Source of the DNA: Dehalococcoidia bacterium
GTDB lineage: Bacteria; Chloroflexota; Dehalococcoidia; Lucifugimonadales; UBA3495
Direction: 5' to 3'
Assembly (NCBI GenBank): GCA_965221385.1
Contig: OZ244885.1
Span: forward strand, 1,088,643 to 1,152,642
Length of the DNA stretch: 64,000 bases
In this document: positions 1 through 64,000 of the stretch, one piece after another
Layout of the letters: each line of letters starts with the position of its first letter
How positions within the stretch are numbered: position 1 is the stretch's first letter
The notes under the pieces: model-generated
Database searches by the model: none
What the model saw: only the letters and a program-made list of their open reading frames with translations
What the model was told of the DNA's origin: nothing
Translations under genes and position numbers: made by a program

Positions 1-2143
1 GCTGGTCTTCGGTAGCGGCTGGTTCTTCAGAGCCGTTGACCGCTGGTTCGACGGACTCCACCGAATCAATGGGGATGACTTGGGCCGCCTCCGGCGCAGC
101 TTCCACCGCCTGCCAATCTTCGTCCACCAGCAGTTCCTCGGCGGCGGATTCGGCGTCGCGGGCCTGGGCGAAGACCTGCTCGACGGTTTCCGCTTCGTCC
201 TCGGCGTCGCCGTTGACGATCTTCCGGGCCAAGGCCAGCATCAGGTCGTCGCCATCATCGCCGTAGGCGGCCAGCCCGTCCTCGGGGAGTTCGCCCTCCA
301 CCGCCAGCGACGATTGCAGCTTCTTGGCGACCAGCTTTAGGGCATCGGCCTGGAGGGTGTTCCGGTAGGCCATGAACACCACCTGAACCGGCCTTGTTTG
401 CCCGATGCGCCAGGAGCGGCGCGACGCCTGCCGCATGGTGTACACCGAGTAGTCGGTTTCGTACCAGCAGATCGTGGGGAAATCGATCAGGTCCAGGCCC
501 GTCTGTACCAGCCGGGGATGGCAGATGAGGACATCGACGCCCTCCTTGACCCTATCGGCCACCCAGGACTCTCGGCGTTCCGGCGCCACGACGTCGGCCT
601 TCATCACGGCCACCTTGAAGCCGTGGCGGGTCAGGATTTCGTCCATGCGGCCGGTGATGTCACGGGTTCCGGTGTGGGTGACGTACACCAGGACCCGGCG
701 TCCAGCCAGCCGCTCGGCGGCCACCAGGTCAACCAGGGCCTTCTCCTTGGGGTAGAGCTTGTCCTCGGTCAGGGGCGGAACCTGAACCAACAGGTCGCCG
801 TCGTGGGGGTCGAAGACCGACTCGCCGCGAGTGCAGCCGTCGGGGTAGGCTAAGAGCGACTGGAGGTAAGCCGCCAGCAGCCGCTTGGAACCCCGGCTCA
901 GCGCGTCGGCCAGGGCCTCCCGCAGCACGGTGAACAGCCGGTCGTAGGCGCCGCGCTGGGAGTAGCCGGAAGTGTCCACTTCCGAGTCCATGCCCGACAG
1001 CAGGATTCGCTCGGAGTAGTCGGTCAGTCCTGATGCCACGTCGGACAGCCTGAGGAAGATGGAGTTGCCTATTAGGTGGAACAGGGCAGACGGCGCCAAG
1101 CCAGGCCGTTCCCTGACCACCTTCCGGTACTTGCGCCGTCGGCTGTTGCGCCCGTCCTCCACCGGGTCGTCGTCGTCCCGGCCGACGGTCTGCTCCAAGA
1201 ACCCGTAGCGTTGAACCCAGCGGCCTTCCTCGGACCGACCGAACTCGGACCGAATCTCTGGCGAGAAGCGATAGAGCAGGTGGAAGAGGGTCGAGGAATA
1301 GCCCCCCATCAGGGTTCCAGAAAGGCTCAGCGATTTGCCGCAGGCGTCGGCGAGGACTCCGGCGGCGATGCCCTGGGCGGAGCCGCGAGCCTTGTACTCG
1401 TGAACCTCGTCGCCCACCAGCAGGTCGAAGAAGCCCCGCATCCGGTTCTTCACGTAGTCGGCCAGCGGGTATCGGCGCGGGCCGGAACCATCGGCCTGCC
1501 AGAGCGGACTCTTGCACCGGAAACAGTTGCGCTTGCGGCGGTTCAACTCGGCGTCGGCCAGAGGAACACCGTCCCGGTCCACCAGTTGAGCGTGGCAGGA
1601 TGGACAGCAGGGAATCTGGAATGGTTCCCCCGTTGTTTCGTCGCGTACCAGCCGACCGCTGGCGACGGCCCAGCGTTCCACCAACGAAGCCTTCCACCGG
1701 TAGGACAGCTTGGCCCGCTCGCGGGACATGATTGCAAACAGCGGGCCGGTCCCGGCGTAGCGTCGCAGCCGTTCCAGGTCAGTGATGGACGACACTATGG
1801 CGGCGTGGGCGACGGGGATGGTCTCCTCGACCTCGCGCTTCCACTTGCGGGTCAGGTGGGGCGGGCAGAGGACCAGTACCCGCCGGAATCCGGCGGCATG
1901 GGCGGCGGCGGTGGCGATGAAGGTCTTGCCTGTGCCCATCTCGCCAACGACCGTGGTTCCCAGGTTGGACTGGAGCGACAGGGCCGCGCCGCGAATGGCG
2001 TCGGCCTGGGCGCCCAGGGGCTGGCGCAGGAGTTGCGGTAGCGAATGGCCGTTTTCCGAGGGCCGGTAGAGAGGCGGGTAGGATTCCACCACGCGCTTGG
2101 CGATGGCGTCCTTGTACGTGTCGATGAACTCTCCCAGGTTCAT
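1..2143 (-). CDS. SNF2-family helicase, N-terminal ~714 codons (3' end beyond the left edge); paralog of 35939..38230
   Basis: Absent from the ORF track because there is no stop in the window. The reverse complement of 2123..2143 reads ATGAACCTGGGAGAGTTCATC = MNLGEFI, the same start as the 35939 protein. ORFs 729..1697 and 1076..2041 are its shadow frames. Confidence 0.85.
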   Translation of the reverse strand, partial: MNLGEFIDTYKDAIAKRVVESYPPLYRPSENGHSLPQLLRQPLGAQADAIRGAALSLQSNLGTTVVGEMGTGKTFIATAAAHAAGFRRVLVLCPPHLTRKWKREVEETIPVAHAAIVSSITDLERLRRYAGTGPLFAIMSRERAKLSYRWKASLVERWAVASGRLVRDETTGEPFQIPCCPSCHAQLVDRDGVPLADAELNRRKRNCFRCKSPLWQADGSGPRRYPLADYVKNRMRGFFDLLVGDEVHEYKARGSAQGIAAGVLADACGKSLSLSGTLMGGYSSTLFHLLYRFSPEIRSEFGRSEEGRWVQRYGFLEQTVGRDDDDPVEDGRNSRRRKYRKVVRERPGLAPSALFHLIGNSIFLRLSDVASGLTDYSERILLSGMDSEVDTSGYSQRGAYDRLFTVLREALADALSRGSKRLLAAYLQSLLAYPDGCTRGESVFDPHDGDLLVQVPPLTEDKLYPKEKALVDLVAAERLAGRRVLVYVTHTGTRDITGRMDEILTRHGFKVAVMKADVVAPERRESWVADRVKEGVDVLICHPRLVQTGLDLIDFPTICWYETDYSVYTMRQASRRSWRIGQTRPVQVVFMAYRNTLQADALKLVAKKLQSSLAVEGELPEDGLAAYGDDGDDLMLALARKIVNGDAEDEAETVEQVFAQARDAESAAEELLVDEDWQAVEAAPEAAQVIPIDSVESVEPAVNGSEEPAATEDQ

Positions 2144-2270
2144 GGGGTATTCTCCTTTCAGTGAGGTTGGGGTGTGAAACGGAGCGAGGCCCCGCCGCTC
2201 CTGTAGATAAGGAAGCGGACGGGGCCTCGTGATGCGGCCGGCTGGCAGCCGTCGATGTGGTCGCGTTTTG

Positions 2271-2810
2271 TTACGCGGTGATGTCGGCGAGGGCTCCGGT
2301 GTCCAGGTCGAGAGCGACCACGGTCGTGGACAGCCGCTCGCGATAGACCTCCTTATCCTCGGTTTCCTCAGCCAGGACCATTTCCTTGCTGGTGCGGCCC
2401 TTGACCAGGACGCGCTGGCCGTCGGACTCCAGGACCAGGTTGTCCAGGAATCCCGCCGCCACCAGCATGGCCAGGTGGCCCCGGCGGAGCGGCATCAACG
2501 GACGGGTTCGGGAGTTGGCCACCGGCCAGAGCGCGTCGGTAATCTCCCGACTGACCCACAGGCCGGAGCGTCGGGCCTCGGTAGCCGCCGCCACAGGATC
2601 CACCGAGCGGGTGGCGAAGAGGATGTCGCCTACTGGACTCGTCGGCGGACGGTAAATGGGGTAGGTCTGGCTCGCCAAAGGCTCCGGCCCGACCTCGGCC
2701 CACGTCAGCAACTGCGCCTCGGCGGCCGGATCCGGTGTGGGTTCCGACTTCCGGCAGCCCAGCAGCGCCACCTGGTCGAAGACCTCTTTCTCGGGTGCAA
2801 GGAATGTCAA
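2271..2810 (-). pseudogene. C-terminal remnant of the NPPY-type DNA methyltransferase (intact paralog 34782..35816); catalytic N-terminal half missing
   Basis: The 179-aa ORF aligns to residues ~170-344 of the 34782 protein (EVFDQV..LLTWAEVGPEPLA..TGALADITA). Homology stops at ~2810 where the low-GC cassette begins. No DPCCGGG or NPPY motif is left. Confidence 0.75.
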
Positions 2811-2903
2811 TATCCCATTGTAGAATCAAATGTGGGCAGTGTATGCTTGTAGTGGTATTGTCGAATTCCCCACAAATAAATCTGTGCATCCGAGGATACC
2901 AAC

Positions 2904-3143
2904 ATGGTTTGCGGCCACGAATCAACGATCTCCGAATTCCTAAGAGTCGATGAAGATACCTTGATCGGTAAGCTGACGAATGCTGTTGCTACTACCGGGG
3001 TAGGCAGTCAATGGACTGCCCAAATTGAAGCGTGGCAGGTACAAATACGGCACCTCAAGGAACAACTGGATTCACCTCAATTCGTTGATTGGCACATAAT
3101 TCTTGAGTACGAAATTCCACGAGATCCCGTAGACCGGACGTAA
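2904..3143 (+). pseudogene. Detached N-terminal piece of the DUF2075 protein (carries the EYEIPR part of a PD-(D/E)XK-like motif)
   Basis: Ends ...HIILEYEIPRDPVDRT*. The next frame is open from 3107 and reads ..RSRRPDVILLNATTVIVIEFK, so the nuclease-like motif E..D..ExK is split by a 1-nt frame change near 3119..3135. Confidence 0.55.
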
Positions 3144-3148
3144 TACTC

Positions 3149-4939
3149 TTGAATGCCACCACAGTGATTGTTATTGAGTTCAAGATTGGTTCACGGATTT
3201 TCGACTCTGCCTCCTGTTGGCAGGCCGCTTCCTATGCCCGTGATTTGCAAGACTTTCACGCGGAGTCCTATGGTCGACAAATAGTTCCAATTCTGTGTGC
3301 CACCGAAGCCTCTAGTGGGTTAACTGACACTAGGGACATGCAGGGCAACGACCAAGTCGTAGCAAGGCTTATCAAGACAAATGCAGCTTCCTTGGGACAC
3401 TACTTGGGTACGCTTCAATATAGTGATTCAAGGCACCTTGATGACACAATTGACCCAAGAAGATGGTTAGAGTCTCCATATCGGCCGACGCCTTCAATTG
3501 TAGAAGCTGCAACCCTTCTCTACGATAGGAATGAGGTTCGCGAGCTGTCTCATAGACATGCCCATAACCTTGATCAGACGACAGAAGTTATTCTACGTTC
3601 CATAGAGAGTGCCCGAGAATTCGGTCGCCGCACGATATGCTTTGTGACTGGCATTCCGGGGGCTGGCAAGACATTAGCGGGACTAAACATTGTCCATGAC
3701 CCACAATTGAAGAATCACGAGAATACTCCTGCCGGCGTGTTTCTTTCTGGGAATGGTCCTCTCGTCAAAATAATCCAAGAAGCTATAGTTAAGGATCAGA
3801 TAAGCAAAGGACGGACGAAAACGGACTGCAGACACGAGGTGCGCACTTTCATTCAGAACGTACATGGGTTCCTGCGATATTATTTGGAAGATCGGCCAGA
3901 CCAGGCACCGCATGAAAATGTGGTGGTATTTGACGAGGCTCAAAGGGCCTGGGATAGCACGCAAATGAACCGCAAGCGTGGCATTCGTGCCTCTGAGGCA
4001 GCTCTCTTGCTGGAAGTAATGGAGCGTCTGCCCAATTGGTCGGCGGTTGTAGCGTTGGTGGGAGGAGGGCAAGAAATCTACCTGGGCGAGGCAGGCCTAG
4101 AAGAGTGGGGACGAGCTCTGCAATGCCGCCCAGTTCCTTGGCAAGTAGTAGCCTCCCCAGAAGTTTTGATTGGTGGCGAAAGTGTGGCAGGACATACGCT
4201 GTTTGAGGGCAGCATACCAGGGAATTTATCCTTCATCAATCAACCATTGGCTCATCTAGAGGTCGTAGTCAGGAACCACCGAGCACAGCGGTGGACAGAG
4301 TGGGTCAATGATCTCTTGTCTTTCAGATTGGACAGTGCCCGTTCTCTTTTCCCTGAATCGATTGATTTCCCCTGTTACGTGACTCACGATTTATCGGCGG
4401 CTCGCGAGTGGCTAAAGTTGCATCACCAACTATCTCCCGAAGATCGGATTGGTCTGGTCGCCAGTTCTATGGACCGGCGATTGAGGGCAGAAGGTATCGA
4501 ACGTTCCACTGGCTTTCTCTCACGATATCCTTTCGAAAAATGGTTTTTGGAGCCAAGCAATGACGTAAGGTCTAGTTATGCCTTGGAAGTGGCAGCGTCG
4601 GAGTTTGAATGCCAGGGCTTGGAACTAGATTGGGTTGGTATCTGCTGGGGTCTCGACCTGACACCAGCACCTGACGGGCATTCTTGGGAGCCTCGGAAGT
4701 TTCGTGGAGCCCGTTGGCTGAACGTGCGGCAAGAATCAGAGCGAGCATTTGCGCTTAACAGGTACCGCGTCCTGTTGACGCGAGCCCGCAAGGGACTTGT
4801 CATCTTCGTGCCTCTTGGCGATCCCGAAGACTCCACTCGTGAACCTGCGCGGTACAAACGCGTTTACGATGCGTTGCGACGTGCTGGCGTACCTGAACTA
4901 CCCAAGGATAGTCTCCGGGAACAAGTACTTGGTGACTAA
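3149..4939 (+). CDS. DUF2075 / Schlafen-like ATPase-helicase domain protein
   Basis: Walker A FVTGIPGAGKT, Walker B VVVFDEAQRAW, C-terminal NRYRVLLTRARKGLVIFV. TTG start in the track. Region visibly AT-richer than its flanks. Confidence 0.85.
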   Translation: MNATTVIVIEFKIGSRIFDSASCWQAASYARDLQDFHAESYGRQIVPILCATEASSGLTDTRDMQGNDQVVARLIKTNAASLGHYLGTLQYSDSRHLDDTIDPRRWLESPYRPTPSIVEAATLLYDRNEVRELSHRHAHNLDQTTEVILRSIESAREFGRRTICFVTGIPGAGKTLAGLNIVHDPQLKNHENTPAGVFLSGNGPLVKIIQEAIVKDQISKGRTKTDCRHEVRTFIQNVHGFLRYYLEDRPDQAPHENVVVFDEAQRAWDSTQMNRKRGIRASEAALLLEVMERLPNWSAVVALVGGGQEIYLGEAGLEEWGRALQCRPVPWQVVASPEVLIGGESVAGHTLFEGSIPGNLSFINQPLAHLEVVVRNHRAQRWTEWVNDLLSFRLDSARSLFPESIDFPCYVTHDLSAAREWLKLHHQLSPEDRIGLVASSMDRRLRAEGIERSTGFLSRYPFEKWFLEPSNDVRSSYALEVAASEFECQGLELDWVGICWGLDLTPAPDGHSWEPRKFRGARWLNVRQESERAFALNRYRVLLTRARKGLVIFVPLGDPEDSTREPARYKRVYDALRRAGVPELPKDSLREQVLGD

Positions 4940-5679
4940 ACATTCGATAAGTGAATAAACGCGTCGCCGGGATTGCAGGCGGTCAGGAAGGGGCAGCGTT
5001 GGCACCGCCAGTCGGAGGCGTCGAAGTCTCGCTCCGGCAGGACGGCTGGGTCAGGCCCGTAGAGTTCGAGGTGGTTGGCTAGTTCGCTTAGCCGCTCAGT
5101 GGCATCCCGCCAGGCCCGGTCCAGCCGCTGCGCCGGTATGACCTCGTAGTCCCAGGCCCGGCTACCCGTGTCCAGCGTGGCGATCACCGCGTCGCGCATC
5201 TCGCCAAACACTCCCAGAGTGTAGGCGGCGGCCTGCCAGACCGACTCCGCATGGCTGCGCTCGGCGCCCAGAACCTGCCACCGCTTGAACGCCTCAGGCC
5301 CACGGGTTTTGACCTCGATCACGGCCTCGCCGCCAAACAGAGGCGGGGTTCCCGTTGCGTCGGGGTGGCCGGTGACCGTCAGGTTGGGCGCGAGTTCCAG
5401 CGACACCTGTAGGGGATGAGCGGCGTCGGCGGGAACGATGTCCCAGCCCGCACGTTGCATGGCCCGCAGGACCACCGGCTCCAGGGCGTTGCCCGCTTCC
5501 ATGATGGTCAGGGATTCGTCGCTGACGGGGTTGGTGATTTCCTGTCCGGTGGCGGTGTACCAGAGGGCCCGGCGGCAGTGGCCCAGCGCCGAGGCGCGGA
5601 CTTCCAGGTTGCCGTCCTTGTCGATCCAGGCGGCGGGGCGTGAGTAGGCGTCAGTCCTGATTTCCATGGTCGTGGTCAT
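4936..5679 (-). CDS. Cas4/RecB-like PD-(D/E)XK nuclease with Cys cluster, C-terminally truncated relative to paralog 31421..32479
   Basis: MTTTMEIRTDAYSRP.. start with GGAG upstream; Cys pattern GHC...WRCQRCPFLTAC. Homology to the B copy ends at 4961, after CNPGDA; the track ORF 4936..5997 over-extends the N-terminus. Confidence 0.8.
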   Translation of the reverse strand: MTTTMEIRTDAYSRPAAWIDKDGNLEVRASALGHCRRALWYTATGQEITNPVSDESLTIMEAGNALEPVVLRAMQRAGWDIVPADAAHPLQVSLELAPNLTVTGHPDATGTPPLFGGEAVIEVKTRGPEAFKRWQVLGAERSHAESVWQAAAYTLGVFGEMRDAVIATLDTGSRAWDYEVIPAQRLDRAWRDATERLSELANHLELYGPDPAVLPERDFDASDWRCQRCPFLTACNPGDAFIHLSNV

Positions 5680-5780
5680 TTCGTTTCTCCTCGCGTTGGA
5701 TTGGTTGATTGGTGAACGAAAAGCGGGGCAGTCCCCGCGTGGGAGACTGCCCCGTATGGCCAGAGTCCTGGTCAAGGTCG

Positions 5781-6116
5781 CTAGGTTGTCGTGGTCTTCA
5801 CCACCATGCTCGATGCCTGTAGATGGGGAATCGCCGGGGCGTAGCGGTGGAAGAACCGGGCGATTTCGATGGCCTGTTCCCGCTCCCATTCCTCGGCCAA
5901 CCCCAGCAGAACCCTTACGATGGGTTCCTCGCAGTCCTCCTCGGCGAAGGTGGCGTTCATCAGCGTGTCCCGGACTTCCTGGGGCAGTTTCGCCCACCGC
6001 TCTTCGCCGAGCATCAGTCCGCCGTGGCTGGGCGTGAACACCCGCCAGATTCCCTCGCCCAGTTCCTCAATGTGATCGGTCCAACCCCAAGGTGTGTGGA
6101 TGGTGTTTTCGTTCAT
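5781..6116 (-). CDS. Hypothetical protein (paralog of 30985..31320)
   Basis: The 111-aa ORF is conserved in both arms (M.ENTIHTPWGWTDHIEEL..). Confidence 0.7.
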   Translation of the reverse strand: MNENTIHTPWGWTDHIEELGEGIWRVFTPSHGGLMLGEERWAKLPQEVRDTLMNATFAEEDCEEPIVRVLLGLAEEWEREQAIEIARFFHRYAPAIPHLQASSMVVKTTTT

Positions 6117-6133
6117 ATAGGTGCCCTCCTTGT

Positions 6134-6946
6134 TTAGTAGTCGTTGGTTCCGCCGCTTTTGGCTGCCTCAACCTTCCTGGCCGCCGCGTCCACTAGAGGC
6201 TTGAGCGCGGCGCCGGTGAGGTCGTCCAGGTCCTTGCCCGTCTGCTTCCTCACGGCGGCCCGCACTTGCCCCTCATCGAAGCCCTGCGCCGCGCCCAGCT
6301 CGATAAGCTTGGAGCGCAACTGCTGGAGGTAGCCATCGTCCGGTTCCGTCGCCGCCTGACGTGGCTGATTGTTGGCAGTCCGGGCGTTGTTGCCCCGCGA
6401 CTTGGGCAGGCCATTGGCAGACCCGGGTTGGTCGGCGTAGAGGCCATTGCCGAAGCGTTGGCCGAAGGTTCGCAGGGCCCGCTTCAGGCCGTCGGTAACC
6501 GCGCCCTTGGCCGCCGTCTCGTGGCCCTCCGGCGTGTCCTCAGCGACGATGTGGAAGCCCAGGTCGGTTCGAGCCGGGGCGCCGTTGGCGCTGACCCGGA
6601 CCGGCGCGGAGTAGGCGAAGGAGACCTTCACCTCACCATTCTTGCCGTTAACGCTCTCGATCCGGCGCAAGGAAACATCGCCGGCCAGTTCGTACCCCCA
6701 GCCGCCGAAGCCGAAGATTGCGTTGGCCTGGTCGATGACGGTGTGGCCTTCCAGGTAGTCGTAGCTGCGCCCGCCCCGGCCCTTGCGCTGGGAGACCAAC
6801 GCTGGGTCCAGAGGCTGCCTCAACTCGCTGACCACCGAGGGAGGCAGCCCGTCCCAGAGGAGGTCGTGGCCGAGGTTGGGGGCATGGCCGTTGCCATTGG
6901 AATAAGCCCCGTTAGGATGGTGTCCGTTGCCGTTGTGCGTTGACAT
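6134..6946 (-). CDS. Rad52/Rad22-family single-strand annealing protein
   Basis: LRQPLDPALVSQRKGRGGRSYDYLEGHTVIDQANAIFGFGGWGYEL matches the Rad52 N-terminal core as I know it; paralog 30151..30966. Confidence 0.8.
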   Translation of the reverse strand: MSTHNGNGHHPNGAYSNGNGHAPNLGHDLLWDGLPPSVVSELRQPLDPALVSQRKGRGGRSYDYLEGHTVIDQANAIFGFGGWGYELAGDVSLRRIESVNGKNGEVKVSFAYSAPVRVSANGAPARTDLGFHIVAEDTPEGHETAAKGAVTDGLKRALRTFGQRFGNGLYADQPGSANGLPKSRGNNARTANNQPRQAATEPDDGYLQQLRSKLIELGAAQGFDEGQVRAAVRKQTGKDLDDLTGAALKPLVDAAARKVEAAKSGGTNDY

Positions 6947-7105
6947 GTTTCTTCTCCTTCGAGTTTGAGAATGGTGATTACGTTGGCGGCTTTCGTTGAG
7001 GAAAGCCGTATGCGAGGCCCGTAGGCCCCGTCATGGGCGACGCTTTGGGCAAAGCGAAGGCCCGCCGGCAGGGGCGGGCCAATAGGGACAAGCTGGTGAA
7101 GGGGT

Positions 7106-8176
7106 TTACCGGACGGAACGGGCGGCCTGGACCAGCATCCCTCGGAAGAGACGCTGGCCATAGGGCCGGGTGGCAAGCTCGGCCACATCGCAGACGCCAT
7201 CGGGCAGGCGAACCACGGCGGCCCGGTTGTCCAAGATGTCTTTGAGAATCCTGGCCGCCTTGCTGCCCGCTTCGTCGTTGTCGAAGGCTAGGAAGACGCG
7301 CGGACAGCCCCGCGGCGATTCCGCCACTCGATCCAATCCCTGTGTTCCCAGCGCGGCGCAGGCTGGGTATCCCCAGACCGCCAGCGTCAGGTAGTCGAAG
7401 ACTCCCTCGGTCAGGACAACCCAGGGCGGCGCCGGACCGAGCCGTCCCAATCCCAGCACAGGTTTGGGACCGGGCAGAGCCTGGAACCGCGGCTTGGCGT
7501 CGTGCGCGACGGCCCGGCCCACCATCCAGTGCGCCATGCCGGGGGCCAAGTTGGGAACCACCACCATGCCGGCCAACCGTTCGGCGCCACCCTCGGTGAA
7601 CAAGCCTGAGTACCGTTGGCGGTCGCAGTCGAAGCCTTGCGCTTGCAGATGCTCCCGCAGTCCATGACCAGTCGCGTAGCCCAGTCCCAACCCACGGGCG
7701 GCGTCGGCCCCGATGCCACGGGACGCCAGGTAGTGCTGCGCCTCTCGGCTGGCGGCCAACTGCCCAGCATAGAACCGTGCGGCAGCCGTCAGCAGGGCCG
7801 GGACCCGGACCGGAACGGTGGCAGAAGCCGGTTGCCTCCTCTCTACCGGACCTCCGGTTGGGATTACGGCCAGACTGTCGCCATCCAATCGCCGAATGGC
7901 TTCGGGCAGGCTTACCCGCTCCGTGCGCCTCACGAAGTCCAGCACGTCGCCGCCAGTCCCACATCCGAAGCAGTAAAACCGTTGGCTGTCGCCGTACACC
8001 GTGAAGCTGCCCTCGGCTTCGTCATGGAACGGGCAGACGCCCTGGCGAACCCGGCCCTTGCCATGCAAAACCACGCCGGCTGCCTCGACCACTTCACTCA
8101 GAGGATGTCTAGCCTTGAGCGCCGGGATGTCCACCCGGTCCGTTGTCGCTGTTGCTGTTGCCATGTTGTTACTCAC
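7106..8176 (-). CDS. DNA primase, CHC2 zinc finger plus Toprim
   Basis: CPFHDEAEGSF..YCFGCGTGGD (zf-CHC2); VVLTEGVFDYL..AFDNDEAG (Toprim). Confidence 0.85.
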   Translation of the reverse strand: MSNNMATATATTDRVDIPALKARHPLSEVVEAAGVVLHGKGRVRQGVCPFHDEAEGSFTVYGDSQRFYCFGCGTGGDVLDFVRRTERVSLPEAIRRLDGDSLAVIPTGGPVERRQPASATVPVRVPALLTAAARFYAGQLAASREAQHYLASRGIGADAARGLGLGYATGHGLREHLQAQGFDCDRQRYSGLFTEGGAERLAGMVVVPNLAPGMAHWMVGRAVAHDAKPRFQALPGPKPVLGLGRLGPAPPWVVLTEGVFDYLTLAVWGYPACAALGTQGLDRVAESPRGCPRVFLAFDNDEAGSKAARILKDILDNRAAVVRLPDGVCDVAELATRPYGQRLFRGMLVQAARSVR

Positions 8177-8636
8177 CTCCTTGTGCTTGACTTGCCAATG
8201 GATTCAAACCACGCAGGCTGCGGCGGGAAACTACCTTGCCGACTGGCCAGAGCATCCCCAGGGCCGCTACCACTTCAAGCGTGTCGGAGCCTTCCCGCGC
8301 CACCAACGCCGCCGCCCGCGCCAGTCCCTGCCGGTACACCAGCAGGCTTGAGTCCGACCAGCGTCTGCGTACCAGCTCCGCCCACTCGGTGTAGAGCCAC
8401 CGGGCTTCGGACTCGTAAGCGGCGCCGGTTGCAGCATTGCCCAGAACGGCCAACGCGCCGTCGAGATCACCAGCCTGCCTTAGCCGCCGGGCTTCGTGGA
8501 TGCTACGGGCAACGCTGTTGGCCGCCGGGACTGCATACTCGCCCAGCAGTGCCGCCAGTAGCCGGTCAACCAGTTCCTCCAGCGTGGGCCGGTCAGCCAT
8601 AGGCGTCGTGGTGTTGTCCAATGTCGCCGTTGTCAT
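8169..8636 (-). CDS. Hypothetical protein (paralog of 28456..28929)
   Basis: MTTATLDNT..RPTLEELVDRLLAALLG conserved in both arms; GGAGG upstream; 8-nt overlap with the primase start. Confidence 0.7.
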   Translation of the reverse strand: MTTATLDNTTTPMADRPTLEELVDRLLAALLGEYAVPAANSVARSIHEARRLRQAGDLDGALAVLGNAATGAAYESEARWLYTEWAELVRRRWSDSSLLVYRQGLARAAALVAREGSDTLEVVAALGMLWPVGKVVSRRSLRGLNPLASQAQGGE

Positions 8637-9282
8637 TCATCACCTCCTGATTCGTTGAGATTGGTTTAACCGAAGACGCACTCCGCCCCGGGTGGAATGC
8701 CAAGTGGGGAGCGGCGTTGGGGGAGAAACGCAGGCGCAGCCCGGTCCAGGAGCTGTTCAAAGACCTGGCGGACTGCGCAAAGGGGAAGGGCCGCGAGCCA
8801 GCGTCGTCCGGCTGGCCGCAGGCATGGGAGAGCGGCCGGGCGGTGATGGCGCACCAGCCATACGGGGAAAGACGTGGCGAAGCGAGTCTGCCGCTCCGGG
8901 ATTGAGTCCAGAGGGTTAGAGTGTCCTGTTCCTGTTCTGCGTCTCCTGCTGAACAGCGATGGTCAACTGCCTCGCATCGAATCGGTCGCCGGAGGAGCAA
9001 CGCTAGACCCCGGTTCCGCATCGCGCAGCGGGCGGGCGCTTACCCCTGATGGTCCGGCGCCGGGAGAGCAGGGCTCGATCCCAAGCGCACGGTTCGGGTC
9101 GGGGATGGACCCTCCAGTTTTCTGGGCTGGAAACACTGGAAAAAGCCAGACAACGCATTCAATTATTCACGTCCGCCTCGGCCTTGAGAACCCCAAAACC
9201 CGAACTCCCAGACCCTCTTTGGCAAATCGTTCGCTGCTAACCGTCAGGAACGGAATGGTCGTTCCGATTCTCCCGCCATCAG
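8637..9282 (-). other. Conserved ORF-free leader upstream of the element A replication module (structured RNA or origin candidate)
   Basis: No ORF is shared with the homologous region 27656..28455. Blocks of nucleotide similarity remain. Hairpin 9114..9139 corresponds to 27846..27869 with one compensatory pair change. Confidence 0.4.
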
Positions 9283-10155
9283 CTAGTTTCGCCACAGGCC
9301 GTAGGTGAGAAACCGCCGGAGTTTCAGCATCTTGCGGTCCCTGATCACTTCGTCGAGGGCCTCACTTCGGCGCCGGACCTCCTGGCGCCGGTCACCCCAG
9401 TCCCAAGGATAAGTTGCCGGGGGCAGGGTGAGCTCGTGCTTCCCTATCAGCTCAATCTCCAGCTCCAACCACCGCTCCCTGGCGTTCAGGCGGTCAAGGG
9501 AGTTCATGCAATGGCCAACGGCGTCCCGAGCTTCACGCCAAGCGACGATGACCTCCGTGGCCGCGCTGCCGTACACCAGCTCCTCGCCCGGTTCAGGCTC
9601 CGCCGTAACCAGGTCGTCGTAGTCCCGCCGGAGCCGCTCGGTCATCGGCTTCCGGGGCGCGGACTGTGGGACCGACGTCGGTTTCGCTGAGTCTCGGTCC
9701 ACCGCTTCCAATGGCGCCAGCCGTTTCGCCAACTCAGCCAGCGCTTCGGCTTGCCGTTCTTCCGCCGCCCGCGCCTCCTTCCTCAACGTCTCCAATTCCT
9801 CCCGAAACTGCCGCTCCAACTCCGCCAGCCCATCCTCCAGCTCACCCAGCCGATGCCTCAGGGCCGACGCCGCCGACCCGCCACCCTCCAATAGGCGCCT
9901 TTCCAACGCCCCAGCCAGCGTGGGCGTCAGCCGGCGGGACTCCTCGTACCGCGTCAATGTCCGGGGGTTAACTCCCAGGACATCCGCCGTCCGGGTCTTG
10001 CCATGCTCTTCAATCAGATCAGACAGCAGGGCTGTCAGCCGCATTTCCCGCAGGCTGTCGAGGCTGCGCGTGGCATCAGGGTACTGGTCGGCCTCCTCAA
10101 CCTCACTGCCCTCCTCGTTGGACAACTGTCGGATTTCAAAGCTGTCACTGTCCAA
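9283..10155 (-). CDS. HTH/coiled-coil regulator-like protein (diverged paralog of 26711..27655)
   Basis: Shared blocks: ..RLTALL.., TADVLGVNPRTLTRY (HTH-like), a long heptad-like ELE/RQ region, and C-terminal HELTLPP...W. TTG start in the track, so the start is uncertain. Confidence 0.65.
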   Translation of the reverse strand: MDSDSFEIRQLSNEEGSEVEEADQYPDATRSLDSLREMRLTALLSDLIEEHGKTRTADVLGVNPRTLTRYEESRRLTPTLAGALERRLLEGGGSAASALRHRLGELEDGLAELERQFREELETLRKEARAAEERQAEALAELAKRLAPLEAVDRDSAKPTSVPQSAPRKPMTERLRRDYDDLVTAEPEPGEELVYGSAATEVIVAWREARDAVGHCMNSLDRLNARERWLELEIELIGKHELTLPPATYPWDWGDRRQEVRRRSEALDEVIRDRKMLKLRRFLTYGLWRN

Positions 10156-10211
10156 TTCATGCCTCCCATGCCGTTGGACAACTGTCCGATTTCAAAGCTG
10201 GCGCTGTCCAA
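10116..10211. promoter_or_regulatory. Two 40-bp direct repeats (10116..10155, 10172..10211) built from TTGGACA/TGTCCAA inverted half-sites; third partial site 10303..10317
   Basis: CGTTGGACAACTGTC(C)GGATTTCAAAGCTG.C.CTGTCCAA occurs twice with a 56-bp period, overlapping the 5' end of and lying upstream of gene 9283..10155. Confidence 0.5.
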
Positions 10212-10545
10212 CGGGGCTGGAATATGTCCGACACAACGGACGCCTTCCGCCAACGTCCGATAGGGGCTGATTTCCCTTGATTTCAGGTTCAGACGGACAG
10301 CATTGGACAACTGTCCATGAAGTCCAAATCCCTGTACACGGGTATGACGCCATTTCGGCCCCCGCCGATCCCATGCCCTATAAGGGATGACGCCGGCGTC
10401 ACCCCTTATAGGGCATTCCGCCGGGCCTGCCCCTTGGTCAGACTTGCATCTCGAACATCTGGTCTTTAATCGGCCATCGGGAGGCAAACATGTTCTGGGG
10501 CTTTCATTTCAGACCCGGCGCGGGGCGGCGGCTGGCCACGCCAGC

Positions 10546-10606
10546 CCATTTCATTCATGTAGGCCCTTTCGAGGGATTACGCTCGACGGCTTACCAGGGC
10601 AAACTG
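10546..10606 (-). promoter_or_regulatory. Copy of the ~60-bp conserved motif (see 13778..13848 and 26361..26417), upstream of the small ORF/recombinase genes
   Basis: The reverse complement reads CAGTTTGCCCTGGTAAGCCGTCGAGCGTAATCCCTCGAAAGGGCCTACATGAATGAAATGG and aligns to 13789..13848. Confidence 0.5.
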
Positions 10607-10650
10607 AGAAAAGTACCCCAAACCATCAGAACACGGGAGGTGATCAATTC

Positions 10651-10836
10651 GTGAGTACAAATCCTCGGCTGACCCAGGAACAGGAAGAGATTCAGTTGAG
10701 CGGGCTACGGATACTGGCCCGTATCGTCGCTCGCCATTACCTGTCTAACCCGGAACTCTATCCCGTGCCGGAAGGCAACGGTGGCCCCGACAATTCCAGC
10801 GGCATGGAGAACTCGAAGGAGGAAGATCCTCCATGA
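10651..10836 (+). CDS. Small hypothetical protein preceding the recombinase (analog of 13480..13725)
   Basis: GTG start 9 nt after GGGAGG. ..LRILARIVARHYL.. resembles ..LRRIFTLLAKHI.. in the element B counterpart at the same relative position. Confidence 0.4.
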   Translation: MSTNPRLTQEQEEIQLSGLRILARIVARHYLSNPELYPVPEGNGGPDNSSGMENSKEEDPP

Positions 10837-11011
10837 CCTGAAGCTACTCTATGGGCAGGGACCGGCTGCCCGCCCTGATCCACCCCCAGACCCACTTGAT
10901 GGACGGCGCCTGCCGTCCATCCTTCAACCAGCGATTGACGAAATTCCTTGGATCGGAGATGATAAGAGTAAGACTCGTTAGCATTGCATAAGGCAAAAAG
11001 AGAGAGCCGCC

Positions 11012-11239
11012 ATGCCCGTCAAGCCCAGGAACACCGTGACCATCACCTTCTCGCTGTCCTCAGACCAGGCGGAGGAGCTGAAAGAGGTGGCGTGGGAGGA
11101 GCAGCGCTCGGTCAGCGAACTGCTCCGCGAGGCCTTCCGGCTATACTTGGAAGAAAGGGAATGGCGGATTCGAGAACGAATGGCCCGGCGCCGGCGCCGG
11201 CGGCCCAAGCCAATTGAAGAGGAGGACATCCATGAGTGA
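11012..11239 (+). CDS. Ribbon-helix-helix (CopG/Arc-like) DNA-binding protein
   Basis: N-terminal beta strand TVTITFSL, then two helices (DQAEELKEVAWEEQRSVSELLREAFRLYL) and a basic tail; overlaps the recombinase start. Confidence 0.7.
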   Translation: MPVKPRNTVTITFSLSSDQAEELKEVAWEEQRSVSELLREAFRLYLEEREWRIRERMARRRRRRPKPIEEEDIHE

Positions 11240-11654
11240 AATCACGCAATTGACCCCCGTAGCCCTCTACGCCCGTGTCTCCAGCGACCGCCAGGACGTG
11301 GACCTGTCGGTGTCCGCCCAATTGAGAGCCCTCCGAGACTATGCCGAGAGGAACGGTTACGCCATCGCCCGCGAGTACGTGGACGAGGCCGAGAGCGGGC
11401 GCGTCGCTGACCGGCCCCAGTTCCGCACGATGCTGGAGGAAGCAGGGAAAGCCGACGCTCCCTTCAAGGAGATCTTAGTTTGGAAGTTCTCTCGCTTCAC
11501 CCGCAAGCGGGAACACGCCGTGGCCTTCAAGTCAATGCTCCGGCGCAAGGGTGTCCGCGTGGTGTCCATCACCGAGCACGCCGACGACTCTCCCACCGGC
11601 AAACTGATGGAGGCCATCATTGAGTCTGTGGACGAATTTTACTCAGAAAATCTG
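11232..11654 (+). pseudogene. Element A large serine recombinase, N-terminal resolvase-domain fragment (continues at 52776)
   Basis: VALYARVSSDRQD catalytic-Ser motif; ends ..IIESVDEFYSENL and then reads into foreign sequence (IPEAQST..*). The continuation AQEVVRGMREAASRGF is found at 52779. Confidence 0.85.
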
Positions 11655-13233
11655 ATACCGGAGGCGCAATCGACGCCAAATCTCCCGTTGGTATCGACAG
11701 AGAGAACGTGAGATTGTTTTCCCGGTCGATGGTCACCTCTTCCAGAAGAATCCGCAGCAACTCTCGCCTCTGATCCTGGGTCAGCTCGTCCAGCCCGTCG
11801 CCCATCCGTCCCGCCCACTCCAGCACCCGCTCCGCCAGCGCCACCTGCCCTGCTTGGGCCGACTCCCTGGCCTTGCAGTCGTCCAGCCTCCTCCGGGCCG
11901 TCTCCAACCTCTCGGTGATGAACTTCCGCTGGTGGTCCAGCTGAGCCTCGCTGATTTTTCCCGACACGAACAGCCGGATGGCCCGGTCCTCCTCCAGCTG
12001 CACCTTCTCCAACTCTCGCTCTGCCCTGACCAACTCCTCGCTCGTTCCGTCCTCTTCCTGCTCCCCCAAAGCCTCAATGCCAGCCACAATCAGGTCGGGC
12101 TTGGCCAACACCCCCTTGACCTGCTCCCAGACCCTCTCCTCCAGCCGCTCCGCCCGGATCATGGTGTGCTCCCGGCATCCGGTCTGGAAGTGCTGCACCC
12201 CGTAGCATTTGTAATAGCGGCGCGGCACTTCCAAGTCGTACTTGTAAACCTTGTCGCCGTGCTTGACAGTCCGCTTCCTCGTTGCCATGCAGCCCATGAG
12301 CATCCCGCACTCGGTGCAGCGCACCAAGTGTTGCAGCAGGTAGAAGATCTTGGTGTTGCGTCCGGAATAGGTCTTGCGCTTGGTCCGCATTTCCTGGCAC
12401 CGGTCCCAAGTCTCCGCGTCGATGATGGCCGGAAAGGGGATGCCGATCCAGTTCCGGGGGTCCTGCTCATAGACCTTGATGCCGTCCTCGGTGGAGACGT
12501 AGCGAGCCCGCCCGTACCACCAGGTGCCCTTGTATGCCTCGTTGGTCAGGATGCGGTGAATCTGGCCATCCCACCAGCGCTTTCCGTCCCGACCCATAGG
12601 AACCCCCTCGGCGGCGAGCCGTTGCCCGATCACCCTTGCTCCCAACCCTTCTTCAACGCACCAGCGATACATTCGGCGCACCACTTCGGCCTCTTCCTCG
12701 ACGATCTCCGGCCTCATGTCGTCGCCGACGCGGTAGCCGTAGGGAACGTTGGAGACCGGGATGCGTCCGGCTTTGGCGGCGCCCCGCTTGCCCATGGACG
12801 CCCGTTCCCGGAAGTTGTCCAGCTCGATCTTCCCGATCGCGGCCATGAGACCAAAGGTCTTCATGTCGATGGAGTCCATGACGGCCCGCAGGCTGATGTG
12901 GCTGGCCTCAATGACCTCCATCAGGGCGGCGGCGGGGTACATCCCCCGGCTGAGGCGGTCCGACTTCCAGCAGACGATGACGTCGAATTTGCCCTGCTTG
13001 GCGTCGTTGAGCATCTTCTGGAACTGGTTGCGCTTCTTGGACCAGCCCTGTCCAACCTCTTGGTAGCGGGCGACGATGGTCAGATCATTACGCTCGCAGT
13101 AGGCTTCCATGTCACTGGTCTGTTCGGCGATGGAGGTCTTGTCCTCGGCGTCCTGGCTCTTGTCGGAGACGCGGGCGTAGATGGCGGCGCGGTTGCCCTC
13201 GGACTTCTGCTTCTTCACTTTGGTTCCTGGCAT
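11617..13233 (-). CDS. Large serine recombinase (integrase) of element B
   Basis: AAIYARVSDKSQD resolvase motif, a recombinase domain, a zinc-ribbon-like CTECG..C..C segment and a coiled coil. The last ~12 codons (11617..11654) lie in element A sequence. Confidence 0.9.
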   Translation of the reverse strand: MPGTKVKKQKSEGNRAAIYARVSDKSQDAEDKTSIAEQTSDMEAYCERNDLTIVARYQEVGQGWSKKRNQFQKMLNDAKQGKFDVIVCWKSDRLSRGMYPAAALMEVIEASHISLRAVMDSIDMKTFGLMAAIGKIELDNFRERASMGKRGAAKAGRIPVSNVPYGYRVGDDMRPEIVEEEAEVVRRMYRWCVEEGLGARVIGQRLAAEGVPMGRDGKRWWDGQIHRILTNEAYKGTWWYGRARYVSTEDGIKVYEQDPRNWIGIPFPAIIDAETWDRCQEMRTKRKTYSGRNTKIFYLLQHLVRCTECGMLMGCMATRKRTVKHGDKVYKYDLEVPRRYYKCYGVQHFQTGCREHTMIRAERLEERVWEQVKGVLAKPDLIVAGIEALGEQEEDGTSEELVRAERELEKVQLEEDRAIRLFVSGKISEAQLDHQRKFITERLETARRRLDDCKARESAQAGQVALAERVLEWAGRMGDGLDELTQDQRRELLRILLEEVTIDRENNLTFSLSIPTGDLASIAPPVSDFLSKIRPQTQ

Positions 13234-13479
13234 ACTCGTTCACCTCCACTCGGTTCTAAACCTGGTATCTATCGGCTGAAAACAGAACAGACCCGCCCTC
13301 TGCCGAAAGCGGGTCTGCGAGTAGTACAATACTGCCGCAACACCTGGTTCGTGCAGGTGAGGCCACGGCCCGGGGCGTTGACGCGCCGCCGGGCCAACCT
13401 GTTGAGGGCATGATACATATCGGGGGCGCCGTAGTCAAAGCCCCGGCGCTCACTCGTAAGCCGGCTAGGTCGTAGCCGG

Positions 13480-13725
13480 TCAGGACTTCTCTTCATCTCC
13501 GCTGTCTTCCCTACAGGACATAGCGTTCACCTCCTCGCTGCTTAGGCGTCGCTCAACGTCGGCGATAGGCTCATCCCAATCGATGTGCTTGGCCAGCAGG
13601 GTGAAGATTCGACGCAGGCGGTCCTGGGCGTCGGGTGCAGGATTGAAGCGGACTTCTACCACTTCAAATTCGGGAAGCTCCCGGCGGTTGGTTTTGGGTT
13701 TCCTGTTCTTTCCGGTTTGTAGCAA
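13480..13725 (-). CDS. Small hypothetical protein upstream of the element B recombinase
   Basis: TTG start 6 nt after GGAGGAG; in frame with track ORF 13480..13911; positional analog of 10651..10836. Confidence 0.35.
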   Translation of the reverse strand: MLQTGKNRKPKTNRRELPEFEVVEVRFNPAPDAQDRLRRIFTLLAKHIDWDEPIADVERRLSSEEVNAMSCREDSGDEEKS

Positions 13726-13777
13726 TGGCGTCTCCTCCGGGATTGAGCGTAACCGGGAATGCGATGTTGAAACGCGC

Positions 13778-13848
13778 GTTCTACAACCAGTTTGGACTGG
13801 TAGGGGATCGGGGGTAATCCCCTGAAGGGGGTTACATGAATGCAATGG
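13778..13848 (+). promoter_or_regulatory. Conserved motif, left copy in element B (GTTCTACAACCAGTTTGG ... GTAATCCCCTGAAGGGGGTTAC hairpin ... ACATGAATGCAATGG)
   Basis: Direct repeat of 26361..26417 and inverted homolog of 10546..10606; contains imperfect hairpin 13814..13835. Confidence 0.5.
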
Positions 13849-13967
13849 TCCGACTTGACCTGGCGCCGGGTGAGAGGGGAGAAGGGCAATAGGCGAAGAG
13901 GCCAGCGCCATGCCCTATAGGAGGGAGCGACGCCAGCCTTGTAGTTGGTAACTCGTAACGCGCCGGC

Positions 13968-14234
13968 TCAACGCCGGCGGGCGTTCCGGGCGGTGGGGAG
14001 CAGGTGTCCCAGGCCCATGCCATCGGCCAGGTCCTGTAGGGCCAGCAGGTGCTCGGCGTTGGGTTGGACGCCACGTTTGCGCCACCGCCACAGGTTGATG
14101 GGGTTGATGCCCAACCGCCGGGACAGGTCCGCCCAGCTCAGGCCCGAGGCTGCCTGAAATTCCTCCAGACCCTGGGCGAAGTCGCCGGTCAGCCGGTAGT
14201 CCGCCCGCCGGTCTTTCACACGTTTGCGCGACAT
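13968..14234 (-). CDS. Small HTH DNA-binding protein
   Basis: ..ASGLSWADLSRRLGINPINLWRWRKRG.. helix-turn-helix pattern. Confidence 0.65.
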   Translation of the reverse strand: MSRKRVKDRRADYRLTGDFAQGLEEFQAASGLSWADLSRRLGINPINLWRWRKRGVQPNAEHLLALQDLADGMGLGHLLPTARNARRR

Positions 14235-14623
14235 GGCTTCATCCCTCCGCCCAGGGTGTCAAGGAAGTCCTCGCCCATGAGGATCTGCAGGCCGCCGGGT
14301 ATCCAGGCCGCCAGTTCCACCAGGGAGTGGTAGGCTCCGCCGCATGGCTCCGCGCCAGTTTTCCAGCGCATCACCTGCTTGGGTTCCACCCCCACGGCGT
14401 CGGCGAATCCCTCCCAAGTCAGGCCGCTGGCCTGCTTCAGGCGGGTCAACCGCTTGGAGAAGTCCACGGGCAGCTCACCACTGCCCTGGGGAGCCGGTCG
14501 GCCGTCAATCAGGGGAACGCCGGGGTTGACGGGCAGCCTGGGTTCACTATTCCTGCCGCTCGTGGTCTTGCTCTGGGTGTTGCAGGGTGAATAACTCATG
14601 GAAGTCCTCCATTTCCAGGGCAT
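14216..14623 (-). CDS. Small HTH DNA-binding protein (paralog of 13968..14234)
   Basis: ..ASGLTWEGFADAVGVEPKQVMRWKTG..; alternative ATG at 14599. Confidence 0.6.
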   Translation of the reverse strand: MPWKWRTSMSYSPCNTQSKTTSGRNSEPRLPVNPGVPLIDGRPAPQGSGELPVDFSKRLTRLKQASGLTWEGFADAVGVEPKQVMRWKTGAEPCGGAYHSLVELAAWIPGGLQILMGEDFLDTLGGGMKPCRANV

Positions 14624-14840
14624 TCAGCATCCGGCGTCGCACCCGCCCCGAGGGAGCCGCGCCGTGGTTGATCAGGTAGGACAGGTAGGTGGGTGTGATG
14701 CCCACCTGCCCGGCCAGCCAGTTCTGGGAACGGCCCAGCAGGGCCAGGCGGTTCCAGAGGGCGTGGGAGTTGAGCCGGATGCTGGGTCGTTTCACGGGTG
14801 TGGCAGTCCTGTGGTAGATTAAGCGTTGCATATTCGGCAT
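14547..14840 (-). CDS. XRE-type HTH protein
   Basis: ..LLGRSQNWLAGQVGITPTYLSYLINHG.. Confidence 0.65.
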   Translation of the reverse strand: MPNMQRLIYHRTATPVKRPSIRLNSHALWNRLALLGRSQNWLAGQVGITPTYLSYLINHGAAPSGRVRRRMLNALEMEDFHELFTLQHPEQDHERQE

Positions 14841-14935
14841 TGTAAGCAGTGGCGTTTTGCGTTGTCAAGAACATCTGTGCTAGTATGGCAGCCGCAATCC
14901 ATACGCAATTCCAATCACAAGGAGAAAATCACGCC

Positions 14936-15304
14936 ATGGCCAAGGACCGAGGCTACCAATGGACGGAATTAGGCGCTCGCATCAAGGAGGCCAGGCTCCA
15001 GACCGGTCTCACCCAGAAAGAGCTGAGCCATCTGATGGGGGTCAGCCCCCATGCCGTGTGGTCCTGGGAGTCTGGAAAGATGCGTCCCACCCCGGAACGC
15101 CTGCTGGAACTGGCCCAGCACTGCCAGACCAGCACTGACCGGCTGCTGGGCCGGGAGTTCCTGGAGGAGGAGATCATGAAGGAAATGGACATCTCCTTCC
15201 GCCGGGCCATTGAGGGCCTCCCCGTGGAGGACCTGGAATCGATACGGAACTTCATCCAGTTCGTGCGCACGGAACGAACGCGCAAGAATCGGGCGGGCCT
15301 ATGA
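14936..15304 (+). CDS. XRE-family repressor (ImmR-like)
   Basis: ATG 11 nt after AAGGAG; ARLQTGLTQKELSHLMGVSPHAVWSWESG; ATGA overlap with the downstream ImmA-like gene. Confidence 0.8.
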   Translation: MAKDRGYQWTELGARIKEARLQTGLTQKELSHLMGVSPHAVWSWESGKMRPTPERLLELAQHCQTSTDRLLGREFLEEEIMKEMDISFRRAIEGLPVEDLESIRNFIQFVRTERTRKNRAGL

Positions 15305-15744
15305 CAGCCGGGTATATGAGCCGCGCCATGCGCAAGGGCGCGGAGCTGCGGCGGAAACTGAGGTGGCGAGGAGAGGTGGATGCTGAGCACGTGGCGCACA
15401 TCCTGGGCCTGACGGTAATCTCCTGGCCGATGCAGGTGCAGGAGGAGTTGCAGGTGGACGGTTATGTGGCCGTGGCCGAGCGGCTGGACTCCCGTTGGCG
15501 GCGTTGGGTAATCGCCCATGCCATCGGACACCGGCTGATGCACCCGGGCAATCACATGTTGATGCGGGCCAACACCTGGCTGGGCCACCAGGTCGAGCGG
15601 GAGGCCGAGGACTTCGCGGCGGGCCTGCTGATGGACGCCGACGAAGCCCTGGCCGAGGGACTGACCCGGGCCTGGGAGATCGCCGAGTACTTCGGCGTTC
15701 CCGAGGAGGTGGTGAGGCTTCAGCCCGCCATGCGGCTGGAATAG
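15301..15744 (+). CDS. ImmA/IrrE-family metallopeptidase-like protein with HAIGH in place of HExxH
   Basis: Translationally coupled to the XRE repressor; WVIAHAIGHRLMH at 15505..15543 occupies the place of the zinc-binding motif. Confidence 0.7.
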   Translation: MTAGYMSRAMRKGAELRRKLRWRGEVDAEHVAHILGLTVISWPMQVQEELQVDGYVAVAERLDSRWRRWVIAHAIGHRLMHPGNHMLMRANTWLGHQVEREAEDFAAGLLMDADEALAEGLTRAWEIAEYFGVPEEVVRLQPAMRLE

Positions 15745-15788
15745 TCGGCTATTCGACATCCTTCCTTTGTCCCCTTTCATCATCCGGG

Positions 15789-17432
15789 TCAACCCTCCGT
15801 CAGAAACTGGCGCAGTTCCCAACTGCCCGGCCCATGCCAGGCGGCGCCCATCGGCCCTTCCTTTTCCAAATCCTTACGGCAGGCGACCCACAGGGGAATC
15901 TTCACCCGGTTTCGGGCCATCTCCCGTTGCGCCAGCCGGTGGAAGTGTCCGGCGGCCAGTTCGTCTTCGAAAGCCACCAGTACCAGCGGGACCATGCCGT
16001 GGTCGTCCAACGGTCGGTTGGTTGAGTAGTAGCGGAGGTACGGCGCGAGCCGGGCTGACATGGTGGCCGGCCTGATGGCCCGGCGCTCCCATTCCAAGAA
16101 GAAGGAACGGACTGTGTTGCCGTTCCTGAGGGTTCCGAAGGCGTCGGGATGGATGGAGCGCAGGCGGCCCTGTTGCCGGTAGTGGCGCGACGCCCGGTGG
16201 GGCGGGTCCAACTGCTCGACGCTCCAGCCCAAGCCCTTGGACTGCCTGACAAGGGCCGCGACGAACTCGTGGACGGCGGCGGTGTGCTCCACGTTGCGCA
16301 GCAACTGTCGAGTCCTTCTGCCGGAGAAGTTCCGCCAGGACTCCGGCATCTGTGAATCAGCATCCTCCGCGCTCCACCGATGCTTCGCCATTCCAACGGC
16401 CGCCCGGTCCCGCCGGGCCAGGTGTGACAAGCCCCGGTCGGTCAGGGCCAGCCGTCGGCCCTGGATGGAGACGACCCGGTACAGCCCGGCGTCGGACAGG
16501 ATTCCCAAGAGTTGGTACATACGGGAGCGGGACACGCCCAGCAGCTCCCGCAATTCCTTGGCGGTGACGCCGGGCCAGTCGGCGATCAGGTCCAAGGCCC
16601 GCTTCGCGGTGGGCGCAATCAGCGGCGGGAGCAGCCAGTCCAGCGCGGGGTGATCCGACGGCGGCAGGTCCCGGGGGAGCGCCACCCGCGCCGGTGGCGA
16701 CTCCGTAGGCAACTCTCCTCCACCGGCCAACAGAGCCAGGATGCGGTTCATGGCCAGAGGCGCGGGCGTTGACGGCATACGCCAAATCCGATCCTGGGGT
16801 CCGGCCCAAGCCGCGTACCGCTCCAGGGCCAAGAACGTCGGGGTGAATCCGCCCGCCAGAATCCGGCGGGCGTGGCGGAGCCTGGTTTCGTCGGAGGCCA
16901 GCAGCAGCAGAGCATCGGGAAGCGGCCCCGCTTTCAGCTTGGTCAGCCGCTTGGCGAAGGCGGTCCGGTCCGTGAAGGCTCCCTGCCGTATGATGCCGAT
17001 GCTCCTCCCGTCGGCCAGCCTCATGGCGGCGTCCAGGGATCCGGACCGGTACCAGCGCCACCCGCCCAGGCCTTGCTCGGCGGCGGTGATCGCCGCCGCC
17101 ACCCGGTAGATGACCGCCACCCCGTCCAGCCGCTCCAGCAGGATGCGGCGCCACTGCTCCGACACGGGCCTGCCCTGAAGTAGCTGATGCAAGGCCATCC
17201 TGTCCAGTTGCGCCAGGGCGTTCACCCCGTCGGCGGTGAGGCAGTAGCGGCGGGTGGGTGAAACCAGGGGCGAGGCGTGGGATATGGAGACTGCCAAGCC
17301 GCCCCGTTCCAGGTCGGCCATGGCGTCGTAAACCGCGACCTTGGAGCGGCCGGAGACCGTGGCGGCCTCCAGCCGGTCCAGGAGGGGCACGTGCGACAAC
17401 AACCGCAGCATCTCCCCTACTACTGTTCTCAT
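15789..17432 (-). CDS. Replication-relaxation family protein, two tandem modules (candidate relaxase)
   Basis: NVEHTAAVHEFVAAL .. IHPDAFGTL .. FFLEWERR pattern as I recall it for the Replic_Relax family; wHTH segments; ATGA overlap with the coupling protein gene. Confidence 0.65.
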   Translation of the reverse strand: MRTVVGEMLRLLSHVPLLDRLEAATVSGRSKVAVYDAMADLERGGLAVSISHASPLVSPTRRYCLTADGVNALAQLDRMALHQLLQGRPVSEQWRRILLERLDGVAVIYRVAAAITAAEQGLGGWRWYRSGSLDAAMRLADGRSIGIIRQGAFTDRTAFAKRLTKLKAGPLPDALLLLASDETRLRHARRILAGGFTPTFLALERYAAWAGPQDRIWRMPSTPAPLAMNRILALLAGGGELPTESPPARVALPRDLPPSDHPALDWLLPPLIAPTAKRALDLIADWPGVTAKELRELLGVSRSRMYQLLGILSDAGLYRVVSIQGRRLALTDRGLSHLARRDRAAVGMAKHRWSAEDADSQMPESWRNFSGRRTRQLLRNVEHTAAVHEFVAALVRQSKGLGWSVEQLDPPHRASRHYRQQGRLRSIHPDAFGTLRNGNTVRSFFLEWERRAIRPATMSARLAPYLRYYSTNRPLDDHGMVPLVLVAFEDELAAGHFHRLAQREMARNRVKIPLWVACRKDLEKEGPMGAAWHGPGSWELRQFLTEG

Positions 17433-20089
17433 TCTTCCACCTCCCTGCCGTCATCCTCCCAGTCGTATTCCATCACCTGATTCTCTTCTTTGTTCTCCTC
17501 ATCCCGTTCTACACTTTCCGCCCCAGCCGGATTCGCCATGGGCGGCTGGAAGTGCTTGCTGCGCGCCTGGCCGCTCCGGGAGTTCTTGGGCGGTTCCTCT
17601 GGGGTTTCCGCCGGTGGTTGGGACTGCTCGCCCTGCTCCATGGCCGCCAGGCCCGCTTGAAAATCGCCCACCGCGTCGCGCCCTCCGGTCTGCGCCGCCT
17701 CGATCTCCTCCAACGAGGTGAGGTAGTCCGCCTCCAGCGCCTGAATGCGGGCCGCCACCGCCGGGTCTCCCGGCTCCGGCGGGCGCACCTGCATGGAGAA
17801 GGCGTCCATCCGCTGGATTCCCACCGTGGCGCGGACGTAGCACTGGTGCACATCCAAGGACACGATGTCCTCCTCGGTTACCCGGTCCCGGCCCAGTTCG
17901 TACACCAACTGCCGGGCGTCGTTGCCCGCCACTTGGAACACCGCGAGGCACCCAACGTTGGCGAGGATGGTATCGCGCATGGTCAGGGACAGGTCGTTCA
18001 GCTTGCCCAGGCTCTGGGTGGCCAGAACGAAGCTGGCCCCATACTTGCCAAGCTCGCTGAGCATTGATTCGTAATCGACGCCGGGCAGGGCCTGCATCTC
18101 GTCCACCACCACCAGGACGCCCCGGCGCCGCTCCAAAGGCAGTTTCTCCTGCTCCCTGACCACCGAGTCCACCAGGTTCAGCAGGGAGGAACCCACCAGG
18201 GCCGACACGTCCCGGCCCACCGCTCCCTGGGCGGTGGATACGAAGAGGATGTCTCCGTTGAAAATGGTGTCCCGCAGGTCGATGGTGGAGCGGGACTGGC
18301 CCAGGATGGCCCGCGCCTTCTTGGAGGATGCGTAGTAGGTCAGGCGGGTCTGCACTGGGGCCAGGGCCGCGCTCTGGATGTCGCCCCGCCAGTTGCCGAA
18401 GTCCCTGGCCCACCATTCCAGCAGGAACTTGTCCGACACCTTGGCCAGAACGTCCCTCCGGAACTTCTCGTTGGCCAAGAGGGGCAGCCCGTCCAGGATG
18501 GTGTACTGCCTGTCGGCCTCCACCTTCTCGTTGGCCTCGTGCATGGTCTTGACCGTCTGCTCTAGGATGGACTGCATCCGGGGACCCCACTGTTCCCAGA
18601 GGCCCTTGGCCACCCGAACCACCGAGTCGGCGGTGCGGTCCCTGTCGGGAAAGGCCCTGGTGTCCAGCAGGTTGATACCGGGGAAGCCCCGGTCATCGGC
18701 CAAGTCGATGAGCTTCACCCTTTCGGCCAGGGATTCGGGAACCCGTTCCAGCAGTTCCTTCACCAGGTCGGCGTGGGGATCGACGACAACTATTGCGTCG
18801 CCGTCCCGGCCGGCGGCTTTCTCCCTCAGCTTGTGGCCGATGATGTGTCCCATGAGGGTGGACTTGCCCATGCGGGTGCGGGCCACGTAGAAGTGATGGC
18901 GGCGCAGCAGGTCGTCGGGGAAGTGGATTTCCCTAGGCCGCCCCGTGGTGGTCTCGCCCACGTGGGCGCCGCCCTTTACGCCCTTTGCCGAGGGCAGCAG
19001 CATTCGGGATCCAGCCCGGCTCACCAGGGGCGTTTCGTCCTTCGCCCCCGGCGGATGCCACAGGGTGGCGGCCTCCCTCACACCCAGGACGCTGCGCTTT
19101 CCGAAGAGTCCGGGGCCTCTGGGTTCGAGGTGAGTTGACGGAAGCACGGGGCGGATCCGGCTGACCCTGAAACGCGCTCCGGCGGGGTGGTCGTAATGCT
19201 TGTAGGCGGCGGCCACCTGCTCCAGCAGCTCCTTGGCACGCTCCGGCCCGGCGTCTTCGGGCAGGATGGCAGTCACCTGCACCTCCCCGTCGAAGGCGAT
19301 GCGGGAGACCTTCTCTTGGATGATCAGCGGGTCGTAGACCCGGTTGCGGGCCTTCTTCCACCGCCACCAGGCCCAGCCGGCGAAGGTCAGGGCCGCCGCC
19401 ATCCCGATGCCCAAGAGTACCGCCTTCCAGGTCTCGCCACGCTGCCACCACAGGTAGCCCTGGAGGGCTGGCAGGGCCAGCACTCCCAGAGCGGCCAGGT
19501 GTCCCACATCGGTGCGGGTGGCCTGGGCCTGGGCGTAATGGGGCGAGGCGTTGGGGTCGGGCTGCTTCTTGCGTTCCAGCATCTGCTGGTGACTCTGCGA
19601 CCAGTCGGGTCCCATGGAGCGCAGCTTCAGACGGCTCACCACCCGCTCGCCGTGATTGCAGTTGGACATGGCGCCCAGCAGGGCGATCAGGGGGTCGGAG
19701 CCGGGGGCCAGCAGGTCGTCGTCCCTGAAGGAACGGAGCGGCACGTACTCCGGTCCGGAAGCCCGCAGGGTCATTCCCCAAGCTTGCTCGCCTTCGCGGA
19801 GACGCAGGGGGTCCTCGGCATCCGGTATCTCCCGGATCATGGCCTGGGGGTAGCGGGCGGAAATTTGCCCACGCACCACCTGGTCTTTCAGGCAGCGGGC
19901 CAGCAGGGTGACGCCGTCCTCGTCCCCGGCCAGTTCCAGAGAGAAGGGTTCGGGGACGGCTATGGACTGCAGTGTGTTCTCGACACCCAAAAGAGTTCGG
20001 TCACCATTGCGGGGCGGCGTGATGGCCAACAGGACCGGGGGCTTCTTCTCGTCCCGTCCCAGCAGGTTGTTCAACAAGTTCCTTTTCAT
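17429..20089 (-). CDS. Type IV coupling protein (TraD/VirD4-like ATPase)
   Basis: Two TM helices (LAALGVLALPAL.., LLGIGMAAALTFAGWAWW), Walker A ARTRMGKST, Walker B VLVVVDEMQ. Confidence 0.8.
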   Translation of the reverse strand: MKRNLLNNLLGRDEKKPPVLLAITPPRNGDRTLLGVENTLQSIAVPEPFSLELAGDEDGVTLLARCLKDQVVRGQISARYPQAMIREIPDAEDPLRLREGEQAWGMTLRASGPEYVPLRSFRDDDLLAPGSDPLIALLGAMSNCNHGERVVSRLKLRSMGPDWSQSHQQMLERKKQPDPNASPHYAQAQATRTDVGHLAALGVLALPALQGYLWWQRGETWKAVLLGIGMAAALTFAGWAWWRWKKARNRVYDPLIIQEKVSRIAFDGEVQVTAILPEDAGPERAKELLEQVAAAYKHYDHPAGARFRVSRIRPVLPSTHLEPRGPGLFGKRSVLGVREAATLWHPPGAKDETPLVSRAGSRMLLPSAKGVKGGAHVGETTTGRPREIHFPDDLLRRHHFYVARTRMGKSTLMGHIIGHKLREKAAGRDGDAIVVVDPHADLVKELLERVPESLAERVKLIDLADDRGFPGINLLDTRAFPDRDRTADSVVRVAKGLWEQWGPRMQSILEQTVKTMHEANEKVEADRQYTILDGLPLLANEKFRRDVLAKVSDKFLLEWWARDFGNWRGDIQSAALAPVQTRLTYYASSKKARAILGQSRSTIDLRDTIFNGDILFVSTAQGAVGRDVSALVGSSLLNLVDSVVREQEKLPLERRRGVLVVVDEMQALPGVDYESMLSELGKYGASFVLATQSLGKLNDLSLTMRDTILANVGCLAVFQVAGNDARQLVYELGRDRVTEEDIVSLDVHQCYVRATVGIQRMDAFSMQVRPPEPGDPAVAARIQALEADYLTSLEEIEAAQTGGRDAVGDFQAGLAAMEQGEQSQPPAETPEEPPKNSRSGQARSKHFQPPMANPAGAESVERDEENKEENQVMEYDWEDDGREVEE

Positions 20090-20139
20090 ATCGTTATCCT
20101 CCCTTCTTCTATGGGTCTATTGGTTGCCGTTTCCAGCTT

Positions 20140-22335
20140 CTATTGGTTCTGGGTTCCAGGACGCCACTCGATGACCTCGGTCTCCTCCTGGGTGGCCTCG
20201 ATGCGGACGGGAAATCGGTTGCCCTGGGCCAGCAGTAGCCCGTCGCCGCGAGGACAGGACAGCAGCCAGCGTTGCAACTCCTCCGGCAGGTCGAAGGCGT
20301 CACCCACTGTGCTTATGGCCGCCGCGTCCTGCTGCAAAAGCAGCTTGAACGCAGCGTTCTGGAGCAACGCCCGTCCACTGTGGCCGGTGATGACGTTGGA
20401 GGCGTCCTCCGAGAGCAGGTCCTGCACGTCCTGGGTGATGAACTGCAACCCCAGCTTGTGCTTGCGGGCGCGCTTGGCCATGCTCACCATGAAGGCCGCG
20501 CCCTCCGGGTGCTGCATGATCGACCACACCTCGTCCACCACCAGCAGGCGCGGCTTGGGATTCTGGGCCGCCGCCGCCCAAACCGTCTCGGTGCAGACCA
20601 TGGCGGCGGCGGGGCGCAGGTCCGGTTCCAAGAGGTGCAGGTCGAAGACAGTCACCAACGCCTCGCGTTTGAGCAGGTCGTCGCCCTCGTCGGAGAGCAG
20701 GTGGCGCAGGCTGCCGGTGGCGAAGGGACGCAACAGGCGGGACAGGCCCGCGTCCTCCCCCTCCAGGTGGGCGTAGAAGTCGCGAAAGCCGGCGCCCGGA
20801 CGGGGCGCGGAGTAGTAGCCGGCCAGGGCGTGGTCCAGGTCTGACCGGCGCTCCGCGCTGAGCCTTTCCCCCACCATGACCTCAATGAGCCGCCGCAGGC
20901 TGCCGATGCGTTGGAGCATCTCCTCGGTGTCGCCCCGGTCGATGACGAAGGGATTGAGGCCCTGCCCTGGCACGCCGGGCGAAAGCACACGGCCTCCGGC
21001 GGCGCGGGCCATGTCCGCGTACTCACCCTCCGGGTCGATTACGTACACCACCACTCCCCGGCAGACGTTGCGGAGGGCGCCCAGCTTGGTGGCGAAGGAC
21101 TTGCCCGAACCGGAACGGGCGAGGACTGCGGTGTTGGCGTTGAGGTGCGTTCCGTCCCAGGGGTCGTACACCACCGGCGCCCCGGCCCGCAGGTCGATGC
21201 CCATCAGGGTTCCACTGCGGGTGTCCAGGTCCGGCGGCGAGAAGGGAAAGAGTCTCGCCAACGAAGAGGTGTCCAGCGTCCGCCAGGCGTTCACCGCGTT
21301 CAGGTTGAGGGGCAGGGTGGAAAGCAATCCCTCGCGTTGCCGGAAGGCCAGGGCGTCCAGCTCTCCCAAAGTCGCGCCGAAGTGCGCCCTCGCCCGCTGG
21401 GTCAATTCCTTGAGGGCGGCTTGGTCGTTGGTGTGCAGGGTGATTGAAAGGGAGGCGTGGAACAGCCGCTCCCGTCCCCGCTGCACCGCGTCCCGCAGAC
21501 GGGTAACGTCTTCCAGAGCGATCTCGGCTTCGGGAGACATGGACCGGCCCCGCTTGAGGGACAGAGACTGCGCCGACTCGAACCTGACCTTCTGCCATTC
21601 CAGGGTGCGGGCCGCCTGCTCCGGCGGAATCGGCCCCAGGTGCAGGGCCAGGTCCATCGGCGTTCCCACCGCCATCAGGCCCTGGAGGAAGCCCGGCGCC
21701 AAGGCGCGGGGCCACTTCACGAGGTGCAATGAGCGGGTGTAGCGGTCGCCGGTTCGCACGTGAAGGCGGTTGAGTTCCACGGTCAGGGGGTCGTCCTCGT
21801 CCCTTTCGGCGGGAGAGCCGCCCAGAAGCGCGGCCAGCAGCAGCATCCGAAGTTGGCGGCCCTCCATGGGGTGGACGCCCAGTCCGGCGCAGGCCAGCAG
21901 GCCCCGCAGTTCGTCCCGGCGGCCGTATTCGCAGACGGCGTAGAACCGCCGGTCCAAGATGCCCTCCCGGTTCTCCAGCCTTTCCAGCAGCCCGGCCAAT
22001 GAACCCGCCGCCGCCATCGCCTGCGGGGGCAGGTCGTCGGGTTGGGAATCTGACAAGACTTCGCGAAGATTCGCCAGCCGGGGCGAGTGCTGCCTGACCA
22101 GCAGTTGCAGCGGGAAGTCCAGGGCGTTCAGGGAACCGGCGAAGGCTCCCAGCTTGGGTTCGTCCAACTCCAGGCCCATGACCTCGCAAACCGCTAGCTT
22201 CACCCCGTCCAGCCGCACCGGTCCGTCCTCCTCCAGATGCGACAGCATGAAGAAGTGAGACAGGGGCGGCGGCGGCTTGGGAGTTGCGTCCTCGGCTTCG
22301 CCGTGTTTCGTGAATCGTTCCAATGGGGTTCTCAT
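20140..22335 (-). CDS. VirB4/TraE-like conjugative transfer ATPase
   Basis: Walker A ARSGSGKSF, VYVIDPEGEY, Walker B LLVVDEVWS; size and operon position. Confidence 0.8.
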   Translation of the reverse strand: MRTPLERFTKHGEAEDATPKPPPPLSHFFMLSHLEEDGPVRLDGVKLAVCEVMGLELDEPKLGAFAGSLNALDFPLQLLVRQHSPRLANLREVLSDSQPDDLPPQAMAAAGSLAGLLERLENREGILDRRFYAVCEYGRRDELRGLLACAGLGVHPMEGRQLRMLLLAALLGGSPAERDEDDPLTVELNRLHVRTGDRYTRSLHLVKWPRALAPGFLQGLMAVGTPMDLALHLGPIPPEQAARTLEWQKVRFESAQSLSLKRGRSMSPEAEIALEDVTRLRDAVQRGRERLFHASLSITLHTNDQAALKELTQRARAHFGATLGELDALAFRQREGLLSTLPLNLNAVNAWRTLDTSSLARLFPFSPPDLDTRSGTLMGIDLRAGAPVVYDPWDGTHLNANTAVLARSGSGKSFATKLGALRNVCRGVVVYVIDPEGEYADMARAAGGRVLSPGVPGQGLNPFVIDRGDTEEMLQRIGSLRRLIEVMVGERLSAERRSDLDHALAGYYSAPRPGAGFRDFYAHLEGEDAGLSRLLRPFATGSLRHLLSDEGDDLLKREALVTVFDLHLLEPDLRPAAAMVCTETVWAAAAQNPKPRLLVVDEVWSIMQHPEGAAFMVSMAKRARKHKLGLQFITQDVQDLLSEDASNVITGHSGRALLQNAAFKLLLQQDAAAISTVGDAFDLPEELQRWLLSCPRGDGLLLAQGNRFPVRIEATQEETEVIEWRPGTQNQ

Positions 22336-22374
22336 GTATGTTTCCTCCTTCCTTCTCGAATGATTTTGTGTCTG

Positions 22375-22704
22375 CTACGGGATTGGGAAATCGACCAGAC
22401 CGGAGCGGAGCAGGGCGGCGATTCCCTTGGCCGAAAGGGTCAGGACCAGGCCGACGACTGCCAACGCCACCGCGCTCTTGGCGCGGCCGCCGCCTCGCTC
22501 GTCGGTTCCGTCTGCCATCAGCAGGAACCCTGCCCAGACGATGGCGAAGAGACACAGGCCGGCACCGGCGTAGGCAAACGTGGTCAATGCCGCGTCGAAG
22601 GCGTCCAGCATGGCCTGCTCCTCCAGCGTCGGGCTGTAGAGCATGGTTCCCGCGCTGCTGCGCAGGATCGTCAAGATGGCGTCCATCACCAGGGCCACCC
22701 CCAA
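22375..22704 (-). CDS. Small two-TM membrane protein (TrbC/VirB2 pilin-like)
   Basis: Two hydrophobic helices separated by a charged loop; alternative start MDAILT at 22686 overlapping the upstream stop. Confidence 0.55.
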   Translation of the reverse strand: MGVALVMDAILTILRSSAGTMLYSPTLEEQAMLDAFDAALTTFAYAGAGLCLFAIVWAGFLLMADGTDERGGGRAKSAVALAVVGLVLTLSAKGIAALLRSGLVDFPIP

Positions 22705-24281
22705 CCCATCCGGTCGAACCAGCCCCGGGTTTCCTCATCGTCGATTCGGGACTGCCTGCCGTGGTCCGGCGTGGGAGTGGGCGCTGGTTTCTGCAGGGCT
22801 TGGTAGTTGTCGTCACTGCCCATGCTGACCGCCATCTGGAGAACTTCGGACCGGCTGCGGCTCAACGGCTGGCGGGATACGGTCTTCGCCTCCACCCTCG
22901 CCGGGTGATGGACGCTGAGCGTCACCGTCTGTTGGGAGTAGTCGCCCAGCCCGCAGTAGAGATAAACAGTTCGGGTCTTGGTCTGGGTCCACGCCCGCTT
23001 GTAGGTCAGGCGCGTCACCGGCGGGATGGGAACGCTCAATTGGGCGCTGGGATAGGCGGTCAGGGTGATGGGGTAGATTGCCCTGCCGCTGGGGATGCTC
23101 ATCCGGAACCGGGCGCTGCCGTTGGGGACGAAACTGGCGCCCACGCTTCGCATTGATGTCCAGACGACCACCTGGCCGCTGATGCTCGTCACCTGGCCGG
23201 TCAACGCGGCCCGCTCGGTGACGTTGCGATGGCCGGTGACCATGGCCACCTCTTCGGTATGGACGATGCTGCTCACGCACTGGGAGGCGATCACCCCCGA
23301 CAGGCTGCCCGGCGTCCATTCCAGCGATGCCAGCTCCAGGTCGCACAGTTCGCCCCTAACCGAGGGCAGCGGATGGGGGATTTGTTCTCCCTTGAGGGTG
23401 AGCGCCCCGGCCTGACCCAGGCCGTCCTCCCAGTCGAAGGTCAGGGACGGCTTGGGGCCGTGGAGCGGCATGGCGTAGGCGATGCTCTCGCCCTGGGCCA
23501 GCCGCGCCGACGCAAAGAAACGAGGAGTCTTGCCGGTCGCCCCTCCAAATGCCCGCGCCCGCAGTTCAATGCCGGTGGCCGCCCGCAGGGAAACCGTCGC
23601 GGTATTCCCTGACACCGCCAGCCGCTCGACGTATATGCGTCGGCCCGGCACGTGGGGCGGCGGCGGCACGTAGATTTCAGGGGATGTCCAGCGTCCGTCT
23701 TCAGGGCTGTCCGCCAATGCGGACTGCGGCGCGGCGACGGGGAGGGCGGCGGCGACCACCGCCAGGGCCGCCACCGCGAACAGGGTTCGCCGGATGTTCC
23801 GTCCCTTCGCCACCTTCCGCCACCGGCGCCGCCACAGCCAGGCGTGGGGACGGAAGGTACGCCGGCCCCGCTTCCGTTGACGGACCTGCCTGGCAAAGGA
23901 CTTGGCCGCCCGCTTCGCCAGTAGCCGGAGCGGATCGCCGCCCGAACCCACCGGCGCCGGGGCCTCGCTCTTCACCACCTGGGCTGGAGGCCCGGCGTAG
24001 AACCGCGCCCCCAGCCTGTGCTTCAGCAGGTCGGCGGCCACCAACGGCAGGCCCCGACCTCCGACCCGGCCCACGGTCATGGCCAGGCCAACCACGCCAA
24101 ACGCGATGGCGATGCCCAACTTCAGTGCCATGGGGCCGAAGGGAAAGTAGTGGTACACCCCGTAGCCCAGGGCGCACACCGCCACCATCGCCACGATCTT
24201 CGGGAAGCTCAACCCCAGCAGCACCTTGTCCTCGGCCTGCACGTGGGTTGGAACTTCGTGCTCTCTCATCATGCTTATCAC
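22686..24281 (-). CDS. PrgI/VirB3-like N-terminal membrane domain fused to a large extracytoplasmic domain
   Basis: N-terminus ..EDKVLLGLSFPKIVAMVAVCALGYGVY.. followed by a second TM and ~400 non-hydrophobic residues. Confidence 0.55.
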   Translation of the reverse strand: MISMMREHEVPTHVQAEDKVLLGLSFPKIVAMVAVCALGYGVYHYFPFGPMALKLGIAIAFGVVGLAMTVGRVGGRGLPLVAADLLKHRLGARFYAGPPAQVVKSEAPAPVGSGGDPLRLLAKRAAKSFARQVRQRKRGRRTFRPHAWLWRRRWRKVAKGRNIRRTLFAVAALAVVAAALPVAAPQSALADSPEDGRWTSPEIYVPPPPHVPGRRIYVERLAVSGNTATVSLRAATGIELRARAFGGATGKTPRFFASARLAQGESIAYAMPLHGPKPSLTFDWEDGLGQAGALTLKGEQIPHPLPSVRGELCDLELASLEWTPGSLSGVIASQCVSSIVHTEEVAMVTGHRNVTERAALTGQVTSISGQVVVWTSMRSVGASFVPNGSARFRMSIPSGRAIYPITLTAYPSAQLSVPIPPVTRLTYKRAWTQTKTRTVYLYCGLGDYSQQTVTLSVHHPARVEAKTVSRQPLSRSRSEVLQMAVSMGSDDNYQALQKPAPTPTPDHGRQSRIDDEETRGWFDRMGWGWPW

Positions 24282-24284
24282 CTC

Positions 24285-24608
24285 CTAGTTGCCGGACCCG
24301 GCGCCGGTGTTGCCGCTTCCGGAGCCACCGCTGCCGGAATTGCTGGTGGGATTGGGGAGGGTGGGGTCAACGGGGTTGCCCACCACGGCGTTCATCACCA
24401 GTTCCACCACGCCGTAGGCCACCATCGCCAGTACGATGCCTGCCAGGGCGGTCATCATGGCCGTCTTGCCCCGCTCCATCTGGTTGGGGGCGCCACTGGC
24501 GGTCAGGTACATGAAGGCTCCGTAGATGAAGTAGCCCACGCCGACGATGCCGACGATGCCCAACAGGATTCCCACGATGTTCGATATGGTCTGCGTCAGA
24601 TCAGCCAT
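24285..24608 (-). CDS. Pilin-like two-TM protein with Gly/Ser-rich tail
   Basis: ATG after AAGGAG; IVGILLGIVGIVGVGYFIYGAF .. AMMTALAGIVLAMVAYGVV; the track ORF extends to 24683. Confidence 0.6.
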   Translation of the reverse strand: MADLTQTISNIVGILLGIVGIVGVGYFIYGAFMYLTASGAPNQMERGKTAMMTALAGIVLAMVAYGVVELVMNAVVGNPVDPTLPNPTSNSGSGGSGSGNTGAGSGN

Positions 24609-24698
24609 TGATTCGTCTCCTTGCTTTTGGTTTTTCTCTGTTTCACTGGATTGTGGTTCATGCTTACCGGCGCATTTCTTCACCTCCCAAGGCTGCTT

Positions 24699-25706
24699 TT
24701 ATTCGCCGCTGCTTCTCGGCGCCGGGCCGGAACTCCCGGTTGCGCCACCGCCGCCGCTGCCTCCCGCGACGCCGGAATTGGCGGCGGAACTCATGGCGCT
24801 GCTTGCCAGACCCGCTGCTCCGGCCACCGCCGCCCCTGCAATTCCCGCCGCTCCCGCAGCCGCAGCCGCTCCACCGCCGCCACCGCCACCCAGCATCCCG
24901 ACGGCGCGGGCTGACCGGGCGATGGAGCCGGGCAGGGTCATGCCGAAGTAGAGGGTGTGCAGCCAGGCATCGAAGGTTCCCCGCTGCCCCAGCATCGACG
25001 GGATGCGTCCCGCCAAGTACACGAAGGCGATGGAAAGCAGCAGCTTCCACACCATGTCGCCGGCCGGCTCGAAGGCGGCGATGTGGGCGAACTCGCCTAG
25101 GAAGCCGAAACCAAGGGCCAACGCCACGAGCTGCACGGCCTGCTGGAAGACGGTGGTGAGGAAGGTGCGGAGCCAGTGGCGGCCCCAACTGGCGGTATGG
25201 GGAAGCATCCACAGGCCGAGGGCGATGGGCGCCAACGCCAGCAAGATGTCGATGAGGGCCAGGCGCAGGACCATCTGCACCAGCAGGTATAGGACGAAAA
25301 AGCCGAAGACCAGGTACAGCAATGCCACCAGAATGCCCAGGCCGGTATTGGCCGAGGCCATGGCGGTGAGTAGAGAGTCCAGCGGAGCGCGGGCCAGGTC
25401 GCCGGGGCTGACGCTCAGTTCGGAAGCGACGAATCCCGACACGGCGTCGGCGATGTCGATGATCAGGGCGCACCACCAGAGCGAGGACGCGGCGGCGGTG
25501 AGACCCAGGACCAGGCGGGGAACCAGTTCCCGCCACCCGGATTGGGCGCGGCCCAGATGCTCCTCAATGATGAGGGACAGGCCCATCCAGCCGATGATGA
25601 CGGCGAGGGCCGCTGACGTTACGGCCCAGACTGCGATCCATGCCTGGCGAACCAGCTCGTGGTCGTAGGTGAGGTTCGGAGGGGTTCCGGTGAGGATGTC
25701 TCCCAT
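24699..25706 (-). CDS. Polytopic membrane protein (VirB6/TrbL-like role inferred) with Gly/Ala-rich tail
   Basis: MGDILTG.. start; at least 6 hydrophobic segments. The upstream 211 codons of track ORF 24699..26339 overlap gene 25712..26326 in another frame and are rejected. Confidence 0.6.
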   Translation of the reverse strand: MGDILTGTPPNLTYDHELVRQAWIAVWAVTSAALAVIIGWMGLSLIIEEHLGRAQSGWRELVPRLVLGLTAAASSLWWCALIIDIADAVSGFVASELSVSPGDLARAPLDSLLTAMASANTGLGILVALLYLVFGFFVLYLLVQMVLRLALIDILLALAPIALGLWMLPHTASWGRHWLRTFLTTVFQQAVQLVALALGFGFLGEFAHIAAFEPAGDMVWKLLLSIAFVYLAGRIPSMLGQRGTFDAWLHTLYFGMTLPGSIARSARAVGMLGGGGGGGAAAAAGAAGIAGAAVAGAAGLASSAMSSAANSGVAGGSGGGGATGSSGPAPRSSGE

Positions 25707-25711
25707 GTGGG

Positions 25712-26326
25712 CTACCCTCCCCGGCAGTTGGCGGCGTCCTGGCCGCCGGAGATGCGGGTAATCACGCCGCACAACGCTCCGTGGACTCCCTCCACCACCC
25801 ATCGGGAGGCTGCACGGCCCCAACGGTCGGGCTGCAATGCGCCCAGCACCCGGTCCCAGAGGCCGGTGGGCTGGTGCACGGGAATCACGGCGTAGAAGTC
25901 GTGGGGTTCGCCGCCCGCCACGGAAGCCAGCATCACCAGCAGGTAAACCCGCTCCGGGTCCAGGTCCGGCTGGTCGTTCAGTGCCGGATACTCGAAGGTG
26001 TACTCCCAGCCGTGGCTGAGGCGTTTCTCGCCGCCAACGACGCGGTACATGGCGGTGAGCCAGTTCCCGGTGTCGGCGTCGCGGATGCCGTAGGTCAGGG
26101 TGTCGAGCTGATGGGAGAACACCGGCCGGGCGATGAAGTCGCCGTCCTTGCGCCGCTCCACCAAGCTCAGGTGGTCGTTGACTAACTCCAGGTCGTTGAC
26201 CGTTCCCTGGGCCAACGCCGCGCCGACCGGAATAGCCAACAGCGTCGCCACCAGCAGGGCGGCGGACACGACCAATGGCGTTCGGCGCCGTGGGCCGCGT
26301 TCCCGAAACTCGAAGGGCCGGAGCAT
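25712..26326 (-). CDS. Secreted/lipid-anchored hypothetical protein, first gene of the T4SS operon
   Basis: Signal-peptide-like RRRTPLVVSAALLVATLLAIPVGAALAQG. Confidence 0.6.
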   Translation of the reverse strand: MLRPFEFRERGPRRRTPLVVSAALLVATLLAIPVGAALAQGTVNDLELVNDHLSLVERRKDGDFIARPVFSHQLDTLTYGIRDADTGNWLTAMYRVVGGEKRLSHGWEYTFEYPALNDQPDLDPERVYLLVMLASVAGGEPHDFYAVIPVHQPTGLWDRVLGALQPDRWGRAASRWVVEGVHGALCGVITRISGGQDAANCRGG

Positions 26327-26360
26327 GGCTGCCTCCCATCGGGCCGATATACGCCCGAAT

Positions 26361-26442
26361 GTTCTACAACCAGTCTGGCCTCTGGACCGCCCGCCCGTAA
26401 TGCCTTGAAAGGGGGGGATCGCACGCCCCCCCTTTCAAGGCA
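26361..26442 (+). promoter_or_regulatory. Conserved motif, right copy in element B, ending in a perfect 17-bp stem (26401..26417 / 26426..26442)
   Basis: GTTCTACAACCAGTCTGG..GTAATGCCTTGAAAGGGGG aligns with 13778..13830; TGCCTTGAAAGGGGGGG-atcgcacg-CCCCCCCTTTCAAGGCA. Confidence 0.5.
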
Positions 26443-26605
26443 TGGGATTTTCCCGCCCCGGCGTGGTGTGATTGAGGTGTACAGGAATTGGGACTTCCAG
26501 GACATTGAGGTACGGCAGGGATTCCGTAGCTGAATTGGGGTGTTTCAGGCCCATTTCGGCTAGTTTCAGTAAACACTTGCTGTCCAATGCGAAATCCCAC
26601 CCTGA

Positions 26606-26689
26606 TGTACATCGGCCCCGTTTGGCCTGTACATCGGCGCGGGCCGAAAATCGAAGCCCCGTGTACATCGGCCCTATTGGATGTGTACA
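26606..26689. promoter_or_regulatory. Four TGTACA palindromes (three as TGTACATCGGC[CG]) upstream of the regulator gene
   Basis: Sites at 26606..26617, 26628..26639, 26662..26673 and 26684..26689. Confidence 0.5.
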
Positions 26690-26710
26690 AGGATTCAGGA
26701 GGGGGAGAAC

Positions 26711-27655
26711 ATGAGTGAGACTGAGAGGCATGAGGTGGTGGAAGCCCGCGGCATGGACGAGGTGGCCGTCCTCGGTCATGAGGACAAGACCGACGGGGAC
26801 GCCACCACGGGAAGGCCGGGCCTGGCCCCGGAGATTGGGCAGGTGGTGGAGGACGTGTACGAGCTGCGGCTGACGGCCTTGCTGCGTCAGCTGGTCCAGT
26901 CGCGGGGCTATGGCGGCGCCGGTCGCGCCCTGGGCCTGGACCGCCGGACCATCGCGGCCAGCGTCCAGCAAGGACTATCCCAGCGGGTGCGAGACCAACT
27001 GGAGTGGGCGCTGGTGGACAAGGACGCCGGGGCCAGGGACGCGCTGGAGGTTCGGGTGAACGAACTGGCGCAGCAGATGGCTGGGCAGTCGGAGCAGATT
27101 GCCGGGCTGGAGAGCGAGCTTCGGGAGGCGGTGAAGACCCTGGAACGGACCCACGCCAGGGAGTTGCAGGCTCTGGAACGACGCTGGGAGCGAAGACTAA
27201 CCCGGTTGCAAGAGGAGATTGACCGGATCAGGTCCCGGCCTGCGCCGGAAGCGGCGGCGGTGGCTCTCGGAGCCGGCCAATCCGCACCCGTCCGTCCGCG
27301 CCGCCGTTACCCCGACCTGGTTGCCAGGGAAGAAGCCGAGGGAGACGCGGAGGCCTTGGGCCACGCCTGGCCGTTGGTTCAGGAATGGCGGGAATTGTGG
27401 CGGGATCATCCGGCGCGAGGCCGGGGTTTCAGGTGGGTGTCCACCAGGACCCGCATCCTGGAACTGGAGGTCGCCATGCTTGAGGAACACGGGCTGACCC
27501 TGCCGCCGGAGAAGGAGCCGCTGCGGGGCCTGGACCGGGGCGACCAGCTCAACTGGCGGGTGAAGGCTTTGGCCGAGTTCCGCCGGCGCCGGTTCTGGCT
27601 GGGAATCCTGCCCGGATTGTGGAACACGTTGACCCTGAAACGGTGGCGAGAGTAG
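26711..27655 (+). CDS. HTH/coiled-coil regulator-like protein of element B
   Basis: ATG after GGAGGGGGAG (track ORF starts at 26681); paralog of 9283..10155. Confidence 0.65.
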   Translation: MSETERHEVVEARGMDEVAVLGHEDKTDGDATTGRPGLAPEIGQVVEDVYELRLTALLRQLVQSRGYGGAGRALGLDRRTIAASVQQGLSQRVRDQLEWALVDKDAGARDALEVRVNELAQQMAGQSEQIAGLESELREAVKTLERTHARELQALERRWERRLTRLQEEIDRIRSRPAPEAAAVALGAGQSAPVRPRRRYPDLVAREEAEGDAEALGHAWPLVQEWRELWRDHPARGRGFRWVSTRTRILELEVAMLEEHGLTLPPEKEPLRGLDRGDQLNWRVKALAEFRRRRFWLGILPGLWNTLTLKRWRE

Positions 27656-28455
27656 CCATGGCCGACCTCGCACACGGGCCTCAGGTGATCGGCGCCGGGC
27701 CGTTGGCGGATTGTGTCGGATTGTTGTCGTATTCCTGTCGATTTGTTGACGGATAAGTGTATACACTTTGGACAAATGCTCCTAAAACTGCTTGCACAGG
27801 CCTGATCTGGCCCTGATACTTGATGGTGATGTTTGGCTTTACCTAAGGTTTCCTCTGCCATAGAAACCTGGGGGCGTGATCCCTGTGCGCCCGGACCCGC
27901 TTCGAGAGGATCGAGCTTTCTCTTCCCGGAGCGACCGCGAGGGAATTGCTGCCAACGTGGAGTGACGTTTCCTTCACGCGCAGCCGGTGATTCAGTCCAG
28001 CGGAGCATGGTATTGGCTTCGCAAAGGCGACGAACAGCCTGGCGACCAGACGGGGCCGGCAGGCAACTCCAGGAGGTAACAACCGGAAACACCACGGCAC
28101 CCCGTAGCTCCCGTTCCAACTTGGTGTGAATCAGCCAAGCGGACCTGACCCCTGGCGTTGCCTTGCATACCGCGCAGGAAACGCCCATCCAGGTTCGACC
28201 GGTCCTTCGCGTCTGCGTGTAAGACAGATACCAACGAAGGCAGCCCGGTCGTAGCCATAGTTTCAACGCGGCCACTGGCGACCTAACCGCCCGCCGGCCG
28301 CGTTTCTTCCCCATGCCCGTCGCCCGGTAGCTCTGTCTAGCCACCGGCGCGGCGGCGCTTGTCTTTCCGCTCCCCACTTGGCATCCCACCGGGGGCGGAG
28401 TGCGTCTTTGGCTATCCCAATCCAATCCCAATCTCAACGAATCAGGAGGTGATGA
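27656..28455 (+). other. Conserved ORF-free leader upstream of the element B replication module (structured RNA or origin candidate)
   Basis: Homologous in blocks to 8637..9282; the only long ORF (27406..28437, minus) has no counterpart in the other arm; hairpin 27846..27869. Confidence 0.4.
27755..27768. promoter_or_regulatory. Perfect 14-bp palindrome AAGTGTATACACTT next to a TTGACG hexamer
   Basis: Read directly; lies at the start of the leader, 100 nt after the regulator stop. Confidence 0.35.
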
Positions 28456-28929
28456 ATGACAACGGCGACATTGGACAACACCGCGACGACTATGGCGGTT
28501 CGGCCCACGCTGGAGGAGTTAGTTGACCGGCTGCTGGCGGCGTTGCTCGGCGCTGAGGCTACCCACGACGCTGCGGGGCGCCGCGTTGCCCGGACCATCC
28601 ACGAAGCTCGGAAGCTAAGGCAGGCTGGTGATCTCGACGGGGCGTTGGCCGTGCTGGTCAATGCTGACGCCGGCGCCGCTTACGAGTCCGAGGCCCAGTG
28701 GCTCTACACCGAGTGGACGGGTCTGTTACGACGGAGGTTCCCTGACATGGACGTGCTGGTGTACCGGCAGGGCCTGGCGCGGGCCGCGGCTCTGGTGGAC
28801 CGGCAAGACGGCGAGACACTCGAAGTGGTAGCGGCCCTGGGGATGCGCTGGCCAGTTGGCACGGTGGTTTCCCGCCGCAGCCTTCGGGGATTGAAACCAA
28901 TGGCAAGTCAAGTGCAAGGAGGTGAGTGA
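28456..28929 (+). CDS. Hypothetical protein (paralog of 8169..8636)
   Basis: Conserved between arms; GGAGG upstream. Confidence 0.7.
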   Translation: MTTATLDNTATTMAVRPTLEELVDRLLAALLGAEATHDAAGRRVARTIHEARKLRQAGDLDGALAVLVNADAGAAYESEAQWLYTEWTGLLRRRFPDMDVLVYRQGLARAAALVDRQDGETLEVVAALGMRWPVGTVVSRRSLRGLKPMASQVQGGE

Positions 28930-29992
28930 CAACATGGCAACAGCAACAGCGACCACGGACCGGGTGGACATCCCGGCGCTCAAGGCTCGCCATCCTCTGG
29001 CCGAAGTAGTCGAGGCTGCCGGAGTTGTTCTTCACGGCAATGGCCGGGTTCGCCAGGGCGTCTGCCCGTTCCACGACGAAGCCGAGGGCAGCTTCACGGT
29101 GTACGGCGACAGCCAACGCTTCTACTGCTTCGGGTGTGGCTCCGGCGGCGACGTGCTGGATTTCATCCGGCGCACGGAGCGGCTCACCCTGCCGGAAGCA
29201 ATTCGGCGGCTCGCAGGGGATAGTCCCGTCGTCATACCAACGGTAAGTCCGGTAGGAGGCAAGCAACTGGCTCCCGCCACCGCTGCGGCGCGGGACCCGG
29301 CCCTGTTGACGGCGGCAATGCAGTTTTACGCTGGGCAGTTGGCGGTAACACGCGAGGCGCGGGACTACCTGGCGTCTCGCGGCATCAGCGCCTACGCAGC
29401 CCGGCGTTTGGGACTGGGCTACGCGACTGGTCATGGACTGCGGGAGCATCTGCGAGCACAGGGCTTCGACTGCGACCGCCAACGCGACTCCGGCTTGTTC
29501 ACCGATGGCGGCGCGGAGCGGTTCGCTGGCATGGTGGTGGTTCCCGACTTGGCCCAGGGCCTGGTTCGCTGGATGGTGGGCCGCGCAATCGCGCCTGACG
29601 CCAAGCCTCGGTTTCAGGCTCTGCCCGGTCCCAAGCCCGTGCTGGGACTGGGGCGTCTCGGTCCGGCGCCGCCCTGGGTGGTCCTGACCGAGGGAGTCTT
29701 CGACTACCTGACGCTGGCGGACTGGGGCCACCCAGCCTGCGCCGCGTTGGGAACCCAGGGATTGGAGCGGGTGGCGGAGTCGTTGCGGGGTTGTTCACAG
29801 GTGTTCGTCGCCTTCGACAACGACGAAGCGGGGAACTTGGCGACCAAGGCTCTCAAGGACATCAAGGGGAACATGGCCGCCGTGGTGCGCCTGCCCGATG
29901 GCGTCTGCGATGTGGCCAAGCTTGCCACTCGGCACCATGGTCAGGCGATCTTCCAAAGACTGATGGTTCAGGCCGCCCGTTCCGTCCGGTAA
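28922..29992 (+). CDS. DNA primase, CHC2 zinc finger plus Toprim
   Basis: CPFHDEAEGSF..YCFGCGSGGD; LTEGVFDYL..AFDNDEAG. Confidence 0.85.
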   Translation: MSDNMATATATTDRVDIPALKARHPLAEVVEAAGVVLHGNGRVRQGVCPFHDEAEGSFTVYGDSQRFYCFGCGSGGDVLDFIRRTERLTLPEAIRRLAGDSPVVIPTVSPVGGKQLAPATAAARDPALLTAAMQFYAGQLAVTREARDYLASRGISAYAARRLGLGYATGHGLREHLRAQGFDCDRQRDSGLFTDGGAERFAGMVVVPDLAQGLVRWMVGRAIAPDAKPRFQALPGPKPVLGLGRLGPAPPWVVLTEGVFDYLTLADWGHPACAALGTQGLERVAESLRGCSQVFVAFDNDEAGNLATKALKDIKGNMAAVVRLPDGVCDVAKLATRHHGQAIFQRLMVQAARSVR

Positions 29993-30150
29993 CCCCGTCC
30001 ACATCCTTTCCCTACTGGCCCCGCCCCAGCCGGCGGGCCTTCGCTTTTCCCAAAGCGTTTCCCACGACGGGGCCAGTTTGCCCCGCATTCGGCTCTCCTG
30101 AACGGAAGCCGCGACGTAATCACCAATCTCACATCTACGGGAGAAGAATC

Positions 30151-30966
30151 ATGTCAACGCACAACGGAAACGGACACGCCCCCAACGGGGCCTATTCCGA
30201 CGGCAACGGCCACTCGGCCAGCCTGGGCCACGACTTCCTCTGGGACGGCCTCTCGCCCACGGTGGTCAAAGAGTTGAGGCAGCCTCTGGACCCGGCGCTG
30301 GTTTCCCAGCGCAAGGGCCGGGGCGGGCGCAGCTACGACTACCTGGAGGGCCACACCGTCATCGACCAGGCCAACGCCATCTTCGGGTTCGGCGGCTGGG
30401 GCTACGAACTGGCCGGCGAGGTCAGTCTCCGGCGCATCGAGAGCGTCAACGCCAAGACAGGGGAGGTCAAGGTCTCCTTCGCCTACTCCGCTCCGGTGCG
30501 GGTCAGCGTCAATGGCGCTCCGGCTCGGACCGACCTGGGCTTCCACGTCGTAGCCGAGGACACGCCGGAGGGCCACGAGACGGCCGCCAAGGGCGCGGTT
30601 ACCGACGGCCTGAAGCGGGCCTTGCGAACCTTCGGCCAACGCTTCGGCAACGGCCTGTACGCTGACCAGCCTGTAGGAAACGCCAAAGCCAAAGTGCAAT
30701 CGGCTAAACCCGCCGGTAGGGAAGGAAATCCCGACGGTCAGCAATCTCGGGAACCTAAAGACGACGGCTACCTCCAGCAGCTCCGCTCCAAGCTCATCGA
30801 GCTGGGCGCGGCGCAGGGTTTCGACGAGGCGCAGGTTCGGGCCGCCGTCAAGAAGCAGACGGGGCACGACCTGGACGAACTCACCGGCGCCGCCCTCAAG
30901 CCCCTGGTGGACGCCGCCGCTCGCAAGGTTGAGGCGGCCAAGAACGGCGGAGCCAACGACAACTAG
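30151..30966 (+). CDS. Rad52/Rad22-family single-strand annealing protein
   Basis: MSTHNGNGH.. start matches the A paralog; the N-terminal 120 codons of track ORF 29791..30966 are rejected. Confidence 0.8.
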   Translation: MSTHNGNGHAPNGAYSDGNGHSASLGHDFLWDGLSPTVVKELRQPLDPALVSQRKGRGGRSYDYLEGHTVIDQANAIFGFGGWGYELAGEVSLRRIESVNAKTGEVKVSFAYSAPVRVSVNGAPARTDLGFHVVAEDTPEGHETAAKGAVTDGLKRALRTFGQRFGNGLYADQPVGNAKAKVQSAKPAGREGNPDGQQSREPKDDGYLQQLRSKLIELGAAQGFDEAQVRAAVKKQTGHDLDELTGAALKPLVDAAARKVEAAKNGGANDN

Positions 30967-30984
30967 ACAAAGGAGGAAACCCGC

Positions 30985-31320
30985 ATGTACGAAAACACCA
31001 TCCACACCCCATGGGGCTGGACCGATCACATCGAGGAACTTGCCGAGGGAATCTGGCGGGTGTTCACGCCCAGCCACGGCGGGTTGAAGCTCAGCGAAGA
31101 GCGGTGGGCCGAACTGCCCCCGGAGGTCCGCGACACGCTGATGAACGCCAGATTCGCCGAGGAGGACTGCGAGGAACCCATCGTCAGGGTCCTGCTGGGC
31201 CTGGCCGAAGAGTGGGAGCGGGAACACGCCATCACAATCGCCCGCTACTTCCACCGCTACGCCCCGGCGCTGCCCCATCTACAGGAATCCAGCAAGGGGG
31301 TGAACACCACGAAAATCTAG
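30985..31320 (+). CDS. Hypothetical protein
   Basis: AGGAGG upstream; conserved in both arms. Confidence 0.7.
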   Translation: MYENTIHTPWGWTDHIEELAEGIWRVFTPSHGGLKLSEERWAELPPEVRDTLMNARFAEEDCEEPIVRVLLGLAEEWEREHAITIARYFHRYAPALPHLQESSKGVNTTKI

Positions 31321-31420
31321 CGAACATGACCAGGACCCTGGCAACACGGGGCAGTCTCCCACGCGGAGGCTGCCCCGCTTTTCGTTCACCAGCACACCAA
31401 CCAACACGAGGAGAACCAAA

Positions 31421-32479
31421 ATGACCATGACCATGGAAATCAGGACCGACGCCTACTCCCGCCCCGCCGCGAGTTTCGACTCCTACGGCAACCTGGAGGT
31501 CCGCGCCTCGGCGCTGGGCCACTGCCGCCGGGCCCTCTGGTACACCGCGACCGAACACCCAATCACCAACCCCGTCAGCGACGAATCCCTGACCATCATG
31601 GAAGCGGGCAACGCCCTGGAACCCGTAGTCCTGCGGGCCATGCAACGTGCGGGCTGGGACATCGTTCCCGCCGACGCCGCTCATCCCCTACAGGTGTCGC
31701 TGGAACTCGCGCCCAACCTGACCATCACCGGCCACCCCGACGCCACCGGTACGCTGCCCCTGTTTGGCGGCGAGGCAGTTATCGAGGTCAAGACCCGAGG
31801 GCCAGAGGCGTTCAAGCGGTGGCAGACGCTGGGCGCCGAGCGTAGCCACCCGGAGTCGGTCTGGCAGGCCGCCGCCTACACCCTGGGCGTCTTCGGCGAG
31901 ATGCGGGACGCCGTGATCGCCACGTTGGACACGGGTAGCCGGGCCTGGGACTACGAGGTCATACCGGCGCAGCGGCTGGACCGGGCCTGGCGGGATGCCA
32001 CTGAGCGGATGGGAGAACTGGCCGATCACCTCGAACTCTACGGGCCTGACCCAGCCGTCCTGCCGGAGCGTGACTTCGGCGCCAGCGACTGGCGGTGCAA
32101 GCGGTGTCCCTTCCTCAACGTTTGCAATCCCGGCGACGCCTCCATAGAACCGGAACCTGTGGAGACAACCACAGACACACCGGCGCCGGTCAGCGACGAG
32201 GACGCTCGTGAAGCCCTGCGGGAATACGAGGAGTTGCAGGACACCATCCGCGAATTCGAGGACGAGAAGCGGTGGGTAACTGACACCCTACGGGCCTGGC
32301 TGAGCCAGCAGGGTGCGGACAAGGCCAAGCTGGAGGGCAGGGAAAAGTCCCGAACCATCGGCATGGTCAAGACCACCCGCTACTCGGTGGACTACAAGCG
32401 GCTGAACGCCCTGCTTGATCCGCAGGACCGGACCGAGATCGTCACTGAGAGGGTCTCCGAGTACCTGCGCGTCAGCTAG
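31421..32479 (+). CDS. Cas4/RecB-like PD-(D/E)XK nuclease, full length with a ~110-aa C-terminal extension
   Basis: Cys pattern GHC..WRCKRCPFLNVC; the extension is absent from the A copy. Confidence 0.8.
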   Translation: MTMTMEIRTDAYSRPAASFDSYGNLEVRASALGHCRRALWYTATEHPITNPVSDESLTIMEAGNALEPVVLRAMQRAGWDIVPADAAHPLQVSLELAPNLTITGHPDATGTLPLFGGEAVIEVKTRGPEAFKRWQTLGAERSHPESVWQAAAYTLGVFGEMRDAVIATLDTGSRAWDYEVIPAQRLDRAWRDATERMGELADHLELYGPDPAVLPERDFGASDWRCKRCPFLNVCNPGDASIEPEPVETTTDTPAPVSDEDAREALREYEELQDTIREFEDEKRWVTDTLRAWLSQQGADKAKLEGREKSRTIGMVKTTRYSVDYKRLNALLDPQDRTEIVTERVSEYLRVS

Positions 32480-32593
32480 ACCTTCACTCCAACGACGCTC
32501 CAACTCACGGAACGCACCACGGGGTCGCTCACCCCTATAGGGAACGGCCCCGCTCCGATTCCCAAATCACCATCGATTCTTGGAGGAACCAAC

Positions 32594-32968
32594 ATGGCCA
32601 AGAGCATCAATCGCGTGGAACTGCTGGGCCGCCTCGGAGCGGACCCCGAGATGCGCTACACCCAGGCCGGCATGGCCGTCACCCACCTGCGCCTGGCCAC
32701 CGAGCGCATCCGGCGCAACGGCGAGTCCGCGACCGACTGGCACAGCGTGGTCTGCTGGGACAAGCTGGCCGAGGCTGTCAACCAGTACGTCAGCAAGGGC
32801 CAGCGGCTGTACGTGTCCGGTCGGCTGGCGCAGAACTCCTGGGAGGGCGACGACGGCCAGCGCCGCTACCGCGCCGAGATTCACGCCCAGGAGGTGGTGT
32901 TCCTGGATTCGCCTCGCACTGGCGACAGCAACACGGCAGCTCAATCCGAGGACGCCTCACCCTTCTAA
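32594..32968 (+). CDS. ssb: Single-stranded DNA-binding protein
   Basis: INRVELLGRLGADPEMRYT..W..V.CW..LAE; OB-fold pattern and acidic ..EDASPF tail. Confidence 0.85.
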   Translation: MAKSINRVELLGRLGADPEMRYTQAGMAVTHLRLATERIRRNGESATDWHSVVCWDKLAEAVNQYVSKGQRLYVSGRLAQNSWEGDDGQRRYRAEIHAQEVVFLDSPRTGDSNTAAQSEDASPF

Positions 32969-33100
32969 CCGGAAATCCCACAACCTCACAACCGAATAAC
33001 GATGCCCGCCACCATCGGGCGCAACACGGGGCCGCTTCCCATCTATCGGGAGGCGGCCCCGCTCTCGTTTGCCACAAACCCCGTAAGAAGGAGAAGACTC

Positions 33101-33628
33101 ATGCCCGCCAAACGCAAGAACGCCAAACCCGAACCATCTCCCGAAGCCGAGGCTGTCCTGGAAGCCCTCCGCTCCAACCTAACTCTGCTGGGCGAGCTGG
33201 CCTCCCGCTACCAAGTCAATCTCCAGCCGGAACGCCCGGCGGACTGCCCGTCCATCAGCTGCCCCGCCGACGTCTTCACCCTGCTGGGAGCGGAGATGTC
33301 GGAGCTGGCCCAGGAACAGCTGCGCGTCCTGTTGCTGGACACCCGCAACCGCGTCGTCGGCCAGCGCGTCATCTACCAGGGCAACGTCCAGTCCTCCGTG
33401 GTCCGGCCCGCCGAAGTCCTGCGCCCCGCCGTCGTCGATTTCGTTCCCAGCATCATAGTCGTCCACAACCACCCCTCCGGCGACCCGACGCCCAGCCCTG
33501 AGGACATCGCCATAACCCGCGACCTGGCGGACGCCGCCAAGCTGCTGGGCATCGACCTGCTGGACCACGTGGTCATCGGCAACAACAGCCGGTTCGCCAG
33601 CCTCAAGGAACGGGGCGTCATCTCCTGA
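33101..33628 (+). CDS. radC: RadC-like JAB/MPN domain protein
   Basis: IIVVHNHPSGDPTPSPEDIAITRDL; ATG after AGGAG (track ORF starts at 33002). Confidence 0.8.
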   Translation: MPAKRKNAKPEPSPEAEAVLEALRSNLTLLGELASRYQVNLQPERPADCPSISCPADVFTLLGAEMSELAQEQLRVLLLDTRNRVVGQRVIYQGNVQSSVVRPAEVLRPAVVDFVPSIIVVHNHPSGDPTPSPEDIAITRDLADAAKLLGIDLLDHVVIGNNSRFASLKERGVIS

Positions 33629-33725
33629 GCGACCCTGACCGGACAGCCTGGGGCCGTCCGGCATCACGTGGGGCAACAGTCCCGCGCCATTGATTTCCAA
33701 TCCAAATCCAATAAGGAGAGAACCA

Positions 33726-34373
33726 ATGCTCGCGACCCTCAATCCCGACATCCCGAACACCGACGCCGGGCCGGAGCTGTACACCATCAGCGCAGGCGGC
33801 TTCTCGGCCACCGCCGACGCCTTCGCTCGCGACGCGAACAACGAGACGCTGTGGTTCCTGTCGATGGTCGGATCCCAGACGGCGCTCAAGGCGATCTGGG
33901 CCTCGCTGCTGAAGCAGCCGCCAGAGACCGCGCACCTCATCAAGGGCGCCGACGGCATGGCCCTATCGGGCGGCTACCAGCGGTGCGTCATCCCCTACGA
34001 TACCATCGGCACCTGGACCACCAAGCTGTCCCGCCTGCCCGCGTCCGGCGGGTGGCACGCGCTGGTGTACACCCGAATGGCCGAGTTCGCCTTCGAGCGT
34101 GACGCCTTCCTGCTGCTGGCTCCCGACGAGGACGCCGCGCCGTCGCTGTACCACCGCTTCCTCGACCGGCGCAGCCCGTTGCCCCTGCACCACACCTGGG
34201 CGGACTGGCTCTGGCGGAAGGGCCTGCGCGACGGAACCATCACGCCATTGCAATCGGCGGGAATTACCGCCTACCGCTGCCAGCCCAACGCCGAGTGGCT
34301 CCGCGAGGACATCTCCCAGGCGGTGGCGGCGGGACGGCTGACCATTACCGACGGAGAAGATAAGGAGGTGTAA
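33726..34373 (+). CDS. Hypothetical protein
   Basis: ATG after AAGGAG; coding-like composition; no motif recognised. Confidence 0.55.
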   Translation: MLATLNPDIPNTDAGPELYTISAGGFSATADAFARDANNETLWFLSMVGSQTALKAIWASLLKQPPETAHLIKGADGMALSGGYQRCVIPYDTIGTWTTKLSRLPASGGWHALVYTRMAEFAFERDAFLLLAPDEDAAPSLYHRFLDRRSPLPLHHTWADWLWRKGLRDGTITPLQSAGITAYRCQPNAEWLREDISQAVAAGRLTITDGEDKEV

Positions 34374-34377
34374 CACG

Positions 34378-34785
34378 ATGGACAGGACTCTCAATCCGGC
34401 CAAGCGGCGCAACAAGCGGCGCGGCCAGCGCAACAGCGAGGCGTGGCGGCGGTTCTCCCTGGACGGCGAAACCTGCCGCTTCTGCCCGCATGACGAAACC
34501 CACCACCTGATGTCCTCCGGCCAGCCCCACTTCTACCAACCGGCGACTCAGGACGAGATCGACGACGCTTGCCAGAAGCTGTATCGCCACGACCTGCCCG
34601 ACGGCGGCTCCGTCCTGGTCAAGCGGGTGACCGTCGCCAAGTCCGCCGAGCTGATCACCCTCTTCTGCTCCGCCTGCGCCGAGGCCATGGGAACGGGGCA
34701 GGTCATGTGCTACCACCGCACGTTGGCCGTCGTCGAGGTCGTCGGCGTCAACTGCAACAACCACCAGAAAGGAGACTTGCCATGA
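34378..34785 (+). CDS. Hypothetical Cys/His-containing protein
   Basis: CRFCPHDETHH .. CSAC..; tightly packed between neighbouring genes. Confidence 0.55.
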   Translation: MDRTLNPAKRRNKRRGQRNSEAWRRFSLDGETCRFCPHDETHHLMSSGQPHFYQPATQDEIDDACQKLYRHDLPDGGSVLVKRVTVAKSAELITLFCSACAEAMGTGQVMCYHRTLAVVEVVGVNCNNHQKGDLP

Positions 34786-35816
34786 GACTCGCCGCGCAAG
34801 CTAAGGGCGGCTACTACCCCACGCCGGACCGGGTGGTGGACCTGCTGGCCGACCTGATCGACGCTCCCTACGCCCACAACCGGCGCAACGAAACCCTGCG
34901 GGTCCTCGACCCCTGCTGCGGGGGCGGCGACGCCCTGGCCAGACTGGTGGGGAACCTGGCCGGACGCAACACCGTTCCCATCGAGACATACGGCGTGGAG
35001 CTGCACCGGGACCGGGCCGAGGTCGCCCAGGAACTCCTCGACCACACCCTGGCGGTGGACCTGTTCCAGACCTCCATCGCCAACGGCGCCTTCGGGCTGC
35101 TGTACCTGAATCCTCCCTACGACTGGGACAAGGAGGACAGGCGGGTGGAACACGCCTTCCTCACCCACTGCACCAGGTATCTCAGCGACGGCGGCGTCCT
35201 GGTGTTCATCGTCCCCCGGCCTCGGCTCGCGGTGTCGGCCAGGTACCTGTCGTCCCACTACGGGCGGCTGCGGTGCTGGGCCTTCCCGGACCCGGAGCGG
35301 GAGGTCTTTGACCAGGTGGTTCTGCTGGGCAGCCGTAAGTCCAAACCCACGCCCGACGCTCCTGCCGAGGCGCAGTTGCTGACGTGGGCCGAGGTGGGGC
35401 CGGAGCCGCTGGCCCGCCAGACCTACCCCATGTACCGGCCGCCTACGACGCCGGCAGGGGACATCCTCTTCGCCACCCGCTCGGTGGATCCGGTGGCGGC
35501 GGCTGAGGAGGCCCGGCGCTCCGGCCTGTGGGTGAGCCGGGAGATCACCGACGCCCTCTGGCCGGTGGCCAACGCCCGAACCCGTCCGTTGATGCCCCTG
35601 CGCCGGGGCCACCTGGCCATGCTTGTGGCGGCCGGATTCCTGGACAACCTGGTGCTGGAGTCCGACGGCCAGCGGGTGCTTGTCAAGGGCCGCACCAGCA
35701 AGGAGATGGTTCTGGCCGAGGAGACCGAGGACAAGGAGGTCTATCGCGAGCGGCTCACGACCACCGTGGTCGCCCTTAACCTGGACACCGGCGCCCTGGC
35801 CGACATCACCGCGTAA
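34782..35816 (+). CDS. SAM-dependent DNA methyltransferase (NPPY type), of the kind paired with SNF2 helicases on conjugative elements
   Basis: GGYYPTP, VLDPCCGGGDAL (motif I), LLYLNPPYDWD (motif IV); ATGA-type overlap with the upstream gene. Confidence 0.8.
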   Translation: MRLAAQAKGGYYPTPDRVVDLLADLIDAPYAHNRRNETLRVLDPCCGGGDALARLVGNLAGRNTVPIETYGVELHRDRAEVAQELLDHTLAVDLFQTSIANGAFGLLYLNPPYDWDKEDRRVEHAFLTHCTRYLSDGGVLVFIVPRPRLAVSARYLSSHYGRLRCWAFPDPEREVFDQVVLLGSRKSKPTPDAPAEAQLLTWAEVGPEPLARQTYPMYRPPTTPAGDILFATRSVDPVAAAEEARRSGLWVSREITDALWPVANARTRPLMPLRRGHLAMLVAAGFLDNLVLESDGQRVLVKGRTSKEMVLAEETEDKEVYRERLTTTVVALNLDTGALADITA

Positions 35817-35938
35817 ATCAACCACATCGACGGCTGACAGTCAGCCGCATCACGAGGCCCCGCTCGCTTCCTTCTCTATGGGAGCGGCGGGGCCTCGCTT
35901 TGTTTCAAACCCCAACCCAACGACAAGGAGAATACCCC

Positions 35939-38230
35939 ATGAACCTGGGAGAGTTCATCGACACTTACAGGGACGCCATCGCCAAGCGGGTGGTGGAGTC
36001 GTATCCGCCTCTCTACCAGCCCTCTGACAACGGCCACGCCCTGCCCAAGCTGCTGCGCCAACCCCTGGGCGCCCAGGCCGACGCCATTCGCGGCGCCGCT
36101 CTGTCGCTCCAATCCAACCTGGGAACCACCGTGGTAGGCGAGATGGGCACGGGCAAGACCTTCATCGCCACCGCCGCCGCCTATGCCGCCGGATTCCGGC
36201 GCGTCCTGGTCCTCTGCCCTCCGCACCTGACCCGCAAGTGGAAGCGCGAGGTCGAGGAGACCATCCCCGTTGCCCACGCCGCCATCGTGTCGTCCATCAC
36301 CGACCTGGAACGGCTGCGACGCTACGCCGGAACCGGCCCACTGTTCGCCATCATGTCGAGGGAGCGGGCCAAGCTGTCCTATCGCTGGAAGCCCTCGGTG
36401 GTGGAACGCTGGGCCGTCTCCGGCGGCCGGCTGGTGCGGGACGAAACAACGGGCGAGCCGTTCAGGATTCCCTGCTGTCCCTCCTGCCATGCCCAGTTGG
36501 TGGACCGCGACGGCGTTCCCCTGGCCGACGCCGAGCTGAGCCGCCGCAAGCGCAACTGCTTCCGGTGCAAGAGTCCGCTCTGGCAGGCCGACGGCGCCGG
36601 ACCCCGCCGTTACCCCCTCGCCGACTACGTGAAGAACCGGATGCGTGGCTTCTTCGACCTGCTGGTCGGCGACGAGGTGCACGAGTACAAGGCTCGTGGC
36701 TCGGCGCAGGGCATCGCCGCCGGAGTCCTGGCCGACGCCTGCGGCAAGTCGCTGAGCCTCAGCGGGACTCTGATGGGAGGCTACTCTTCGACCCTGTTCC
36801 ACCTGCTCTACCGGTTCTCCCCGGAGATTCGGTCCGAGTTCGGCCGGTCTGAGGAAGGACGCTGGGTTCAACGCTACGGCTTCTTGGAGCAGACGGTCGG
36901 GCGCGACGACGAAGACCCGGTGGAGGACGGGCGCAACAGCCGGCGCCGCAAGTACCGCAAGGTGGTGCGGGAGCGACCGGGCCTGGCTCCATCCCCCCTC
37001 TTCCACCTCATCGGCAACTCCATCTTCCTGCGCCTCTCCGACGTGGCATCAGGCCTGCCCGACTACTCGGAGCGAATCCTGCTGTCGGGCATGGACTCCG
37101 AGGCGGACACCACCGGCTACTCCCAGCGCGGCGCCTACGACCGGCTGTTCACCGTGCTGCGGGAAGCCCTGGCCGATGCGCTTTCCAAAGGTTCCAAGCG
37201 GCTGCTGGCCGCCTACCTCCAGTCGCTGCTGGCCTACCCCGACGGCTGCACTCGCGGCGAGTCGGTCTTCGACCCCCGGAACGGCGACCTGCTGGTGCAG
37301 GTTCCGCCGCTGTCCGAGGACAAGCTCTACCCCAAGGAGAAGGCCCTGGTTGACCTGGTGGCCGCCGAGCGGATGGCCGGTCGCCGAGTCCTGGTGTACG
37401 TTACTCACACCGGAACCCGTGACATCACCGGCCGCATGGACGAAATCCTGACCCGGCATGGGTTCAAGGTGGCCGTGATGAAGGCCGACGCCGTGGCGCC
37501 GGAGCGACGGGAATCCTGGGTAGCCGACAAGGTCAAGGCGGGCGTCGACGTGCTCATCTGCCATCCCCGGCTGGTGCAGACGGGCCTGGACCTAATCGAC
37601 TTCCCGACGATCTGCTGGTACGAAACCGACTACTCGGTGTACACCATGCGGCAGGCGTCCCGCCGCTCCTGGCGCATAGGGCAGACCCGTCCGGTGCAGG
37701 TGGTCTTCATGGCCTACCGGAACACGCTTCAGGCTGACGCCCTGAAGCTGGTCGCCAAGAAGCTGCAATCCTCGCTGGCGGTGGAGGGCGAACTCCCCGA
37801 AGATGGGCTGGCTGCCTACGGCGATGATGGCGACGACCTGATGCTGGCCCTGGCCCGCAAGATCGTCAACGGCGACGCGGAGGACGAAGCGGAAACCGTC
37901 GAGCAGGTCTTCGCCCAAGCCCGCGACGCCGAGACTGCCGCCGAGGAACTGCTGGTGGACGACCAATGGCAGGCGGTGGAAGCTGCGCCGGGGGCGGTGG
38001 AGGTAATCGACAAGGGAGCGATGAAGCCGGTCGAACCGGCGGTCAACGGCCCTGGCGAACCGGACGTTCCGGAAGACCAGCAGTCCCTGTTCTCCTGGGC
38101 GGAATTCCTGGCAGAAGACCCCTCGCCAGTCAGGAAGCGGGGCCGCAAGCCGGAGCCAGCCGTAGCCTCCCTGTTCCAGTGGGCGCTGGAGCAGGAAAGG
38201 GAGGCCGAGCCGGTGGGAGCCGGCCGGTAG
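35939..38230 (+). CDS. SNF2-family helicase
   Basis: GEMGTGKT, DEVHEYK, and the helicase C block ..CHPRLVQTGLDL..QASRRSWRIGQ. Confidence 0.85.
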   Translation: MNLGEFIDTYRDAIAKRVVESYPPLYQPSDNGHALPKLLRQPLGAQADAIRGAALSLQSNLGTTVVGEMGTGKTFIATAAAYAAGFRRVLVLCPPHLTRKWKREVEETIPVAHAAIVSSITDLERLRRYAGTGPLFAIMSRERAKLSYRWKPSVVERWAVSGGRLVRDETTGEPFRIPCCPSCHAQLVDRDGVPLADAELSRRKRNCFRCKSPLWQADGAGPRRYPLADYVKNRMRGFFDLLVGDEVHEYKARGSAQGIAAGVLADACGKSLSLSGTLMGGYSSTLFHLLYRFSPEIRSEFGRSEEGRWVQRYGFLEQTVGRDDEDPVEDGRNSRRRKYRKVVRERPGLAPSPLFHLIGNSIFLRLSDVASGLPDYSERILLSGMDSEADTTGYSQRGAYDRLFTVLREALADALSKGSKRLLAAYLQSLLAYPDGCTRGESVFDPRNGDLLVQVPPLSEDKLYPKEKALVDLVAAERMAGRRVLVYVTHTGTRDITGRMDEILTRHGFKVAVMKADAVAPERRESWVADKVKAGVDVLICHPRLVQTGLDLIDFPTICWYETDYSVYTMRQASRRSWRIGQTRPVQVVFMAYRNTLQADALKLVAKKLQSSLAVEGELPEDGLAAYGDDGDDLMLALARKIVNGDAEDEAETVEQVFAQARDAETAAEELLVDDQWQAVEAAPGAVEVIDKGAMKPVEPAVNGPGEPDVPEDQQSLFSWAEFLAEDPSPVRKRGRKPEPAVASLFQWALEQEREAEPVGAGR

Positions 38231-38245
38231 CCTGGAACGCCCAAC

Positions 38246-38278
38246 GGGATGCCACCGCACGCGCTGCGGTGGCATCCC
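38246..38278. terminator. Perfect 14-bp stem-loop between convergent genes, followed by a T-run at 38303..38308
   Basis: GGGATGCCACCGCA-cgcgc-TGCGGTGGCATCCC. Confidence 0.5.
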
Positions 38279-38339
38279 ATGTCGGGCCATGTATGGCGGC
38301 TTTTTTGCGTTTTGGGTTCATCGCCACGGGATCAGTCTA

Positions 38340-41300
38340 CTAGACACCTACCGGGACGAATACATCAGGATGGTTTTGTACTTGTTCGGCAAATGGTTTG
38401 TCGTACCGGATGGTTATGACCCGGAATCCAAGGTCTTGCAATTCTGCACGGACCTTGGAGTCCGTCAATTGTTGCCCAGGTTCATCGTGATGTGGACCGT
38501 CCAAGAACACGCAAATGCCGGGGCGTCCCTCGCGTTCGTAGTAGAAGTCGGGCTGCACATGCAAATCCGAAGCAGGGCGGTTTTGAGCGTTGTCTGGCAG
38601 GCGGATGTGTCCCTTGTAGAGGAAATCGAGAAAGTCCATCTCCAACGTAGAATCCGCGAGTCCAGCCAACCACTCGTGCTGTTCTATATAGGTGCGCTTT
38701 CCTAGTTGGCGCACAGTTGTAGACGACGAAAGTAGGTCAAGATAGCTGCGAATGCTGTGGCGGTCCAGATGTCGGTGTTCCAACTGGTTGGAGTAGGAGA
38801 GCAGACACTCGTAGCAAGCGGCAGCGCAGTCCTTGTCCGCAGTTGAATCCTCGGACTGTTCCTCAAAATGGCACAGTTGCAGAGCTTGGAGGGCAACCTT
38901 CGCAATCGCGCCTGGCTCATTTGTCAGTTGCTCCCAAACACCGATGCCACCCTCCGCCGCCTCCCAGAGTAGCAGGCGGCGAAATTCACCCTCGCCTATG
39001 AGCTCAGCTTCAATTTCCTGCTCCTCCACTTGGTAGGCAAACTGGATTGCCCGCTTTAGTGCGTGAAGCAAGGAAATCTGAGAGCTCTCCGACATAATAT
39101 CTCGGAGTGGCTTGAGGAGAAGGATGTTTCTGAAATCTTGCACATACGGCTTGACGCCGGTCAGTGGGCCTACAATTGCAGGATCGCTCTCAGTTTCATC
39201 AGGCTCATCGCGAACTCCCCATCGCCCAGTTTGCCTGTCGATAGTAAATCCAGAGCGCTCACTCCTCCTCCAGCCGTGATTGATTCGCCAAACCCGTGCT
39301 CCGGGCGCGATCACCGCTTCCAAAATTTCCTCGCCATCTTTAGAGCGAACAATTGCACGTTGGGCGCTGGTGCTAGAAAAATTGAAGTGCGTGGTCACGT
39401 CGTAGCCGCTTCGAACGCGCTCCTCTTCTTCTGACGAGATTCTGTCCGTGGCGCGGGCGCGCATCGTTGGCTGGGGGAGTAACCGTTGGGGGAAGCCGGA
39501 CGTCGAACCATCCAGCTTGGTTTCGCAGTGAATGCAAAGCTCAACGTTGACATCTTCCCCGTCGTGAGCGTACCCACAAACATTGCAAAGCTTGGCGCTG
39601 GTAAGCACTCCCTCAATGCCGGCCGGAGGGATCAATGCTTCACGTATCCGGTGCTTGCGTCCCTCGTGGTACACCTGATTGCCCGGCCCAAATTCAGTGA
39701 GGCCCAGAAAGCGGGGGCGGTCAATGATTTGAGCGTTCTGTTCAACGGTTACTGTGGTTCTGACGGGCAGTCTTGGGAAGTTGTACCCAGGAAGAAATCC
39801 CTCGCCGGCAAGGTAGCGATACGGATAGAAGTCAGACTCCTCATACCGGTTTGTTCGATTGAGCAGCAACCCAATCTCGCGTCGGGCCTCCGCCTCCCGC
39901 CTCTCGGCTTCTTCCCGATCCTTCCTACTAGCGTGGGGATCATCAACTACGCGGTGGGCTGCGTCGCGCAAGGCGAGGGTGGAACGGTATAACTCACGCC
40001 AACGATCAAAAGCCCTGTCTAGGGCTTCGGGCGCCGACCTCAACGTATCCTGAATCCAATCATCCGAAAACCACTTTGCCTCCCGGATGTCCTCGGTTCT
40101 CTTGATGATCTGTTGGGCGCGGTCCACGGCTTCAATTATCCGCATCTCGCTGTTCGATCCCCGCAAGGCCTCGGCATTTTCTGGCTGGATGGGGAAATCA
40201 CTTTCATTCAGATCAAGAATTTCGGCCATTCCACTGCCCAAGCGTAGTCCGGTTGTGGCAAGCCAGGTGGAGTACAAGTGGGCTTTGACCAATTCCTGAT
40301 TTTGGAGGTCCATTCGCGCCGGGGTGACTGCGCCGGCAATCATCTCGTTTCGGCGTCCGAAGTAGTATTGGTCATGGGCATTACCGTGTGCAGCGTAGGC
40401 AACGATTAGGGCAGGACGCCCCCCTCGACCAGCACGGCCACTGCGCTGGGCATAGTTGGCGGGAGTGGGCGGGACATTGCGAAGGTGTACTGTGTCCAAG
40501 TCCCGAATGTCCACGCCCAATTCCATCGTTGGTGAACAGAACAGGGCTGATAGTTCGCCTCGCCTGAAATTGTCTTCGCGCGCTAAGCGAGTTTCTGAGA
40601 CGACCTGCCCAGTATGCTCGGCTGCAAGCATTCCACGCAATTGGCGCGCTTGATGCTTGTACAGATGGACGAAGTAGTCGTTTGCCTCACCGGCGCCAGC
40701 TATTTCTCGCTTTAGGTGCAAGGACCGCGACCTTATCGGATCAGGGGGCGCAGGACGGCCGTCGCCGGCGGTCCAAACCATACTTGCTGCCAGTAACCTT
40801 ACCCCTCGGACCTCCCCGCCGCTATCAGATACGGTAGAGAGTAGATGTCCACGTAACGCAGCTACAATGCCGATTACGATGTCTTCAGCCTCTTGCGGGG
40901 AAATGCTTCTCTCCAAATTCCAAGCATGGGCTGAGCGCAGATAGCGCGCTACGTTGGAACGCGCTCCCAATCTAAGCACACCTCGTTGCCTGCCTTCGGT
41001 TCGAGTCGTCTGTACACCCGGCAGCAGCGCGATGCCTTGCGCCCGCAGGCGATCACCGTCATCGAATCGCCACGGGTCCCGTAACCACTGACTTGCCCGG
41101 TCGCGCAGACTTCGGGTCGAACTCTCGCTGAGGGATTCTGCTTCAATAGCAAGATTCATCCTCAGATGGTCGAGGAACGCGCGGATCACCCCAGTTCGCG
41201 TCTCTGGGGTGGCGTCGCCGATAGTAGGTAGTTCCTGCCACAGCGATTCGTCCGCGGTCAGTTTTTCGAGCCCGGCGTATTCGATTCGGAGTAGACCCGT

Positions 41301-43430
41301 CTGCTCCAAGTTAGGTTGCGTGATTCTCCAACCTCGGCTCAAGTCCTCCAAGGTTCTGTAGGCCAGAACGTCAATGATAGTTCGACGCCCAGTGTCATAG
41401 CCAGGGCCGCTTGCTACCGGCTCTTTCAGAAAGTCACCGGGCCGCAGTTGCAACGCATCGAAGACTTCCTGCCCCATCTGGTCGAACGTGAGGTGATGAT
41501 TTCTGCTCAGCGCCTCGACGATACCGGACCTGAGCAATGCCACCTGTACAAAGTCGTTCAGGTGACCGGCTTGCAGGGAGGCATCCTGCCGGTTGTCGGT
41601 AAAGCTGAGGGACTTCGTTTCCTCAGATGGTAGGCCCTGTTCAGCCATGCCCGAAACCGCCGCGTTCACCGCGATGGTAGTTGCTGTGGACCGCCCGGTT
41701 TGACTGAGCGAGGACAGTTTACGAAAGTCGTTCTGACGGGAATCATATACAGCACGACAGCGAAGGCATATTAGGAACGGTCTGGGCTGATACCATCCCG
41801 TCACACTGTTATCGGACCCGTCGTTTAGCCCTCCGCCAGGGGACGCGCTGTACTGGATGGGACGGAAGCGGGCATAGCCTGCCTTGATCGCCAGACCGGA
41901 ACGACGCTCGTTGAACCAGTGCTCCGGCAATTCGGTATCGTCGCCATTCCATAGGTCTTCTTCCTCAAGGGCAAAAAACCCGTCCTCTCCTTCGATGTCC
42001 TCGGTGGCTATTCCCACCATGGGTGAGCGAGGCACGAGGGACTCAAACCCTTCCCGTTCGGTCCGCGCAACCAAGTAATACTCCTGTCCGCACTCACGGC
42101 AGAAGGCCAGGGGGAATAGCAGTCGGTTTCCGTCGGCCCGATACTGGCCGTCCATCCTGAATTCCCTGGAACCAGCGTCCTCCAGGGTTGCGTAGACGCT
42201 GCTGCCTGATGAGAACCACTGGTGCAACCGGAAAGCCAACAATGGCTGACCGTCTTCGCCCTTGGCCTCATTACCGGCCTCCAATATTGCCCGCAACTGC
42301 TCCTCGCACTGTCCTACGGGAAGGCTGGTCTCGTCGGCCAGGCGCTGGGATATTGCGTCGAAGGTTTCCGGTGGACGGCGAACGAGCCTTCCGTCCTCTT
42401 CTTTCAGCCCGAAGGCTTCTTCCGTCCATGCCGTTAGTGGATGCTGGCGGACGGCATCTGCTTCCGGTGTCGGCGCCGGAGCCTCTACTGCCGCTCGCAA
42501 CGACGCGGCATCTGTGGGCGTTGGAACCCCAGCGACGCGCCGTAGCGTTTCGTCCACCACGTTGGCGGCGGGAACGTTCAGCCCGAAGAACTTGGACGCT
42601 AGTCCCGCCGCCGCTTCGTTGCGTTCTTGCCGGGATCCGCCGGTTACGATAGTGGCGCTTGTGGCGATGGCCTGGAGGTCTCTTCCGGCGCTTTCCTGCA
42701 AACGCCGAGTTAACATGGCTACATCGGCGCCCTGCCGTCCCCGATAGAAGTGCAATTCATCCATCACCAACGTTTGAAGGCCTTGAGTGGCGGTGGCAAG
42801 CAGTGGCCGTTCGGCGGGGCGAAGTAGCATGTACTCCGCCATGACATAGTTGGTCAGCAGAATATGTGGCGGGTCTTCCTTTATGCGCTCCCGTTCCTCA
42901 GCACGGTCCTGGCCAGTGTAGCGGTCAAAACGGACGGGAGAATCGGGATAGTTCTCCTCTTGGAAAGCTCGCAACGCATCCAATTGGCTGTTGATCAGGG
43001 CGTTCATCGGGTAGATAAGCAGCGCGCGGACAGAATGAGTCTCCGGAGAATTCCGGATGATGGCATCATAGATGGGCGCCAGGTAGGTGAGGCTCTTGCC
43101 GGAACCGGTCCCGGTGGTGACGACGTAGGATTCGCCCCGCAAACCTATTTCGATGGCCTCTCGCTGGTGGCGGAAGAGACGCAGGCCCTCGCCAAAATAG
43201 CGCGCGGTCTCCGACGCGATTACCCCGTCGGCCGCCAGCTCCCCCATGGTTCGATCCCGCTCAAAGGCTGGATTCAGCTGGAGAACCGCATCAGGCCAGA
43301 GTTCCCCCTCGTCCAGCATTTTTTGGACGTAATTGTCGATTCGCTGGTCCAGAACTTGGACAAAGCTCTTCACGTAGTCCCGGTATTCCGAAACTACCGT
43401 TTCCCTCAGCTTAAAGACATCCAGTGTCAT
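38340..43430 (-). CDS. DEAD/DEAH helicase fused to a DUF1998 (MrfA-type Zn-binding) domain and a C-terminal Vsr/DUF559-like endonuclease fold; DrmA+DrmB-like
   Basis: TTGTGSGKS, VMDELH, SATI; CNVCGY..CIHC and CAAACYECLLSYSNQ; C-terminal PDFYY..ICVFLDGPHHD..R..L..GFRV. ATG at 43430, 8 nt after the MTase stop. Confidence 0.8.
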   Translation of the reverse strand: MTLDVFKLRETVVSEYRDYVKSFVQVLDQRIDNYVQKMLDEGELWPDAVLQLNPAFERDRTMGELAADGVIASETARYFGEGLRLFRHQREAIEIGLRGESYVVTTGTGSGKSLTYLAPIYDAIIRNSPETHSVRALLIYPMNALINSQLDALRAFQEENYPDSPVRFDRYTGQDRAEERERIKEDPPHILLTNYVMAEYMLLRPAERPLLATATQGLQTLVMDELHFYRGRQGADVAMLTRRLQESAGRDLQAIATSATIVTGGSRQERNEAAAGLASKFFGLNVPAANVVDETLRRVAGVPTPTDAASLRAAVEAPAPTPEADAVRQHPLTAWTEEAFGLKEEDGRLVRRPPETFDAISQRLADETSLPVGQCEEQLRAILEAGNEAKGEDGQPLLAFRLHQWFSSGSSVYATLEDAGSREFRMDGQYRADGNRLLFPLAFCRECGQEYYLVARTEREGFESLVPRSPMVGIATEDIEGEDGFFALEEEDLWNGDDTELPEHWFNERRSGLAIKAGYARFRPIQYSASPGGGLNDGSDNSVTGWYQPRPFLICLRCRAVYDSRQNDFRKLSSLSQTGRSTATTIAVNAAVSGMAEQGLPSEETKSLSFTDNRQDASLQAGHLNDFVQVALLRSGIVEALSRNHHLTFDQMGQEVFDALQLRPGDFLKEPVASGPGYDTGRRTIIDVLAYRTLEDLSRGWRITQPNLEQTGLLRIEYAGLEKLTADESLWQELPTIGDATPETRTGVIRAFLDHLRMNLAIEAESLSESSTRSLRDRASQWLRDPWRFDDGDRLRAQGIALLPGVQTTRTEGRQRGVLRLGARSNVARYLRSAHAWNLERSISPQEAEDIVIGIVAALRGHLLSTVSDSGGEVRGVRLLAASMVWTAGDGRPAPPDPIRSRSLHLKREIAGAGEANDYFVHLYKHQARQLRGMLAAEHTGQVVSETRLAREDNFRRGELSALFCSPTMELGVDIRDLDTVHLRNVPPTPANYAQRSGRAGRGGRPALIVAYAAHGNAHDQYYFGRRNEMIAGAVTPARMDLQNQELVKAHLYSTWLATTGLRLGSGMAEILDLNESDFPIQPENAEALRGSNSEMRIIEAVDRAQQIIKRTEDIREAKWFSDDWIQDTLRSAPEALDRAFDRWRELYRSTLALRDAAHRVVDDPHASRKDREEAERREAEARREIGLLLNRTNRYEESDFYPYRYLAGEGFLPGYNFPRLPVRTTVTVEQNAQIIDRPRFLGLTEFGPGNQVYHEGRKHRIREALIPPAGIEGVLTSAKLCNVCGYAHDGEDVNVELCIHCETKLDGSTSGFPQRLLPQPTMRARATDRISSEEEERVRSGYDVTTHFNFSSTSAQRAIVRSKDGEEILEAVIAPGARVWRINHGWRRSERSGFTIDRQTGRWGVRDEPDETESDPAIVGPLTGVKPYVQDFRNILLLKPLRDIMSESSQISLLHALKRAIQFAYQVEEQEIEAELIGEGEFRRLLLWEAAEGGIGVWEQLTNEPGAIAKVALQALQLCHFEEQSEDSTADKDCAAACYECLLSYSNQLEHRHLDRHSIRSYLDLLSSSTTVRQLGKRTYIEQHEWLAGLADSTLEMDFLDFLYKGHIRLPDNAQNRPASDLHVQPDFYYEREGRPGICVFLDGPHHDEPGQQLTDSKVRAELQDLGFRVITIRYDKPFAEQVQNHPDVFVPVGV

Positions 43431-44309
43431 AGCTGCCTCTACTCGGTAAGGTCTGGGGCTTGACCTTGCGCCAGTTGGTCGTAGGCTTTCAGGACGTAGC
43501 GTTGGGTCCGGTACTCGCCGAACTCCCGCATCTCGTTGCGCTTGAGGCCTGGGAAAGATCGGGACGGCTCCGGCGCGTCGAGGATCCACTCCAAGTCGGG
43601 CCGATCCAATTGGTACATGTGGGCGTAGATGGCGTCCAACTCGCACTTCAGCCGGTGGCGCCGCTCCTCATCCCAAGGGAAGGGTGGGCCGTCGTAGCCA
43701 AGGTCCCGGGCGAAGGGTTCCAGGTCGTGGGCTGTGTAGGTCAGTTCCAGCACCCGTGGCACCACCATCTCCACCCAAGCAACGCCGGGCGAACCCTCCT
43801 CCAAGTACACCTCTGGCGGCAGCACCGGCAGCTGCTTCAAGATGAAGAAGTTCAGATTGACGCCCCCGACAGACAACCGAGCAGCCCAATCAAGCGGCAG
43901 ACTGTTCAAGTTTGCCAACACCAAGCATGAAGCGGTTGATTGCCAGTTTTCGTAGGCGAGAACTGGCGCACTATTGCCTACACCGCCGGTTGGCAGGTTT
44001 TCTGTCACCACAGTCCGCTCATTGGTTGCGTTAGTGATGCCCCGGATAGCCTGAAGCCAACTGGATGATTCCAGACGGATCAATGGCGCTTTGTTGCTCA
44101 CGGCGACTCCAGGTATTGCCATGCAGATTGCGGTTCGTTCGTTGGTTGGGCTTGCGATGTCCCTGAATACAATGACCCAACCGAAATGGTAGTGCCAGAA
44201 TCGCTGAGGCCCACGCTTGCTATCATTGCGGAAATTCCCGTTCGCTCGTTGGTCGGGTTGGTGATTTTCCTGAGAGCGAGCTGCGAGCCAATGCCGCGAG
44301 GGTACGTAG

Positions 44310-44417
<108 letters not shown>

Positions 44418-44913
44418 TAGGATGGTATCGCCGGTGTTTTCTGATTTGTCAAGTCTTTCAGCGACCTCTTTTTCCGGGACCCAGTAACGCGGCATGATCA
44501 CGGTGTAAGGGTCAGCCTTTTCCTCGTCGGTCAGCTCGCGGGCGTTGCCGCCCAGCAGGGCTTTCTCGTCCACGCCATCAAAGGTGGCAAAGCGGTGGTC
44601 GTACTGGTGGAACAGCTTGGCCTCATATAGTGGCAGGTAACGTTCCACATCCTCCCCTTCTCCTCGCACGAACACGTTGCTCTGTAGCCCAAATCCGGCC
44701 TCCTCAAAGCTCCCTCCAGGAGCGGAAGATGCTGGAGTCGTTGGACATGTCGAACATTCTCTGGAATCTGACGCCCCAGGGGTTGCTGACTGAGGGAGAG
44801 TCTTTCCTTCTAGCCGGTAGCCCTGAGCTTCCAGTTCTGTCCGAGTTCGAAACAGACCGGATGCGCTTGACATGTGAAACATCGACTGAAACCGTACGCT
44901 CCAAGGATTCCTG

Positions 44914-44922
44914 CCCCCCCCC
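44914..44922 (-). repeat. G9 homopolymer (C9 on the plus strand) within the methyltransferase gene
   Basis: Counted directly; lies at the switch between track ORFs 44704..47916 and 44223..45074. Confidence 0.95.
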
Positions 44923-47879
44923 GGCACCTTGGCTGTCGCGGACGAAAACGCCGGCTCGCTGGTACATTTTGGCGGCGACTTCCATGTCCCGCCGAGTGCG
45001 GAATGTGGGGCTGGTTCGGGTATTGGGGTTGAACAGGGCAAAGTCTTGAGGCGCCAGGTTGTACCTACGGGCATCGTCCTGTAGTTGTTGAGATTGCGTA
45101 AGGTAGAAGGCGAACTCCGCCTGTGGGCTGGGTCGGCCCGTTCCGGTCATGGTGAGCAGGCAGAACTTTATCCTGCTGTCGATACCGGCAAAGACCTTCT
45201 CTCGATTTTCGAAGTCAAAGAGGCTGACCAGGGAGCGGCGGTTCACCAGGTCACCGAAAAATACCTTGGTTGTATCGTCTGTGGCTATCCCTGAAGGCAC
45301 GATGATGCCGGCGCGGCCCGATGGGTGGCAGATTATCCGCGCCGTTTCCGAGAATATGGAGTAGGTATTGACATCGCCGCGTCCGGCCAAAGGAAACCGA
45401 TTGCTGTTGCGAACAAAGCGGCTGACCGACTCTGAATCGTGAACGGCGTCATCAAATGCCTTGGCCAATGCAGGATTGGTGTTGGGCAACCTGTTGATCA
45501 ATCTGCTGCGGGCGGCCTTGTTGGGGGCGTTAGCGATTTCAGGGTCTCGTGTGGCAAAGAACTCCTTCTCCTGGAGCTTGATCCGCTCCCAGGGCGGGTT
45601 GCCCAGCACCACGTCGAAGCCGCCGGCCTCCATTACGTCGGGAAACTCTAGAGGCCAGTGGAAGAATCGTTGCCGTTCCGACGCCCCCATAGCGGCCCCC
45701 ACCAACTTCGCGTTCGCGCTATGGTCCTGTAGGGCATTCCGGACGTTCTGGGTGGTAGGAACCATGTCTACCCCGTCCGAACCTGCCGGCTTAAGCGGAG
45801 CGAAGAAGCCGTAGGTCCACAGGTCGCAGGCCGTCTTGATCTCCCACCATCGGGTGCCCTGCCCACGCAGTTGTTTGTACAGGTCCTCCTTGGCTTTCAC
45901 CTCTGACGGGCTGCGTTCCTCCAACTGGCCGAAGGCTGCGAAGTCCTCGCCCAATTTCGCCGAGGACGATGGAAGTATCTCCAGATTCATGCTCTGCTGT
46001 CCCGTCAACTCCCGCCGGTTGCGATTACGGTAGTCAGTTGCCGCTCTGTTGTCATCGCCGGTAACGGTCCTGTAGGCCCCGTCCGGGATGCCCTCTTCCA
46101 AAACCGTAAAGTCACTGACGCCCACCAGACTATCGCCGCACTTGATGCGATGGTCCAGGAAGCTGAGGGGCAGGCCGGCGGCGTGGCTCTCCAGCCACAA
46201 TGCCACCTTGCACAGGTCCACCGCCAAAGGATTCTTGTCCACGGCATAGATGCAGTTGCGGACCACCTCTCGCAGGGCGGCGCGGTAGTCTGAGGGTGAC
46301 GGCTCGTCCTCACCAGTACGAACCTTCGCCAGCTCCCGTGCGATGCGGCGGGCGGCCGCCAGCAGGAAATGGCCGGAACCCGAAGCTGGATCGCAGACCC
46401 GCAGGCTCAGCAACGCCGCCGCCTTATCCTCCGGCGTAGTGGCCTCATTCAATCGCTCTTCCATCACGGGCGCCAGGGCGCTTTCGACCAGTTCCCGAAC
46501 CAGTTCCGGTGGCGTGTAGTAGGAACCCGTTTCCTTCCGTTCGGTGCCGGCGGCCAGCCTGAAGTGCGCAGGCTCACCAAGGTCATCTCCCAAATCCACA
46601 ACCGGGCGGTAGTCCAGGAGGCTCTCATAAACGGAGCCGAACTCCTCAACGTCCAAATGCGCGTAGTTGACCCGGCGGCGGATGCCCTTGTCACGGAAGG
46701 TAGATAGATGAAGCAGGGTTAGCAGCAGGGACTTGTTGGGGCAGAAAGCCTTCTCGATGTCCTTGCAGGCGCTCGATCCAAACAATTCCCCGTTTAGCGG
46801 AGACATACCCAGGTGGGTCGCGGCTTGTTCATCGCGGAACATGCGGAATGTCTGGGCGAGCCTTTCCCAGAGGTCGCCATGGTTGTCGTCGGCGAAGTTG
46901 CCTTCGGCACGGTCTCGAAGGCTGGAGACGCTGTAGTATCGGTCATATATTGCCTGCGCCTCCAGAGAGGCGCCAGAAGACAACAGCCTGCGCTCCTCGG
47001 TAACCATGAGGAAGAGCATCCGGTACACGAAATTGAGAAGCTGCCTGAAGTACCCTGCTTCTGTGAGCCGGCCGGCGCGGATGGCTTCTCGCAAGGTGTC
47101 GTTGCGAGGATGTCCAACCAATGCCGACCCCAGCTCAGCGAGCGCCAGCTCCACGCCGTGGCGCAAATTCTCCCGCACCCTTCCGCCTTCCTCGATGCCT
47201 TGGGTGTAGTATTGCTCCAACAGGCACTCATGGGGTTCAACGCCGTCGCCAGGAAATCGGCTGGCGTGAAGCAGTCGGTAGAGCACCACGAAATCCCCGT
47301 AGGCATTGCTCTCCAGCATCGAACGGAGATCGAACTCCAAGTAGGTCGGCCTGGACAGGCGAGCGCTATCGCGTAGGAGCCGTAGTTTGGCTCCATTGGA
47401 CACCAGGCCCCAAAGGGTCTCCGAGCGGTTCAGGTAATCCTGAACCAAGGCGTGGGGCGTTCGACGGCTGGCGGTTCCGCGCCGATCCAGGTCCTCTCTG
47501 ATGCCGACGATGTGCAACGGTGGCGCATTCTCGGAGTCATGGATACGGTGAGAAATTGGGAACAACGTACCCCCGACGTCGGCCGAGGCTCTTTGGTATT
47601 CCACATTCGTGAATCCCAACAGCTCCATGAACCCGGTCATCCAGTCTCGCCGGGTTAGCGTCGTTTCGCTCTCCCTGGAATTCTCCAAGCGGGCATCGAA
47701 GGCGACCCAATACTTGCGGGCCGCGTCAAAGGCCTTCCCCGTTTCGTCGGGGAGACGGGAGCCAGGAGGCAGATTGAAGTCCTCAACCGCCTGACCCGCG
47801 ACTCTCCCTTCCTCTGACGCTAGTCGCTCCAGCAAGTCTGGGGGAAACAATCCGCCTTCGATATTGATGGTCGTGTAGC

Positions 47880-50711
47880 TCATGGAGATGCTCCAGCTGG
47901 CGTCAAAACGTAGCACCCAATGATGTCCGGCGGCAGGTGAGGTTCTACCTTAACCTTGGATCCCCTAACGGTTCGCCGCAATCGAGCGTGGGCGCCTTCA
48001 AGGGCCGCAACACGCTCAGCGATAATGCCATTGGCCCAGTCGCCATCCAGCATTCCCAAGGCCCATTCGACGTGCTCGTGACGCTCTGCCTGGGAGATGT
48101 TGGCCACGGGTTCAGCATCGCTGAGAAGCCGGAGGGCTTCATCCTGCAAAGGGGAAAGCCAACGTAACCCATCATCGCCTCGCTGAAATGCAGCCGCGAC
48201 GACTTCCTCGGCGAACTGTTGGCTCTCCGCTTCTATCAGGTATCGCAAACGCAATATAAGCACCGCCGTGCGTCGTTCTACCGCACGGGTGACAATGGCT
48301 CCAGAACGGGAGAAGAGCTGGTCGTTACCTTCAAGGGAACGTGAAAGCACTGATTCTGCCGTGGTTGCGACAATGGGGTGATTGCGCCCCAACAGAGTTA
48401 CTCCCGGCGGGGGTACGCCCTTGAAGGACACCTGCATCGGGAAGGACAACCGCTGGTCTCGCGCAATAATACGGGTCTGCAAATCGCCTGGCGCCAAGGT
48501 GAACACCCCGTCAGTCTTGGTGTCGCGGAGACCTCCGTTGAATCGCTGCACGGCGTTTGCCATGAACCGATACACGTCATCGGCGCTGCCCAACACTGGA
48601 TCCATCTCGGCAAGCTCGCCAGCAACCTCGTCGGGCTGGATTCCGCTTTGGGCGAAATAGGCCCGGGATTTTCCGTCCTTGTCGGCCATTTCCTCCCACG
48701 CCTCATGCAGGCGACTAACTGATGGATCCTCCAGGGCGAGACCGATTTGCTGCCCCTGGCTCGGCCGTCTCAGCAGCACACTGTCCACCAGAGCGTTAAC
48801 TACCTGCTCCGATTCTACAGGCACGGGCACGGAAATGCCGAGGCTTTGGCGGATGGTCTGAGCCTTTCGTAGTAGGACATCAAGGACAACCAAATCGATC
48901 TGGTTGTCCGCTCCGTATAGGAGCACGGTCTTGATTGTGGGCTTGCTCTGGCCAAAGCGATCAACCCTGCCTTCGCGCTGCTCCAGACGATTTGGGTTCC
49001 AGGGAAGATCATAGTGAACCACGGCGTCGTAGTGGTCCTGTAGGTTTACGCCCTCGCTCAGACAATCCGTAGCCACCAGGACTCTCACCGGCTGTTTTGC
49101 CAACTCCAAGACGATTTCCTTGCGTTGCTCGCTGTCGCCTGCATTACCGGTTACTGCCTTGACCGTGAGGCCCCCGTGACTGCTTTCCAATGACTGCTGA
49201 ATGTGCTCTGCTACGTAGTGGGCGGTCTGAATGAAGCGGCAGTACACTATGGGCCTGTATCCCTCGCCCAGAAGTTCGGATACAATCTTGGCGGTTTCTC
49301 GGACTTTGGCGTCCTTGCCAGGTTTGGCCAGGTCATCGGCGCGTTTCAGGAAATCGTCCAATCTCCGAATTTCGCGGGGCCCAAGAGAGCCGCTGTGGTC
49401 GTCCTCGTGGGTCGCTGGAACATAATCGGTGGCCTGTTCCTCATCGACGGAATCCATTAGTTGCTGGCCAAATGAATCGTCAGGCGCGAATCCGTTCTGT
49501 CGTCCGGACGTGGGCGGTTTGCGGTTCTGTAGCGCGGCCCGGGCGGCCCAGGGGCTGGACAAGACACAACGTAGGATCGACAGAGCCGCCCAGTAACGGA
49601 CTCTCTGGCGTTGGTCCTGCACGCCTGAACCGGAAACCTGCTCCCGGCAATAGGACAGTATGTCTTCGTACAGCCTGTGATAATCCGCCGACATCCTATA
49701 GCTCCGTTCGACAGCCTCCCTTTGGGGGAACGGCGTGTCAACTCCCAGCCAGCGTTCCAGGTCAATCCTCCTCCGCTGAATGAAATGAGGCAGCAACTTT
49801 TGGCGGGGAACCTCCGTACCGTCGGGCGGATCGAAGCTGGTATCGATGATACCGAGGAGGGACCTGAAGCTCTCCTCAATTCCGCTATGGGGAGTAGCGG
49901 TGGTAAGGATCAGGTGCCTGTTCGAGTCCTGCGCCAAATCCCGCAGCAGCGCATACCGTTGGTGTTGAGACCCTCCCCGGTCACCCCTCGGTCGTGCGGC
50001 GGTGTGGGCTTCATCCATAACAATAAGGTCTGGCGCATTATCCAAGAATCGCTGACGATTTCGGTCCGATTTTACGAAATCTATGCTTACTACGAGGTGG
50101 CGGTAGTGCTGATAGAGAGACACGTCTCCGCGAGGTAAGGCTCGCTCCAACCTCGCGATTCTGGAAGACTGGACAACAGCCGCTTGGATGTTGAATTTCG
50201 TGCGTAGCTCCTCCTCCCACTGCTCGCAGAGGTGTGGAGCGCACAGAACACCAACCCGACGCACAACTCCTCGGTCCAACAGCTCTCGCGCAATCATCCC
50301 AGCCTCAATGGTTTTCCCGATGCCAACGTCATCCGCGATCAGTAGGCGAACGGGATCGAGGCGAAGCGCCATGATTAGAGGAACAAACTGGTATGGGCGT
50401 GGAACAACGGAAAGCCGCCCCATCGACCGGAAAGGGCCGGCGCCGCTCCTCAGTCCGAGCCGCACCGCATCCCGAAGCAGAAGCGCCCCGGTAAAGTCTC
50501 CAGCCGAATTCGGGTCAGGTTGCTGGTACTCCGAATGCTTTAAGGCCGTCGGTTCCAGGGGCAGATAGACCCCTATGGCATCCTCGTCGGAGCCGTCAAT
50601 GGGTCGCAGTCTGGCCACGTTTGGTTCATCAGGCGGCAAAACCACCCAGTCCCGGCCGCGCGCGCGGACCAACTGCCCTGGCGTCCACTTGCTCTCCTGC
50701 CGTGAAGCCAC
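47880..50711 (-). CDS. drmD: SNF2-family helicase, DrmD-like
   Basis: LIADDVGIGKTIEAG, VMDEAHT, TATPHSG, helicase C ..LATDCLSEGVNLQ..REGRVDRFGQ; ATGA overlap with the MTase start. Confidence 0.8.
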   Translation of the reverse strand: MASRQESKWTPGQLVRARGRDWVVLPPDEPNVARLRPIDGSDEDAIGVYLPLEPTALKHSEYQQPDPNSAGDFTGALLLRDAVRLGLRSGAGPFRSMGRLSVVPRPYQFVPLIMALRLDPVRLLIADDVGIGKTIEAGMIARELLDRGVVRRVGVLCAPHLCEQWEEELRTKFNIQAAVVQSSRIARLERALPRGDVSLYQHYRHLVVSIDFVKSDRNRQRFLDNAPDLIVMDEAHTAARPRGDRGGSQHQRYALLRDLAQDSNRHLILTTATPHSGIEESFRSLLGIIDTSFDPPDGTEVPRQKLLPHFIQRRRIDLERWLGVDTPFPQREAVERSYRMSADYHRLYEDILSYCREQVSGSGVQDQRQRVRYWAALSILRCVLSSPWAARAALQNRKPPTSGRQNGFAPDDSFGQQLMDSVDEEQATDYVPATHEDDHSGSLGPREIRRLDDFLKRADDLAKPGKDAKVRETAKIVSELLGEGYRPIVYCRFIQTAHYVAEHIQQSLESSHGGLTVKAVTGNAGDSEQRKEIVLELAKQPVRVLVATDCLSEGVNLQDHYDAVVHYDLPWNPNRLEQREGRVDRFGQSKPTIKTVLLYGADNQIDLVVLDVLLRKAQTIRQSLGISVPVPVESEQVVNALVDSVLLRRPSQGQQIGLALEDPSVSRLHEAWEEMADKDGKSRAYFAQSGIQPDEVAGELAEMDPVLGSADDVYRFMANAVQRFNGGLRDTKTDGVFTLAPGDLQTRIIARDQRLSFPMQVSFKGVPPPGVTLLGRNHPIVATTAESVLSRSLEGNDQLFSRSGAIVTRAVERRTAVLILRLRYLIEAESQQFAEEVVAAAFQRGDDGLRWLSPLQDEALRLLSDAEPVANISQAERHEHVEWALGMLDGDWANGIIAERVAALEGAHARLRRTVRGSKVKVEPHLPPDIIGCYVLTPAGASP

Positions 50712-50819
50712 GCGATTACCTACCTATTTTCCAAGTCTTTGTGCCATCGTTTGACATCATCAAATTATTACCTTAATATTGCAACACGCTTCACTAACCC
50801 AGCGACGGAACCTGCCGTG

Positions 50820-51656
50820 ATGACCACCGACACCAAGCCCAAGCAAACATTGGTAGGGATCGAACTCATCCGATTGCTTACCTCCGAGGGCGACCGTATC
50901 TTCACCATCGAACGGGCTCGCGAGTTGGCGCCCCGTGTCGGGCTGAGAGATTCCTATCTTCGGGAGGCATTGTACCACCTTCGCCAGAACGGATGGATAG
51001 TCTCCCTACGACGGGGACTGTATGCCCTTTGCCCGACGATTCCAGGCGTGCCGGCTGCGCACGAGTACGAAATCGCCACGTTTCTGGTGACGCCTGCAGC
51101 CATCTCCCATTGGTCAGCCTTGAGCTATCACGGCCTCACCGAGCAGCCGCCTAGGACTGTCTTCGTATCGACCACCACGCAGGCTTCCGTTCCCCGGTCC
51201 AGGCGAAACGATGCGGACCGCCTTGACCAGGGCTATGAAGTCCTGGGTACAGCATACCAATTCATTCAACTCAAGCCGGAACGCTACTTTGGGGCTGAAA
51301 AGGTTTGGCTCAACGACGCCCGGGTGAGGATTACCGACCTGGAACGCACACTGCTGGACGCGCTATCCATGCCCCAACACTGCGGCGGATTTGCCGAGGC
51401 CCTCCACGCCTTTCGTTCAGTGACGGACAGGTTGGACATCGACCGGATCGTGGGTTATGCCCTCCAGCTCGATGGAGCTACCGCCAAGCGTCTCGGCTGG
51501 GTTTTGGAGCAAGACGGGATAGATTCACCGCAACTGGATGTCCTCGCCGACTTCCCAGTCAGGGGATACACGCGGCTCGACCCAACCGGGCCCAGAAAAG
51601 GGAAGTGCGGCGGGCGGTGGATGATTCAGGAGAACCTGCCCGGAATGCTTGCATGA
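50820..51656 (+). CDS. abiEi: AbiEi-family antitoxin/transcriptional regulator
   Basis: ..LRRGLYAL.. ISHWSALSYHGLTEQ .. DLERTLLDAL pattern. Confidence 0.75.
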   Translation: MTTDTKPKQTLVGIELIRLLTSEGDRIFTIERARELAPRVGLRDSYLREALYHLRQNGWIVSLRRGLYALCPTIPGVPAAHEYEIATFLVTPAAISHWSALSYHGLTEQPPRTVFVSTTTQASVPRSRRNDADRLDQGYEVLGTAYQFIQLKPERYFGAEKVWLNDARVRITDLERTLLDALSMPQHCGGFAEALHAFRSVTDRLDIDRIVGYALQLDGATAKRLGWVLEQDGIDSPQLDVLADFPVRGYTRLDPTGPRKGKCGGRWMIQENLPGMLA

Positions 51657-52531
51657 TGAGACCACTACACACCCGTCTTCAAGAAGCCCGCCAACGCCTG
51701 GGCCTACCATGGGAAGTCCTGGAGCGTGACTACCTGCTGTCGTGGGTCTTGGCAGGGATAGCGCGAACGCCGGCCCTCCGCGACTCTCTGGCATTCAAAG
51801 GCGGCACGGCCCTCAAGAAGTGCTACTTCAGGGACTATCGCTTTTCCGAAGATTTGGACTTCACGGGACTGGACAGCGCCCCTACTGGGGAGGCGATGGA
51901 AGGGGCCATGAAAGAAGCCATCGAGAGTGCGTTGGAGTTGCTAGAGGAATATGCCCCCATCGTTCTGGAATGCCAAAGGTACTCGGAGCGGGAGCCGCAC
52001 CCAGGCGGTCAAGAGGCTTTCGTCATACGCGCTCAGATGCCGTGGCAGAACCAGCCCCAGACCCGAATCATGGTGGAGGTAACGCTTGACGAGAAGGTTT
52101 TCTGGCCGATGGAAAGACGGCAAGTCGTCCACGAATACGGCGAGCCTCTGGAGGCTGAGGTCCTGATCTACTCGCTGGAAGAGGTGGTGGCCGAGAAGCT
52201 GCGGGCAATCCTCCAGCACGCGGATACACTGGAACGGCGGGGCTGGAGCCGTTCCAGGGCACGGGACTACTACGACCTTTGGCGTGTGTTGGGAACTCAC
52301 CGACAACGGTTGGATCTGACCGAGTTCGACGCCAATCTGCGGGACAAATGCGCTCTCAGGAATGTGGCATTCACCGGGCCGGCTGATTTTTTCGCTCCTC
52401 GAATGATGGGCTATGTCCGCGAAACGTGGCGACAGTCGTTAGGCCCACTGGTCCCAAACCTGCCTGCCTTCGATGCGGTTATTGAAGACCTACGCCCGCA
52501 AGTTTCGGGACTCATGGCGGGCGACGACTAG
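51653..52531 (+). CDS. abiEii: AbiEii/AbiGii-family nucleotidyltransferase toxin
   Basis: LAFKGGTALKKCYFRDYRFSEDLDFT; ATGA overlap with abiEi. Confidence 0.8.
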   Translation: MMRPLHTRLQEARQRLGLPWEVLERDYLLSWVLAGIARTPALRDSLAFKGGTALKKCYFRDYRFSEDLDFTGLDSAPTGEAMEGAMKEAIESALELLEEYAPIVLECQRYSEREPHPGGQEAFVIRAQMPWQNQPQTRIMVEVTLDEKVFWPMERRQVVHEYGEPLEAEVLIYSLEEVVAEKLRAILQHADTLERRGWSRSRARDYYDLWRVLGTHRQRLDLTEFDANLRDKCALRNVAFTGPADFFAPRMMGYVRETWRQSLGPLVPNLPAFDAVIEDLRPQVSGLMAGDD

Positions 52532-52775
52532 GGGCAAATCGGAGGCCGCTACCCCTAGGTTGACCGTCCGGTGGCACCGATGGGTTGCGTCCCACCAATG
52601 GCAGGTGGTTGAAAGTGGTGGAAACGGGATGCAGCAGGAATCCGGACTGCCCCACAGGTGGTGCGGGGATGCTGACTGCGCTGGACGCGCCCGATTGCTG
52701 CCTCACGTCAATCCGCTTCCAACCCCGCTACCCAGGAATACCGCAGCTTTTGGTGGTGATTGACTGACCAATAAC

Positions 52776-54002
52776 TTGGCGCAAGAGGTCGTTAGGGGCA
52801 TGAGGGAAGCGGCCTCCCGTGGCTTCTGGATGACCACCAACGCCCCCTACGGCTACCAACGGGTTTACGTCCAGGACGGCGCCAAGAAGCGACCCCGTTT
52901 GGCCCTGAATCCCCCGCACGACGCCGTGGTCCGCCGCATCTTCGATCTCACCCTCCAGGGCAAGACTTCCCTGGACATCCTGAAGACCCTCAACGGCGAG
53001 GGCATCCCCTCGCCCATGGGAAAGCAGTGGCGCAAGACCACCGTTCACAAGGTGTTGGGCAACGAAGCCTACACGGGAACACTGGTCTGGGGCGAAAACG
53101 CCAAGGACAACGCCCCGCCGGTGCGGGTGGAGAACGCCTTTCCCGCCATCGTGACGAAGGGAGAGTTCGCCCGGGTCCGCAGCCTCTTGGAGTCCCGCGC
53201 CCCCAAGGTAACCCACCCTCGGCGGGCCGCCAGTCCCTACCTGCTGAGCGGGCTGGCAAAGTGTGAGACCTGCGGCAAGGCCCTGACTGCCGCCGAAGCC
53301 AAGAGCGGCAAGTACACCTACTACGTCTGCCAATCCATGCTCAAGCTGGGCAAGGATGCCTGCAACTGTCCCCGGCTGAATGCCAAAGACTTCGAACAGC
53401 TCATCATCTCCACCCTTCGGGAACACATCCTCACCGAGTCCAACATACGAGATTTGGTCAAGATGTTGGATGAGGAGATGGACGGCGTGGCCAGGGATCA
53501 AAGGGACCGGCTGGAGACGGTGGAGGCGGAACTGGCCGAGGTTCGGCGGAAGATGGACCGCATCTGGTATTTTGTAGAGAACACCAAACTGGACATGGCC
53601 GACGCCTCGGAGCGCATCCTAGAACACCGCCACCGGCGGGAGCATCTGGAAGCGGCCGCCGAGGAAGCCAGGGCCGTCCTGGCGGAACGGAGGCAGTTGC
53701 TGGACAGCGCCGACGTGATCGCCGCCTTCGCCACCGAGATGGGGGAGTTCCTGCGCACCAGCGAGATCACCGAGACGCGGGCCTTCATCCGGTCATTCGT
53801 GAAGGAGGTGACAGTGGTTGCCGGCAAAGCCACCATCATCTACACAATCCCCACCCCCAAGGACAGCCCCATCAGGGGAGCGGACATGGCGGAAGTGGCT
53901 TTGAATGGAGGTTTTCGCAGTACAATACATGATGGTGGGCCGTGTGGGGGTCGAACCCACGACACCCGGATTAAAAGTCCGGTGCTCTGCCGACTGAGCT
54001 AA
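52776..54002 (+). pseudogene. Element A large serine recombinase, C-terminal fragment (continuation of 11232..11654)
   Basis: Starts (L)AQEVVRGMREAASRGFW..; recombinase domain, zinc-ribbon-like CETCG..C..C and a coiled coil. The last ~23 codons are translation through the antisense of tRNA-Lys, so the true end is uncertain. Confidence 0.85.
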
Positions 54003-54008
54003 CGGCCC
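53933..54008 (-). tRNA. tRNA-Lys(UUU): tRNA-Lys (anticodon UUU), encoded CCA
   Basis: Hand-folded cloverleaf: acceptor GGGCCGU/ACGGCCC, D arm GCUC/GAGC, anticodon stem CCGGA/UCCGG with loop CUUUUAA, T arm GUGGG-UUCGACC-CCCAC. Confidence 0.9.
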
Positions 54009-54102
54009 TATTCAACATCAACCTACATTGTAGCATACGACCAATCTCCCACTACCTTGAACATTCGCCGAACCGGCCTACCCGGGTTAGATACCATGGT
54101 CG

Positions 54103-54402
54103 TCAGCCAGACTGTAGCAGGTTGGGACGGATCCGAGTGTTCCAGTTGTCCTCTTCTCCAGCATTTCGCAACTGTTCTACCAGCTCCGCCGTTTCCTGCC
54201 CCACCGATTGGCGCAGTTCTTGAACCGACCGGCTACCGGCCAGCACAACCACCGCCGACCGCAGCTTCATCACATACTCAGCTACTTCATAGGCCGCTCG
54301 GTCTGATGCGGAACGAGACTGGAGGGCTTCCAGTTTCTCCAGCCATTCCAACCCCCTTTCAGCGTCTTCAAACCTGTCGTCAAGCGCATTGGTAGTCGTC
54401 AA
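54103..54402 (-). CDS. Hypothetical helical protein
   Basis: 99-aa ORF with coding-like composition. Confidence 0.45.
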   Translation of the reverse strand: MTTTNALDDRFEDAERGLEWLEKLEALQSRSASDRAAYEVAEYVMKLRSAVVVLAGSRSVQELRQSVGQETAELVEQLRNAGEEDNWNTRIRPNLLQSG

Positions 54403-54808
54403 CTCGATTCCTCCCGTTTCGGATTCACCGGGTATTTCATGGCTTCAATTGCGGGATCGCCGCCATGTCCAACCCCGTCCATCATGCATCATCCAGTTCG
54501 ATGTAAGAATAGGCTCCATTCTACACCCTTTGAGTATGGATTTCCGTCTTCGCCAGCACCCGACTACCTGCGAACCCAGTTACGAATTCCTGCCCCCATA
54601 CCACTTTGAGCTCAATCTAACTTGCGTGGGGGAGCGGCCGCCCTTCGGCAACATGCAGGCCGGATGGGCGTGTCACTTTGCGGGCAACTGTACTTGGCAT
54701 CCGGGGCGTTGCGATTGCCCTTTCCGACTGTGGATAGTACCATCTGGCCAGGACAAACCATCGACCCTGGCAGTTTTTTCGACCAACTGCTGACGGAAGT
54801 GTTGCGCA

Positions 54809-55981
54809 ATGACCGCCAACCTGCTTCTTCCCGACAATCGCCCGACCCGCGACCAGATAATTGCCCGCGCTGCCGGACTCGTCCCGACATTGAAGGAACG
54901 CGCCGCCTACACCGAAGAGATTCGCCGAGTGCCCGCGGAAACTGTAGCCGCCCTGCTGGAAGCGGATTTGCACTTGATCGGCGTCCCGGTGCAGTTCGGC
55001 GGGTTGGACGTTGATTATGGCCTGGGTCACGAGGTTGGTATGGAACTGGCCCGCGGCTGCGTCTCCACCTCCTGGTGTTACTCCCTTTGGGTTGCCCATT
55101 CCTGGTTGGTGGGGTATTGGCCCATGGAGGCACAGATGGAGGTCTTTGGGGATGGACCCAATGCCCTCTGTTCCAGTTCCCTCAGTCCTGGCAAATCCAC
55201 CTGCACACCCGTCAAGGGAGGGTATCGCCTGTCGGGCCGTTGGGAGTTTTCGAGCGGTTGCGATTCTGCCTCTTGGGTTATGCTCGGCGTGTCCGGCATC
55301 GGCAGTCGCAACTGGGTTCTGGCGCCAAGGGAAGACTTCGAAATTATCGACACCTGGCACGTTTCCGGACTCCGGGGCAGCGGCAGCAAGGACATCGCGG
55401 TAGAAGATGCCTTTATTCCCTTCCATCGAGTGCTGGATGTTGCCGCCGCCGGTGATACCGACTTCAGCGGCTGGGAGCAGCACGGCCAGGGCCGGTATCG
55501 AGTGCCGATTCCGGTTCTGCTGGGGTGGGATCTGGTGGCGCCCATGATCGGATTGGCTCGGGGGATGATCGACGAGTTCGTGGCGAAACTGACCGGCACC
55601 ACCGGACCGGGTCGCACGGCCGACTCCGCCGCCATTCATTTGCGCCTTTCCCAGGCCGCCGCCGAGGTGGACGCTGCCCAGGTTCTCATGGAGCGGGATG
55701 TGGAAAAAATTCTTAAGAAGGGCGAAGCCGGTGAACCCTTCAGCGTCTTGGAGCGGGCCAGGTACCGGCGGGATAAGGCCTTCTGCACTCAATTGGGACT
55801 CCGGGCTGCCAATGGACTGTTCGACCTTAGCGGCGGCCACGCCCTGTTCGATTCGGAACCCATGCAGAGGTTCCACCGGGATGCTCAGGCGGTGGCCCAC
55901 CGGGACGGTTTGATAATGGACCTGGGAGGCCAGTCCTTCGGCCGGGTTATGTTGGGGCTGGAACCCGATGGCTCCATCTGA
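54809..55981 (+). CDS. Acyl-CoA dehydrogenase-fold flavin-dependent monooxygenase/dehydrogenase
   Basis: ..GGYRLSGRWEFSSG.. and ..TWHVSGLRGSGS.. blocks typical of the ACAD-like two-component oxygenase family. Confidence 0.7.
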   Translation: MTANLLLPDNRPTRDQIIARAAGLVPTLKERAAYTEEIRRVPAETVAALLEADLHLIGVPVQFGGLDVDYGLGHEVGMELARGCVSTSWCYSLWVAHSWLVGYWPMEAQMEVFGDGPNALCSSSLSPGKSTCTPVKGGYRLSGRWEFSSGCDSASWVMLGVSGIGSRNWVLAPREDFEIIDTWHVSGLRGSGSKDIAVEDAFIPFHRVLDVAAAGDTDFSGWEQHGQGRYRVPIPVLLGWDLVAPMIGLARGMIDEFVAKLTGTTGPGRTADSAAIHLRLSQAAAEVDAAQVLMERDVEKILKKGEAGEPFSVLERARYRRDKAFCTQLGLRAANGLFDLSGGHALFDSEPMQRFHRDAQAVAHRDGLIMDLGGQSFGRVMLGLEPDGSI

Positions 55982-56029
55982 CCGTTGTTTTCGGGCAAGC
56001 GGCCCGAGGAGCGGGGGAACCGCTAGCAG

Positions 56030-56878
56030 TTGCCGAGCAAGCCAGCGCCCCGGGCCTTCCCTTGCCGGGTGATCATGTTCTTTGAACCTTCCTATATTGT
56101 ATGTCTGACCAGTCGGGTTCAGGGGCAGCTGGTTAGGCAGCTCACTGTTTCTCTGCGCGGGGCGTTGCACCGTATTCTGCTTTCCCTGAGGGACCTGGCT
56201 CCTATAATAGTGGTGATAGCCTTCTTCGAGGTGGTGGTATTCGACGACCCCTTTCCCAACTTCTGGGGGGTAATGGTTGGCCTGCTCTGCGTGGTGGGGG
56301 GATTGGCCCTGTTCATGCAGGGACTGGAGTATGGCCTGTTTCCCCTGGGCGAGAGCCTGGCCCATGCCTTCGCGACCAAGCGCAGCCTGGTTGCTCTGCT
56401 GTCCTTCGCCTTCTTCCTGGGTTTCGGAGCCACCATAGCCGAGCCCGCCCTGATCGCCATTGCCGATGAGGCGGCCCAGGTGGCCGCCCAGGGATCGGCC
56501 ATAGCAGATACCCTCCAGGCGCGCTCCCGTTACGCCTTCAACCTGCGGCTGGTGGTGGCCGTGTCCGTTGGCATTGCGGTGATGATTGGCGTGTTGCGCA
56601 TCCTCAAGGGCTGGCCCATTCACCGGCTCATCATCGCCGGATACCTGATGGTAACGCTGATGACCCTCTTCGCCCCGCCGGAAATTGTGGGCATCGCCTA
56701 CGATTCCGGCGGCGTAACCACCAGCACCATGACGGTGCCCCTGGTCACCGCCCTGGGGGTGGGTCTGGCGTCCAGCATCAAGGGGCGCAACCCCTTGGTG
56801 GACGGCTTCGGGTTGATTGCCTTCGCCAGCCTGACACCCATGATCTTCGTCATGGCCTACGGTATGGTGGCAGCATGA
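56030..56878 (+). CDS. DUF1538 membrane protein
   Basis: ..LFPLGESLA.., [28 protein letters not shown]; start uncertain (alternative MFFEPS at 56075). Confidence 0.7.
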
Positions 56879-57666
56879 ACGGCGGCTTTCTTCCCACCAT
56901 GGGGACGACCCTGGCATCAACGCTGCTGGACGTGGTTCCAATCGTGGCGACCCTGGCTTTCTTCCAGGTGGTGGTGCTGCGACGCCGGTTGCCCCATGCC
57001 CGCCGCATGGTGGTCGGTTTTGCCTTTGTGCTGGTGGGGCTGGCCCTTTTCCTGATTGGGTTGGAACAGGCCCTCTTCCCCATCGGTGAGACCATGGCCC
57101 GCCGACTAACCGCGCCGGAAATGCTGGGAACCCTGGGGGTGGAAGGGCAGATAGACTGGCGCAACTACCTACTGGTCTATGCCTTTGCCGCTGCCATCGG
57201 GTTTGCTACCACCATTGCCGAACCTGCCTTGATTGCCGTGGCGGTCAAGGCGGAGGACGTGTCTGGGGGAGCCATCAAGGCCTGGGGCCTTCGCATTGCC
57301 GTCGCCGTTGGGGTGGCCCTGGGGGTGGCGTTGGGCTGTTTCCGCATCGTCACCGGCACGCCCCTGCCCTGGTACATCATCGCCTCCTACGTTGTCGTCA
57401 TAATCCTCACCTTCCAAACCAGCAAGACCATTATTCCCCTGGCCTACGACAGCGGCGGCGTTACTACCTCCACCGTTACGGTGCCAGTTGCTGCGGCTTT
57501 GGGCCTGGGTTTGGCATCCAGCATCCCGGGGCGCAGTCCGCTTATCGATGGGTTCGGACTTATTGCCTTCGCCAGCGTTTTCCCCATAATGACCGTCCTG
57601 GGGTACACCATCGCCGCAAACCACGTTTCCCGATGGAGAAGGCGCGCCCAACCCAGGGGAGAATAG
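56875..57666 (+). CDS. DUF1538 membrane protein (second copy)
   Basis: [37 protein letters not shown]. Confidence 0.75.
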
Positions 57667-57776
57667 ACCGAGTTGGCGCCTGTAGTACCAGCCGCGCGTT
57701 TTTCGCCGGGAGGGTACGACGCCGGAAGGATACGACGCCGCGAAGGTACGGCGCCGAAAGGATACGAGAAATGCGA

Positions 57777-58121
57777 ATGAAACTGATAGTAGCCCTGGTC
57801 AGCGAAGACAGGACTGAGGCGGTCATCGATGCGGGCCGGAGCGGTGGCGCCACCGGGGTGACGATAGTTACCAGCGTCCGCGGCGAGGGAAGAGACCCGG
57901 CCCGGACATTCCTGGGGTTGCAGGTGGAGGCCCGGCGCGACCTGGTGATGTTCCTGGTTGCCGATACCCGAGCCCGCCATATACTGGAAAGAATCCGGGA
58001 CCTGGGAAATTTTGACAATGAAAGGGGGGCGGGCATTGCCTTCCAGTTGGACGTGGAGGATGCGGTGGGGCTGGTGTCTCAACTGGACCTGATCCGGGAA
58101 GAGGTGGAAGGAGAGATATGA
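57777..58121 (+). CDS. P-II-like signal transduction protein
   Basis: MKLIVALV..GATGVTI..RG.G.. pattern; alternative ATG at 57771. Confidence 0.65.
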   Translation: MKLIVALVSEDRTEAVIDAGRSGGATGVTIVTSVRGEGRDPARTFLGLQVEARRDLVMFLVADTRARHILERIRDLGNFDNERGAGIAFQLDVEDAVGLVSQLDLIREEVEGEI

Positions 58122-58522
58122 GCGAGTACCGACTTATGAGGGTTGAAGATGTTATGTCCACCAACTTGCATGTAATCAAGGGCCTGGACACGGTAAAGGA
58201 TGCAGTCTTGATAATGCGCCAGCAGGGCGTTAACTCGCTGGTGGTGGAGCGTCGTGATGGCAACGATGAAGCAGGCCTGCTGCTGTTGTCGGACATTGCC
58301 ACCCAGGTTCTCGCCCAGAATCGCGCGCCCGAACGGGTGAATGTGTACGAGGTGATGACCAAGCCAGCCCTCACCCTTCCACCCGGCATGTCGGTACGGA
58401 ATGCGCTGGCATTGCTGACCCGCCTGGAACTTTCCCGCGCCCTGGTGGTTGACGCCGACCGCAACCCCGTCGGCCTGGTTACTCTCCGCGACCTGGCGCT
58501 GGGGGAAGACCCGGAAGACTGA
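58118..58522 (+). CDS. CBS domain pair protein
   Basis: Two CBS-like repeats (VEDVMSTNLHVI.. and VYEVMTKPALTL..GLVTLRDL). Confidence 0.75.
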   Translation: MSEYRLMRVEDVMSTNLHVIKGLDTVKDAVLIMRQQGVNSLVVERRDGNDEAGLLLLSDIATQVLAQNRAPERVNVYEVMTKPALTLPPGMSVRNALALLTRLELSRALVVDADRNPVGLVTLRDLALGEDPED

Positions 58523-58818
58523 AGGGTATGGCCTTACCCAACGGTCGGGGGAAGATCCTTACAAGATAGCTTCCAGATCGGTCCAGAATTACGGAAGCGT
58601 GGGTATTGGCCCTAACCCAGACGCTAACGCGCCCTAGCCCTCTTCGTCTTCGGGGCTTCAATTCTTGACAGCGCAATCGTAACAAAACGATAATGCCATT
58701 GATTGCCAATCGGACTGCCCTCTGACTTGGAGAGTATTCCGGTTGAATTAGGAAAGGGACCGCTCGCCAGCCGCCAATGGGCTGGCCAGTCAGCCTTTCT
58801 CACGGAGGTTGAACTACG

Positions 58819-60210
58819 TTGGCTAACCAAGATATTGAACTCATGGCCCACCTGATGCGCCGCGCCGGCTTCGGAGCCACCCGCGACGAACTGGAAGCGC
58901 GGGTTGCCAGGGGCTACGAGGCCACGGTGGAGGAACTGCTGAATCCTGAATCGTCGGAAGGGCCGGATCGGCTGGACTTCCTGCGTTACCAACCCGGCTT
59001 TTGGAAGCCCCCCACGTCGGCGGGCATGGGCGGCGCCGTTTGGCTGAACGACATGGTCAACACCCAGCGGGTGTTGCAGGAAAAGTTGGTCCTGTTCTGG
59101 CATCACGTCTTTGCCACGGGTTACTCCAAGATCGACCACTATCACGAAGTCTTCAAGCAGATTGACATGTTCCGCGAAATGGGCATGGGCAACTACCGGG
59201 ATCTGCTGGTGGCCCTGGCCAGGGATCCGGCCATGATCTATTGGCTGGACAACTGCGACAACCATTCCTACGCCGTCAACGAGAACTGGGGCCGCGAACT
59301 GCTGGAACTCTTCAGCATGGGTGTGGGCAACTACACCGAAGACGACGTGCGCGAGTGTTCCCGGGCTTTCACCGGCTGGACCATCACTCCCATGATTCCC
59401 CGGCAGGCCTACGGCCGTTTCGACTGGGAGTTTGAGTACCAGGAGGAAGACCACGACGACGAGGAAAAGACCTTCCTGGGACACACCGGCAACTTCAACG
59501 GCGAGGAAATCATCGACATAGTGTGCGCCCATCCAGCCACCGCCCGGTTCGTTGCCCGCCACCTGTACAATTTCTTCGTGGCCGACGAACCCCAGGTGCC
59601 CTCATGGTCGGTGACGCCTCCAAACGATCCTGAGGCGATCGAACTGCTGGCCCAGACCTTCATCGACGCCGGTTACGAGATGGTTCCAGTCCTGCGGGTT
59701 CTGTTCAACTCCGATTTCTTTAAGAACGCCCGTTTCTCCAAGATCAAGAGTCCCGTCGAGGTGGTGGTGGGTACCCTGCGCATGGTGGGAGACTATGAGT
59801 TTCCTGCCCCGGGCATCGGCATCCTCACCAAGGAGTCGGCCTACATGGGCCAGGAGTTGATGAATCCGCCCAGCGTGGAGGGGTGGCACACCGGATCCGA
59901 GTGGATCAACAGCGGCTCCCTGATGAAGCGCATCAATTTCTCCGCCGAGATGGTGGCCAAGACGGAACGCCCCGGAATACGCGGCATTATCAACCGCCTG
60001 CGAACACAGGGAGACCTGACGCCCGGACAATTGATTGACGGGTGTCTGGACCTGATGGGACCGTTGGCAGTGCAGGAGGAGAACCGCCAGGAACTGATCA
60101 ACCACGTGGCCGAGTCGGGCAATCTGGCCTGGAGCGATGCCAATGCTGAAGACCGGGTGGCCGAGGCCCTGCAACTGGTAGTCTCCCTGCGGGAGTACCA
60201 GTACGCCTAG
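58819..60210 (+). CDS. DUF1800 domain protein
   Basis: HLMRRAGFGAT .. LFWHHVFAT .. NENWGRELLELFSMG. Confidence 0.7.
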   Translation: MANQDIELMAHLMRRAGFGATRDELEARVARGYEATVEELLNPESSEGPDRLDFLRYQPGFWKPPTSAGMGGAVWLNDMVNTQRVLQEKLVLFWHHVFATGYSKIDHYHEVFKQIDMFREMGMGNYRDLLVALARDPAMIYWLDNCDNHSYAVNENWGRELLELFSMGVGNYTEDDVRECSRAFTGWTITPMIPRQAYGRFDWEFEYQEEDHDDEEKTFLGHTGNFNGEEIIDIVCAHPATARFVARHLYNFFVADEPQVPSWSVTPPNDPEAIELLAQTFIDAGYEMVPVLRVLFNSDFFKNARFSKIKSPVEVVVGTLRMVGDYEFPAPGIGILTKESAYMGQELMNPPSVEGWHTGSEWINSGSLMKRINFSAEMVAKTERPGIRGIINRLRTQGDLTPGQLIDGCLDLMGPLAVQEENRQELINHVAESGNLAWSDANAEDRVAEALQLVVSLREYQYA

Positions 60211-60382
60211 CGGCCCGACCACCGCCGCCCCGGCTGTCCCTGAATGCCGGGGCACTTCCCCAGGAAAATGAATGTAAACCGGCACGCCGGAGGGAAGTCC
60301 GCTGGCGGCACAGTCCCTTGACCAAAGTATGAGGGGATGATGAGCCACCGGAGGTCAACCGGCGAGGCAGGAGGACGAAACA

Positions 60383-61432
60383 ATGGTAACTCAATTGGTG
60401 GCCGGTCGAGTCTATGACTACGCCCGGGTGGTGGGACGGGGCGCCGTAAGCGGCGCCGGGTTCAACATTCCGTTGGCCATGTGCCTGGCCGGCGACGACA
60501 AAGTATATGTGGTGGACCGGGGAGCCGAGTACATACCTGGGGCAGCCTGGAACCGCAATGTCCACGGCGCCCGAATCGGCGTCTTCTACATCGGCCCCGA
60601 GAATGAAGACGAAGAATGGCGGTTCGAGTTCGGCAAGTACGGCGATGGCGATGGGGAATTCATCTGGCCGGCCGGTGTCGCCCTGGACTCCAGGGGCAAC
60701 GCCTACATTACCGACGAATGGCTCAACCGGGTGAACGTATTCGATCCGGAAGGCAAGTTCATCACCCATTGGGGCAGCGAGGGCAGCGACCCCGGCCAGC
60801 TTTTGGGTCCCAACCGCATCCGCATCGACGCCGATGACACGGTGTACGTGACCGATGGCCGAAATCACCGGGTTCAGAAGTTCGGCTTGGACGGAACCTA
60901 CATTTCCGGGTTTGGCGAATTTGGCGACGGCCCGGGCCAGTTCAACAGCCCCTGGGGTATCACCCTGGACGGGGACGGCCACCTGTACGTCGCCGACACC
61001 AAGAACAATCGCGTTCAGAAATTGACCACCGATGGCCATTTCGTGGCTCAGTTCGGGGCTCAGGGCAATGGGCGCGGCCAACTCAACCGACCGGCGGACG
61101 TGGCGGTGGACCCGGAGGGGGATGTTTACGTCGCCGACTGGGGCAACAGCCGGGTGCAGGCATTTGCCCCGGACGGGAAGTTCCTCACCAGCTTTGTGGG
61201 AGACGCCCAGGAGTATTCCAAGTGGGCCAAGCCGGTACTGACGGCGAGTCCCCAGGCAGTAAGGCGGCGCCGCGAGGTTAAGGACCTGTCCATCGAGTGG
61301 CGGCTGGCCATGCCCGCGGCGGTGGAGTATGACGCCGCCCATCATCGGGTAATGATTGCCGACACCCAGCGCAACCGGATCCAGATCTACAGCAAGCTGC
61401 AGGACTACGCCCCCATCGCGCGCAACCTGTAG
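60383..61432 (+). CDS. NHL-repeat beta-propeller protein
   Basis: Repeated ..G.F..P.G[IV]A.D..G..YV.D..N.R[VI]Q.F.. units. Confidence 0.8.
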   Translation: MVTQLVAGRVYDYARVVGRGAVSGAGFNIPLAMCLAGDDKVYVVDRGAEYIPGAAWNRNVHGARIGVFYIGPENEDEEWRFEFGKYGDGDGEFIWPAGVALDSRGNAYITDEWLNRVNVFDPEGKFITHWGSEGSDPGQLLGPNRIRIDADDTVYVTDGRNHRVQKFGLDGTYISGFGEFGDGPGQFNSPWGITLDGDGHLYVADTKNNRVQKLTTDGHFVAQFGAQGNGRGQLNRPADVAVDPEGDVYVADWGNSRVQAFAPDGKFLTSFVGDAQEYSKWAKPVLTASPQAVRRRREVKDLSIEWRLAMPAAVEYDAAHHRVMIADTQRNRIQIYSKLQDYAPIARNL

Positions 61433-61538
61433 TCCCAGTTCTTGAAGGCAGCGCAGGCTTGGGGCCGGGGCAACCCGGCCCTGCTGGTTTTCCGAATCTG
61501 ACCAAGCGGTTTCCAATCCCAAAGGCGGAGGGCCCAGC

Positions 61539-61883
61539 GTGGACTTGCCCATAATCATGCCAGAAGACGAGGCCAGGTATATACGGCTGGCTTATGACAA
61601 CCCAAACATGCTGTGTTCCGAGGCGCCCCCGGAGATTCTGCGGGACTCCTCCTTCTCCGGCGAGGAACCGACTCCCTTCATACTGAACTTCTTCTCCACT
61701 GGCTACAACCAGTGGCACCTCAAGGCCCGGGGCTTCCGGCTGGACTTTGACCCGGAGCGAGTAACCCGTGGGGCCATAGTACTGTGGCACCGGGCCTGCG
61801 ACCTCTACACCTGCATGGAATACGACCGCCCTCACGAAGACTGGGAGAAGGAGTTCTTCTCCGACGAGGGGCTGTACGATTGA
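61539..61883 (+). CDS. Hypothetical protein
   Basis: 114-aa ORF, non-ATG start in the track. Confidence 0.4.
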   Translation: MDLPIIMPEDEARYIRLAYDNPNMLCSEAPPEILRDSSFSGEEPTPFILNFFSTGYNQWHLKARGFRLDFDPERVTRGAIVLWHRACDLYTCMEYDRPHEDWEKEFFSDEGLYD

Positions 61884-62071
61884 TGCACTGTCCAGCCAGC
61901 AATTGAGATAGTCCTGCCGCCCCGAACAAGAATCCAAGCCTGCGGGGTTACCTGGCGTTGGTTGAGAAGGGCCGGCGTTCCGTTTCGCTATAGCATTTCC
62001 CCCTTCCAACCATTAATATACGGCCATGACCAAAGAGGCTTACCCCAATTCCTGAACAGGAGGGAAGAATC

Positions 62072-63058
62072 ATGGCCGGAAACTACACCATTTCCATAGG
62101 CACCGTGGGGGGCGGGCTTTCTTGCAGCCCCGACGGGGGCGAGTCCTGGAACCGGATCCGCAACCCTATTCCCTCGGAATGCAACGTCCGCGCGCTGACC
62201 GTCTATCCCGACAATCCCCATCGGCTCATCGCCGGTACCGACGTGGGCATTTATCGCAGCGATGATAACGGCATGACCTGGTTCGACCTGGAGGCCCCCG
62301 TTGGCGACCTGCAAGTATGGTCGGTGACCGTGGACCCTCAAGATTCGAAGACCATCTTCGCCGGCACCCGTCCCGACGCCTTCCGTTCCCGGGATGGCGG
62401 CAAGAGCTGGGAGCAACTGTCCCTGGGAGTCACCCTTCCCTGTCCCGTGGGGATTCCCCGCACCACCAACATGATCGTTGACCCCCGCGACCACCGCACG
62501 GTTTGGGCCGGAATCGAGGTGGACGGCATCTACAAGAGCCTGGACGGCGGCGATAACTGGATTCACCTGCCGGACCTGGGGCCTGACCCCTTCCACGGTG
62601 ACATCCACGGCATGACCCTGCGCATCACGGACCGGGGAACGTCGGTTCACGCCACCACGCCCTTTGGCATATCCACCAGCAACGATGAGGGCGAAAGCTG
62701 GGAACTGCACGAGTTCCCCCGGTTCCACGAGGCCGATATGCGCTCCTACTGCCGGGGCATGGCCATCAAACCCGATGATCCCCAGGTGATGTTCGTGGGC
62801 AACGGCGACTCCATCCCTGGAGTTACGGGCGCCATCCAGCGCACCACCGACGGCGGAGCCACCTGGCAGGTCGCGAACCTTCCCCAAGAACCCAATTCCG
62901 TGGTTTACTGGTTCGGCGTCCACCCAGAGGTTAAAGACGTGGTGGTCGGGGCCAGCCTCTACGGCTACGTCTATGTCAGCGAGGACGGCGGCCAGAGCTG
63001 GGAGAAGCTGCAGAAGGAGTTCGGCGAAATCCGCTCCGTGGCATTGACGCCCAACTAA
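62072..63058 (+). CDS. BNR/Asp-box repeat (sialidase/Ycf48-like beta-propeller) protein
   Basis: Seven S/T-x-D-x-G-x-[ST]-W boxes (SPDGGESW, SDDNGMTW, SRDGGKSW, SLDGGDNW, SNDEGESW, TTDGGATW, SEDGGQSW). Confidence 0.8.
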   Translation: MAGNYTISIGTVGGGLSCSPDGGESWNRIRNPIPSECNVRALTVYPDNPHRLIAGTDVGIYRSDDNGMTWFDLEAPVGDLQVWSVTVDPQDSKTIFAGTRPDAFRSRDGGKSWEQLSLGVTLPCPVGIPRTTNMIVDPRDHRTVWAGIEVDGIYKSLDGGDNWIHLPDLGPDPFHGDIHGMTLRITDRGTSVHATTPFGISTSNDEGESWELHEFPRFHEADMRSYCRGMAIKPDDPQVMFVGNGDSIPGVTGAIQRTTDGGATWQVANLPQEPNSVVYWFGVHPEVKDVVVGASLYGYVYVSEDGGQSWEKLQKEFGEIRSVALTPN

Positions 63059-63114
63059 TGGTTAGTCAATCCAGCCATGCGAGGGCTGAATGGCAAGAGT
63101 GGTTGCCTGGTAGG

Positions 63115-63142
63115 GTAGGGGCGCACGGCTGTGCGCCCCTAC
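63115..63142 (+). terminator. 12-bp perfect GC-rich stem-loop downstream of 62072..63058 (no U-tract)
   Basis: GTAGGGGCGCAC-ggct-GTGCGCCCCTAC. Confidence 0.3.
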
Positions 63143-63268
63143 GGTCAACAACTACCTTTCTCCGTCACTCTTCCCTAAATTCTGCATGACGTTAAAGAGT
63201 TAACCGGGTACTAATCCCGGACAACACGAATTTCCATGTCGAGGGACAGCCAAGGTATCCAAACCACC

Positions 63269-63312
63269 GGGGCAAGGTGTTTCCAGGGGAAACACCTTGC
63301 CCCCAATCTTTT
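63269..63312 (+). terminator. 16-bp perfect stem-loop followed by CAATCTTTTC
   Basis: GGGGCAAGGTGTTTCC-agg-GGAAACACCTTGCCCC. Confidence 0.4.
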
Positions 63313-63552
63313 CGAGTCCCCTACAAACTGGGAACCCCCTGATATGTTGGCCTGGCACAGCGCCAGTTGACTGCCCCTGAGAAAGCGCTCATCCCAGTCG
63401 GCCGTATTGCCTCCCTGACATTCCCTCCTTGACATTGGAGGAGGCCATTCCTAAAATCCGGTAGTCCAACGAAATATCGGCCGGTTATACCACAGGCGAA
63501 GTCCACACCGGGGCGCTGGCGCTGGCGCCATTTACACGGGGAGGGATCAGGA

Positions 63553-64000
63553 ATGTCCTCGGAGACGTTTTCCGCCGGGTTCAGTCGCATAGTGAAACCC
63601 CAGGCCAACCTGGAAAAGATTTCCGGTGGCCATATTTTTACCGAGGGTCCCGTCTGGAACGGAAAGGATAACTTCCTGGTCTGGACCGACATCATCGACA
63701 ACAAGATATGGAAGTGGGTTCCCGGGCAGGGCGTGAGCATCATCATGCACCCTTCGGGCAAGGCCGATGGCATGACCTACGACCACCAGGGCCGCCTGTT
63801 GGTGGCCGGTTGGAGCAACCGCACGGTTTGGCGCTGGGAGCACGACGGTTCAACCACGGTGCTGGCCTCCCACATCGACGGCAAGAAACTGAATACCCCC
63901 AACGACATCATCATGAAGTCCGACGGGGTGGTCTATTTCACCGACCCTTCCAACGGCATCCGCAACGTGGGCATGGAGGGTGAGGACGTCCAGAAGTACG
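63553..64000 (+). CDS. SMP-30/gluconolactonase/LRE-family protein, N-terminal part (runs off the right edge)
   Basis: Own translation: MSSETFSAGFSRIVKPQANLEKISGGHIFTEGPVWNGKDNFLVWTDIIDNKIWKW..ADGMTYDHQGRLLVAG..NTPNDII..DGVVYFTDP. Not in the track because no stop lies in the window. Confidence 0.75.
   Translation, partial: MSSETFSAGFSRIVKPQANLEKISGGHIFTEGPVWNGKDNFLVWTDIIDNKIWKWVPGQGVSIIMHPSGKADGMTYDHQGRLLVAGWSNRTVWRWEHDGSTTVLASHIDGKKLNTPNDIIMKSDGVVYFTDPSNGIRNVGMEGEDVQKY

Follow-up and report, generated by a model that had tools for sequence, protein, structure and literature searches.

What separates the two pieces of a large serine recombinase (LSR) gene in this Dehalococcoidia genome, and would the gene be complete again without the intervening DNA? 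The initial annotation of the window (the full 64,000-nt stretch, from whose first letter all coordinates are counted) had proposed that one integrative element sits in the integrase gene of another. Here the outer element is called A and the inserted element B. The label recA denotes the LSR gene of element A and its "recA-type" relatives, and recB the LSR gene of element B.

A split recombinase gene that reassembles in frame

The open reading frame at 11214..11711 (+) exists, and its product resembles LSR catalytic domains as far as ...IIESVDEFYSENL, whose Leu codon is 11652-11654. Beyond 11654 follows IPEAQSTPNLPLVSTERT*, the antisense reading of the inner recombinase gene's 3' end. The second frame, 52776..54002 (+), begins (L)AQEVVRGMREAASRGFW as claimed, and the hexamers at the two junctions, AATCTG (11649-54) and AACTTG (52773-78), were also given correctly. 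A virtual join of 11232..11654 and 52779..54002 yielded an in-frame LSR of 548 aa whose ATG at 11232 corresponds to Met1 of intact homologues. The N-terminal fragment (11232..11654, +), which forms the B arm of attL, contributes residues 1-141 and ends ...SVDEFYSENL, and the C-terminal fragment (52779..54002, +) contributes residues 142-548 and starts AQEVVRGM. In the joined protein the Pfam Resolvase domain (PF00239, 3.8e-32) runs unbroken over residues 10-156 (profile 1-143/145) with a readable serine motif ALYARVSSDRQ (Y-A-R-V-S), and is followed by Recombinase and Zn_ribbon_recom domains. PF07508 and PF13408 scored above the cut-off in joined recA as well as in recB, and the LSR alignment with the solved SPbeta integrase spans residues 52-373.

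A search of related genomes revealed the uninterrupted gene (P0001/L001). The 548-aa homologue P0001 from another genome shares 97% identity with joined recA at 100% coverage and without gaps. The sequence spanning the junction is identical, with no residue missing or duplicated. At the DNA level (blastn), L001 8834-10423 aligns with window 10070-11654 and L001 10418-11654 with window 52773-54009, so that homology ends at 11654 and restarts at 52773-52779. The two matches overlap by only 6 ambiguous bases; therefore, no base was lost or duplicated at the junction. Neither recA fragment contains a stop or a frameshift, and the 97% amino acid identity to P0001 is retained although nucleotide identity is 88-93%. 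The insertion is nucleotide-precise and the split gene reassembles in frame, which confirms that an insert divides an LSR gene.

Attachment sites and the inner recombinase

Directly inside the left junction lies the insert's own, different serine recombinase gene, as had been noted. This gene, recB (11617..13233, -), encodes 538 aa with Resolvase (PF00239, 6.8e-26; serine motif AIYARVSDKSQ readable), Recombinase and Zn_ribbon_recom domains, and its product is 26% identical to that of recA. The recB frame crosses attL: its last 12 codons and the stop codon lie within recA sequence, and its tail DFLSKIRPQTQ* results from reading SVDEFYSENL in antisense. Because attP overlaps recB's own 3' end, the last 11-22 residues change upon integration. 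The overlap is confined to this end, and recB is a full 538-aa LSR after integration.

The crossover had been placed within a few nucleotides and judged consistent with a 2-bp core. Our data are compatible with this and narrow the core to TG, but the joins proposed at the time (11654/52776 and 52775/11655) are 3 nt off. The corrected joins are 11654|52779 for attB and 52778|11655 for attP, or, in the equivalent form with the core written out, 11652-TG-52779 and 52776-TG-11655. TG is the sole dinucleotide that is common to attL and attR, lies beside the attP symmetry axis, which passes through its T, and never varies among 42 attL sequences. The two preceding bases differ between targets according to their Asn/Leu codons. 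One attR (L054) carries TC in place of the expected TG. Strand exchange most likely occurs at this dinucleotide, positioned at 11653..11654 in attL by invariance and the symmetry axis and at 52777..52778 in attR by sequence comparison and symmetry. The neighbouring candidate cores TT/CT and an AA option were excluded or proved strongly asymmetric.

The P' arm of attP, ATACCGGAGGCGCAATCGACGCCAAATC, is kept in attL (11655..11700) and conserved in the 42 attL sequences. The P arm, ...TTTTGGTGGTGATTGACTGACCAATAACT, is kept in attR (52737..52776), and homologous P arms with the GATTG motif precede ...GCCCAGGAGGT in four relatives (L042, L051, L052 and L054). The two arms form an inverted repeat with 19/38 matches and a 2-nt offset. 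Overall, the predicted attP, 52737-52778 joined to 11655-11700, reads TTTGGnGnnGATTG ... CAATCGAcnCcAAA, an imperfect inverted repeat with conserved GATTG/CAATC. The predicted attB, 11613-11654 joined to 52779-52820, covers recA codons about 130-150 (peptide ESVDEFYSENL|AQEV).

Two related elements at a tRNA-Lys gene

Element B proper, delimited by the gap in L001 homology and by its gene content, measures ~41.1 kb (11655..52776/52778). Behind recB follow three helix-turn-helix regulators with Pfam HTH_3/HTH_31 matches (13968-14234, -; 14547-14840, -; 14849-15304, +) and a conjugation module at 15789..24683 (-). The module comprises a 547-aa Replic_Relax protein (15789-17432, -; a weak match of 28.6 bits at a cut-off of 25.3), a coupling protein (17429-20089, -), a VirB4/TraC-like ATPase (20140-22335, -), a PrgI-like/membrane protein (22686-24281, -) and T4SS pilins (22375-22704 and 24285-24683, both -; T4SS_pilin 4.8e-10 and 2.6e-06). 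Further Pfam scores in the module were 3.4e-07 for TrwB_AAD_bind and 2.8e-12 for P-loop_TraG. In 25-35 related loci, recB homologues have the same conjugation genes upstream. With its LSR, defined attL and attR, coupling protein, VirB4-class ATPase, pilins and altogether complete-looking conjugation module, element B can be classified from its genes as an integrative conjugative element (ICE).

The replication/recombination backbone of B (28456..38230, +), recognized by nucleotide identity and Pfam, is common to element A. It contains a 157-aa frame (+), a primase (28922-29992, +), SSB (32594-32968, +), RadC (33002-33628, +), a DUF6094 methyltransferase (34569-35816, +) and an SNF2-like helicase (35900-38230, +). 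A copy of A's Rad52-like gene falls within 28367-32139, where no separate frame was called in B. The defence cargo, of lower GC content, occupies 38340..50711 (-) and consists of a DruE-like helicase with an MZB domain (38340-43646, -), a DrmMI/type IIG-like methylase (44704-47916, -, with downstream pieces at 44223-45074 and 43439-44122) and a DpdE/DrmD-like SNF2 helicase (47880-50711, -). Around a (GGCT)27 tract, the methylase frame falls into three pieces. The right end of B holds a toxin-antitoxin/abortive-infection pair (50739..52531, +) of AbiEi (50739-51656) and AbiEii (about 51653-52531); in L052 an AbiEi homologue likewise adjoins a class-1 attR.

The visible part of element A (1..11231) has its left end beyond the window. 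It carries a helicase truncated at the window start (about 1-2190, -), a Rad52-like gene (6134-6946, -; Pfam Rad52_Rad22), a primase (7106-8176, -; Zn_ribbon_DnaG/Toprim) and frames of 155 aa (8169-8636, -) and 290 aa (9283-10155, -). A ribbon-helix-helix gene (11012..11239, +; RHH_1, 1e-08) shares 8 nt with the start of recA. It may encode a regulator or directionality factor of element A, and the same gene pair is present in L001. Positions 1-2786 of A are 88.8% identical to 35301-38081 of the insert, and positions 4961-8714 are 85.3% identical to 28367-32139, both in inverted orientation. The shared backbone thus amounts to 85-89% nucleotide identity over 6.5 kb. At other loci the host elements have the same T4SS family. 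A and B are sibling elements. No T4SS was found between recA and the primase in the window's element A, which may therefore have decayed to a defective remnant.

The right edge of element A is a tRNA-Lys(UUU) gene (53933..54008, -; ARAGORN), into which the recA frame runs in antisense with its final 70 nt. By this gene, at 54009, the L001 homology stops. Homologues of recA adjoin other tRNAs and likewise terminate in residues translated antisense from tRNA 3' ends. Serine-recombinase islands occur at ssrA of Dehalococcoides. With its LSR against a tRNA gene and homologues against others, element A resembles the tRNA/tmRNA-targeting genomic islands (PMC4383910), whose integrases, unlike A's, are mostly tyrosine recombinases; this likeness concerns A only and not its relation to B. 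The sibling relation of A and B, the lineage-wide target described below, the recB frame across attL and the position of A at tRNA-Lys were absent from the initial annotation.

Recurrence of the junction and its explanation

In 41 of 80 related species-representative loci, an antisense recA-type fragment (aa 1-141, ...SVDEFYSENL) abuts a recB homologue at the same nucleotide, with a conserved P' arm and an invariant TG. Among the best 120 protein clusters, 44 (62-100% identical to recB) carry the antisense tail, whose 10-mer can arise only as the antisense of [ST][VI]DE[FY]YSENL. In loci L002-L039 (70-96% identical to recB) the LSR site is occupied in 29 of 38 cases. Some LSR genes are split twice. 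Sister subclades target a second LSR codon (...NEAYTGTL) or an ICE helicase gene, the SNF2-like helicase gene being used only by a 551-aa subclade. The same junction across the whole recB clade shows that the integrase gene of a sibling serves as a dedicated attB and not as an accidental one. With relatives inserted at this nucleotide in dozens of Dehalococcoidia genomes, the integrase gene of another element is the regular landing site of the family. Genome OZ244879.1 contains an intact, apparently competent attB (L001) beside two B-type elements (L002 and L004); therefore, the targets are not saturated. Chance was excluded as the source of the junction by its recurrence in 41 independent loci, and a single inherited insertion behind all of them is contradicted so far by their differing flanks.

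The proposal of an integrative element inside another's integrase gene is borne out by the gapless reconstruction, the intact 97% homologue, the ICE gene set and the recurrence of the junction in 41 other genomes. Very probably, B is an ICE whose recB recombined the circular attP with the attB in the catalytic-domain coding region of recA, in a sibling element at tRNA-Lys, with exchange at TG. Integration would truncate recA after residue 141, at the cost of every DNA-binding domain and the last part of the catalytic domain, so that A's own integrase should be unable to excise it. If recB, aided by a putative directionality factor, excised B, recA would be restored exactly. Loss and recovery of A's integrase function, as initially suggested, would thus follow from the sequence. 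As an adaptive rationale we infer that the site may be harmless to the host and available in multiple copies wherever A-type elements occur, and that its use would immobilise a competitor with the same backbone. If A is a defective remnant, this immobilisation is moot for the present copy.

It is possible, but considerably less probable, that the insertion is a fossil, i.e. that B or its att sites no longer excise and recA is a permanently dead two-piece pseudogene. Neither an excised circle nor an empty-site read turned up. Two pattern scans for attP in metagenome contigs returned nothing relevant, and no homologue among the best 120 clusters had the recB tail predicted for the attP state. 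The broken defence methylase and the lack of conjugation genes near recA in this element A also fit such decay. Against it stand the full-length recB with all three LSR domains, the conserved protein sequence of the two recA fragments, which have no stop or frameshift, and the conservation of the attP arms among relatives. Moreover, B-like copies that are 92% identical occur in different A contexts, with a T4SS deletion in one relative, which indicates recent movement. An assembly artefact or secondary rearrangement is extremely unlikely. Large inverted repeats (1-2786/35301-38081 and 4961-8714/28367-32139; 85-89% identical) might mislead an assembler of metagenomic reads or drive inversions by homologous recombination, but the breakpoints lie 3-20 kb from them. 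A repeat-driven inversion would leave the recA fragments on opposite strands, whereas they are collinear, on the same strand and joined with 6-nt precision. The identical junction in 41 other assemblies, complete long-read chromosomes among them, effectively refutes this reading. Equally improbable is that recA is a one-off pseudo-site resembling a normal recB target elsewhere. Relatives do sometimes reside in unrelated genes with an LSR-like motif, namely ..EEFYTEVL (L024), ..FEAYPDDL (L043) and ..EVYAAESL (L041), but these are a minority and the counts given above (41/80 and 29/38) refute it.

The initial annotation had compared the locus with the skin element in sigK. Elements that interrupt genes and are excised by LSRs include skin/SpoIVCA in sigK, SPbeta/SprA in spsM and gin in gerE (PMC5595907, PMC6957869), and the fdxN element/XisF belongs to the cyanobacterial interruption elements (PMC4874684). 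The geometry is indeed the same, with an LSR gene at the element edge, insertion within a coding sequence and a frame restorable by precise excision, here as the 548-aa in-silico join. The target does not fit the analogy: the known elements interrupt host genes, excise in terminally differentiated cells and have mostly lost their mobility genes, whereas here a mobile-element integrase gene beside a tRNA attachment site is interrupted by a full ICE with a complete-looking conjugation module. Related recombinases target other ICE backbone genes and occasionally unrelated genes in which a similar DNA motif occurs. To our knowledge, these organisms have no terminally differentiating cell type. Very unlikely, then, is a domesticated element whose cue-driven excision switches on a gene needed by the host.

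A closer precedent for the preferred reading, B as an ICE in its regular target, is provided by nested ICEs. Tn1806-like ICEs of streptococci insert site-specifically into snf2 of ICESa2603-family ICEs (PMC12942858), and other ICEs and IMEs target traG, oriT or snf2 of ICEs (PMC4701971, PMC7563843, PMC5704250). Both cases form ICE-in-ICE composites: the attB of a conjugative element equipped with serine recombinase(s) lies in a conserved backbone gene of a second ICE. In both, insertion is recurrent and site-specific (here 41 loci with the same nucleotide junction) and the inner element could in principle leave alone; a recB sister subclade even targets an ICE SNF2-like helicase gene. They differ in that B has one LSR at its edge instead of three adjacent serine integrases and an LSR gene as target instead of snf2/methyltransferase, which would remove the outer element's means of excision. 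Furthermore, the present host belongs to the Chloroflexota (Dehalococcoidia MAGs), and inner and outer backbone are 85-89% identical. The find extends the known biology of nested ICEs and gene-interrupting elements. For an integrase gene as target there is a single precedent, an interruption element listed in an "integrase family protein" gene, with none there for a dedicated lineage (PMC4874684). In SSV-type integration (discussed in PMC5861418) attP likewise lies within the integrase frame and integration alters the integrase gene. There, the element's own tyrosine integrase is split, whereas here only the C-terminal tail of recB changes and the split gene is that of a different element and of a different LSR family (26% identity).

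Reconstruction of the Interrupted Recombinase Gene

The large serine recombinase (LSR) gene recA of host element A is split by element B. Its two parts were found at the positions given in the initial annotation, namely as the open reading frames 11214..11711 and 52776..54002. The first frame encodes a serine-recombinase catalytic domain until ...MEAIIESVDEFYSENL, which ends with the Leu codon 11652-11654; its true start is most likely the ATG at 11232. Beyond the Leu codon it continues as IPEAQSTPNLPLVSTERT to a stop codon, which is mere antisense of the adjoining gene. The N-terminal reading of the second frame is (L)AQEVVRGMREAASRGFW. The virtual join of 11232..11654 with 52779..54002 yielded a protein of 548 amino acids. 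According to Pfam this protein contains a single unbroken Resolvase domain (residues 10-156, profile positions 1-143 of 145) followed by the Recombinase and Zn_ribbon_recom domains.

A search of 5.8 billion proteins provided the uninterrupted counterpart for which the initial annotation had called. This intact homologue, P0001, also consists of 548 amino acids and shows 97% identity at 100% coverage. Across the junction it reads ...SVDEFYSENLAQEVVRGMREAAS..., exactly as joined recA does. The P0001 gene is uninterrupted and located on a 3.37-Mb Dehalococcoidia chromosome (locus L001). DNA alignments assigned L001 8834-10423 to window 10070-11654 and L001 10418-11654 to window 52773-54009. Both alignments overlap by six bases (AAxxTG) with zero bases missing or duplicated; the conditions named at the outset as refuting a clean insertion therefore did not arise.

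Alignment to the solved catalytic domains 3guv and 3bvp placed the split at the C-terminal end of the catalytic domain. Going by established serine-recombinase structures, we take this site to be the long alpha-E helix. Both recA fragments are free of stops and frameshifts, and the divergence from L001 is mostly synonymous (nucleotide identity of 88-93% versus amino acid identity of 97%). This pattern fits an insertion of recent date as well as fragments kept intact by selection.

The recA frame ends inside a tRNA-Lys(UUU) gene (53933..54008, minus strand), and its tail (53934-54002) covers 70 of the 76 nt of this tRNA gene in antisense. L001 homology ends at 54009, with ordinary chromosomal genes further on. 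Homologues of recA at 73-97% identity, drawn from P0001-P0120, likewise terminate in antisense translations of tRNA-Lys or other tRNA 3' ends. The recA family therefore comprises tRNA-targeting serine integrases whose attP also overlaps their own 3' end and stop codon.

To the left of recA are located an RHH gene overlapping the recA start, a primase gene, a Rad52 gene and a helicase gene truncated where the window begins. The window contains no type IV secretion system (T4SS) in the interval from recA to the primase gene; the left end of A lies beyond the window. Window 1-2786 is 88.8% identical at the nucleotide level to 35301-38081 inside B, and 4961-8714 is 85.3% identical to 28367-32139, both in inverted orientation. 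Thus, A and B are siblings with different integrases. The two stretches, 2.8 kb and 3.8 kb long, form large inverted repeats (1-8714 versus 28367-38081) that represent the common helicase/Rad52/primase backbone; homologous recombination between their copies could potentially invert the intervening 20 kb. The low-GC segment 2787-4960 (51-55%) is found in A and not in B, where the SSB/RadC/methyltransferase block stands in its place; its only open reading frames, of 129 and 179 amino acids, have no Pfam match.

Gene Content and Attachment Sites of Element B

Element B, which spans 11655..52776, is an integrative conjugative element (ICE). The different serine recombinase previously noticed at its left junction proved to be a complete LSR of 538 amino acids, recB (11617..13233, minus strand), which shares only 26% identity with recA; P0121 is a homologue identical to recB. 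After recB follow HTH regulators and, at 15.8-24.7 kb on the minus strand, genes for a Replic_Relax protein, a type IV coupling protein, a VirB4/TraC-like ATPase and two T4SS pilins. The plus strand at 28.4-38.2 kb encodes a primase, a copy of the Rad52-like protein of A, SSB, RadC, a DUF6094 methyltransferase and an SNF2-like helicase. A lower-GC cargo region (38.3-50.7 kb) carries genes for a DruE-like helicase, a DrmMI/type IIG-like methylase and a DpdE/DrmD-like helicase, and an AbiEi/AbiEii pair occupies the right end. Within the methylase region a perfect (GGCT)x27 microsatellite was observed at 44310-44417, which translates as PASQ repeats. The surrounding methylase frame is in three pieces on the minus strand (44704-47916, 44223-45074 and 43439-44122); such an arrangement could act as a switch for phase variation or simply be a defence gene that has broken down.

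The recB frame crosses the left end attL, and its final 12 codons and stop are antisense of the recA codons for IIESVDEFYSENL. For recB of the circular form, a different C-terminal end and a length of 549 amino acids were predicted. The PCR joins suggested in the initial annotation were 3 nt off. The correct empty target attB joins 11654 to 52779 and is predicted to read ...TCAGAAAATCTGGCGCAAGAGG..., and the correct attP of the circular form joins 52778 to 11655 and is predicted to read ...GACCAATAACTTGATACCGGAGG.... 

Comparison of 42 attL sequences revealed ...GAr AAy yTG on the target side and aTaCCGgnGgtnCAATCGAcnCnAA on the element side, with an invariant TG. The two bases preceding TG track the Asn/Leu codon choice of each target and are therefore attB-derived. 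Five attR (right end) sequences read ...TTTTGnGnnGATTG, then 14-15 nt and TG ahead of the recA continuation, with TC in place of TG in locus L054. When attP was reconstructed, its arms formed an imperfect inverted repeat with 19/38 matches, the axis of which runs through the T of TG. The core dinucleotide is thus most likely TG (11653-54 / 52777-78), judged from the sequence comparison, because TT/CT at hexamer positions 4-5 differ between attL and attR and AA is grossly asymmetric. With AA (11649-50) as core, the distance to the GATTG/CAATC motifs would be 10 nt for one attP arm and 16 nt for the other; the next two bases also vary with target codon usage among close relatives.

Recurrent Insertion into Recombinase and Helicase Genes

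Relatives of recB were scanned using one genome per species, which gave 80 loci, all in Dehalococcoidia/Chloroflexota MAGs. At 41 of these 80 loci an antisense recA-type fragment (residues 1-141, ending ...[ST][VI]DE[FY]YSENL) adjoins the 3' end of the recB homologue at the identical nucleotide. This class-1 junction at recA residue 141 was present in 29 of the 38 loci L002-L039, whose recombinases are 70-96% identical to recB. Independent evidence came from proteins: 44 of the 120 best recB-like clusters (62-100% identity) carry a 10-residue tail that is producible only as antisense of [ST][VI]DE[FY]YSENL coding sequence. On these sequence comparisons the recA-type gene is a dedicated target and not an accidental one.

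A second LSR codon (...NEAYTGTL/VWG, residue 252; the slash marks the junction) is the insertion point of relatives in 9 loci (class 2); on the B-arm side, the DNA of this codon region is similar to that of the first site (TAC-nCn-Grn-Amy-yTG). In L042, L051, L052 and L054 (~11550-11910) a class-2 recB-like recombinase is adjoined by the LSR middle piece alone (residues ~141-252). A class-1 right end (P arm with GATTG) flanks the other side of this piece, with AbiEi beside it in L052. Consequently, one LSR gene was split twice by two different elements, giving three nested levels.

A 551-amino-acid recB subclade was found inserted in the SNF2-like helicase gene of the ICE backbone at motif VI (...YTMRQASRRSWRIGQ...) in eight loci (L058, L061, L063, L064, L066, L069, L074 and L081; ~11545-12300 each; window homologue 35900-38230). 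The C-terminal helicase fragment lies directly downstream on the same strand; in L079 a helicase fragment is oppositely oriented. In about eight further loci (L024, L043, L041, L073, L011, L019, L033 and L071; junction ~11530-11600) recB relatives reside in unrelated genes at LSR-like peptides (...EEFYTEVL/ and ...FEAYPDDL/), which are typical pseudo-sites. Glyoxalase-like and GMC-oxidoreductase-like N-termini were observed among these targets.

The A contexts in which B-like elements reside differ, and loss of the T4SS block was seen in one relative. A host element with the same T4SS family was present in several loci. The genome OZ244879.1 contains an intact recA-type gene (L001, 46-68 kb) and two B-occupied ones (L004, 1.54 Mb; L002, 1.62 Mb). 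The attB of L001 is apparently competent, and the L001 element is a remnant of roughly 8 kb beside cas genes. The B-type element of L002 has no T4SS block.

Mechanism, Activity and Known Systems

The insertion is clean, recurrent and orientation-specific, and lies beside an intact LSR with LSR-type attP symmetry. An origin of the recA split by inversion between the large inverted repeats was ruled out on geometry. Very probably, B was inserted by recB into the integrase gene of its sibling A. The initial interpretation of one element inside the integrase gene of another is therefore supported by the intact homologue and the recurrence, and is extended here. In the proposed mechanism recB would have carried out integration between attP and attB. 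Integration would have cut recA after residue 141, leaving it non-functional and A locked in place. Together with a putative directionality factor recB would later excise B and restore recA in frame.

Alternatively, the insert might be a fossil and B not currently active. The fragmented defence methylase of B, the empty attB alongside two B-type elements in OZ244879.1 and the undetected excised form are in line with this explanation. The last point carries little weight: a strict attP junction pattern gave 0 matches in metagenome contigs, from which the source organisms may be absent, and all 52 matches of a relaxed pattern in this collection, possibly lacking these organisms, were due to chance, with 0 having an LSR nearby. 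The attP-state recB tail ...PPVS(S/D)YWSVNHHQKLRY was absent among the top 120 homologue clusters.

The initially drawn analogy to skin-like gene reconstitution holds for the geometry, which is the same for B in recA as for the LSR-excised skin, SPbeta, gin and cyanobacterial interruption elements (PMC5595907, PMC6957869, PMC4874684). It does not hold for the target, since those elements split host genes whereas B splits a mobile-element gene. The closest precedent is provided by Tn1806-like ICEs nested site-specifically in snf2 of ICESa2603-family ICEs (PMC12942858). Targeting of traG or oriT of ICEs by IMEs and other ICEs has also been described (PMC4701971, PMC7563843), and the cyanobacterial survey includes just one element located in an 'integrase family protein' gene (PMC4874684). 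A large survey of LSR targets (PMC10083194) reported enrichment of Mg-chelatase, competence, secretion and HNH genes; neither its text nor the supplements covered here mention LSR genes. In the literature covered, no LSR clade was described as having LSR genes for its dedicated target, an absence that is no proof of novelty. Nested ICEs and LSR-excised gene-interrupting elements are already known; the distinguishing features of the present system are the lineage-wide dedicated use of a sibling's integrase gene as attB, the multi-level nesting and the poorly studied phylum.

We tentatively propose that a lineage of Dehalococcoidia conjugative elements may have specialised on core genes of its siblings as obligatory landing pads, reflecting conflict or hierarchical excision control and not a neutral safe harbour. 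The main pad would be the part of the sibling's serine integrase gene that encodes the catalytic domain, the others being the second LSR codon and helicase motif VI. The resulting Russian-doll mobilomes of up to three levels would hold the outer integrase only as fragments, and the outer element would move only after the inner one leaves. Provided that the targeting is functional, the mobility of one element can be turned off and later returned by another, and horizontal gene transfer in this abundant, poorly studied environmental phylum gains a further level of hierarchy and conflict.

The recB family offers computationally defined attP/attB pairs with natural variants for two related attB sequences and could help specificity studies and genome engineering; its natural pseudo-sites could define attB sequence requirements. 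Nested insertion also accounts for the resemblance of many serine-integrase genes in these MAGs to pseudogene fragments. For annotation, a recombinase tail ...PPVS-D/N/G/S-F/S-x-x-x-T/I-R-P... marks a nested element, being antisense of ESVDEFYSENL.

Follow-up and report, generated by a model that had tools for sequence, protein, structure and literature searches.

On the minus strand of the window, the whole 64-kb stretch of DNA considered here, lies a three-gene operon in the order armA, armB, armC. Our analysis indicates that this is probably an ARMADA type I anti-phage operon whose methylase gene, armB, is a phase-variable contingency gene. Only two simple-sequence tracts were found in the whole 64 kb, and both are inside armB.

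Operon layout and system identity

The order of the genes agrees, in both the open reading frames and the Pfam matches, with the first-pass annotation of this DNA, in which an SNF2 helicase, an NPPW/Eco57I-type methylase and a DEAD/DUF1998 helicase had been listed on the minus strand (Table 1). The tight linkage that it described was also found: the armB ATG at 47883 and the armA stop at 47880-47882 overlap as ATGA (47880-47883), and the armB stop, a TAG at 43439-43441, is followed by 8 nt (AGGCAGCT) and then by the armC ATG at 43430. A frame-broken methylase beside intact helicase genes had likewise been claimed and was observed, with armB spread over three frames while armA and armC are uninterrupted. 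The GC content is 0.56-0.61 over 38-50 kb versus 0.65-0.68 over the conjugation genes at 15-37 kb, which bears out the lower GC reported for the block. An identical ArmA protein is encoded on an independent metagenome contig (L001).

Table 1. Positions of the operon, the features within armB and the surrounding mobile-element genes in the window.
Feature	Position	Strand	Description
armA	47880..50711	-	SNF2/RapA-like (BrxHII-like) helicase, 943 aa, intact ORF
armB	43439..47883	-	PglX-like NPPW adenine methylase gene, three reading frames
armC	38340..43430	-	YprA/DruE-like helicase with fused MZB (DUF1998), 1696 aa, intact
armB segment 1	44704..47883	-	Product encoded at present, 1059 aa; identical to database protein P0001
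Switch site 1	44914..44922	-	G9 run on the coding strand, ~nt 2960 of the gene
Module A1	44805..44909	-	NPWSVRFQSMFHMSSASGLFRTRTELEAQGYRLEGK; +1 frame relative to the N-terminal part
Module A2	44704..44784	-	Diverged second copy of A1; frame of the N-terminal part; ends in TGA
Switch site 2	44310..44417	-	(AGCC)27 on the coding strand (GGCT on +), ~nt 3470 of the gene
T1-frame C-terminus	44098..44309	-	69 aa, module T1 (..GSQLALRKITNPTNERTGISAMIASVGLSDSGTTISVGS..), then stop
Short tail	44223..44309	-	28 aa, LRTLAALARSSLSGKSPTRPTSEREFPQ, then stop; frame upstream of the repeat
armB C-terminal segment	43439..44308	-	Third frame: T2, T3, helical C-terminal domain
Module T2	~44066-44188	-	Third frame
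Module T3	~43946-44068	-	Third frame
abiEi/abiEii toxin-antitoxin pair	50739..52531	+	Divergent from armA; Pfam AbiEi_1, AbiEii; also on L001
Serine-recombinase gene without catalytic N-terminal domain	52776-54002	+	Pfam Recombinase, Zn_ribbon_recom, no Resolvase
tRNA-Lys	53933-54008	-	Overlaps the recombinase gene; right-hand end of the mobile block (52776..54008)
Full serine recombinase	11617-13233		Pfam
Relaxase-like gene	15789-17432		Pfam
Coupling protein gene	17429-20089		Pfam
VirB4/TraC gene	20140-22335		Pfam
TrbL/VirB6 gene	24699-26339		Pfam
RadC gene	33002-33628		Pfam
DUF6094 methylase and helicase	34569-38230		Pfam

ArmA has Pfam matches to Helicase_C, ResIII, DEAD and SNF2-rel, its top solved relative is RapA (5e-22), and over 535 aa it shares 26% identity with E. 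coli ArmA. In PADLOC, the DpdE model (3e-186) outscored every DrmD model for this protein (DrmD, 2e-92), and BrxHI/II gave 3e-67 and 5e-56. ArmB matches Eco57I (5.9e-19) and N6_Mtase in Pfam and DrmMI in PADLOC (4e-80), contains the GNPPW motif and is 26-32% identical to E. coli ArmB. Its full-length homologues are 1400-1480 aa in length; a sequence search with a full-length homologue against solved structures gave no match, and the top Foldseek matches to a structure model of homologue P0085 were BrxX/PglX. ArmC combines DEAD, Helicase_C and MZB (formerly DUF1998) matches in its one ORF. Its top solved relatives are 2000-aa DEAD/DEAH helicases and MrfA/YprA (9tu7_Y, a 2108-aa helicase, 4e-43; 9wae; MrfA/YprA 6znp), and its identity to the E. 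coli proteins ArmC and DruE is 25-36%, with BLASTP scores of 124 bits for E. coli DruE and 117 bits for E. coli ArmC. A putative Vsr/DUF559-like nuclease motif (..PDF..CVFLDGPHHD..VITIRYD) was spotted by eye at the C-terminus of ArmC, where the Pfam DUF559 match is weak (E = 0.033) and the last 150 aa gave no meaningful match to solved structures by sequence.

Overall, these proteins suggest an operon that fits ARMADA type I (ArmA/ArmB/ArmC) and not class-1 DISARM. This is because ArmC scores as DruE, its DUF1998 module is fused, the DrmD score of ArmA is under the curated cut-off, and homologous loci are present in records listed as ARMADA. Several features of type I were found in the window: a YprA-family helicase with its DUF1998 module in a single polypeptide, nearer to DruE than to DrmA by profile score; a BrxHII/RapA-like SNF2 gene adjoining the methylase gene; and a PglX-like (YeeA-related) NPPW adenine methylase. 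ArmD (a GajB-like helicase fused to RelE), which discriminates between types I and II, was not found after armC, where there is a hairpin (38247-38279) followed by a convergent gene. Two loci, L067 (AP018280.1) and L073 (AP018248.1), have all three homologues at 38-47% identity, and Table S1 of PMC12458937 gives both records as "ARMADA Type I helicase", an agreement at the level of the record. Of 80 genome loci, ~60 have the three genes linked, across Chloroflexota, cyanobacteria, Actinomycetota, Nitrospirota and deltaproteobacteria. YprA-SNF2-methylase, which is the canonical type I order, occurs in L041 and L054-L056, loci of Actinomycetota and deltaproteobacteria, and the reversed order seen in the window has been described for cyanobacteria and archaea (Bell et al. 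2025, PMC12458937).

The first-pass annotation had assigned the operon to class-1 DISARM. The kinship stands, as this is a related defense operon with an SNF2 helicase, an NPPW methylase and a DUF1998 helicase, and the absence that it noted of a separate DrmB or PLD-type gene holds for all ORFs in or beside the operon. Membership in class 1 was not supported by the profile searches, in which the large helicase scored 1e-96 with DruE3 and 5e-84 with DruE1 but only 2e-13 with DrmA. A class-1 variant consisting of DrmD, DrmMI and a fused DrmA-DrmB, with DrmC lost, would be consistent with the PADLOC scores of the first two proteins, with NCBIfam DISARM_DrmD being the best named NCBIfam match of ArmA, and with the definition of ARMADA itself as DISARM-related, with two genes in common with class-1 DISARM (Bell et al. 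2025 preprint, PMC12458937). We consider such a variant very unlikely, since the DISARM_DrmD match is 347.6 bits against a curated cut-off of 610, the DruE scores far exceed that of DrmA, and the ARMADA type I records hold homologous loci. In addition, separate DrmA and DrmB genes are the hallmark of DISARM, against which the window has one fused gene, and a nuclease-like motif fused at the C-terminus takes the place of the PLD gene. The NCBIfam models of DrmA and DrmB had no match among the operon proteins, and no ORF for a DrmC PLD nuclease was found in or beside the operon. DruH, which accompanies DruE in Druantia type III, is also absent: the neighbors of ArmC are the methylase and SNF2 genes, and E. 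coli DruH had no BLASTP match from the SNF2, methylase or helicase proteins of the window.

Two proposed switch sites in armB

The three reading frames of armB extend over 47883-44704, ~44925-44223 and ~44308-43439, and a repaired full-length protein would be ~1479 aa. Frame break 1 is between the G9 run and the TGA at 44704, and frame break 2 is at the AGCC repeat, which TRF reported as 27.0 copies with 100% matches and a score of 216 over 108 nt. By frame arithmetic, G8 or G11 at site 1 would bring module A1 and the sequence after it into frame. With site 1 in this continuing phase, 26 or 29 AGCC units give the full-length protein, 28 units the T1-terminated form, and the present 27 units the short-tailed form, which would be the product if site 1 alone were in the continuing phase; full-length ArmB requires G8 or G11 at the first site plus 26 or 29 units at the second. 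Every frame segment from a switch site to its expected end is stop-free in the window. The methylase gene had been described as OFF, and it is indeed out of frame at present, but a plain OFF state is not an adequate description since relatives show a conserved multi-state switch.

Homologue P0017, which is 65% identical, ends in "...SSIFRTWREL", near-identical to the ending of the 1059-aa product, and for this reason we rejected the idea that the TGA at 44704 results from a private 1-nt insertion. An exact look-up of P0017 returned nothing. As for the G9 run itself, many related contigs seem to be long-read assemblies, in which homopolymer length is error-prone, and its phase is possibly a miscall.

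Comparison with 20 related genome loci revealed 18 tracts in 87 kb of armB versus 1 in 323 kb of flanks, the sole flank tract being a C17 run in armA of L020. Site 2 repeats were found in 14 related genome loci, plus L086 and L090, with units of 2, 4, 5, 7 or 8 nt and never a multiple of 3; over both sites, the units in relatives are 1, 2, 4, 5, 7 and 8 nt. Site 1 is represented by homopolymers at ~nt 2960-2985 (G12 in L002, C17 in L033, C10 in L052, and G8 in L083 and L084) and by tetranucleotide repeats (GCAG x7 in L094; AGGC x10 and x17 in L095). Repeats at both armB sites also occur in JGI metagenome contigs, and the two-site layout of the window recurs in the short-read scaffold L084. Four of the 15 repeat-bearing representative loci are uninterrupted, two of them with 30 and 18 repeat units, and the other 11 are interrupted and stop in alternative frames (automatic upstream-frame labels were unreliable for L011 and L015 and were not used for allele states). 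Within 90%-identity protein clusters, the lengths of the poly-P and DRQT tracts differ and all three C-termini occur.

The features of a contingency gene were found here: a tract within the ORF whose unit is not a multiple of 3, and, among the relatives, both in-frame and out-of-frame alleles. Tract-length polymorphism that changes the frame was observed in relatives and not in the window gene itself. No second copy of the window lineage spanning the repeat was found (L001 stops 1.4 kb into armB), a search of the JGI metagenome contigs with 28 nt flanking the AGCC tract found no match, and megablast of the 12.4-kb block against plasmids gave one 80-nt match only.

That the same two repeat positions are occupied in many lineages, by differing units of which none is a multiple of 3, argues against armB being a decaying pseudogene in a disused defense island whose repeats expanded neutrally. 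The 18- and 30-unit alleles are fully open, the frame segments of the window are free of stops, the alternative frames end at conserved positions with a coding-type substitution pattern in T1 (see below), and armA and armC are intact. Decay is consequently unlikely, even though the window copy needs two frame corrections, the neighboring recombinase is without its catalytic domain, and some related loci have the look of degeneration, with a stop in the continuing frame of L002, loss of the C-terminus and armC in L004, and an extra frameshift in L015.

That the gene is really intact, its frame breaks having come from errors of sequencing or assembly in low-complexity DNA, is highly improbable. 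Long-read metagenome assemblies are prone to homopolymer and repeat length errors, and many odd-length fragments are present in the protein clusters, but a perfect 108-nt repeat is not creatable by such errors, even if they leave its unit count in doubt. The layout is also repeated in independent assemblies, including the short-read scaffold and the JGI contigs, the current product ending recurs almost unchanged in P0017, and the switch architecture would persist even if the true phase were ON. On the sequences compared here, the two-site tract arrangement is common to many related uncultured bacteria, and it is not known to have been described earlier. Phase variation and frameshifts are never mentioned by Bell et al. 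2025 (PMC12458937), and the term "phase-variable" is absent from the other ARMADA papers found.

Modules behind the tracts and proposed consequences

Full-length homologues share 55-76% identity, at their C-termini, with the third-frame segment of armB, and the helical C-terminal domain in the P0085 model has a pLDDT near 90; in this full-length model, only T2 and the last T3 strand were modeled, with T3 largely unmodeled. Across loci, the frames after the repeat yield ~289-297, 63-76 and 23-30 aa. The T1-frame tail is 69-70 aa long in 7 loci, including the window, and 63-66 aa in two more, and tails like the short tail of the window ("..LAELARSSLSG..") were observed in ~25 of 120 homologue clusters. 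Four loci (L008, L009, L011 and L083) have a separate T module in each frame, and in L033 and L052 the poly-C run is followed by a separate A module in each frame.

Pairwise differences among T1 copies, counted in their own frame, are 0.45 at codon position 1, 0.31 at position 2 and 0.60 at position 3, and T2/T3 are alike in this respect. Gene conversion from T2/T3 was rejected as the cause of the coding appearance of T1, as T1 copies are closer across loci (45% identical) than to T2/T3 within a locus (31-33%). The alternative frames therefore look like selected truncated isoforms, and not decay, because T1 bears a coding signature in its own frame. For P0008, a T1-terminated isoform, AlphaFold predicted strands where T1 lies, but with a low pLDDT of 35-44.

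We propose that the 3' third of armB carries two hypermutable tracts, at which slipped-strand mispairing during replication would alter tract length and with it the reading frame. Each phase would give a defined product, because diverged copies of the next module (A or T) occupy the other frames behind each tract. For the window gene, the predicted products are the 1059-aa form with its A2 end, which is the present state, two longer forms that end in the short tail or after T1, and the full-length protein of ~1479 aa. In the E. coli ARMADA II system, deletion of any gene or mutation of the ArmB NPPW motif abolishes protection, and toxicity has not been reported. Given this requirement for armB, switching armB off probably silences the system instead of causing self-restriction, and the concern over autoimmunity raised by the first-pass annotation is probably moot. 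The truncated states would most likely put defense into an off or reduced mode, reversibly and in part of the population, without self-restriction. Expression of armC may fall as well if translation ends early, 0.7-1.3 kb upstream of that gene, as translational coupling would be lost.

A further and more tentative reading, to which we give somewhat less than an even chance, is that armB is, instead of an on/off gene, a frame-indexed isoform switch, an overprinted design that arose at two sites, with its own copy of the next module in every reading frame behind the tracts. Slippage would then shift the methylase among three to four folded products that reach to different C-terminal points, each of them selected, and so set the modes of ARMADA. 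Examples of such modes would be full defense, an off state, and either methylation alone or a standby complex. We know of no description of a three-frame overprinted module design for any defense system.

Module copies in all three frames would also suit simultaneous output, in which transcriptional slippage or ribosomal frameshifting, in place of heritable phase variation, makes the isoforms side by side from a single DNA sequence, and homopolymer runs of 9 or more are established substrates for RNA polymerase slippage. We regard this as quite unlikely since DNA tract lengths vary among near-identical genes, and long repeats of 4 to 8 nt are classic sites of slippage at the DNA level and are not known as frameshift signals.

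Mobile-element context and likeness to known systems

Type IV secretion genes share a large integrated mobile region with the ARMADA operon, which is situated at its tRNA-Lys end. This agrees with the conjugative neighborhood described in the first-pass annotation, as the block adjoins type IV secretion and conjugation genes, and the conjugative-element genes overall span 11617..38230. Contig L001 is 99.4% identical to the window over 46468-53958 and unrelated past 53958. No convincing direct repeat of the tRNA-Lys end, which would mark a left boundary of the island, was found, and the ARMADA block could be cargo either of the conjugative element or of an older adjoining island. A 232-aa ORF at 37592-38290 (-) was judged to be spurious, as it overlaps the convergent plus-strand helicase gene (35900-38230) and has no family match.

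Repeat-driven phase variation has been studied mostly in host-adapted pathogens. If armB is indeed built to switch, this helicase-nuclease system would be a form of bet-hedging in free-living and symbiotic Chloroflexota. Restriction-like cargo that can be switched off could ease the transfer of mobile elements into unmethylated hosts. The nested natural truncations of ArmB, which end after module A, after the RYWV motif or after T1, next to the full-length form, are ready constructs for determining which parts are needed for methylation, for defense and for a harmless ArmC. As a form of overlapping coding, a slippery tract followed by homologous modules in all three frames is also unusual, and gene callers and defense-system finders could be misled into calling such loci broken or incomplete.

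The ARMADA name dates from 2025 (Bell et al., PMC12458937). The type I system in that preprint (bioRxiv) has the same three components as the window operon, including a C-terminal nuclease, which is putative here, and the reversed order, the lack of ArmD and the position in an integrated element beside a tRNA gene are likewise shared with ARMADA as described there. The Chloroflexota clade differs in having the two hypermutable tracts and the frame-staggered modules in armB. Experimental testing of ARMADA has been on type II only, and the window proteins are 25-36% identical to the tested E. coli type II proteins. Class-1 DISARM has a homologous SNF2 helicase and adenine methylase and also a helicase and a DUF1998 module; in the window, the latter two are one DruE/ARMADA-type protein, there is no PLD nuclease, and the DrmD score is below the cut-off. 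PglX/BrxX of BREX has the nearest solved fold to ArmB, with ~10% sequence identity when the structures are aligned. BREX depends on this methylase for modification as well as for defense, comparable to the need for ArmB in ARMADA II defense, and the BREX partner genes BrxB, BrxC and PglZ are missing from the window operon.

Several phase-variable restriction-modification systems resemble armB. Truncation of type I HsdS, e.g., in NgoAV, occurs by homopolymer slippage and gives a shorter functional subunit with altered properties; HsdS belongs to a different protein family, the function of truncated ArmB is a prediction, and we know of no frame-staggered duplicate modules in phase-variable HsdS. 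The type III mod "phasevarions" of Haemophilus and Neisseria have AGCC or AGTC repeats, and poly-G tracts are found in type IIG genes of Campylobacter and Helicobacter, as is a G tract in Streptomyces pglX. In these methylases, as is proposed for armB, a tract within the methylase ORF sets the frame, and the AGCC unit is common to mod genes and armB. The armB tracts differ in that there are two of them, located in the 3' third of the gene, with module copies and conserved stops in the other frames. ArmB is, moreover, part of a helicase-nuclease defense system, and its hosts are uncultured environmental or sponge-associated Chloroflexota, in contrast to the host-adapted pathogens.

Operon anatomy and assignment

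Open reading frame (ORF) analysis placed three genes, all co-directional, on the minus strand between 38340 and 50711: armA (SNF2 helicase), armB (NPPW methylase) and armC (YprA/DruE-like helicase). The armB start overlaps the armA TGA within an ATGA, the armB stop lies eight bases from the armC start, and GC content is 0.56-0.61 in the operon versus 0.65-0.68 in the conjugation genes (15-37 kb). This gene order, overlap, gap and lower GC were all described in the first-pass annotation, and each of these factual parts held in ORF, domain and GC checks.

Features of the operon and its surroundings (window positions)
Feature	Position	Strand	Description
Schlafen group 3-like DNA/RNA helicase	3149-4939	+	Pfam SLFN-g3_helicase 6.9e-70
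Direct repeats, two pairs	10116-10211; 26592-26689		40-42 nt, 56-nt spacing; intergenic-looking conjugative-region DNA
DUF6094/N6_Mtase methylase and 776-aa helicase-like partner	34569-38230	+	convergent with ARMADA operon
Hairpin	38247-38279		between operon and convergent helicase gene ending at 38230
armC	43430 (start) to 38340 (end)	-	1696 aa; DEAD, Helicase_C, MZB (former DUF1998)
armB	ATG 47883 to TAG 43441-43439 (last frame)	-	methylase; GNPPW motif; Pfam Eco57I 5.9e-19, N6_Mtase
Site 2 in armB	44310-44417	-	perfect (AGCC)27
Site 1 in armB	44914-44922	-	G9
armA	50711-47880	-	943-aa helicase; Helicase_C, ResIII, DEAD, SNF2-related matches
AbiEi/AbiEii pair			other flank of operon, armA side
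Serine recombinase without catalytic Resolvase domain	52776-54008 region		Recombinase and zinc-ribbon domains; 3' end overlaps tRNA-Lys
tRNA-Lys	53933-54008		

The same annotation had labelled the operon class-1 DISARM-like, a reading that fails on DrmA and DrmB. ArmA does match DrmD models, but its NCBIfam DISARM_DrmD score (347.6 bits) is below the cut-off of 610, and its nearest solved relative is RapA. The DrmA/DrmB signature of DISARM is lacking: with PADLOC models ArmC scored 1e-96 for DruE3 and 5e-84 for DruE1, and only 2e-13 for DrmA. The nearest solved structures to ArmC are 2000-aa DEAD/DEAH helicases (9tu7, 9wae) and MrfA/YprA. The trio fits ARMADA, defined by Bell et al. (2025 preprint, PMC12458937) as a BrxHII/RapA-like ArmA, a PglX-like NPPW ArmB and ArmC, a Druantia-like YprA helicase with a fused C-terminal Vsr nuclease. 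Type I in that paper is without a fourth gene, and its cyanobacterial and archaeal examples share the gene order of the window. Here, the convergent helicase gene and the hairpin leave no fourth gene after armC; a 232-aa ORF beyond armC was considered and rejected as an overlap artefact.

A scan for methylase relatives, taking one genome per species, returned 310, and gene linkage was judged in the best 80 loci, about 60 of which had the three genes linked. Related loci are numbered L and ArmB homologue proteins P. The canonical type I order was found in L041 and L054-L056, and the L067 and L073 records appear, as a match at record level, in Table S1 of PMC12458937 as "ARMADA Type I helicase". 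A modelled full-length methylase homologue was structurally nearest to BREX BrxX/PglX. Identity between the window proteins and the type II proteins of E. coli Sakai (L082) was 25-36%, and the putative Vsr nuclease of ArmC is suggested by a weak DUF559 match (E = 0.033) and a motif read by eye. The PADLOC and structural matches, the ARMADA definition and the homologous loci listed lead us to file the operon, on sequence grounds, as ARMADA type I.

For the ARMADA genes at L082 (SpLE6, 5357499-5390000), RefSeq gives only the names "ATP-dependent helicase", "hypothetical protein", "RNA helicase" and "DNA helicase". Many cyanobacterial loci, L037, L045, L053, L067 and L080 among them, have 1-6 kb of extra DNA between armB and armC.

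The map-upstream genes include a Rad52-like gene, a complete serine recombinase, relaxase-like, coupling protein, VirB4/TraC and TrbL/VirB6 genes, and RadC. Beyond the tRNA-Lys, chromosomal genes of ordinary appearance begin. Positions 46468-53958 recur at 99.4% identity on an independent metagenome contig (L001). Past that stretch, from a point inside the tRNA, the contig is unrelated to the window; that point is therefore an element boundary. Since L001 diverges within the recombinase/tRNA-Lys overlap, the attachment site seems to lie inside the end of the recombinase gene. A left boundary was searched for in the window and was not found. The earlier proposal that the operon is cargo of a conjugative element is thus plausible; an alternative is that an older tRNA-linked island adjoining the conjugative element carries it. 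With the DUF6094 genes the element has another methylase-helicase pair, and this second one is intact. GC content drops sharply at the Schlafen-like gene (0.51-0.56 versus 0.65 around it), possibly a further cargo gene of the defence type, and the direct repeats may be operator or iteron-like sites.

Two tracts and three frames in armB

Three-frame translation of armB assigned the N-terminal 987 residues to one frame, a middle piece between the G run and the repeat to the +1 frame, and the C-terminal 289 residues to the third; no unexpected stops were found within these segments. The first frame break lies between G9 and a TGA at 44704, and the second is the AGCC repeat. The 64-kb window contains no other simple-sequence tract. 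With G9, translation runs through the second of two A-module copies (A2) to TGA 44704, giving a 1059-aa product that is annotated publicly as P0001. From the frame, G8 or G11 is predicted to read the first copy (A1) and continue to the repeat, after which 27 AGCC units lead to a short tail, 28 to termination after T1, the first T-module copy, and 26 or 29 to a full-length protein of ~1479 aa. Starting from G9 and 27 units, the window armB would therefore need two slippage steps to reach the full-length phase. Assembly error could have made the G9 count wrong, but it cannot create the repeat, and the module copies are likewise beyond its reach.

ArmB homologues also showed sequence swaps. Proteins that are otherwise near-identical carry three unrelated versions of the ~100 residues directly after NPPW (NPPWERIKLQEKEFF.., NPPWDQVQLDPREFF.. 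and NPPWDQVQPEEVSFF.. in P0002, P0008/P0012 and P0009/P0016; window ~45590-45300), a pattern suggestive of cassette exchange in what may be a specificity region. The close relatives L021, P0099, P0111 and P0117 (68-71% identical over the first 770 residues) have a wholly different C-terminal part, whose specificity domain is of the TaqI_C type; the last third of ArmB is therefore swapped among lineages.

Tracts and module copies in relatives

The closest clade consists of metagenome-assembled genomes (MAGs) of Dehalococcoidia and other Chloroflexota, some of them named sponge associates, and 14 of its loci have a long repeat ~3.3 kb into armB. Units at this site are AGAC/CAGA (15-30 copies), GACC, GACAC (36 copies), GACAG, AG, two 7-mers and three 8-mers, with further units visible as repeated peptides in homologue proteins; none is a multiple of three. 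Homopolymers occur at armB nt ~2960-2980 in L002, L033, L052, L083 and L084. The tracts are concentrated in armB: 20 loci had 18 in 87 kb of armB versus one in 323 kb of flanks, the latter a C17 in armA (L020, 8036). In JGI metagenome contigs, scanned independently, L086 and L090 had dinucleotide repeats at site 2, and L094 and L095 had tetranucleotide repeats at site 1. More distant homologues, from cyanobacteria and other phyla, lack tracts and have a shorter gene. Other armB homopolymers were seen at nt 1873 (C14, L009) and nt 1581 (C11, L011); with one long run in the SNF2 gene, switching may extend past the two main sites. A short-read MAG contig (L005) ends in 51 G (3673-3723) exactly at site 2, and contig ends at such tracts may conceal many more examples.

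Tract length is polymorphic. Of 15 representative loci that bear repeats, L007, L010 (30 units), L016 and L081 (18 units) read through to the normal C-terminus, and the remaining 11 terminate in an alternative frame. Tract length also varies inside single 90%-identity protein clusters, whose members show all three C-termini; poly-proline runs range from 2 to 5 residues in one cluster, and DRQT units number one to three in another. Long-read errors could be behind part of the homopolymer differences, but they cannot account for the tetranucleotide cases or the short-read scaffold L084.

Homologues without the repeat read from RYWV through ~20 aa and one T module (W.L.FRDI...TNERT...IP..G.G...) into the C-terminal domain; the repeat clade has three T modules. 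T2 and T3 share the frame of the C-terminal domain in the window and in eight other loci, with T1 in a separate frame, whereas L008, L009, L011 and L083 have the three modules in three different frames. After the repeat, the frames run for ~289-297 aa (full), 63-76 aa (T1-terminated; 69-70 in seven loci) or 23-30 aa. Pairwise differences at codon positions 1, 2 and 3 were 0.45, 0.31 and 0.60 for T1 in its own frame, 0.43, 0.27 and 0.56 for T2, and 0.41, 0.28 and 0.65 for T3; T1 thus varies, in its own frame, as a coding sequence under selection does. Because T1 copies are 45% identical between loci versus 31-33% to T2 or T3 of the same locus, gene conversion does not account for this pattern. 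In a structural model of P0085, the full-length-frame stretch through T1 was disordered (residues 881-935, pLDDT 24-31), as would be expected if constraint acts on T1's own frame.

Site 1 has a matching design with an A module (NPWG..F..MF.M..DS..F). A1 terminates at a conserved "..(V/L)RET.GE*" and A2 continues in L002, L083, L084, P0006 and P0010; in the window and P0017, A2 terminates at "..WREL*" and A1 continues. L033 and L052 have a poly-C run followed by three A modules in three frames. That armB is a plain decaying pseudogene does not explain these data, as it leaves unaccounted for the site-specific tracts, none a multiple of three, the open long-repeat alleles and the conserved alternative ends. 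At least one truncated ArmB form may be functional, to judge from the conserved stops and the T1 signature. Structure prediction for the T1-terminated form (P0008) gave strands at the T1 positions with low confidence (pLDDT 35-44).

Proposed switching and known systems

With AGCC and AGTC repeats in mod genes, slippage rate rises with unit number. We hypothesize that slipped-strand mispairing alters the armB tract lengths, at a rate that would likewise rise with unit number, so that populations would be mixtures of armB phases. Transcriptional slippage on the homopolymers could act alongside DNA slippage. Truncated phases would likely inactivate defence, given that protection by E. coli ARMADA II is lost when any one gene is deleted or NPPW is mutated, with no toxicity reported. 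Early termination in armB would also be expected to reduce armC expression.

The ARMADA system itself is already known (2025). In full-text searches, the defining paper (PMC12458937) did not mention phase variation or frameshifts, other ARMADA papers did not use the term "phase-variable", and no paper turned up on Chloroflexota methylases switched by repeats. Methylases with phase variation are already known as a kind; what is new is a layout of two sites and three frames in which module copies are overprinted, and the presence of this layout in a helicase-nuclease defence system from uncultured environmental bacteria.

Follow-up and report, generated by a model that had tools for sequence, protein, structure and literature searches.

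Related systems

Repeat-slippage phase variation is generally portrayed as a two-state switch of pathogens, with two of the three reading frames dead. The phase-variable methyltransferases known as phasevarions include Type III mod genes with tetranucleotide repeats and Type I hsdM/hsdS genes with repeats (PMC5909438, PMC7383803), and a passage of PMC9881135 cites the Type IIG enzyme Cj0031 with its poly-G tract. Programmed inversions alter DrmMI of Class 1 DISARM and similar Type II enzymes, at loci where a YprA-type helicase and DUF1998 are encoded in one CDS (PMC9881135). Class 1 DISARM is made up of DrmD, DrmMI, DrmA, DrmB and DrmC. In Serratia the site methylated by DrmMI is non-palindromic, and losing the enzyme causes no autoimmunity (10.1101/2021.12.28.474362), so that phase variation of such an enzyme would be affordable.

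The locus described here lies in a window of 64 kb, the whole stretch of DNA that was analysed. Like the phasevarions, it has a non-triplet hypermutable repeat inside the open reading frame (ORF) of an N6-adenine methyltransferase, where copy number sets the frame. In phasevarions the two wrong frames simply truncate the protein. In the window the repeat is found three quarters of the way along the gene and is followed by three staggered copies of a TNERT-containing block and two stop/start overlaps, and the wrong frames therefore appear to yield defined alternative products. The hosts also differ, being uncultured bacteria of many phyla known from metagenome-assembled genomes (MAGs) and not pathogens adapted to a host, and so does the enzyme, which is DrmMI/PglX-like. 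As in the DrmMI inversions, variation of a DrmMI homologue would be heritable, reversible and internal to the gene, but it would proceed by repeat slippage with frame-staggered copies and not by site-specific inversion between alternative segments. A literature search found only repeat-driven ON/OFF methyltransferases and DrmMI inversions, and in it the present module is undescribed. The TNERT blocks are quite likely parts of a conserved, repeat-driven reading-frame switch in the target-recognition region of a DrmMI-like defence methyltransferase. The phage-defence enzyme is probably made as one piece, as two, or in a crippled form.

Organization of the locus

The gene belongs to a class-1 DISARM-like operon (Table 1), and its product is an adenine methyltransferase that is DrmMI-like and has a PglX/MmeI-like fold. 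It matches the Pfam families Eco57I (5.9e-19) and N6_Mtase, as well as the PADLOC DrmMI profile PDLC02643 (E = 4e-80, mainly over residues 451-777), and the NPPW catalytic-type motif is near-invariant, being present in at least 90% of the sequences in alignment A1. Translation likely starts at ATG 47883, which overlaps the TGA of the upstream SNF2 helicase, so that the operon itself uses a stop/start overlap. As assembled, the gene is split into four ORFs with one frameshift outside any repeat. Dropping one G and one AGCC unit restores a single stop-free ORF of 1490 codons, counted from GTG 47916. This copy of the methyltransferase may be silent, because both repeats (G9 and AGCC) are out of phase and an additional non-repeat frameshift follows the second NPW block. 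The exact tract lengths in the assembly are uncertain, since the repeat count and the length of G9 could have been mis-called, the latter through long-read homopolymer error.

Table 1. Features of the methyltransferase gene in the window (minus-strand features, positions in the window)
Feature	Position	Strand	Frame and remarks
DrmMI-like N6-adenine DNA methyltransferase gene	43439..47883	-	three frames as assembled
G9 homopolymer, first frame-shifting tract (module 1)	44914..44922	-	
NPW block X1 (NPWSVRFQSMFHMSSASGLFRTRTELEAQGYRLEG)	44805..44909	-	frame 0
NPW block X2 (26 residues)	44704..44784	-	frame 2, stop TGA 44706-44704
(AGCC)27 perfect tetranucleotide repeat, second frame-shifting tract (module 2)	44310..44417	-	100% match
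Block a (GSQLALRKITNPTNERTGISAMIASVGLSDSGTTIS)	44182..44289	-	frame 2
ATGA overlap	44223..44226	-	third-frame TGA (end of 283-aa ORF) overlapping a-frame ATG
Relay ORF, 42 codons (MIASVGLSDSG...YLESP)	44098..44226	-	a frame; bounded by both overlaps
Block b (GWVIVFRDIASPTNERTAICMAIPGVAVSNKAPLIR)	44075..44182	-	frame 1
GTGA overlap	44098..44101	-	a-frame TGA overlapping b/c-frame GTG
Block c (SWLQAIRGITNATNERTVVTENLPTGGVGNSAPVLA)	43955..44062	-	frame 1; contiguous with C-terminal domain
C part	43439..44101	-	GTG 44101, last strand of b, block c, C-terminal helical domain, TAG 43441-43439

The gene order resembles that of Class 1 DISARM, with an SNF2-type helicase, the N6A methyltransferase and then a DEAD helicase with a DUF1998/MZB domain. 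The helicases, however, score higher to DpdE and DruE. The upstream SNF2 protein matches DrmD at 2e-92 and DpdE at 3e-186, and the best match of the downstream DEAD, Helicase_C and MZB protein is DruE (1e-96, against 2e-13 for DrmA). The DrmA- and DrmB-like parts are fused in the window; the related locus L001 has one gene for the helicase and another for the MZB protein. Again unlike Class 1 DISARM, no DrmC (PLD match) occurs among the scanned ORFs adjoining the operon. The ATG of the next gene, that of the downstream helicase (43430), stands 8 nt past the methyltransferase TAG. The neighbouring genes that were checked comprise helicases, an AbiEi/AbiEii pair, a second methyltransferase and a tRNA gene, and an Rfam scan of the window found only tRNA. 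Nothing seen at the locus spoke for or against the ICE supposed in the original prediction. The BREX partners PglZ, BrxC and BrxA/B are absent from the flanks, which hold helicases and AbiE, so the locus is not BREX.

The three blocks and their conservation

The original prediction reported three diverged tandem copies of a TNERT segment on the minus strand, with TNERT at 44253, 44146 and 44026, and this description is accurate. A six-frame translation of the entire window contains exactly three TNERT motifs, and the peptides given for the three copies are all found in the translations. Repeat search recovers one three-copy family (44007-44046, 44127-44166 and 44234-44273) with 68-78% nucleotide identity, and confirms the proposed spacings of 107 nt between a and b and 120 nt between b and c. 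Copy a is one frame off relative to b and c, also as proposed. It is in frame 2, defined by codon starts p at which (45198-p) mod 3 = 0, and b and c share frame 1, the frame of the ORF at 43439-44122. The a frame was said to close 35 codons later; it runs for 38 codons past ...MIAS to the TGA at 44100-44098. The copies are paralogues that have diverged from a single block of roughly 36 residues with a strand-loop-strand-strand arrangement.

The same block was followed through a subfamily of 83 loci (roughly 45-70% identity) with a block hidden Markov model. These loci come from MAGs of more than 10 phyla, several of them named sponge symbionts. Three blocks are present in 80 of the 83 loci, of which all but one (79/80) have an a-to-b spacing of 2 mod 3; since the loci are linked by descent and horizontal transfer, these counts do not represent independent events. 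Strict TNxRT-type motifs are retained in 51 loci, where spacings of exactly 107, 120 and 120 nt are the most frequent. When each block is paired with its nearest neighbour from another locus, the two share their type (a, b or c) in 135 of 138 cases. The conservation of blocks and spacing, and the clustering by type and not by genome, indicate an old triplication that is kept by purifying selection. Gene conversion between the copies was dropped as an explanation, given that the blocks cluster by type and not by locus. An inversion shufflon was likewise dropped. The inverted repeats seen at the locus are short and weak, and no invertase was seen there.

Canonical relatives have one block and no repeat, and block c is the counterpart of their single block. 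Among 98 database relatives that retain the PRYW anchor, 75 have one block about 20 residues past PRYWV, and the match lengths of the 15 listed plasmid homologues (39-43% identity) fit the one-block form, H8 being longer. The expectation that the block occurs once thus holds for the wider family and is wrong for the close subfamily, where alignments show the block normally repeated and the three copies are no oddity. Nor is the suggestion supported that the 900 bp or so around them are "unusually plastic". Blocks, spacing and frame offset are the same in 80 of 83 loci and only the repeats are hypervariable.

Stop/start overlaps

Two four-base overlaps, ATGA within block a and GTGA within block b of the window, connect the three frames. 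A third-frame stop at a+28 is found in 35 of 51 loci (27 as ATGA and 8 as GTGA), and the a+27 codon is ATG in 31, GTG in 9 and CTG in 3. The a-frame stop at b+46 is present in 30 of the 51, in 28 of them as GTGA or ATGA. At b+45 the codons are GTG (25), ATG (14), TTG (1) and GTA (1), with no GTC, GTT or CTG. When b+45 is valine it is encoded by GTG in 25 of 26 cases, compared with 29% in the background, and the homologous site in block c has mixed valine codons. The serine that follows b+45 is AGY in 31 of 31. About a third of the loci lack a canonical overlap exactly at a+28 or b+46, several of them having one nearby. Structural demands could account in part for the M and V residues at the overlaps, but this codon usage points to selection on the overlaps at the level of synonymous codons.

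The sequences ahead of the overlaps resemble ribosome-binding sites. In the window GGAG (44110-44107) lies 5 nt upstream of the GTGA overlap. Across the family the pairing with the anti-Shine-Dalgarno sequence upstream of the two restarts comes to -4.78 and -3.83 kcal/mol, versus -2.43 kcal/mol in the background (p = 4e-10 and 1e-4), and it also exceeds that at the homologous sites of the other blocks. Of 39 glycine codons at a+15, 35 are GGA or GGG, compared with 36% in the background. In the relative L002 an independent gene caller began a 223-aa C-part ORF (9549) exactly at b+45. Translational restart at the overlaps is therefore a plausible reading of these sites. They share a four-base overlap and an upstream Shine-Dalgarno-like motif with the ATGA/GTGA coupling of adjacent genes, but lie inside one gene, between alternative frames, and would be used only in certain phases. 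Programmed ribosomal frameshifting was dropped; no slippery heptamer was seen by inspection at either overlap.

Predicted structure

The AF2 model of a fused homologue (P0001) has a mean pLDDT of 83.5. In it the stretch of residues 881-934, made up of the repeat and the copy a read out of frame, is disordered. Confidence is good for strands one and two of b, and residues 962-1000, comprising the last strand of b and the first two of c, are looped out. The choice of strands by AF2 may simply track the alignment. The looped-out segment begins at the restart codon, and a break at this position should thus be structurally harmless according to the model. The best Foldseek matches of P0001 are 9EWZ and 8C45 (E about 1e-13, TM 0.37-0.44), and the best-matching folds are those of BREX PglX/BrxX, CamA and MmeI. 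A sequence search of P0001 against solved structures found nothing and only the fold search was informative. The enzyme resembles BREX PglX/BrxX and MmeI (8C45, 9EWZ, 5HR4) in having a methyltransferase core followed by a target-recognition region. It differs from them in showing about 10% sequence identity and no sequence match, and in the lack of BREX partners nearby.

The N-terminal product of the a frame (P0045) was also modelled, with the C part absent. Block a and the entire post-core subdomain are of low confidence, which suggests that this short form may not fold alone. The model neither proves nor excludes docking of block a.

A proposed reading-frame switch

In the proposed mechanism a hypermutable repeat, with a unit length that is in no case divisible by three, would fix the frame in which ribosomes leave it. 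The two overlaps, ATGA in a and GTGA/ATGA in b, would each step the frame back by one. Exit in the b/c frame would give a single full-length fusion protein, with the repeat and copy a, read out of frame, as a disordered linker. Exit in the a frame would give an N-terminal methyltransferase that ends in block a and stops at GTGA, followed by a coupled restart into the C part (the last strand of b, block c and the C-terminal domain), that is, a split enzyme. Exit in the third frame, the one predicted for ribosomes leaving (AGCC)27 in the window as assembled, would give an N part without a block that stops at ATGA, and translation would be relayed through the 42-codon ORF and GTGA into the C part. 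The restarts would probably also hold ribosomes on the message, keeping the close-following DrmA/B-like helicase gene translated. The three states may differ in function, and could do so in methylation, in helicase coupling, or in the dosage of the C part and the downstream genes.

An unlikely alternative is an ordinary ON/OFF contingency locus in which only the fused state works. Block a, the overlaps and the relay ORF would then serve to end wrong-frame translation or to limit polarity on the helicase, and the N part with block a would have no function of its own. Such switching has precedents among phase-variable methyltransferases (PMC5909438, PMC7383803), and it agrees with the low confidence of the modelled a-state N part. 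Polarity would also matter here, as downstream genes begin 8-10 nt after the methyltransferase stop. However, ribosomes read the portion of block a that precedes the ATG (LALRKITNATNERTG) only when a shares the frame of the N part, and its protein sequence is nevertheless conserved, with coding-type entropy. In its own frame block a has codon-position entropies of 1.02/0.55/1.33, a coding-type pattern, and over 46 loci no stop codon interrupts it, whether it is read in its own frame or, by read-through, in that of b. The off frames of block c contain 68-75 stops in the same comparison. Each block is maintained at the protein level in the frame that it occupies. Some loci have a three-frame variant with one block in every frame, and ATGA or GTGA is found at c+46 in 4 of 7 of them; a block in every frame would be pointless if a single frame were useful.

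Repeat tracts and frame states

The prediction of two simple-sequence tracts in the gene was correct, one being a perfect (AGCC)27, a unit that, like AGTC, also occurs in Type III mod genes, and the other G9. Of the 83 loci, 75 have a simple-sequence repeat at the site corresponding to (AGCC)27, immediately before the blocks. The family repeats sit 36-130 nt past the PRYWV codons and reach 61 units. Among 82 tracts the unit is 1 nt (11 tracts), 2 nt (4), 4 nt (29), 5 nt (25), 7 nt (8) or 8 nt (5) long, and none has a unit of 3, 6 or 9 nt. The site carries dozens of different units across the family, with new units in most lineages. Related loci differ in copy number, as in L031 and L033 (AGCC x9 vs x19, flanks 93.5% identical) and in L034 and L049 (ACCG x50 vs x19, flanks 96.8% identical), neither being a strain-level pair. 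For the window allele an exact look-up of the 227-aa C-terminal ORF in public assemblies returned no record, and an exact 30-nt repeat flank had no match in metagenome contigs. Repeat switching within a population is presumed. The predicted products place the assemblies in the three frame states in about equal numbers (26, 23 and 20), an even spread that would also be compatible with states of no consequence.

This leads to a still less probable explanation, frameshift buffering. Repeats would grow for mutational reasons in a tolerant linker, with staggering and restarts keeping the enzyme at work in equivalent states. The equal frequency of the three states fits this, as do the position of the repeat and copy a in a disordered linker and the presence of one complete block on offer in every state. 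A tolerant linker, however, should best accept units of 3, 6 or 9 nt, precisely those missing from the 82 tracts. The appearance of different units at the same site in most lineages and the existence of canonical relatives with neither repeat nor extra blocks also argue against it.

It is very improbable that the gene is a decaying pseudogene with recent sloppy tandem duplications and frameshifts. The four ORFs of the window gene and its frameshift outside any repeat would suit such a history, but identical spacing and frame offsets in 80 loci of more than 10 phyla contradict it, the blocks group by type and not by locus, and removal of one G and one AGCC suffices for an ORF without stops. That the copies are repeats collapsed or expanded in sequencing or assembly is hardly credible, as mis-calling could affect the repeat count and the length of G9 but the blocks are only 68-78% identical to one another and were found independently in 82 other assemblies. 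The preferred reading thus remains a reading-frame switch, whose architecture, on the evidence of sequence comparison, is conserved and under selection.

A second module

The G9 tract and two NPW blocks, 500 nt upstream, follow the same design as the AGCC module. The reported NPW duplication is real; the NPW codons begin at 44909 and 44784, 125 nt apart and in different frames. An extra T in a cTTTga run puts the remainder of the gene in the frame of X1. Poly-G of 10-12 nt is present at the equivalent site (-411 to -429 nt from the PRYWV codons) in L016, L028, L036 and L042, and paired NPW blocks with a spacing of 122-125 nt are found in these four loci and in L041. In this poly-G/NPW module of six loci, GTGA falls on the valine of NPWGV in 3 of the 5 relatives.

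Implications

A wider reading, for which the chances are a little short of even, makes the system a bacterial counterpart of alternative exon choice. The repeat would select the frame, and the staggered blocks and overlaps would turn this choice into fused, split and block-less forms. The result would be a heritable and reversible three-state switch, or a dimmer, for a DISARM-like system, spread across many phyla of uncultured bacteria that include known sponge symbionts, and arisen at two sites of the gene. Dozens of units occur at one site and none has a length divisible by three, which is unusually clear evidence of selection for hypermutability itself. Annotation pipelines will label such genes as pseudogenes or fragments, and the design offers a compact template for engineered multi-state genetic switches. 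If the proposed switch is correct, selection appears to have placed defined products in the other frames through block duplication and restart sites, and contingency loci would extend to the defence systems of uncultured bacteria in many phyla, some of them known sponge symbionts.

Three frame-staggered blocks

The methyltransferase gene carries three paralogous copies of a TNERT-containing segment (blocks a, b and c) whose cores are 68-78% identical to one another and spaced 107 and 120 nt apart. A six-frame translation of the 64-kb window has TNERT nowhere but at 44253, 44146 and 44026. Translation places block a one frame off from b and c. A tetranucleotide tract precedes the blocks, and two NPW blocks (X1 and X2), 125 nt apart and in differing frames, lie beside a poly-G tract. 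The original prediction described all of this accurately, and the positions, both spacings, the frame offset, the tracts and the NPW duplication were recovered.

Features of the methyltransferase gene and its surroundings (positions in the window unless stated)
Feature	Position	Strand	Remarks
Block cores a, b, c	44234-44273, 44127-44166, 44007-44046	minus	~40 nt, diverged; repeat detection
(AGCC)27	44310-44417	minus	perfect; directly upstream of blocks
G9	44914-44922		~500 nt farther upstream than (AGCC)27
ATGA overlap	44226-44223	minus
GTGA overlap	44101-44098	minus	GGAG 5 nt upstream
Methyltransferase gene	47883 to 43439	minus	Eco57I/N6_Mtase-type adenine methyltransferase; PADLOC DrmMI profile matches
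SNF2-type helicase, DpdE/DrmD-like	upstream of methyltransferase		TGA overlaps methyltransferase ATG as ATGA, 47880-47883
DEAD + MZB(DUF1998) helicase, DruE/DrmA-B-like	downstream of methyltransferase		1700 residues; ATG 8 nt after methyltransferase TAG, 43428-43441
AbiEi/AbiEii toxin-antitoxin pair	50739-52531	plus	adjoins system, as in L001 and L002
tRNA gene	53936-54008	minus
Second methyltransferase (DUF6094/N6_Mtase) + helicase	34569-38230	plus
Unrelated tandem array	57704-57767		16/32-nt unit, 4 or 2 copies
Unrelated tandem array	27702-27754		11-nt unit, ~5 copies
Extra homopolymers, L059, L071, L081, L082	about -2960 to -3300 nt		relative to PRYWV codons
Extra homopolymer, L052	-1791		relative to PRYWV codons

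Conservation of the blocks

Together with the window, 82 related loci (L001-L082), all fetched from MAGs, gave 83 loci for comparison. Their hosts include Latescibacterota, Dehalococcoidia, Rhodothermales, Acidimicrobiia, Longimicrobiales, Alpha- and Gammaproteobacteria, Gemmatimonadota and others. Some of them, Porisulfidus for instance, are named sponge symbionts (PMC12988363). The names of the remaining MAGs suggest a sponge origin.

Protein search and alignment show that the nearest relatives keep b and c in frame and carry an out-of-frame stretch matching copy a; in the homologous protein P0045 copy a is read in frame, followed by a stop. Scanned with a block HMM, 80 of the 83 loci show all three blocks. 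Blocks a and b are spaced 2 mod 3 in 79/80. Blocks b and c are spaced 0 mod 3 in 69 loci, which represent the standard form, and 2 mod 3 in nine, a variant in which each block occupies a different frame. Blocks of the same type share 0.48-0.55 amino-acid identity between loci, different types within a locus 0.28-0.36, and 135/138 cases have a same-type nearest neighbour. Given this constancy of number and clustering by type, the claim that the block region is unusually plastic is not borne out. The original prediction also stated that the block occurs once in the family. This holds for the wider family, where a single block lies ~20 residues after the conserved anchor motif PRYWV with no repeat, but fails for the close relatives with their three. 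Among the matches listed, plasmid genes of cultured bacteria have match lengths that fit one block, except H8 with a longer match.

In L073 and L079, insertions of ~410 and 550 nt widen the b-to-c spacing from 120 nt to 532 and 671 nt. Whole modules, each with its own repeat unit, are also found as paralogues in a single MAG, on one contig: three on OZ220481.1 (L071, L081 and L082, with units TCCCGACA x5, CCAGCGG x12 and CCAAGAT x16) and two on CBDBEC010000002.1 (L034 and L038, with ACCG x50 and with ACCG x54 + CCGA x45).

A hypermutable tract upstream of the blocks

A simple-sequence tract lies 36-130 nt downstream of the PRYWV codons in 75 of the 83 loci. Its unit varies between loci (GCCGA x61, ACCG x54 then CCGA x45, C x29, ATCGACAG x20, AG x17), and related alleles keep the unit and differ in copy number. 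Unit lengths in 82 tracts are 1 (11), 2 (4), 4 (29), 5 (25), 7 (8) and 8 (5) nt. Units of 3, 6 or 9 nt are found in 0/82, for which the chance at a one-third expectation is ~4e-15, a guide only since the loci are not independent. Among standard loci, 20 have an upstream frame that matches b/c, 23 one that matches a, and 26 one that matches the third frame; in the window it is the third.

Four loci (L013, L037, L038, L040) have two tracts back to back, e.g., GAGCA x16 then GCAGA x14, or CGAC x13 twice, an arrangement that suggests the replacement of one unit by another in progress. Long homopolymers (C17, G12, C13) near or just upstream of the methyltransferase 5′ end in some loci suggest that certain lineages have a third switch site.

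Selection acting on copy a and the stop/start overlaps

In 46 standard loci the entropy of copy a in its own frame is 1.02 bits at the first codon position, 0.55 at the second and 1.33 at the third, the pattern of coding sequence. These loci contain no stop in copy a in its own frame or in the b frame reading through, compared with 68 and 75 stops in the off frames of copy c. Thus copy a is constrained in two frames simultaneously.

Where the other frames end, the stop in most loci overlaps a potential start. The third frame stops at a+28 (nucleotides relative to the block) in 35/51 loci, without exception as ATGA (27) or GTGA (8). The a frame stops at b+46 in 30/51, as GTGA or ATGA in 28 of the 30, and at b+49 as ATGA in three more. 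The codon at b+45 is GTG (25), ATG (14), TTG (1) or GTA (1), with no GTC, GTT or CTG, whereas Val codons at the homologous site of block c are GTG 12, GTA 11, GTT 7 and GTC 4 and the background GTG share of Val codons is 29%. The following Ser codon is AGY in 31/31 (TCN 0), and the codon at a+27 is ATG (31), GTG (9) or CTG (3). The bias at the overlaps therefore extends to synonymous codons.

Anti-Shine-Dalgarno pairing upstream of the two putative restart sites, at -4.78 and -3.83 kcal/mol, is stronger than at random positions in the same genes (-2.43 kcal/mol; p = 4e-10 and 1e-4) and also exceeds that at the corresponding places in the other blocks. Ahead of the putative restart in block a, at a distance of 12 nt, the Gly codon is GGA or GGG in 35/39, versus a background of 36%. 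An independent gene caller placed the start of the C-terminal ORF of L002 exactly at b+45. In the three-frame variant an overlap of the same kind occurs at c+46 in 4/7 loci. The two overlaps in the window delimit a 42-codon ORF.

The poly-G/NPW module

Two NPW blocks, 122-125 nt apart, are present in five other loci (L016, L028, L036, L041, L042), with 10-12 nt of poly-G just upstream in all but L041, whose sequence does not reach the site. In 3/5 of these relatives the frame of the first block ends in a GTGA that falls on the NPWGV Val codon of the second block. The window (44704-44922) has GTCA in place of GTGA and so lacks this stop, and an additional T in cTTTga after X2 shifts the remaining gene into the X1 frame. 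X1 is therefore the read-through path in the window, and the roles of the NPW blocks are swapped relative to the five relatives. Computationally, deleting one G and one AGCC unit yields a single 1490-codon ORF. Both tracts are out of phase as assembled, so the window copy is presumably off; the length of G9 could be a homopolymer error.

Operon and neighbourhood

The gene order of the operon is similar to that of class 1 DISARM (10.1101/2021.12.28.474362), but no PLD gene was identified among the scanned ORFs flanking it. AGAGG immediately precedes the ATG of the downstream helicase, and the junctions between genes of the operon use coupling signals of the same kind as the sites inside the methyltransferase. 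The neighbourhood resembles a defence island. The ORFs scanned in the window showed neither an integrase nor a conjugation gene that would speak for the ICE of the original prediction. In L002 an IS element with rve/HTH transposase genes (11622-13012) splits the DrmA-like helicase. The methyltransferase there has lost the repeat and is fixed in the a state, and the L002 system is probably in decay.

Structure models

The AF2 model of P0001, the best full-length homologue, has a pLDDT of 83.5, and its nearest folds are BREX PglX/BrxX, CamA and MmeI. Judged by the position following the methyltransferase core in these enzymes, the blocks probably lie in the DNA target-recognition region. Residues 881-934 (repeat-encoded peptide and out-of-frame copy a) are disordered, 937-961 (first two strands of b) confident, and 962-1000 (last strand of b and first two of c) looped out; confidence returns in the final c strand and the helical domain at the C-terminus. 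The model thus suggests that the strands of just one block fit the fold. An in-frame repeat, whose tolerance the original prediction had left to modelling, appears to be accommodated with its extra strands as a loop. The choice of strands may be partly an artefact of alignment with single-block relatives. The putative restart codon corresponds to M964, where the looped-out segment begins, so the fold should tolerate a break in the chain at this point. The N part of P0045 alone (a state) is modelled with low confidence past the methyltransferase core, which suggests that it needs the C part; its block a is predicted as three strands.

A proposed three-state switch

Repeat length would choose the frame. 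The b/c frame would give a single fused protein. The a frame would give an N part ending in its own block a and stopping at GTGA, where ribosomes would restart to make the C part (end of b, c and the C-terminal domain). In the third frame an N part without a block would stop at ATGA, and a relay via the 42-codon ORF and GTGA would again lead to the C part. The relay would also sustain translation of the helicase, since 8-10 nt separate the methyltransferase stop from the start of the next gene. Both the architecture and selection for it have good support, and translational restart at the overlaps is strongly inferred.

Repeat-driven phase variation of methyltransferases is already well known (PMC5909438, PMC7383803); variation is also known in DrmMI homologues, through programmed inversions, and in Cj0031, through a poly-G tract (PMC9881135). 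For paralogous blocks staggered in frame and joined by internal restarts, literature searches found no account, nor any for the module in the MAGs compared here. Losing DrmMI causes no autoimmunity in Serratia, where methylation turns DISARM off for marked DNA (10.1101/2021.12.28.474362), so that varying a DrmMI-like enzyme would be both affordable and consequential. The states may differ in methylation, in helicase coupling, or in C-part and downstream-gene dosage.

Follow-up and report, generated by a model that had tools for sequence, protein, structure and literature searches.

The methylase gene of a DISARM-like defence system, encoded on the minus strand of the 64,000-nt stretch of Dehalococcoidia DNA analysed here (the window), contains a run of nine G residues followed by two diverged tandem copies of a short protein segment, the NPW segment. 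These elements probably form a single module within the target-recognition domain (TRD) of the enzyme, in which the length of the repeat chooses the reading frame and with it the copy that is used. A preliminary description of this DNA had reported the duplication and left undecided whether it represents relic mosaicism or a way to express alternative enzyme variants. The latter is favoured by the recurrence of the arrangement in four loci of other phyla and by the purifying selection that acts on both copies.

The gene (43439..47916, minus strand) encodes an Eco57I-type N6-adenine DNA methylase, as judged from Pfam (Eco57I, 5.9e-19, plus N6_Mtase), and is matched in PADLOC by DrmMI (4e-80), the class 1 methylase of DISARM. 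As assembled it is broken into three ORFs, 44704..47916 (ORF1), 44223..45074 (ORF2) and 43439..44122, of which ORF1 contains the catalytic motif GNPPWERIK, with the NPPW core of the gamma-class N6-adenine methylases. Two partner genes, both intact, lie on the same strand. Adjacent and upstream is a SNF2-type helicase gene (47880..50711; Pfam and PADLOC), which resembles DpdE and DrmD and is matched by DrmD at 2e-92 and better by DpdE at 3e-186. Downstream is a gene (38340..43646) for a 1768-aa DruE/DrmA+B-like protein in which Pfam finds DEAD, Helicase_C and MZB (DUF1998-type) domains. The best PADLOC match of this helicase is DruE (1e-96), DrmA matches it weakly (2e-13), and a PLD gene (DrmC) is absent from the scanned neighbour genes; for these reasons the system is termed DISARM-like here and is not assigned to DISARM proper. 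Among the 80 related loci described below, the upstream helicase is kept in 55 and the downstream one in 18. The surroundings resemble a mobile element and include AbiEi/AbiEii, a serine recombinase and type IV secretion genes. Near 38 kb the G+C content falls to 0.58 from a level of about 0.67.

On the coding strand the module begins with the poly-G tract (G9 at 44914..44922, C9 on the forward strand), its presumed frame selector. NPW copy 1, of the "FHM" flavour, occupies 44785..44909 on the minus strand; its homologous part, read from 44909 to 44802, encodes NPWSVRFQSMFHMSSASGLFRTRTELEAQGYRLEGK in the ORF2 frame (NPWSVRFQSMFHM...LEGK) and is followed by a 17-nt junction that extends to 44785. 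Copy 1 is in frame only with G8 or G11, and at the assembled G9 it is read out of frame, without a stop, as QESLERT..SPSVS. Copy 2, of the "FDM" flavour (44660..44784, minus strand), starts at 44784 (...WREL) in the ORF1 frame, which ends at a TGA (44704..44706) within GAGCTTTGA. The last third of copy 2 (FEEAGFGLQSNVFV, 44667..44708) sits in the next frame, and this frame runs on downstream. The TGA is created by a TTT at 44706..44708 that contains one T beyond the reading frame of the family and that links the copy-1 frame to the downstream part of the gene. The two copies are offset by 125 nt and lie in different frames. Since this unit length is 2 mod 3 the copies are mutually exclusive, and the role of the G-run as the element that selects between them stands as the preliminary description had it. 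Its statements about the positions and frames of the copies, the G9 run and the offset all hold, and in-silico edits reproduced both of the single-nucleotide changes that it had proposed: deletion of one G from G9 puts copy 1 in frame, and deletion of one T from the TTT gives ..WRELEEAGFGLQSN.. and joins the downstream frame.

The copies are identical at 62 of 125 positions when aligned ungapped across the whole unit and at 47 of 75 (63%) across the first 75 nt, so that the earlier estimate of about 60 percent is reasonable where the copies are homologous. At offset 125 the best-matching 100 nt contain 57 identities, compared with an average of 42 and a maximum of 48 for the best score at any offset in a shuffle control (n=100). 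A profile of the NPW segment built from homologues matches the two copies with 56.9 and 42.7 bits. Low identity, together with the recurrence of the layout in independent assemblies, rules against an assembly stutter. The earlier claim that the duplication is old is supported, and so is the view that it is no product of random decay.

A search with one genome per species yielded 80 related loci from many phyla, nearly all in metagenome-assembled genomes; to judge from the record names, many of these may be sponge or coral holobiont bins. When the NPW profile was scanned over the three forward frames of each locus, the segment proved to be single-copy in 76 of 81 loci and present as two copies in different frames in the window and four relatives. 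It is also single-copy in all 120 homologous proteins inspected. The statement in the preliminary description that this block occurs once in related enzymes is thus correct for these 76 loci and 120 proteins and fails for the four relatives that share the out-of-frame duplication. These are L007 (Longimicrobiales), L012 (Dehalococcoidia), L024 (Acidimicrobiia, a short-read assembly) and L025, which is nearly identical to L024; our sample of the NPW module besides the window consists of these four examples only.

The duplicated loci have a common layout, in which a poly-G tract is followed at once by an FHM copy and then by an FDM copy one frame back, at an offset of 122 or 125 nt that is always 2 mod 3. 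Every duplicated locus whose sequence extends to this point (four in all) has a poly-G tract, with G9 in the window and 10-12 nt in L007, L012 and L025 (G10, G12 and G10, respectively); the contig of L024 is interrupted precisely at the G-run. Homopolymers are absent from this position in every single-copy locus, and four tracts would coincide with four duplicated loci by chance with a probability of about 6e-7. Each of the two flavours, FHM and FDM, occurs also as an alternative single-copy allele in other loci. By flanking sequence the duplicated loci are scattered in the family tree and are not nearest neighbours, for which reason an origin as a single clade was rejected; either repeated loss or transfer by recombination would produce such a distribution. 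In L012 a TAA interrupts the copy-2 frame between the poly-G and copy 1, and in L007 there is an additional frameshift upstream, so that some copies of the module may be decaying. Further searches did not enlarge the sample. A metagenome scan for MFHM..MFDM at the right spacing gave 14 matches, all of them unrelated and due to chance in AT-rich or repetitive DNA, and added no duplicated locus; a 64-aa query (copy 1 plus tail) found no candidate; and among the 120 homologous proteins none had a long AGVF-NPW spacer or ended just after NPW. Of two look-ups for the exact products of the window, one was empty and the other returned L081, a single independent contig whose sequence gives out 1.4 kb inside the methylase gene, upstream of both switches; neither supplied a second assembly across the switches of the window.

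Comparison of the frames in these loci shows what each tract length would yield. In L007, L012, L024 and L025 the copy-1 frame stops five codons past copy 1 (..RETHGE* with TAG, or ..VRETPGE* with TGA). The copy-2 frame in the relatives traverses copy 1 as an out-of-frame linker and then goes on through copy 2 and what remains of the gene; the linker is stop-free in L007, L024, L025 and the window, and is closed in L012 by the TAA immediately behind the G-run. The assembled state of L007 is this "long" one. In these loci the third frame stops early. The relatives therefore choose between a long isoform and a truncated isoform that ends with copy 1, and the earlier suggestion of two full-length enzyme variants is not supported as the general design. 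The window alone has no stop after copy 1, and the extra T allows its copy-1 frame to continue through the remainder of the gene. Nor could a second programmed slip at the TTT, also suggested previously, be sustained: a run of three T residues is not slippery, no relative has the extra T, and in the relatives copy 2 continues directly into the downstream frame, in frame with LYEAK. The extra T at 44706..44708 is best read as a lineage-specific 1-nt insertion, and we read its effect as having either swapped the roles of the two frames or started to inactivate the gene. In-silico edits of the window tract gave a product of 1070 aa that ends inside copy 2 with G9 or G12 and one of about 1035 aa with G10 or G7. 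With G8 or G11 the product contained copy 1, then 31 out-of-frame residues of copy 2, and then FEEAGFGLQSNVFV.. onward, and with G9 and the TTT reduced to TT, reading passed through copy 2.

Orthologues of copy 1 have dN values of 0.07-0.27 and dS values above 1.1, and their differences fall at codon positions 1/2/3 of copy 1's own frame in the numbers 43/30/104; copy 2 orthologues behave likewise. Because dN is low while dS exceeds 1, both copies are selected as coding sequence, each in its own frame. They have thus been preserved in this form over a long period, which argues against a relic, an assembly error, gene conversion or a diversity-generating retroelement (DGR). Within its group, copy 1 of the window has diverged furthest (dN 0.23-0.27), and it has unusual SSAS and K residues. 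Several other ways of maintaining or generating two copies were considered. Within a locus the copies are saturated at synonymous sites, and gene conversion that keeps them alike was rejected on this ground; copy 1 sequences of different loci are in fact more alike than copy 1 and the neighbouring copy 2. The action of a DGR was rejected since the 28 mismatches are of all base types and only 8 have an A in either copy, and silent cassettes for homologous recombination were rejected since an identity of 50-63% is too low.

The same gene contains a second, far commoner module of like design, which the preliminary description had overlooked. About 400 nt downstream of the NPW module is an (AGCC)27 tract (44310..44417, minus strand; GGCT on the forward strand), which TRF reports as 27 perfect copies, which is read as (SQPA)9 and which would act as the frame selector of this module. 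It is the sole long perfect repeat in the window. Like the repeats of SSR-type contingency loci, G9 and (AGCC)27 are perfect, lie within an ORF and have units that are not multiples of 3. The tract is followed, again on the minus strand, by three tandem diverged copies of a segment with the pattern R.I..TNERT....P..G. Copy A (44176..44280) has a 24-codon tail and a stop at 44098..44100, so that the element as a whole spans 44098..44280; its frame, which contains ..ITNPTNERTGISAMIASVGLSDSGTTISVG.. in the window, is that of a short "A isoform". Copy B (44072..44176) shares its frame in the window with copy C (43952..44056), which is continuous with the C-terminal 200 residues.

The TNERT segment is multi-copy in 61 of the 76 loci that could be scored. 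At the homologous spot a repeat occurs in 61 of 61 multi-copy loci versus 1 of 15 single-copy loci. The units change entirely from one locus to another; their lengths are 1, 2, 4, 5, 7, 8 or 11, never 3, 6 or 9, and the tracts, which reach 305 nt, include C9-29, G9-12, (AG)17, AGCC, ACCG, GACC, GAGCC, (GCCGA)61 and 7-, 8- and 11-mers. Two layouts, with stereotyped frame outcomes, can be distinguished. Type I comprises 44 loci whose repeat could be identified, the window among them; in these, one frame (a) reads copy A and a tail of about 24 residues to a stop at a conserved position, the frame a-1 reads the out-of-frame A as a linker and then B, C and the C-terminal domain (about 295 aa), and the third frame stops after about 28 aa. 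In type II (13 loci) A, B and C are in three different frames, and the products are A followed by a stop, a linker with B followed by a stop, and two successive linkers with C and the C-terminus. The assemblies are distributed over these states, with 16 loci in the B frame, 16 in the third frame and 12 in the A frame for type I, and 4 in A, 4 in B and 3 in C for type II. Database proteins show the same alternatives. P0034, P0045 and P0063 end in the A frame exactly as predicted, and P0003, P0007 and P0010 run through B and C, with P0010 translating (GAGCC)n as (AEPSR)n.

The diversity at codon positions 1/2/3 is.56/.49/.66 for A,.49/.29/.64 for B and.41/.23/.68 for C over all loci, and.42/.29/.55,.40/.30/.63 and.28/.11/.59, respectively, in type II, so that every copy, in its own frame, is least diverse at position 2 and most diverse at position 3; because A and B were located by a protein profile, these statistics are biased somewhat towards that frame. 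No stop occurs in copy A's own frame in 57 loci. Evidence that the tracts of this module change in length was found in relatives that are nearly identical. L045 and L047 have (ACCG)19 and (ACCG)50, and L048 and L054 have (AGCC)9 and (AGCC)19, with flanks that are 99.8% identical in each pair. Loci that are 86-89% identical have wholly different repeat units at one and the same position.

The consequences of combining the two switches were examined by further in-silico edits of the window. With (AGCC)27 there is an early stop, (AGCC)28 leads to the A isoform, and (AGCC)26 or 29 leads to B plus C. G8 combined with (AGCC)26 produces one ORF of 1490 aa with no other stop. Since only G8 or G11 in combination with (AGCC)26 or 29 gives the 1490-aa enzyme, the window is assembled with both switches OFF. 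Across the edits the products were 1035, 1070, 1230, 1273 and 1490 aa long and shared roughly the N-terminal 1000 residues. A change of frame thus alters the C-terminal part without abolishing the product, as is characteristic of C-terminal phase variation.

Structural predictions place these segments within the protein. For the homologue P0003, which is a long isoform, the AF2 model has a mean pLDDT of 87.7, and its fold matches CamA, M.BseCI, M.TaqI and BrxX/PglX with E values of 1e-8 to 1e-5. Judged on this homologue, the enzyme is predicted to belong to the gamma-class N6-adenine methylases and to have a TaqI-like TRD with, after it, a helical C-terminal domain. A PDB sequence search with the reconstructed C-terminal half gave no match, and this domain was placed by fold comparison only. 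In the P0003 model the NPW segment (residues 397-436) forms a strand, loop, helix and hairpin inside the TRD, and copy C (611-646) contributes beta strands to the same beta domain with block-mean pLDDT values of 86-96; residues 510-607, comprising the repeat-side linker, the out-of-frame copy A and copy B, are modelled with low confidence. Both modules are therefore predicted by fold to lie in the TaqI/CamA/PglX-like TRD. In the AF2 model of the A isoform P0045, copy A forms a strand-loop-strand-strand unit like that of copy C (block-mean pLDDT 56-88), a topology test that is partly circular, as the input aligned copy A to copy C of other proteins. Copy A can thus adopt the topology of copy C in this model, and each truncated isoform would therefore end with a private copy of the beta-domain element that it would otherwise lack. 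The truncated isoforms are without the rest of the TRD and the C-terminal domain, and they are unlikely to methylate DNA.

These observations suggest the following model. Slippage in the poly-G tract would occur at replication, be heritable and reversible, and shift the ribosome into one of three frames. In the relatives, one frame would read copy 1 correctly and then meet a stop, giving a truncated isoform with its own NPW segment; the next frame would use copy 1 as a stop-free, unconstrained linker and continue through copy 2 and the rest of the gene to give the long isoform; and the third would end at an early stop. In the window the roles of the frames would have been swapped by the T gained in copy 2 and by the missing stop behind copy 1, so that G8 or G11 would give the long product by way of copy 1. 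Independently, the AGCC tract would choose among the A-ended short isoform, the full-length protein and an early stop. We infer that the window's own G9 and (AGCC)27 tracts vary in length and that switching takes place by heritable DNA slippage, rather than or besides transcriptional slippage. The short isoforms may be made and useful; our guess is that they are folded, methylation-dead forms by which methylation and defence are turned off while the N-terminal part, presumed to contact the helicases, is kept.

For the window, a frame-choice module requires that the extra T be explained as a secondary change. The chief alternative for this genome is that the window methylase is a pseudogene and its NPW copies are the remains of a formerly functional module or of an old 125-nt tandem duplication, with frames of no further consequence. 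The assembled gene has three interruptions, caused by G9, the extra T and (AGCC)27, its copy 1 has diverged more than any other of the group and has lost the stop that follows it in the relatives, and additional lesions are found in L012 and L007. However, two of the three interruptions are in hypermutable tracts, and each of these is reversible by a change of one unit, which together would restore the 1490-aa ORF. About a third of the related loci are in each frame state, as is predicted by switching and not by decay. Moreover, both window copies still score well against the family profile and the partner genes are intact. We therefore regard a dead gene as rather unlikely.

A different possibility is that slippage takes place during expression, with RNA polymerase or the ribosome producing a fixed mixture of long and short proteins on G9-12, in the manner of dnaX-type recoding. 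Homopolymers of at least 9 bases cause transcriptional slippage, the G-runs of the duplicated loci are all 9-12 nt long, and selection on both frames would fit constant co-production. This explanation is harder to reconcile with the sister module, in which repeats of 2, 4, 5, 7, 8 and 11 nt change by DNA slippage and differ in length between near-identical loci, and with the occurrence of all frame states among the assemblies, and it appears distinctly improbable as the sole mechanism; slippage during expression and heritable phase variation are not mutually exclusive. It is very improbable indeed that the duplication is an artefact or a foreign patch, whether two alleles were mis-assembled, a diverged homologue left a recent recombination scar, or a DGR was at work. 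The existence of FHM and FDM as single-copy alleles elsewhere and the scatter of the duplicated loci in the tree would be expected on such an explanation, but the same order, frame offset and poly-G recur in independent assemblies from several phyla, copies with 50-63% identity cannot stutter in assembly, the orthologues of copy 1 resemble one another more than they resemble copy 2 of their own locus, and the placement of only 8 of 28 mismatches at an A of either copy speaks against a DGR. We therefore retain repeat-driven frame choice as the probable function of the G-run and the two NPW copies.

It is of interest to compare this arrangement with known systems. The Type III mod genes of Haemophilus and Neisseria carry (AGCC)n or (AGTC)n. 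SSR phase variation of the methylases of Type I and III restriction-modification systems is well documented (PMC5909438, PMC7383803). As in those cases, a hypermutable repeat within the methylase ORF sets the frame by its length; the length of its unit is not divisible by 3, and the unit is here even the same, AGCC. The known cases are ON/OFF switches in which the wrong frames contain junk and an early stop, whereas here the wrong frames carry their own conserved and selected copy of the protein segment that follows; in addition, the hosts here are free-living or symbiotic environmental lineages and not host-adapted pathogens, and the enzyme is DrmMI / type IIG-like. Variation of a G-tract in pglX, of the BREX-type Pgl system of Streptomyces coelicolor (Sumby and Smith 2003, cited in PMC4365076), is similar in that a poly-G in a large defence N6-adenine methylase of the same fold class switches the system; that switch is a simple ON/OFF one, for which no duplicated segment in alternative frames is described.

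In C-terminal phase variation, described for Helicobacter canadensis by Snyder et al. 2010 (PMC2823697), a repeat late in the ORF likewise alters the sequence or length of the C-terminus without abolishing the protein. There the tails consist of a few arbitrary residues, whereas the alternative frames considered here encode TRD segments that are paralogous, 35-40 residues long, conserved across phyla and predicted to be structured. Also unlike those cases, as many as three frames are in use, and one gene contains two nested modules. Finally, hsdS and other cassettes are switched by DNA inversion of the shufflon type (PMC9881135). As in those systems, several diverged copies of a recognition segment lie beside the expressed gene and are used alternately, but there the choice relies on site-specific recombination between inverted repeats, whereas here the copies are direct and tandem and the choice among them is made by reading frame. 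Full-text searches turned up neither an account of a repeat with tandem paralogous segments behind it in different frames nor one of phase variation in DrmMI-type genes.

As a whole, these results might well define a contingency-locus design that has not been described previously, in which a hypermutable repeat precedes tandem diverged copies of a segment in different frames and its length picks both the copy and the C-terminus, with up to three structured isoforms. One such module would be present in most members of the family and a second, upstream (poly-G and two NPW copies), in a few, the window among them, allowing up to nine genotype states, and the design would have spread by horizontal transfer across many phyla. 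Repeat-based phase variation has been studied mostly in pathogens and is usually viewed as a coin-flip between a working and a broken gene. Here, in dozens of loci from many environmental phyla, the "broken" frames carry a paralogous copy of a TRD segment that is under purifying selection. If this interpretation is correct, similar loci can be searched for by a sequence signature, namely a repeat whose unit length is not divisible by 3 and, behind it, tandem diverged copies with offsets of 2 mod 3, and many "frameshifted pseudogenes" of defence methylases in metagenome-assembled genomes would be switch states. The role of truncated methylase isoforms would become testable, for example whether they turn off defence or self-methylation and keep the helicase complex. 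More generally, a single gene would be able to encode several stable isoforms that are indexed by the length of a repeat.

In the DrmMI / Eco57I-type N6-adenine DNA methylase gene, three diverged copies of a 35-residue segment with the pattern R.I..TNERT lie in tandem behind the (AGCC)27 tract, and tract and copies together occupy positions 43952..44417 on the minus strand. In the window the three copies use two frames. The same module, a repeat followed by three TNERT copies, was found in 61 of 76 related loci, and in all 61 the length of the repeat unit is never a multiple of 3. At 13 loci the copies lie in three different frames. A few relatives (L037, L038, L060, L066 and L076) carry further long homopolymers elsewhere in the methylase gene, namely C13, G12, C14, C17 and G20, and in another related locus, L007, this gene contains a frameshift near 4640..5005 without a repeat there.

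For the downstream helicase, the longest ORF begins with a GTG at 43646 and overlaps the final 208 nt of the methylase gene (43439..43646). The true start of this helicase may lie further downstream than this GTG, or translation of the two genes may be coupled.

An independent assembly, L081 (ENA ERZ26695579, contig ctg110428), encodes an SNF2 helicase that is 100% identical to that of the window and is likewise neighbored by AbiE and a recombinase. This is a low-coverage assembly (2.29x, a figure taken from the contig name), and the contig stops 1.4 kb into the methylase gene, short of the G9 run and the (AGCC)27 tract. Over window positions 38000..64000 and 17429..22335, the defence genes look as if they are carried on an integrative or conjugative element. 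To this putative element are assigned AbiEi/AbiEii (50739..52531), a serine recombinase (52776..54002), TraG/VirB4-like and coupling-protein genes (17429..22335), an SLFN-type helicase (3149..4939) and a DUF6094 methylase (34569..35816). At about 38 kb the G+C content drops from about 0.67 to 0.58.

Across the family, residues 9 and 12 of the NPW segment (x-MF-x-M) form a variable pair within an otherwise invariant motif of the target-recognition domain. A few combinations recur in the family, these being S/T/A..H, R..D, Q..N and L..M. In the window, copy 1 of the segment carries S..H (44874..44885) and copy 2 carries R..D (44749..44760). Such variation is what would be expected of base-specifying positions.
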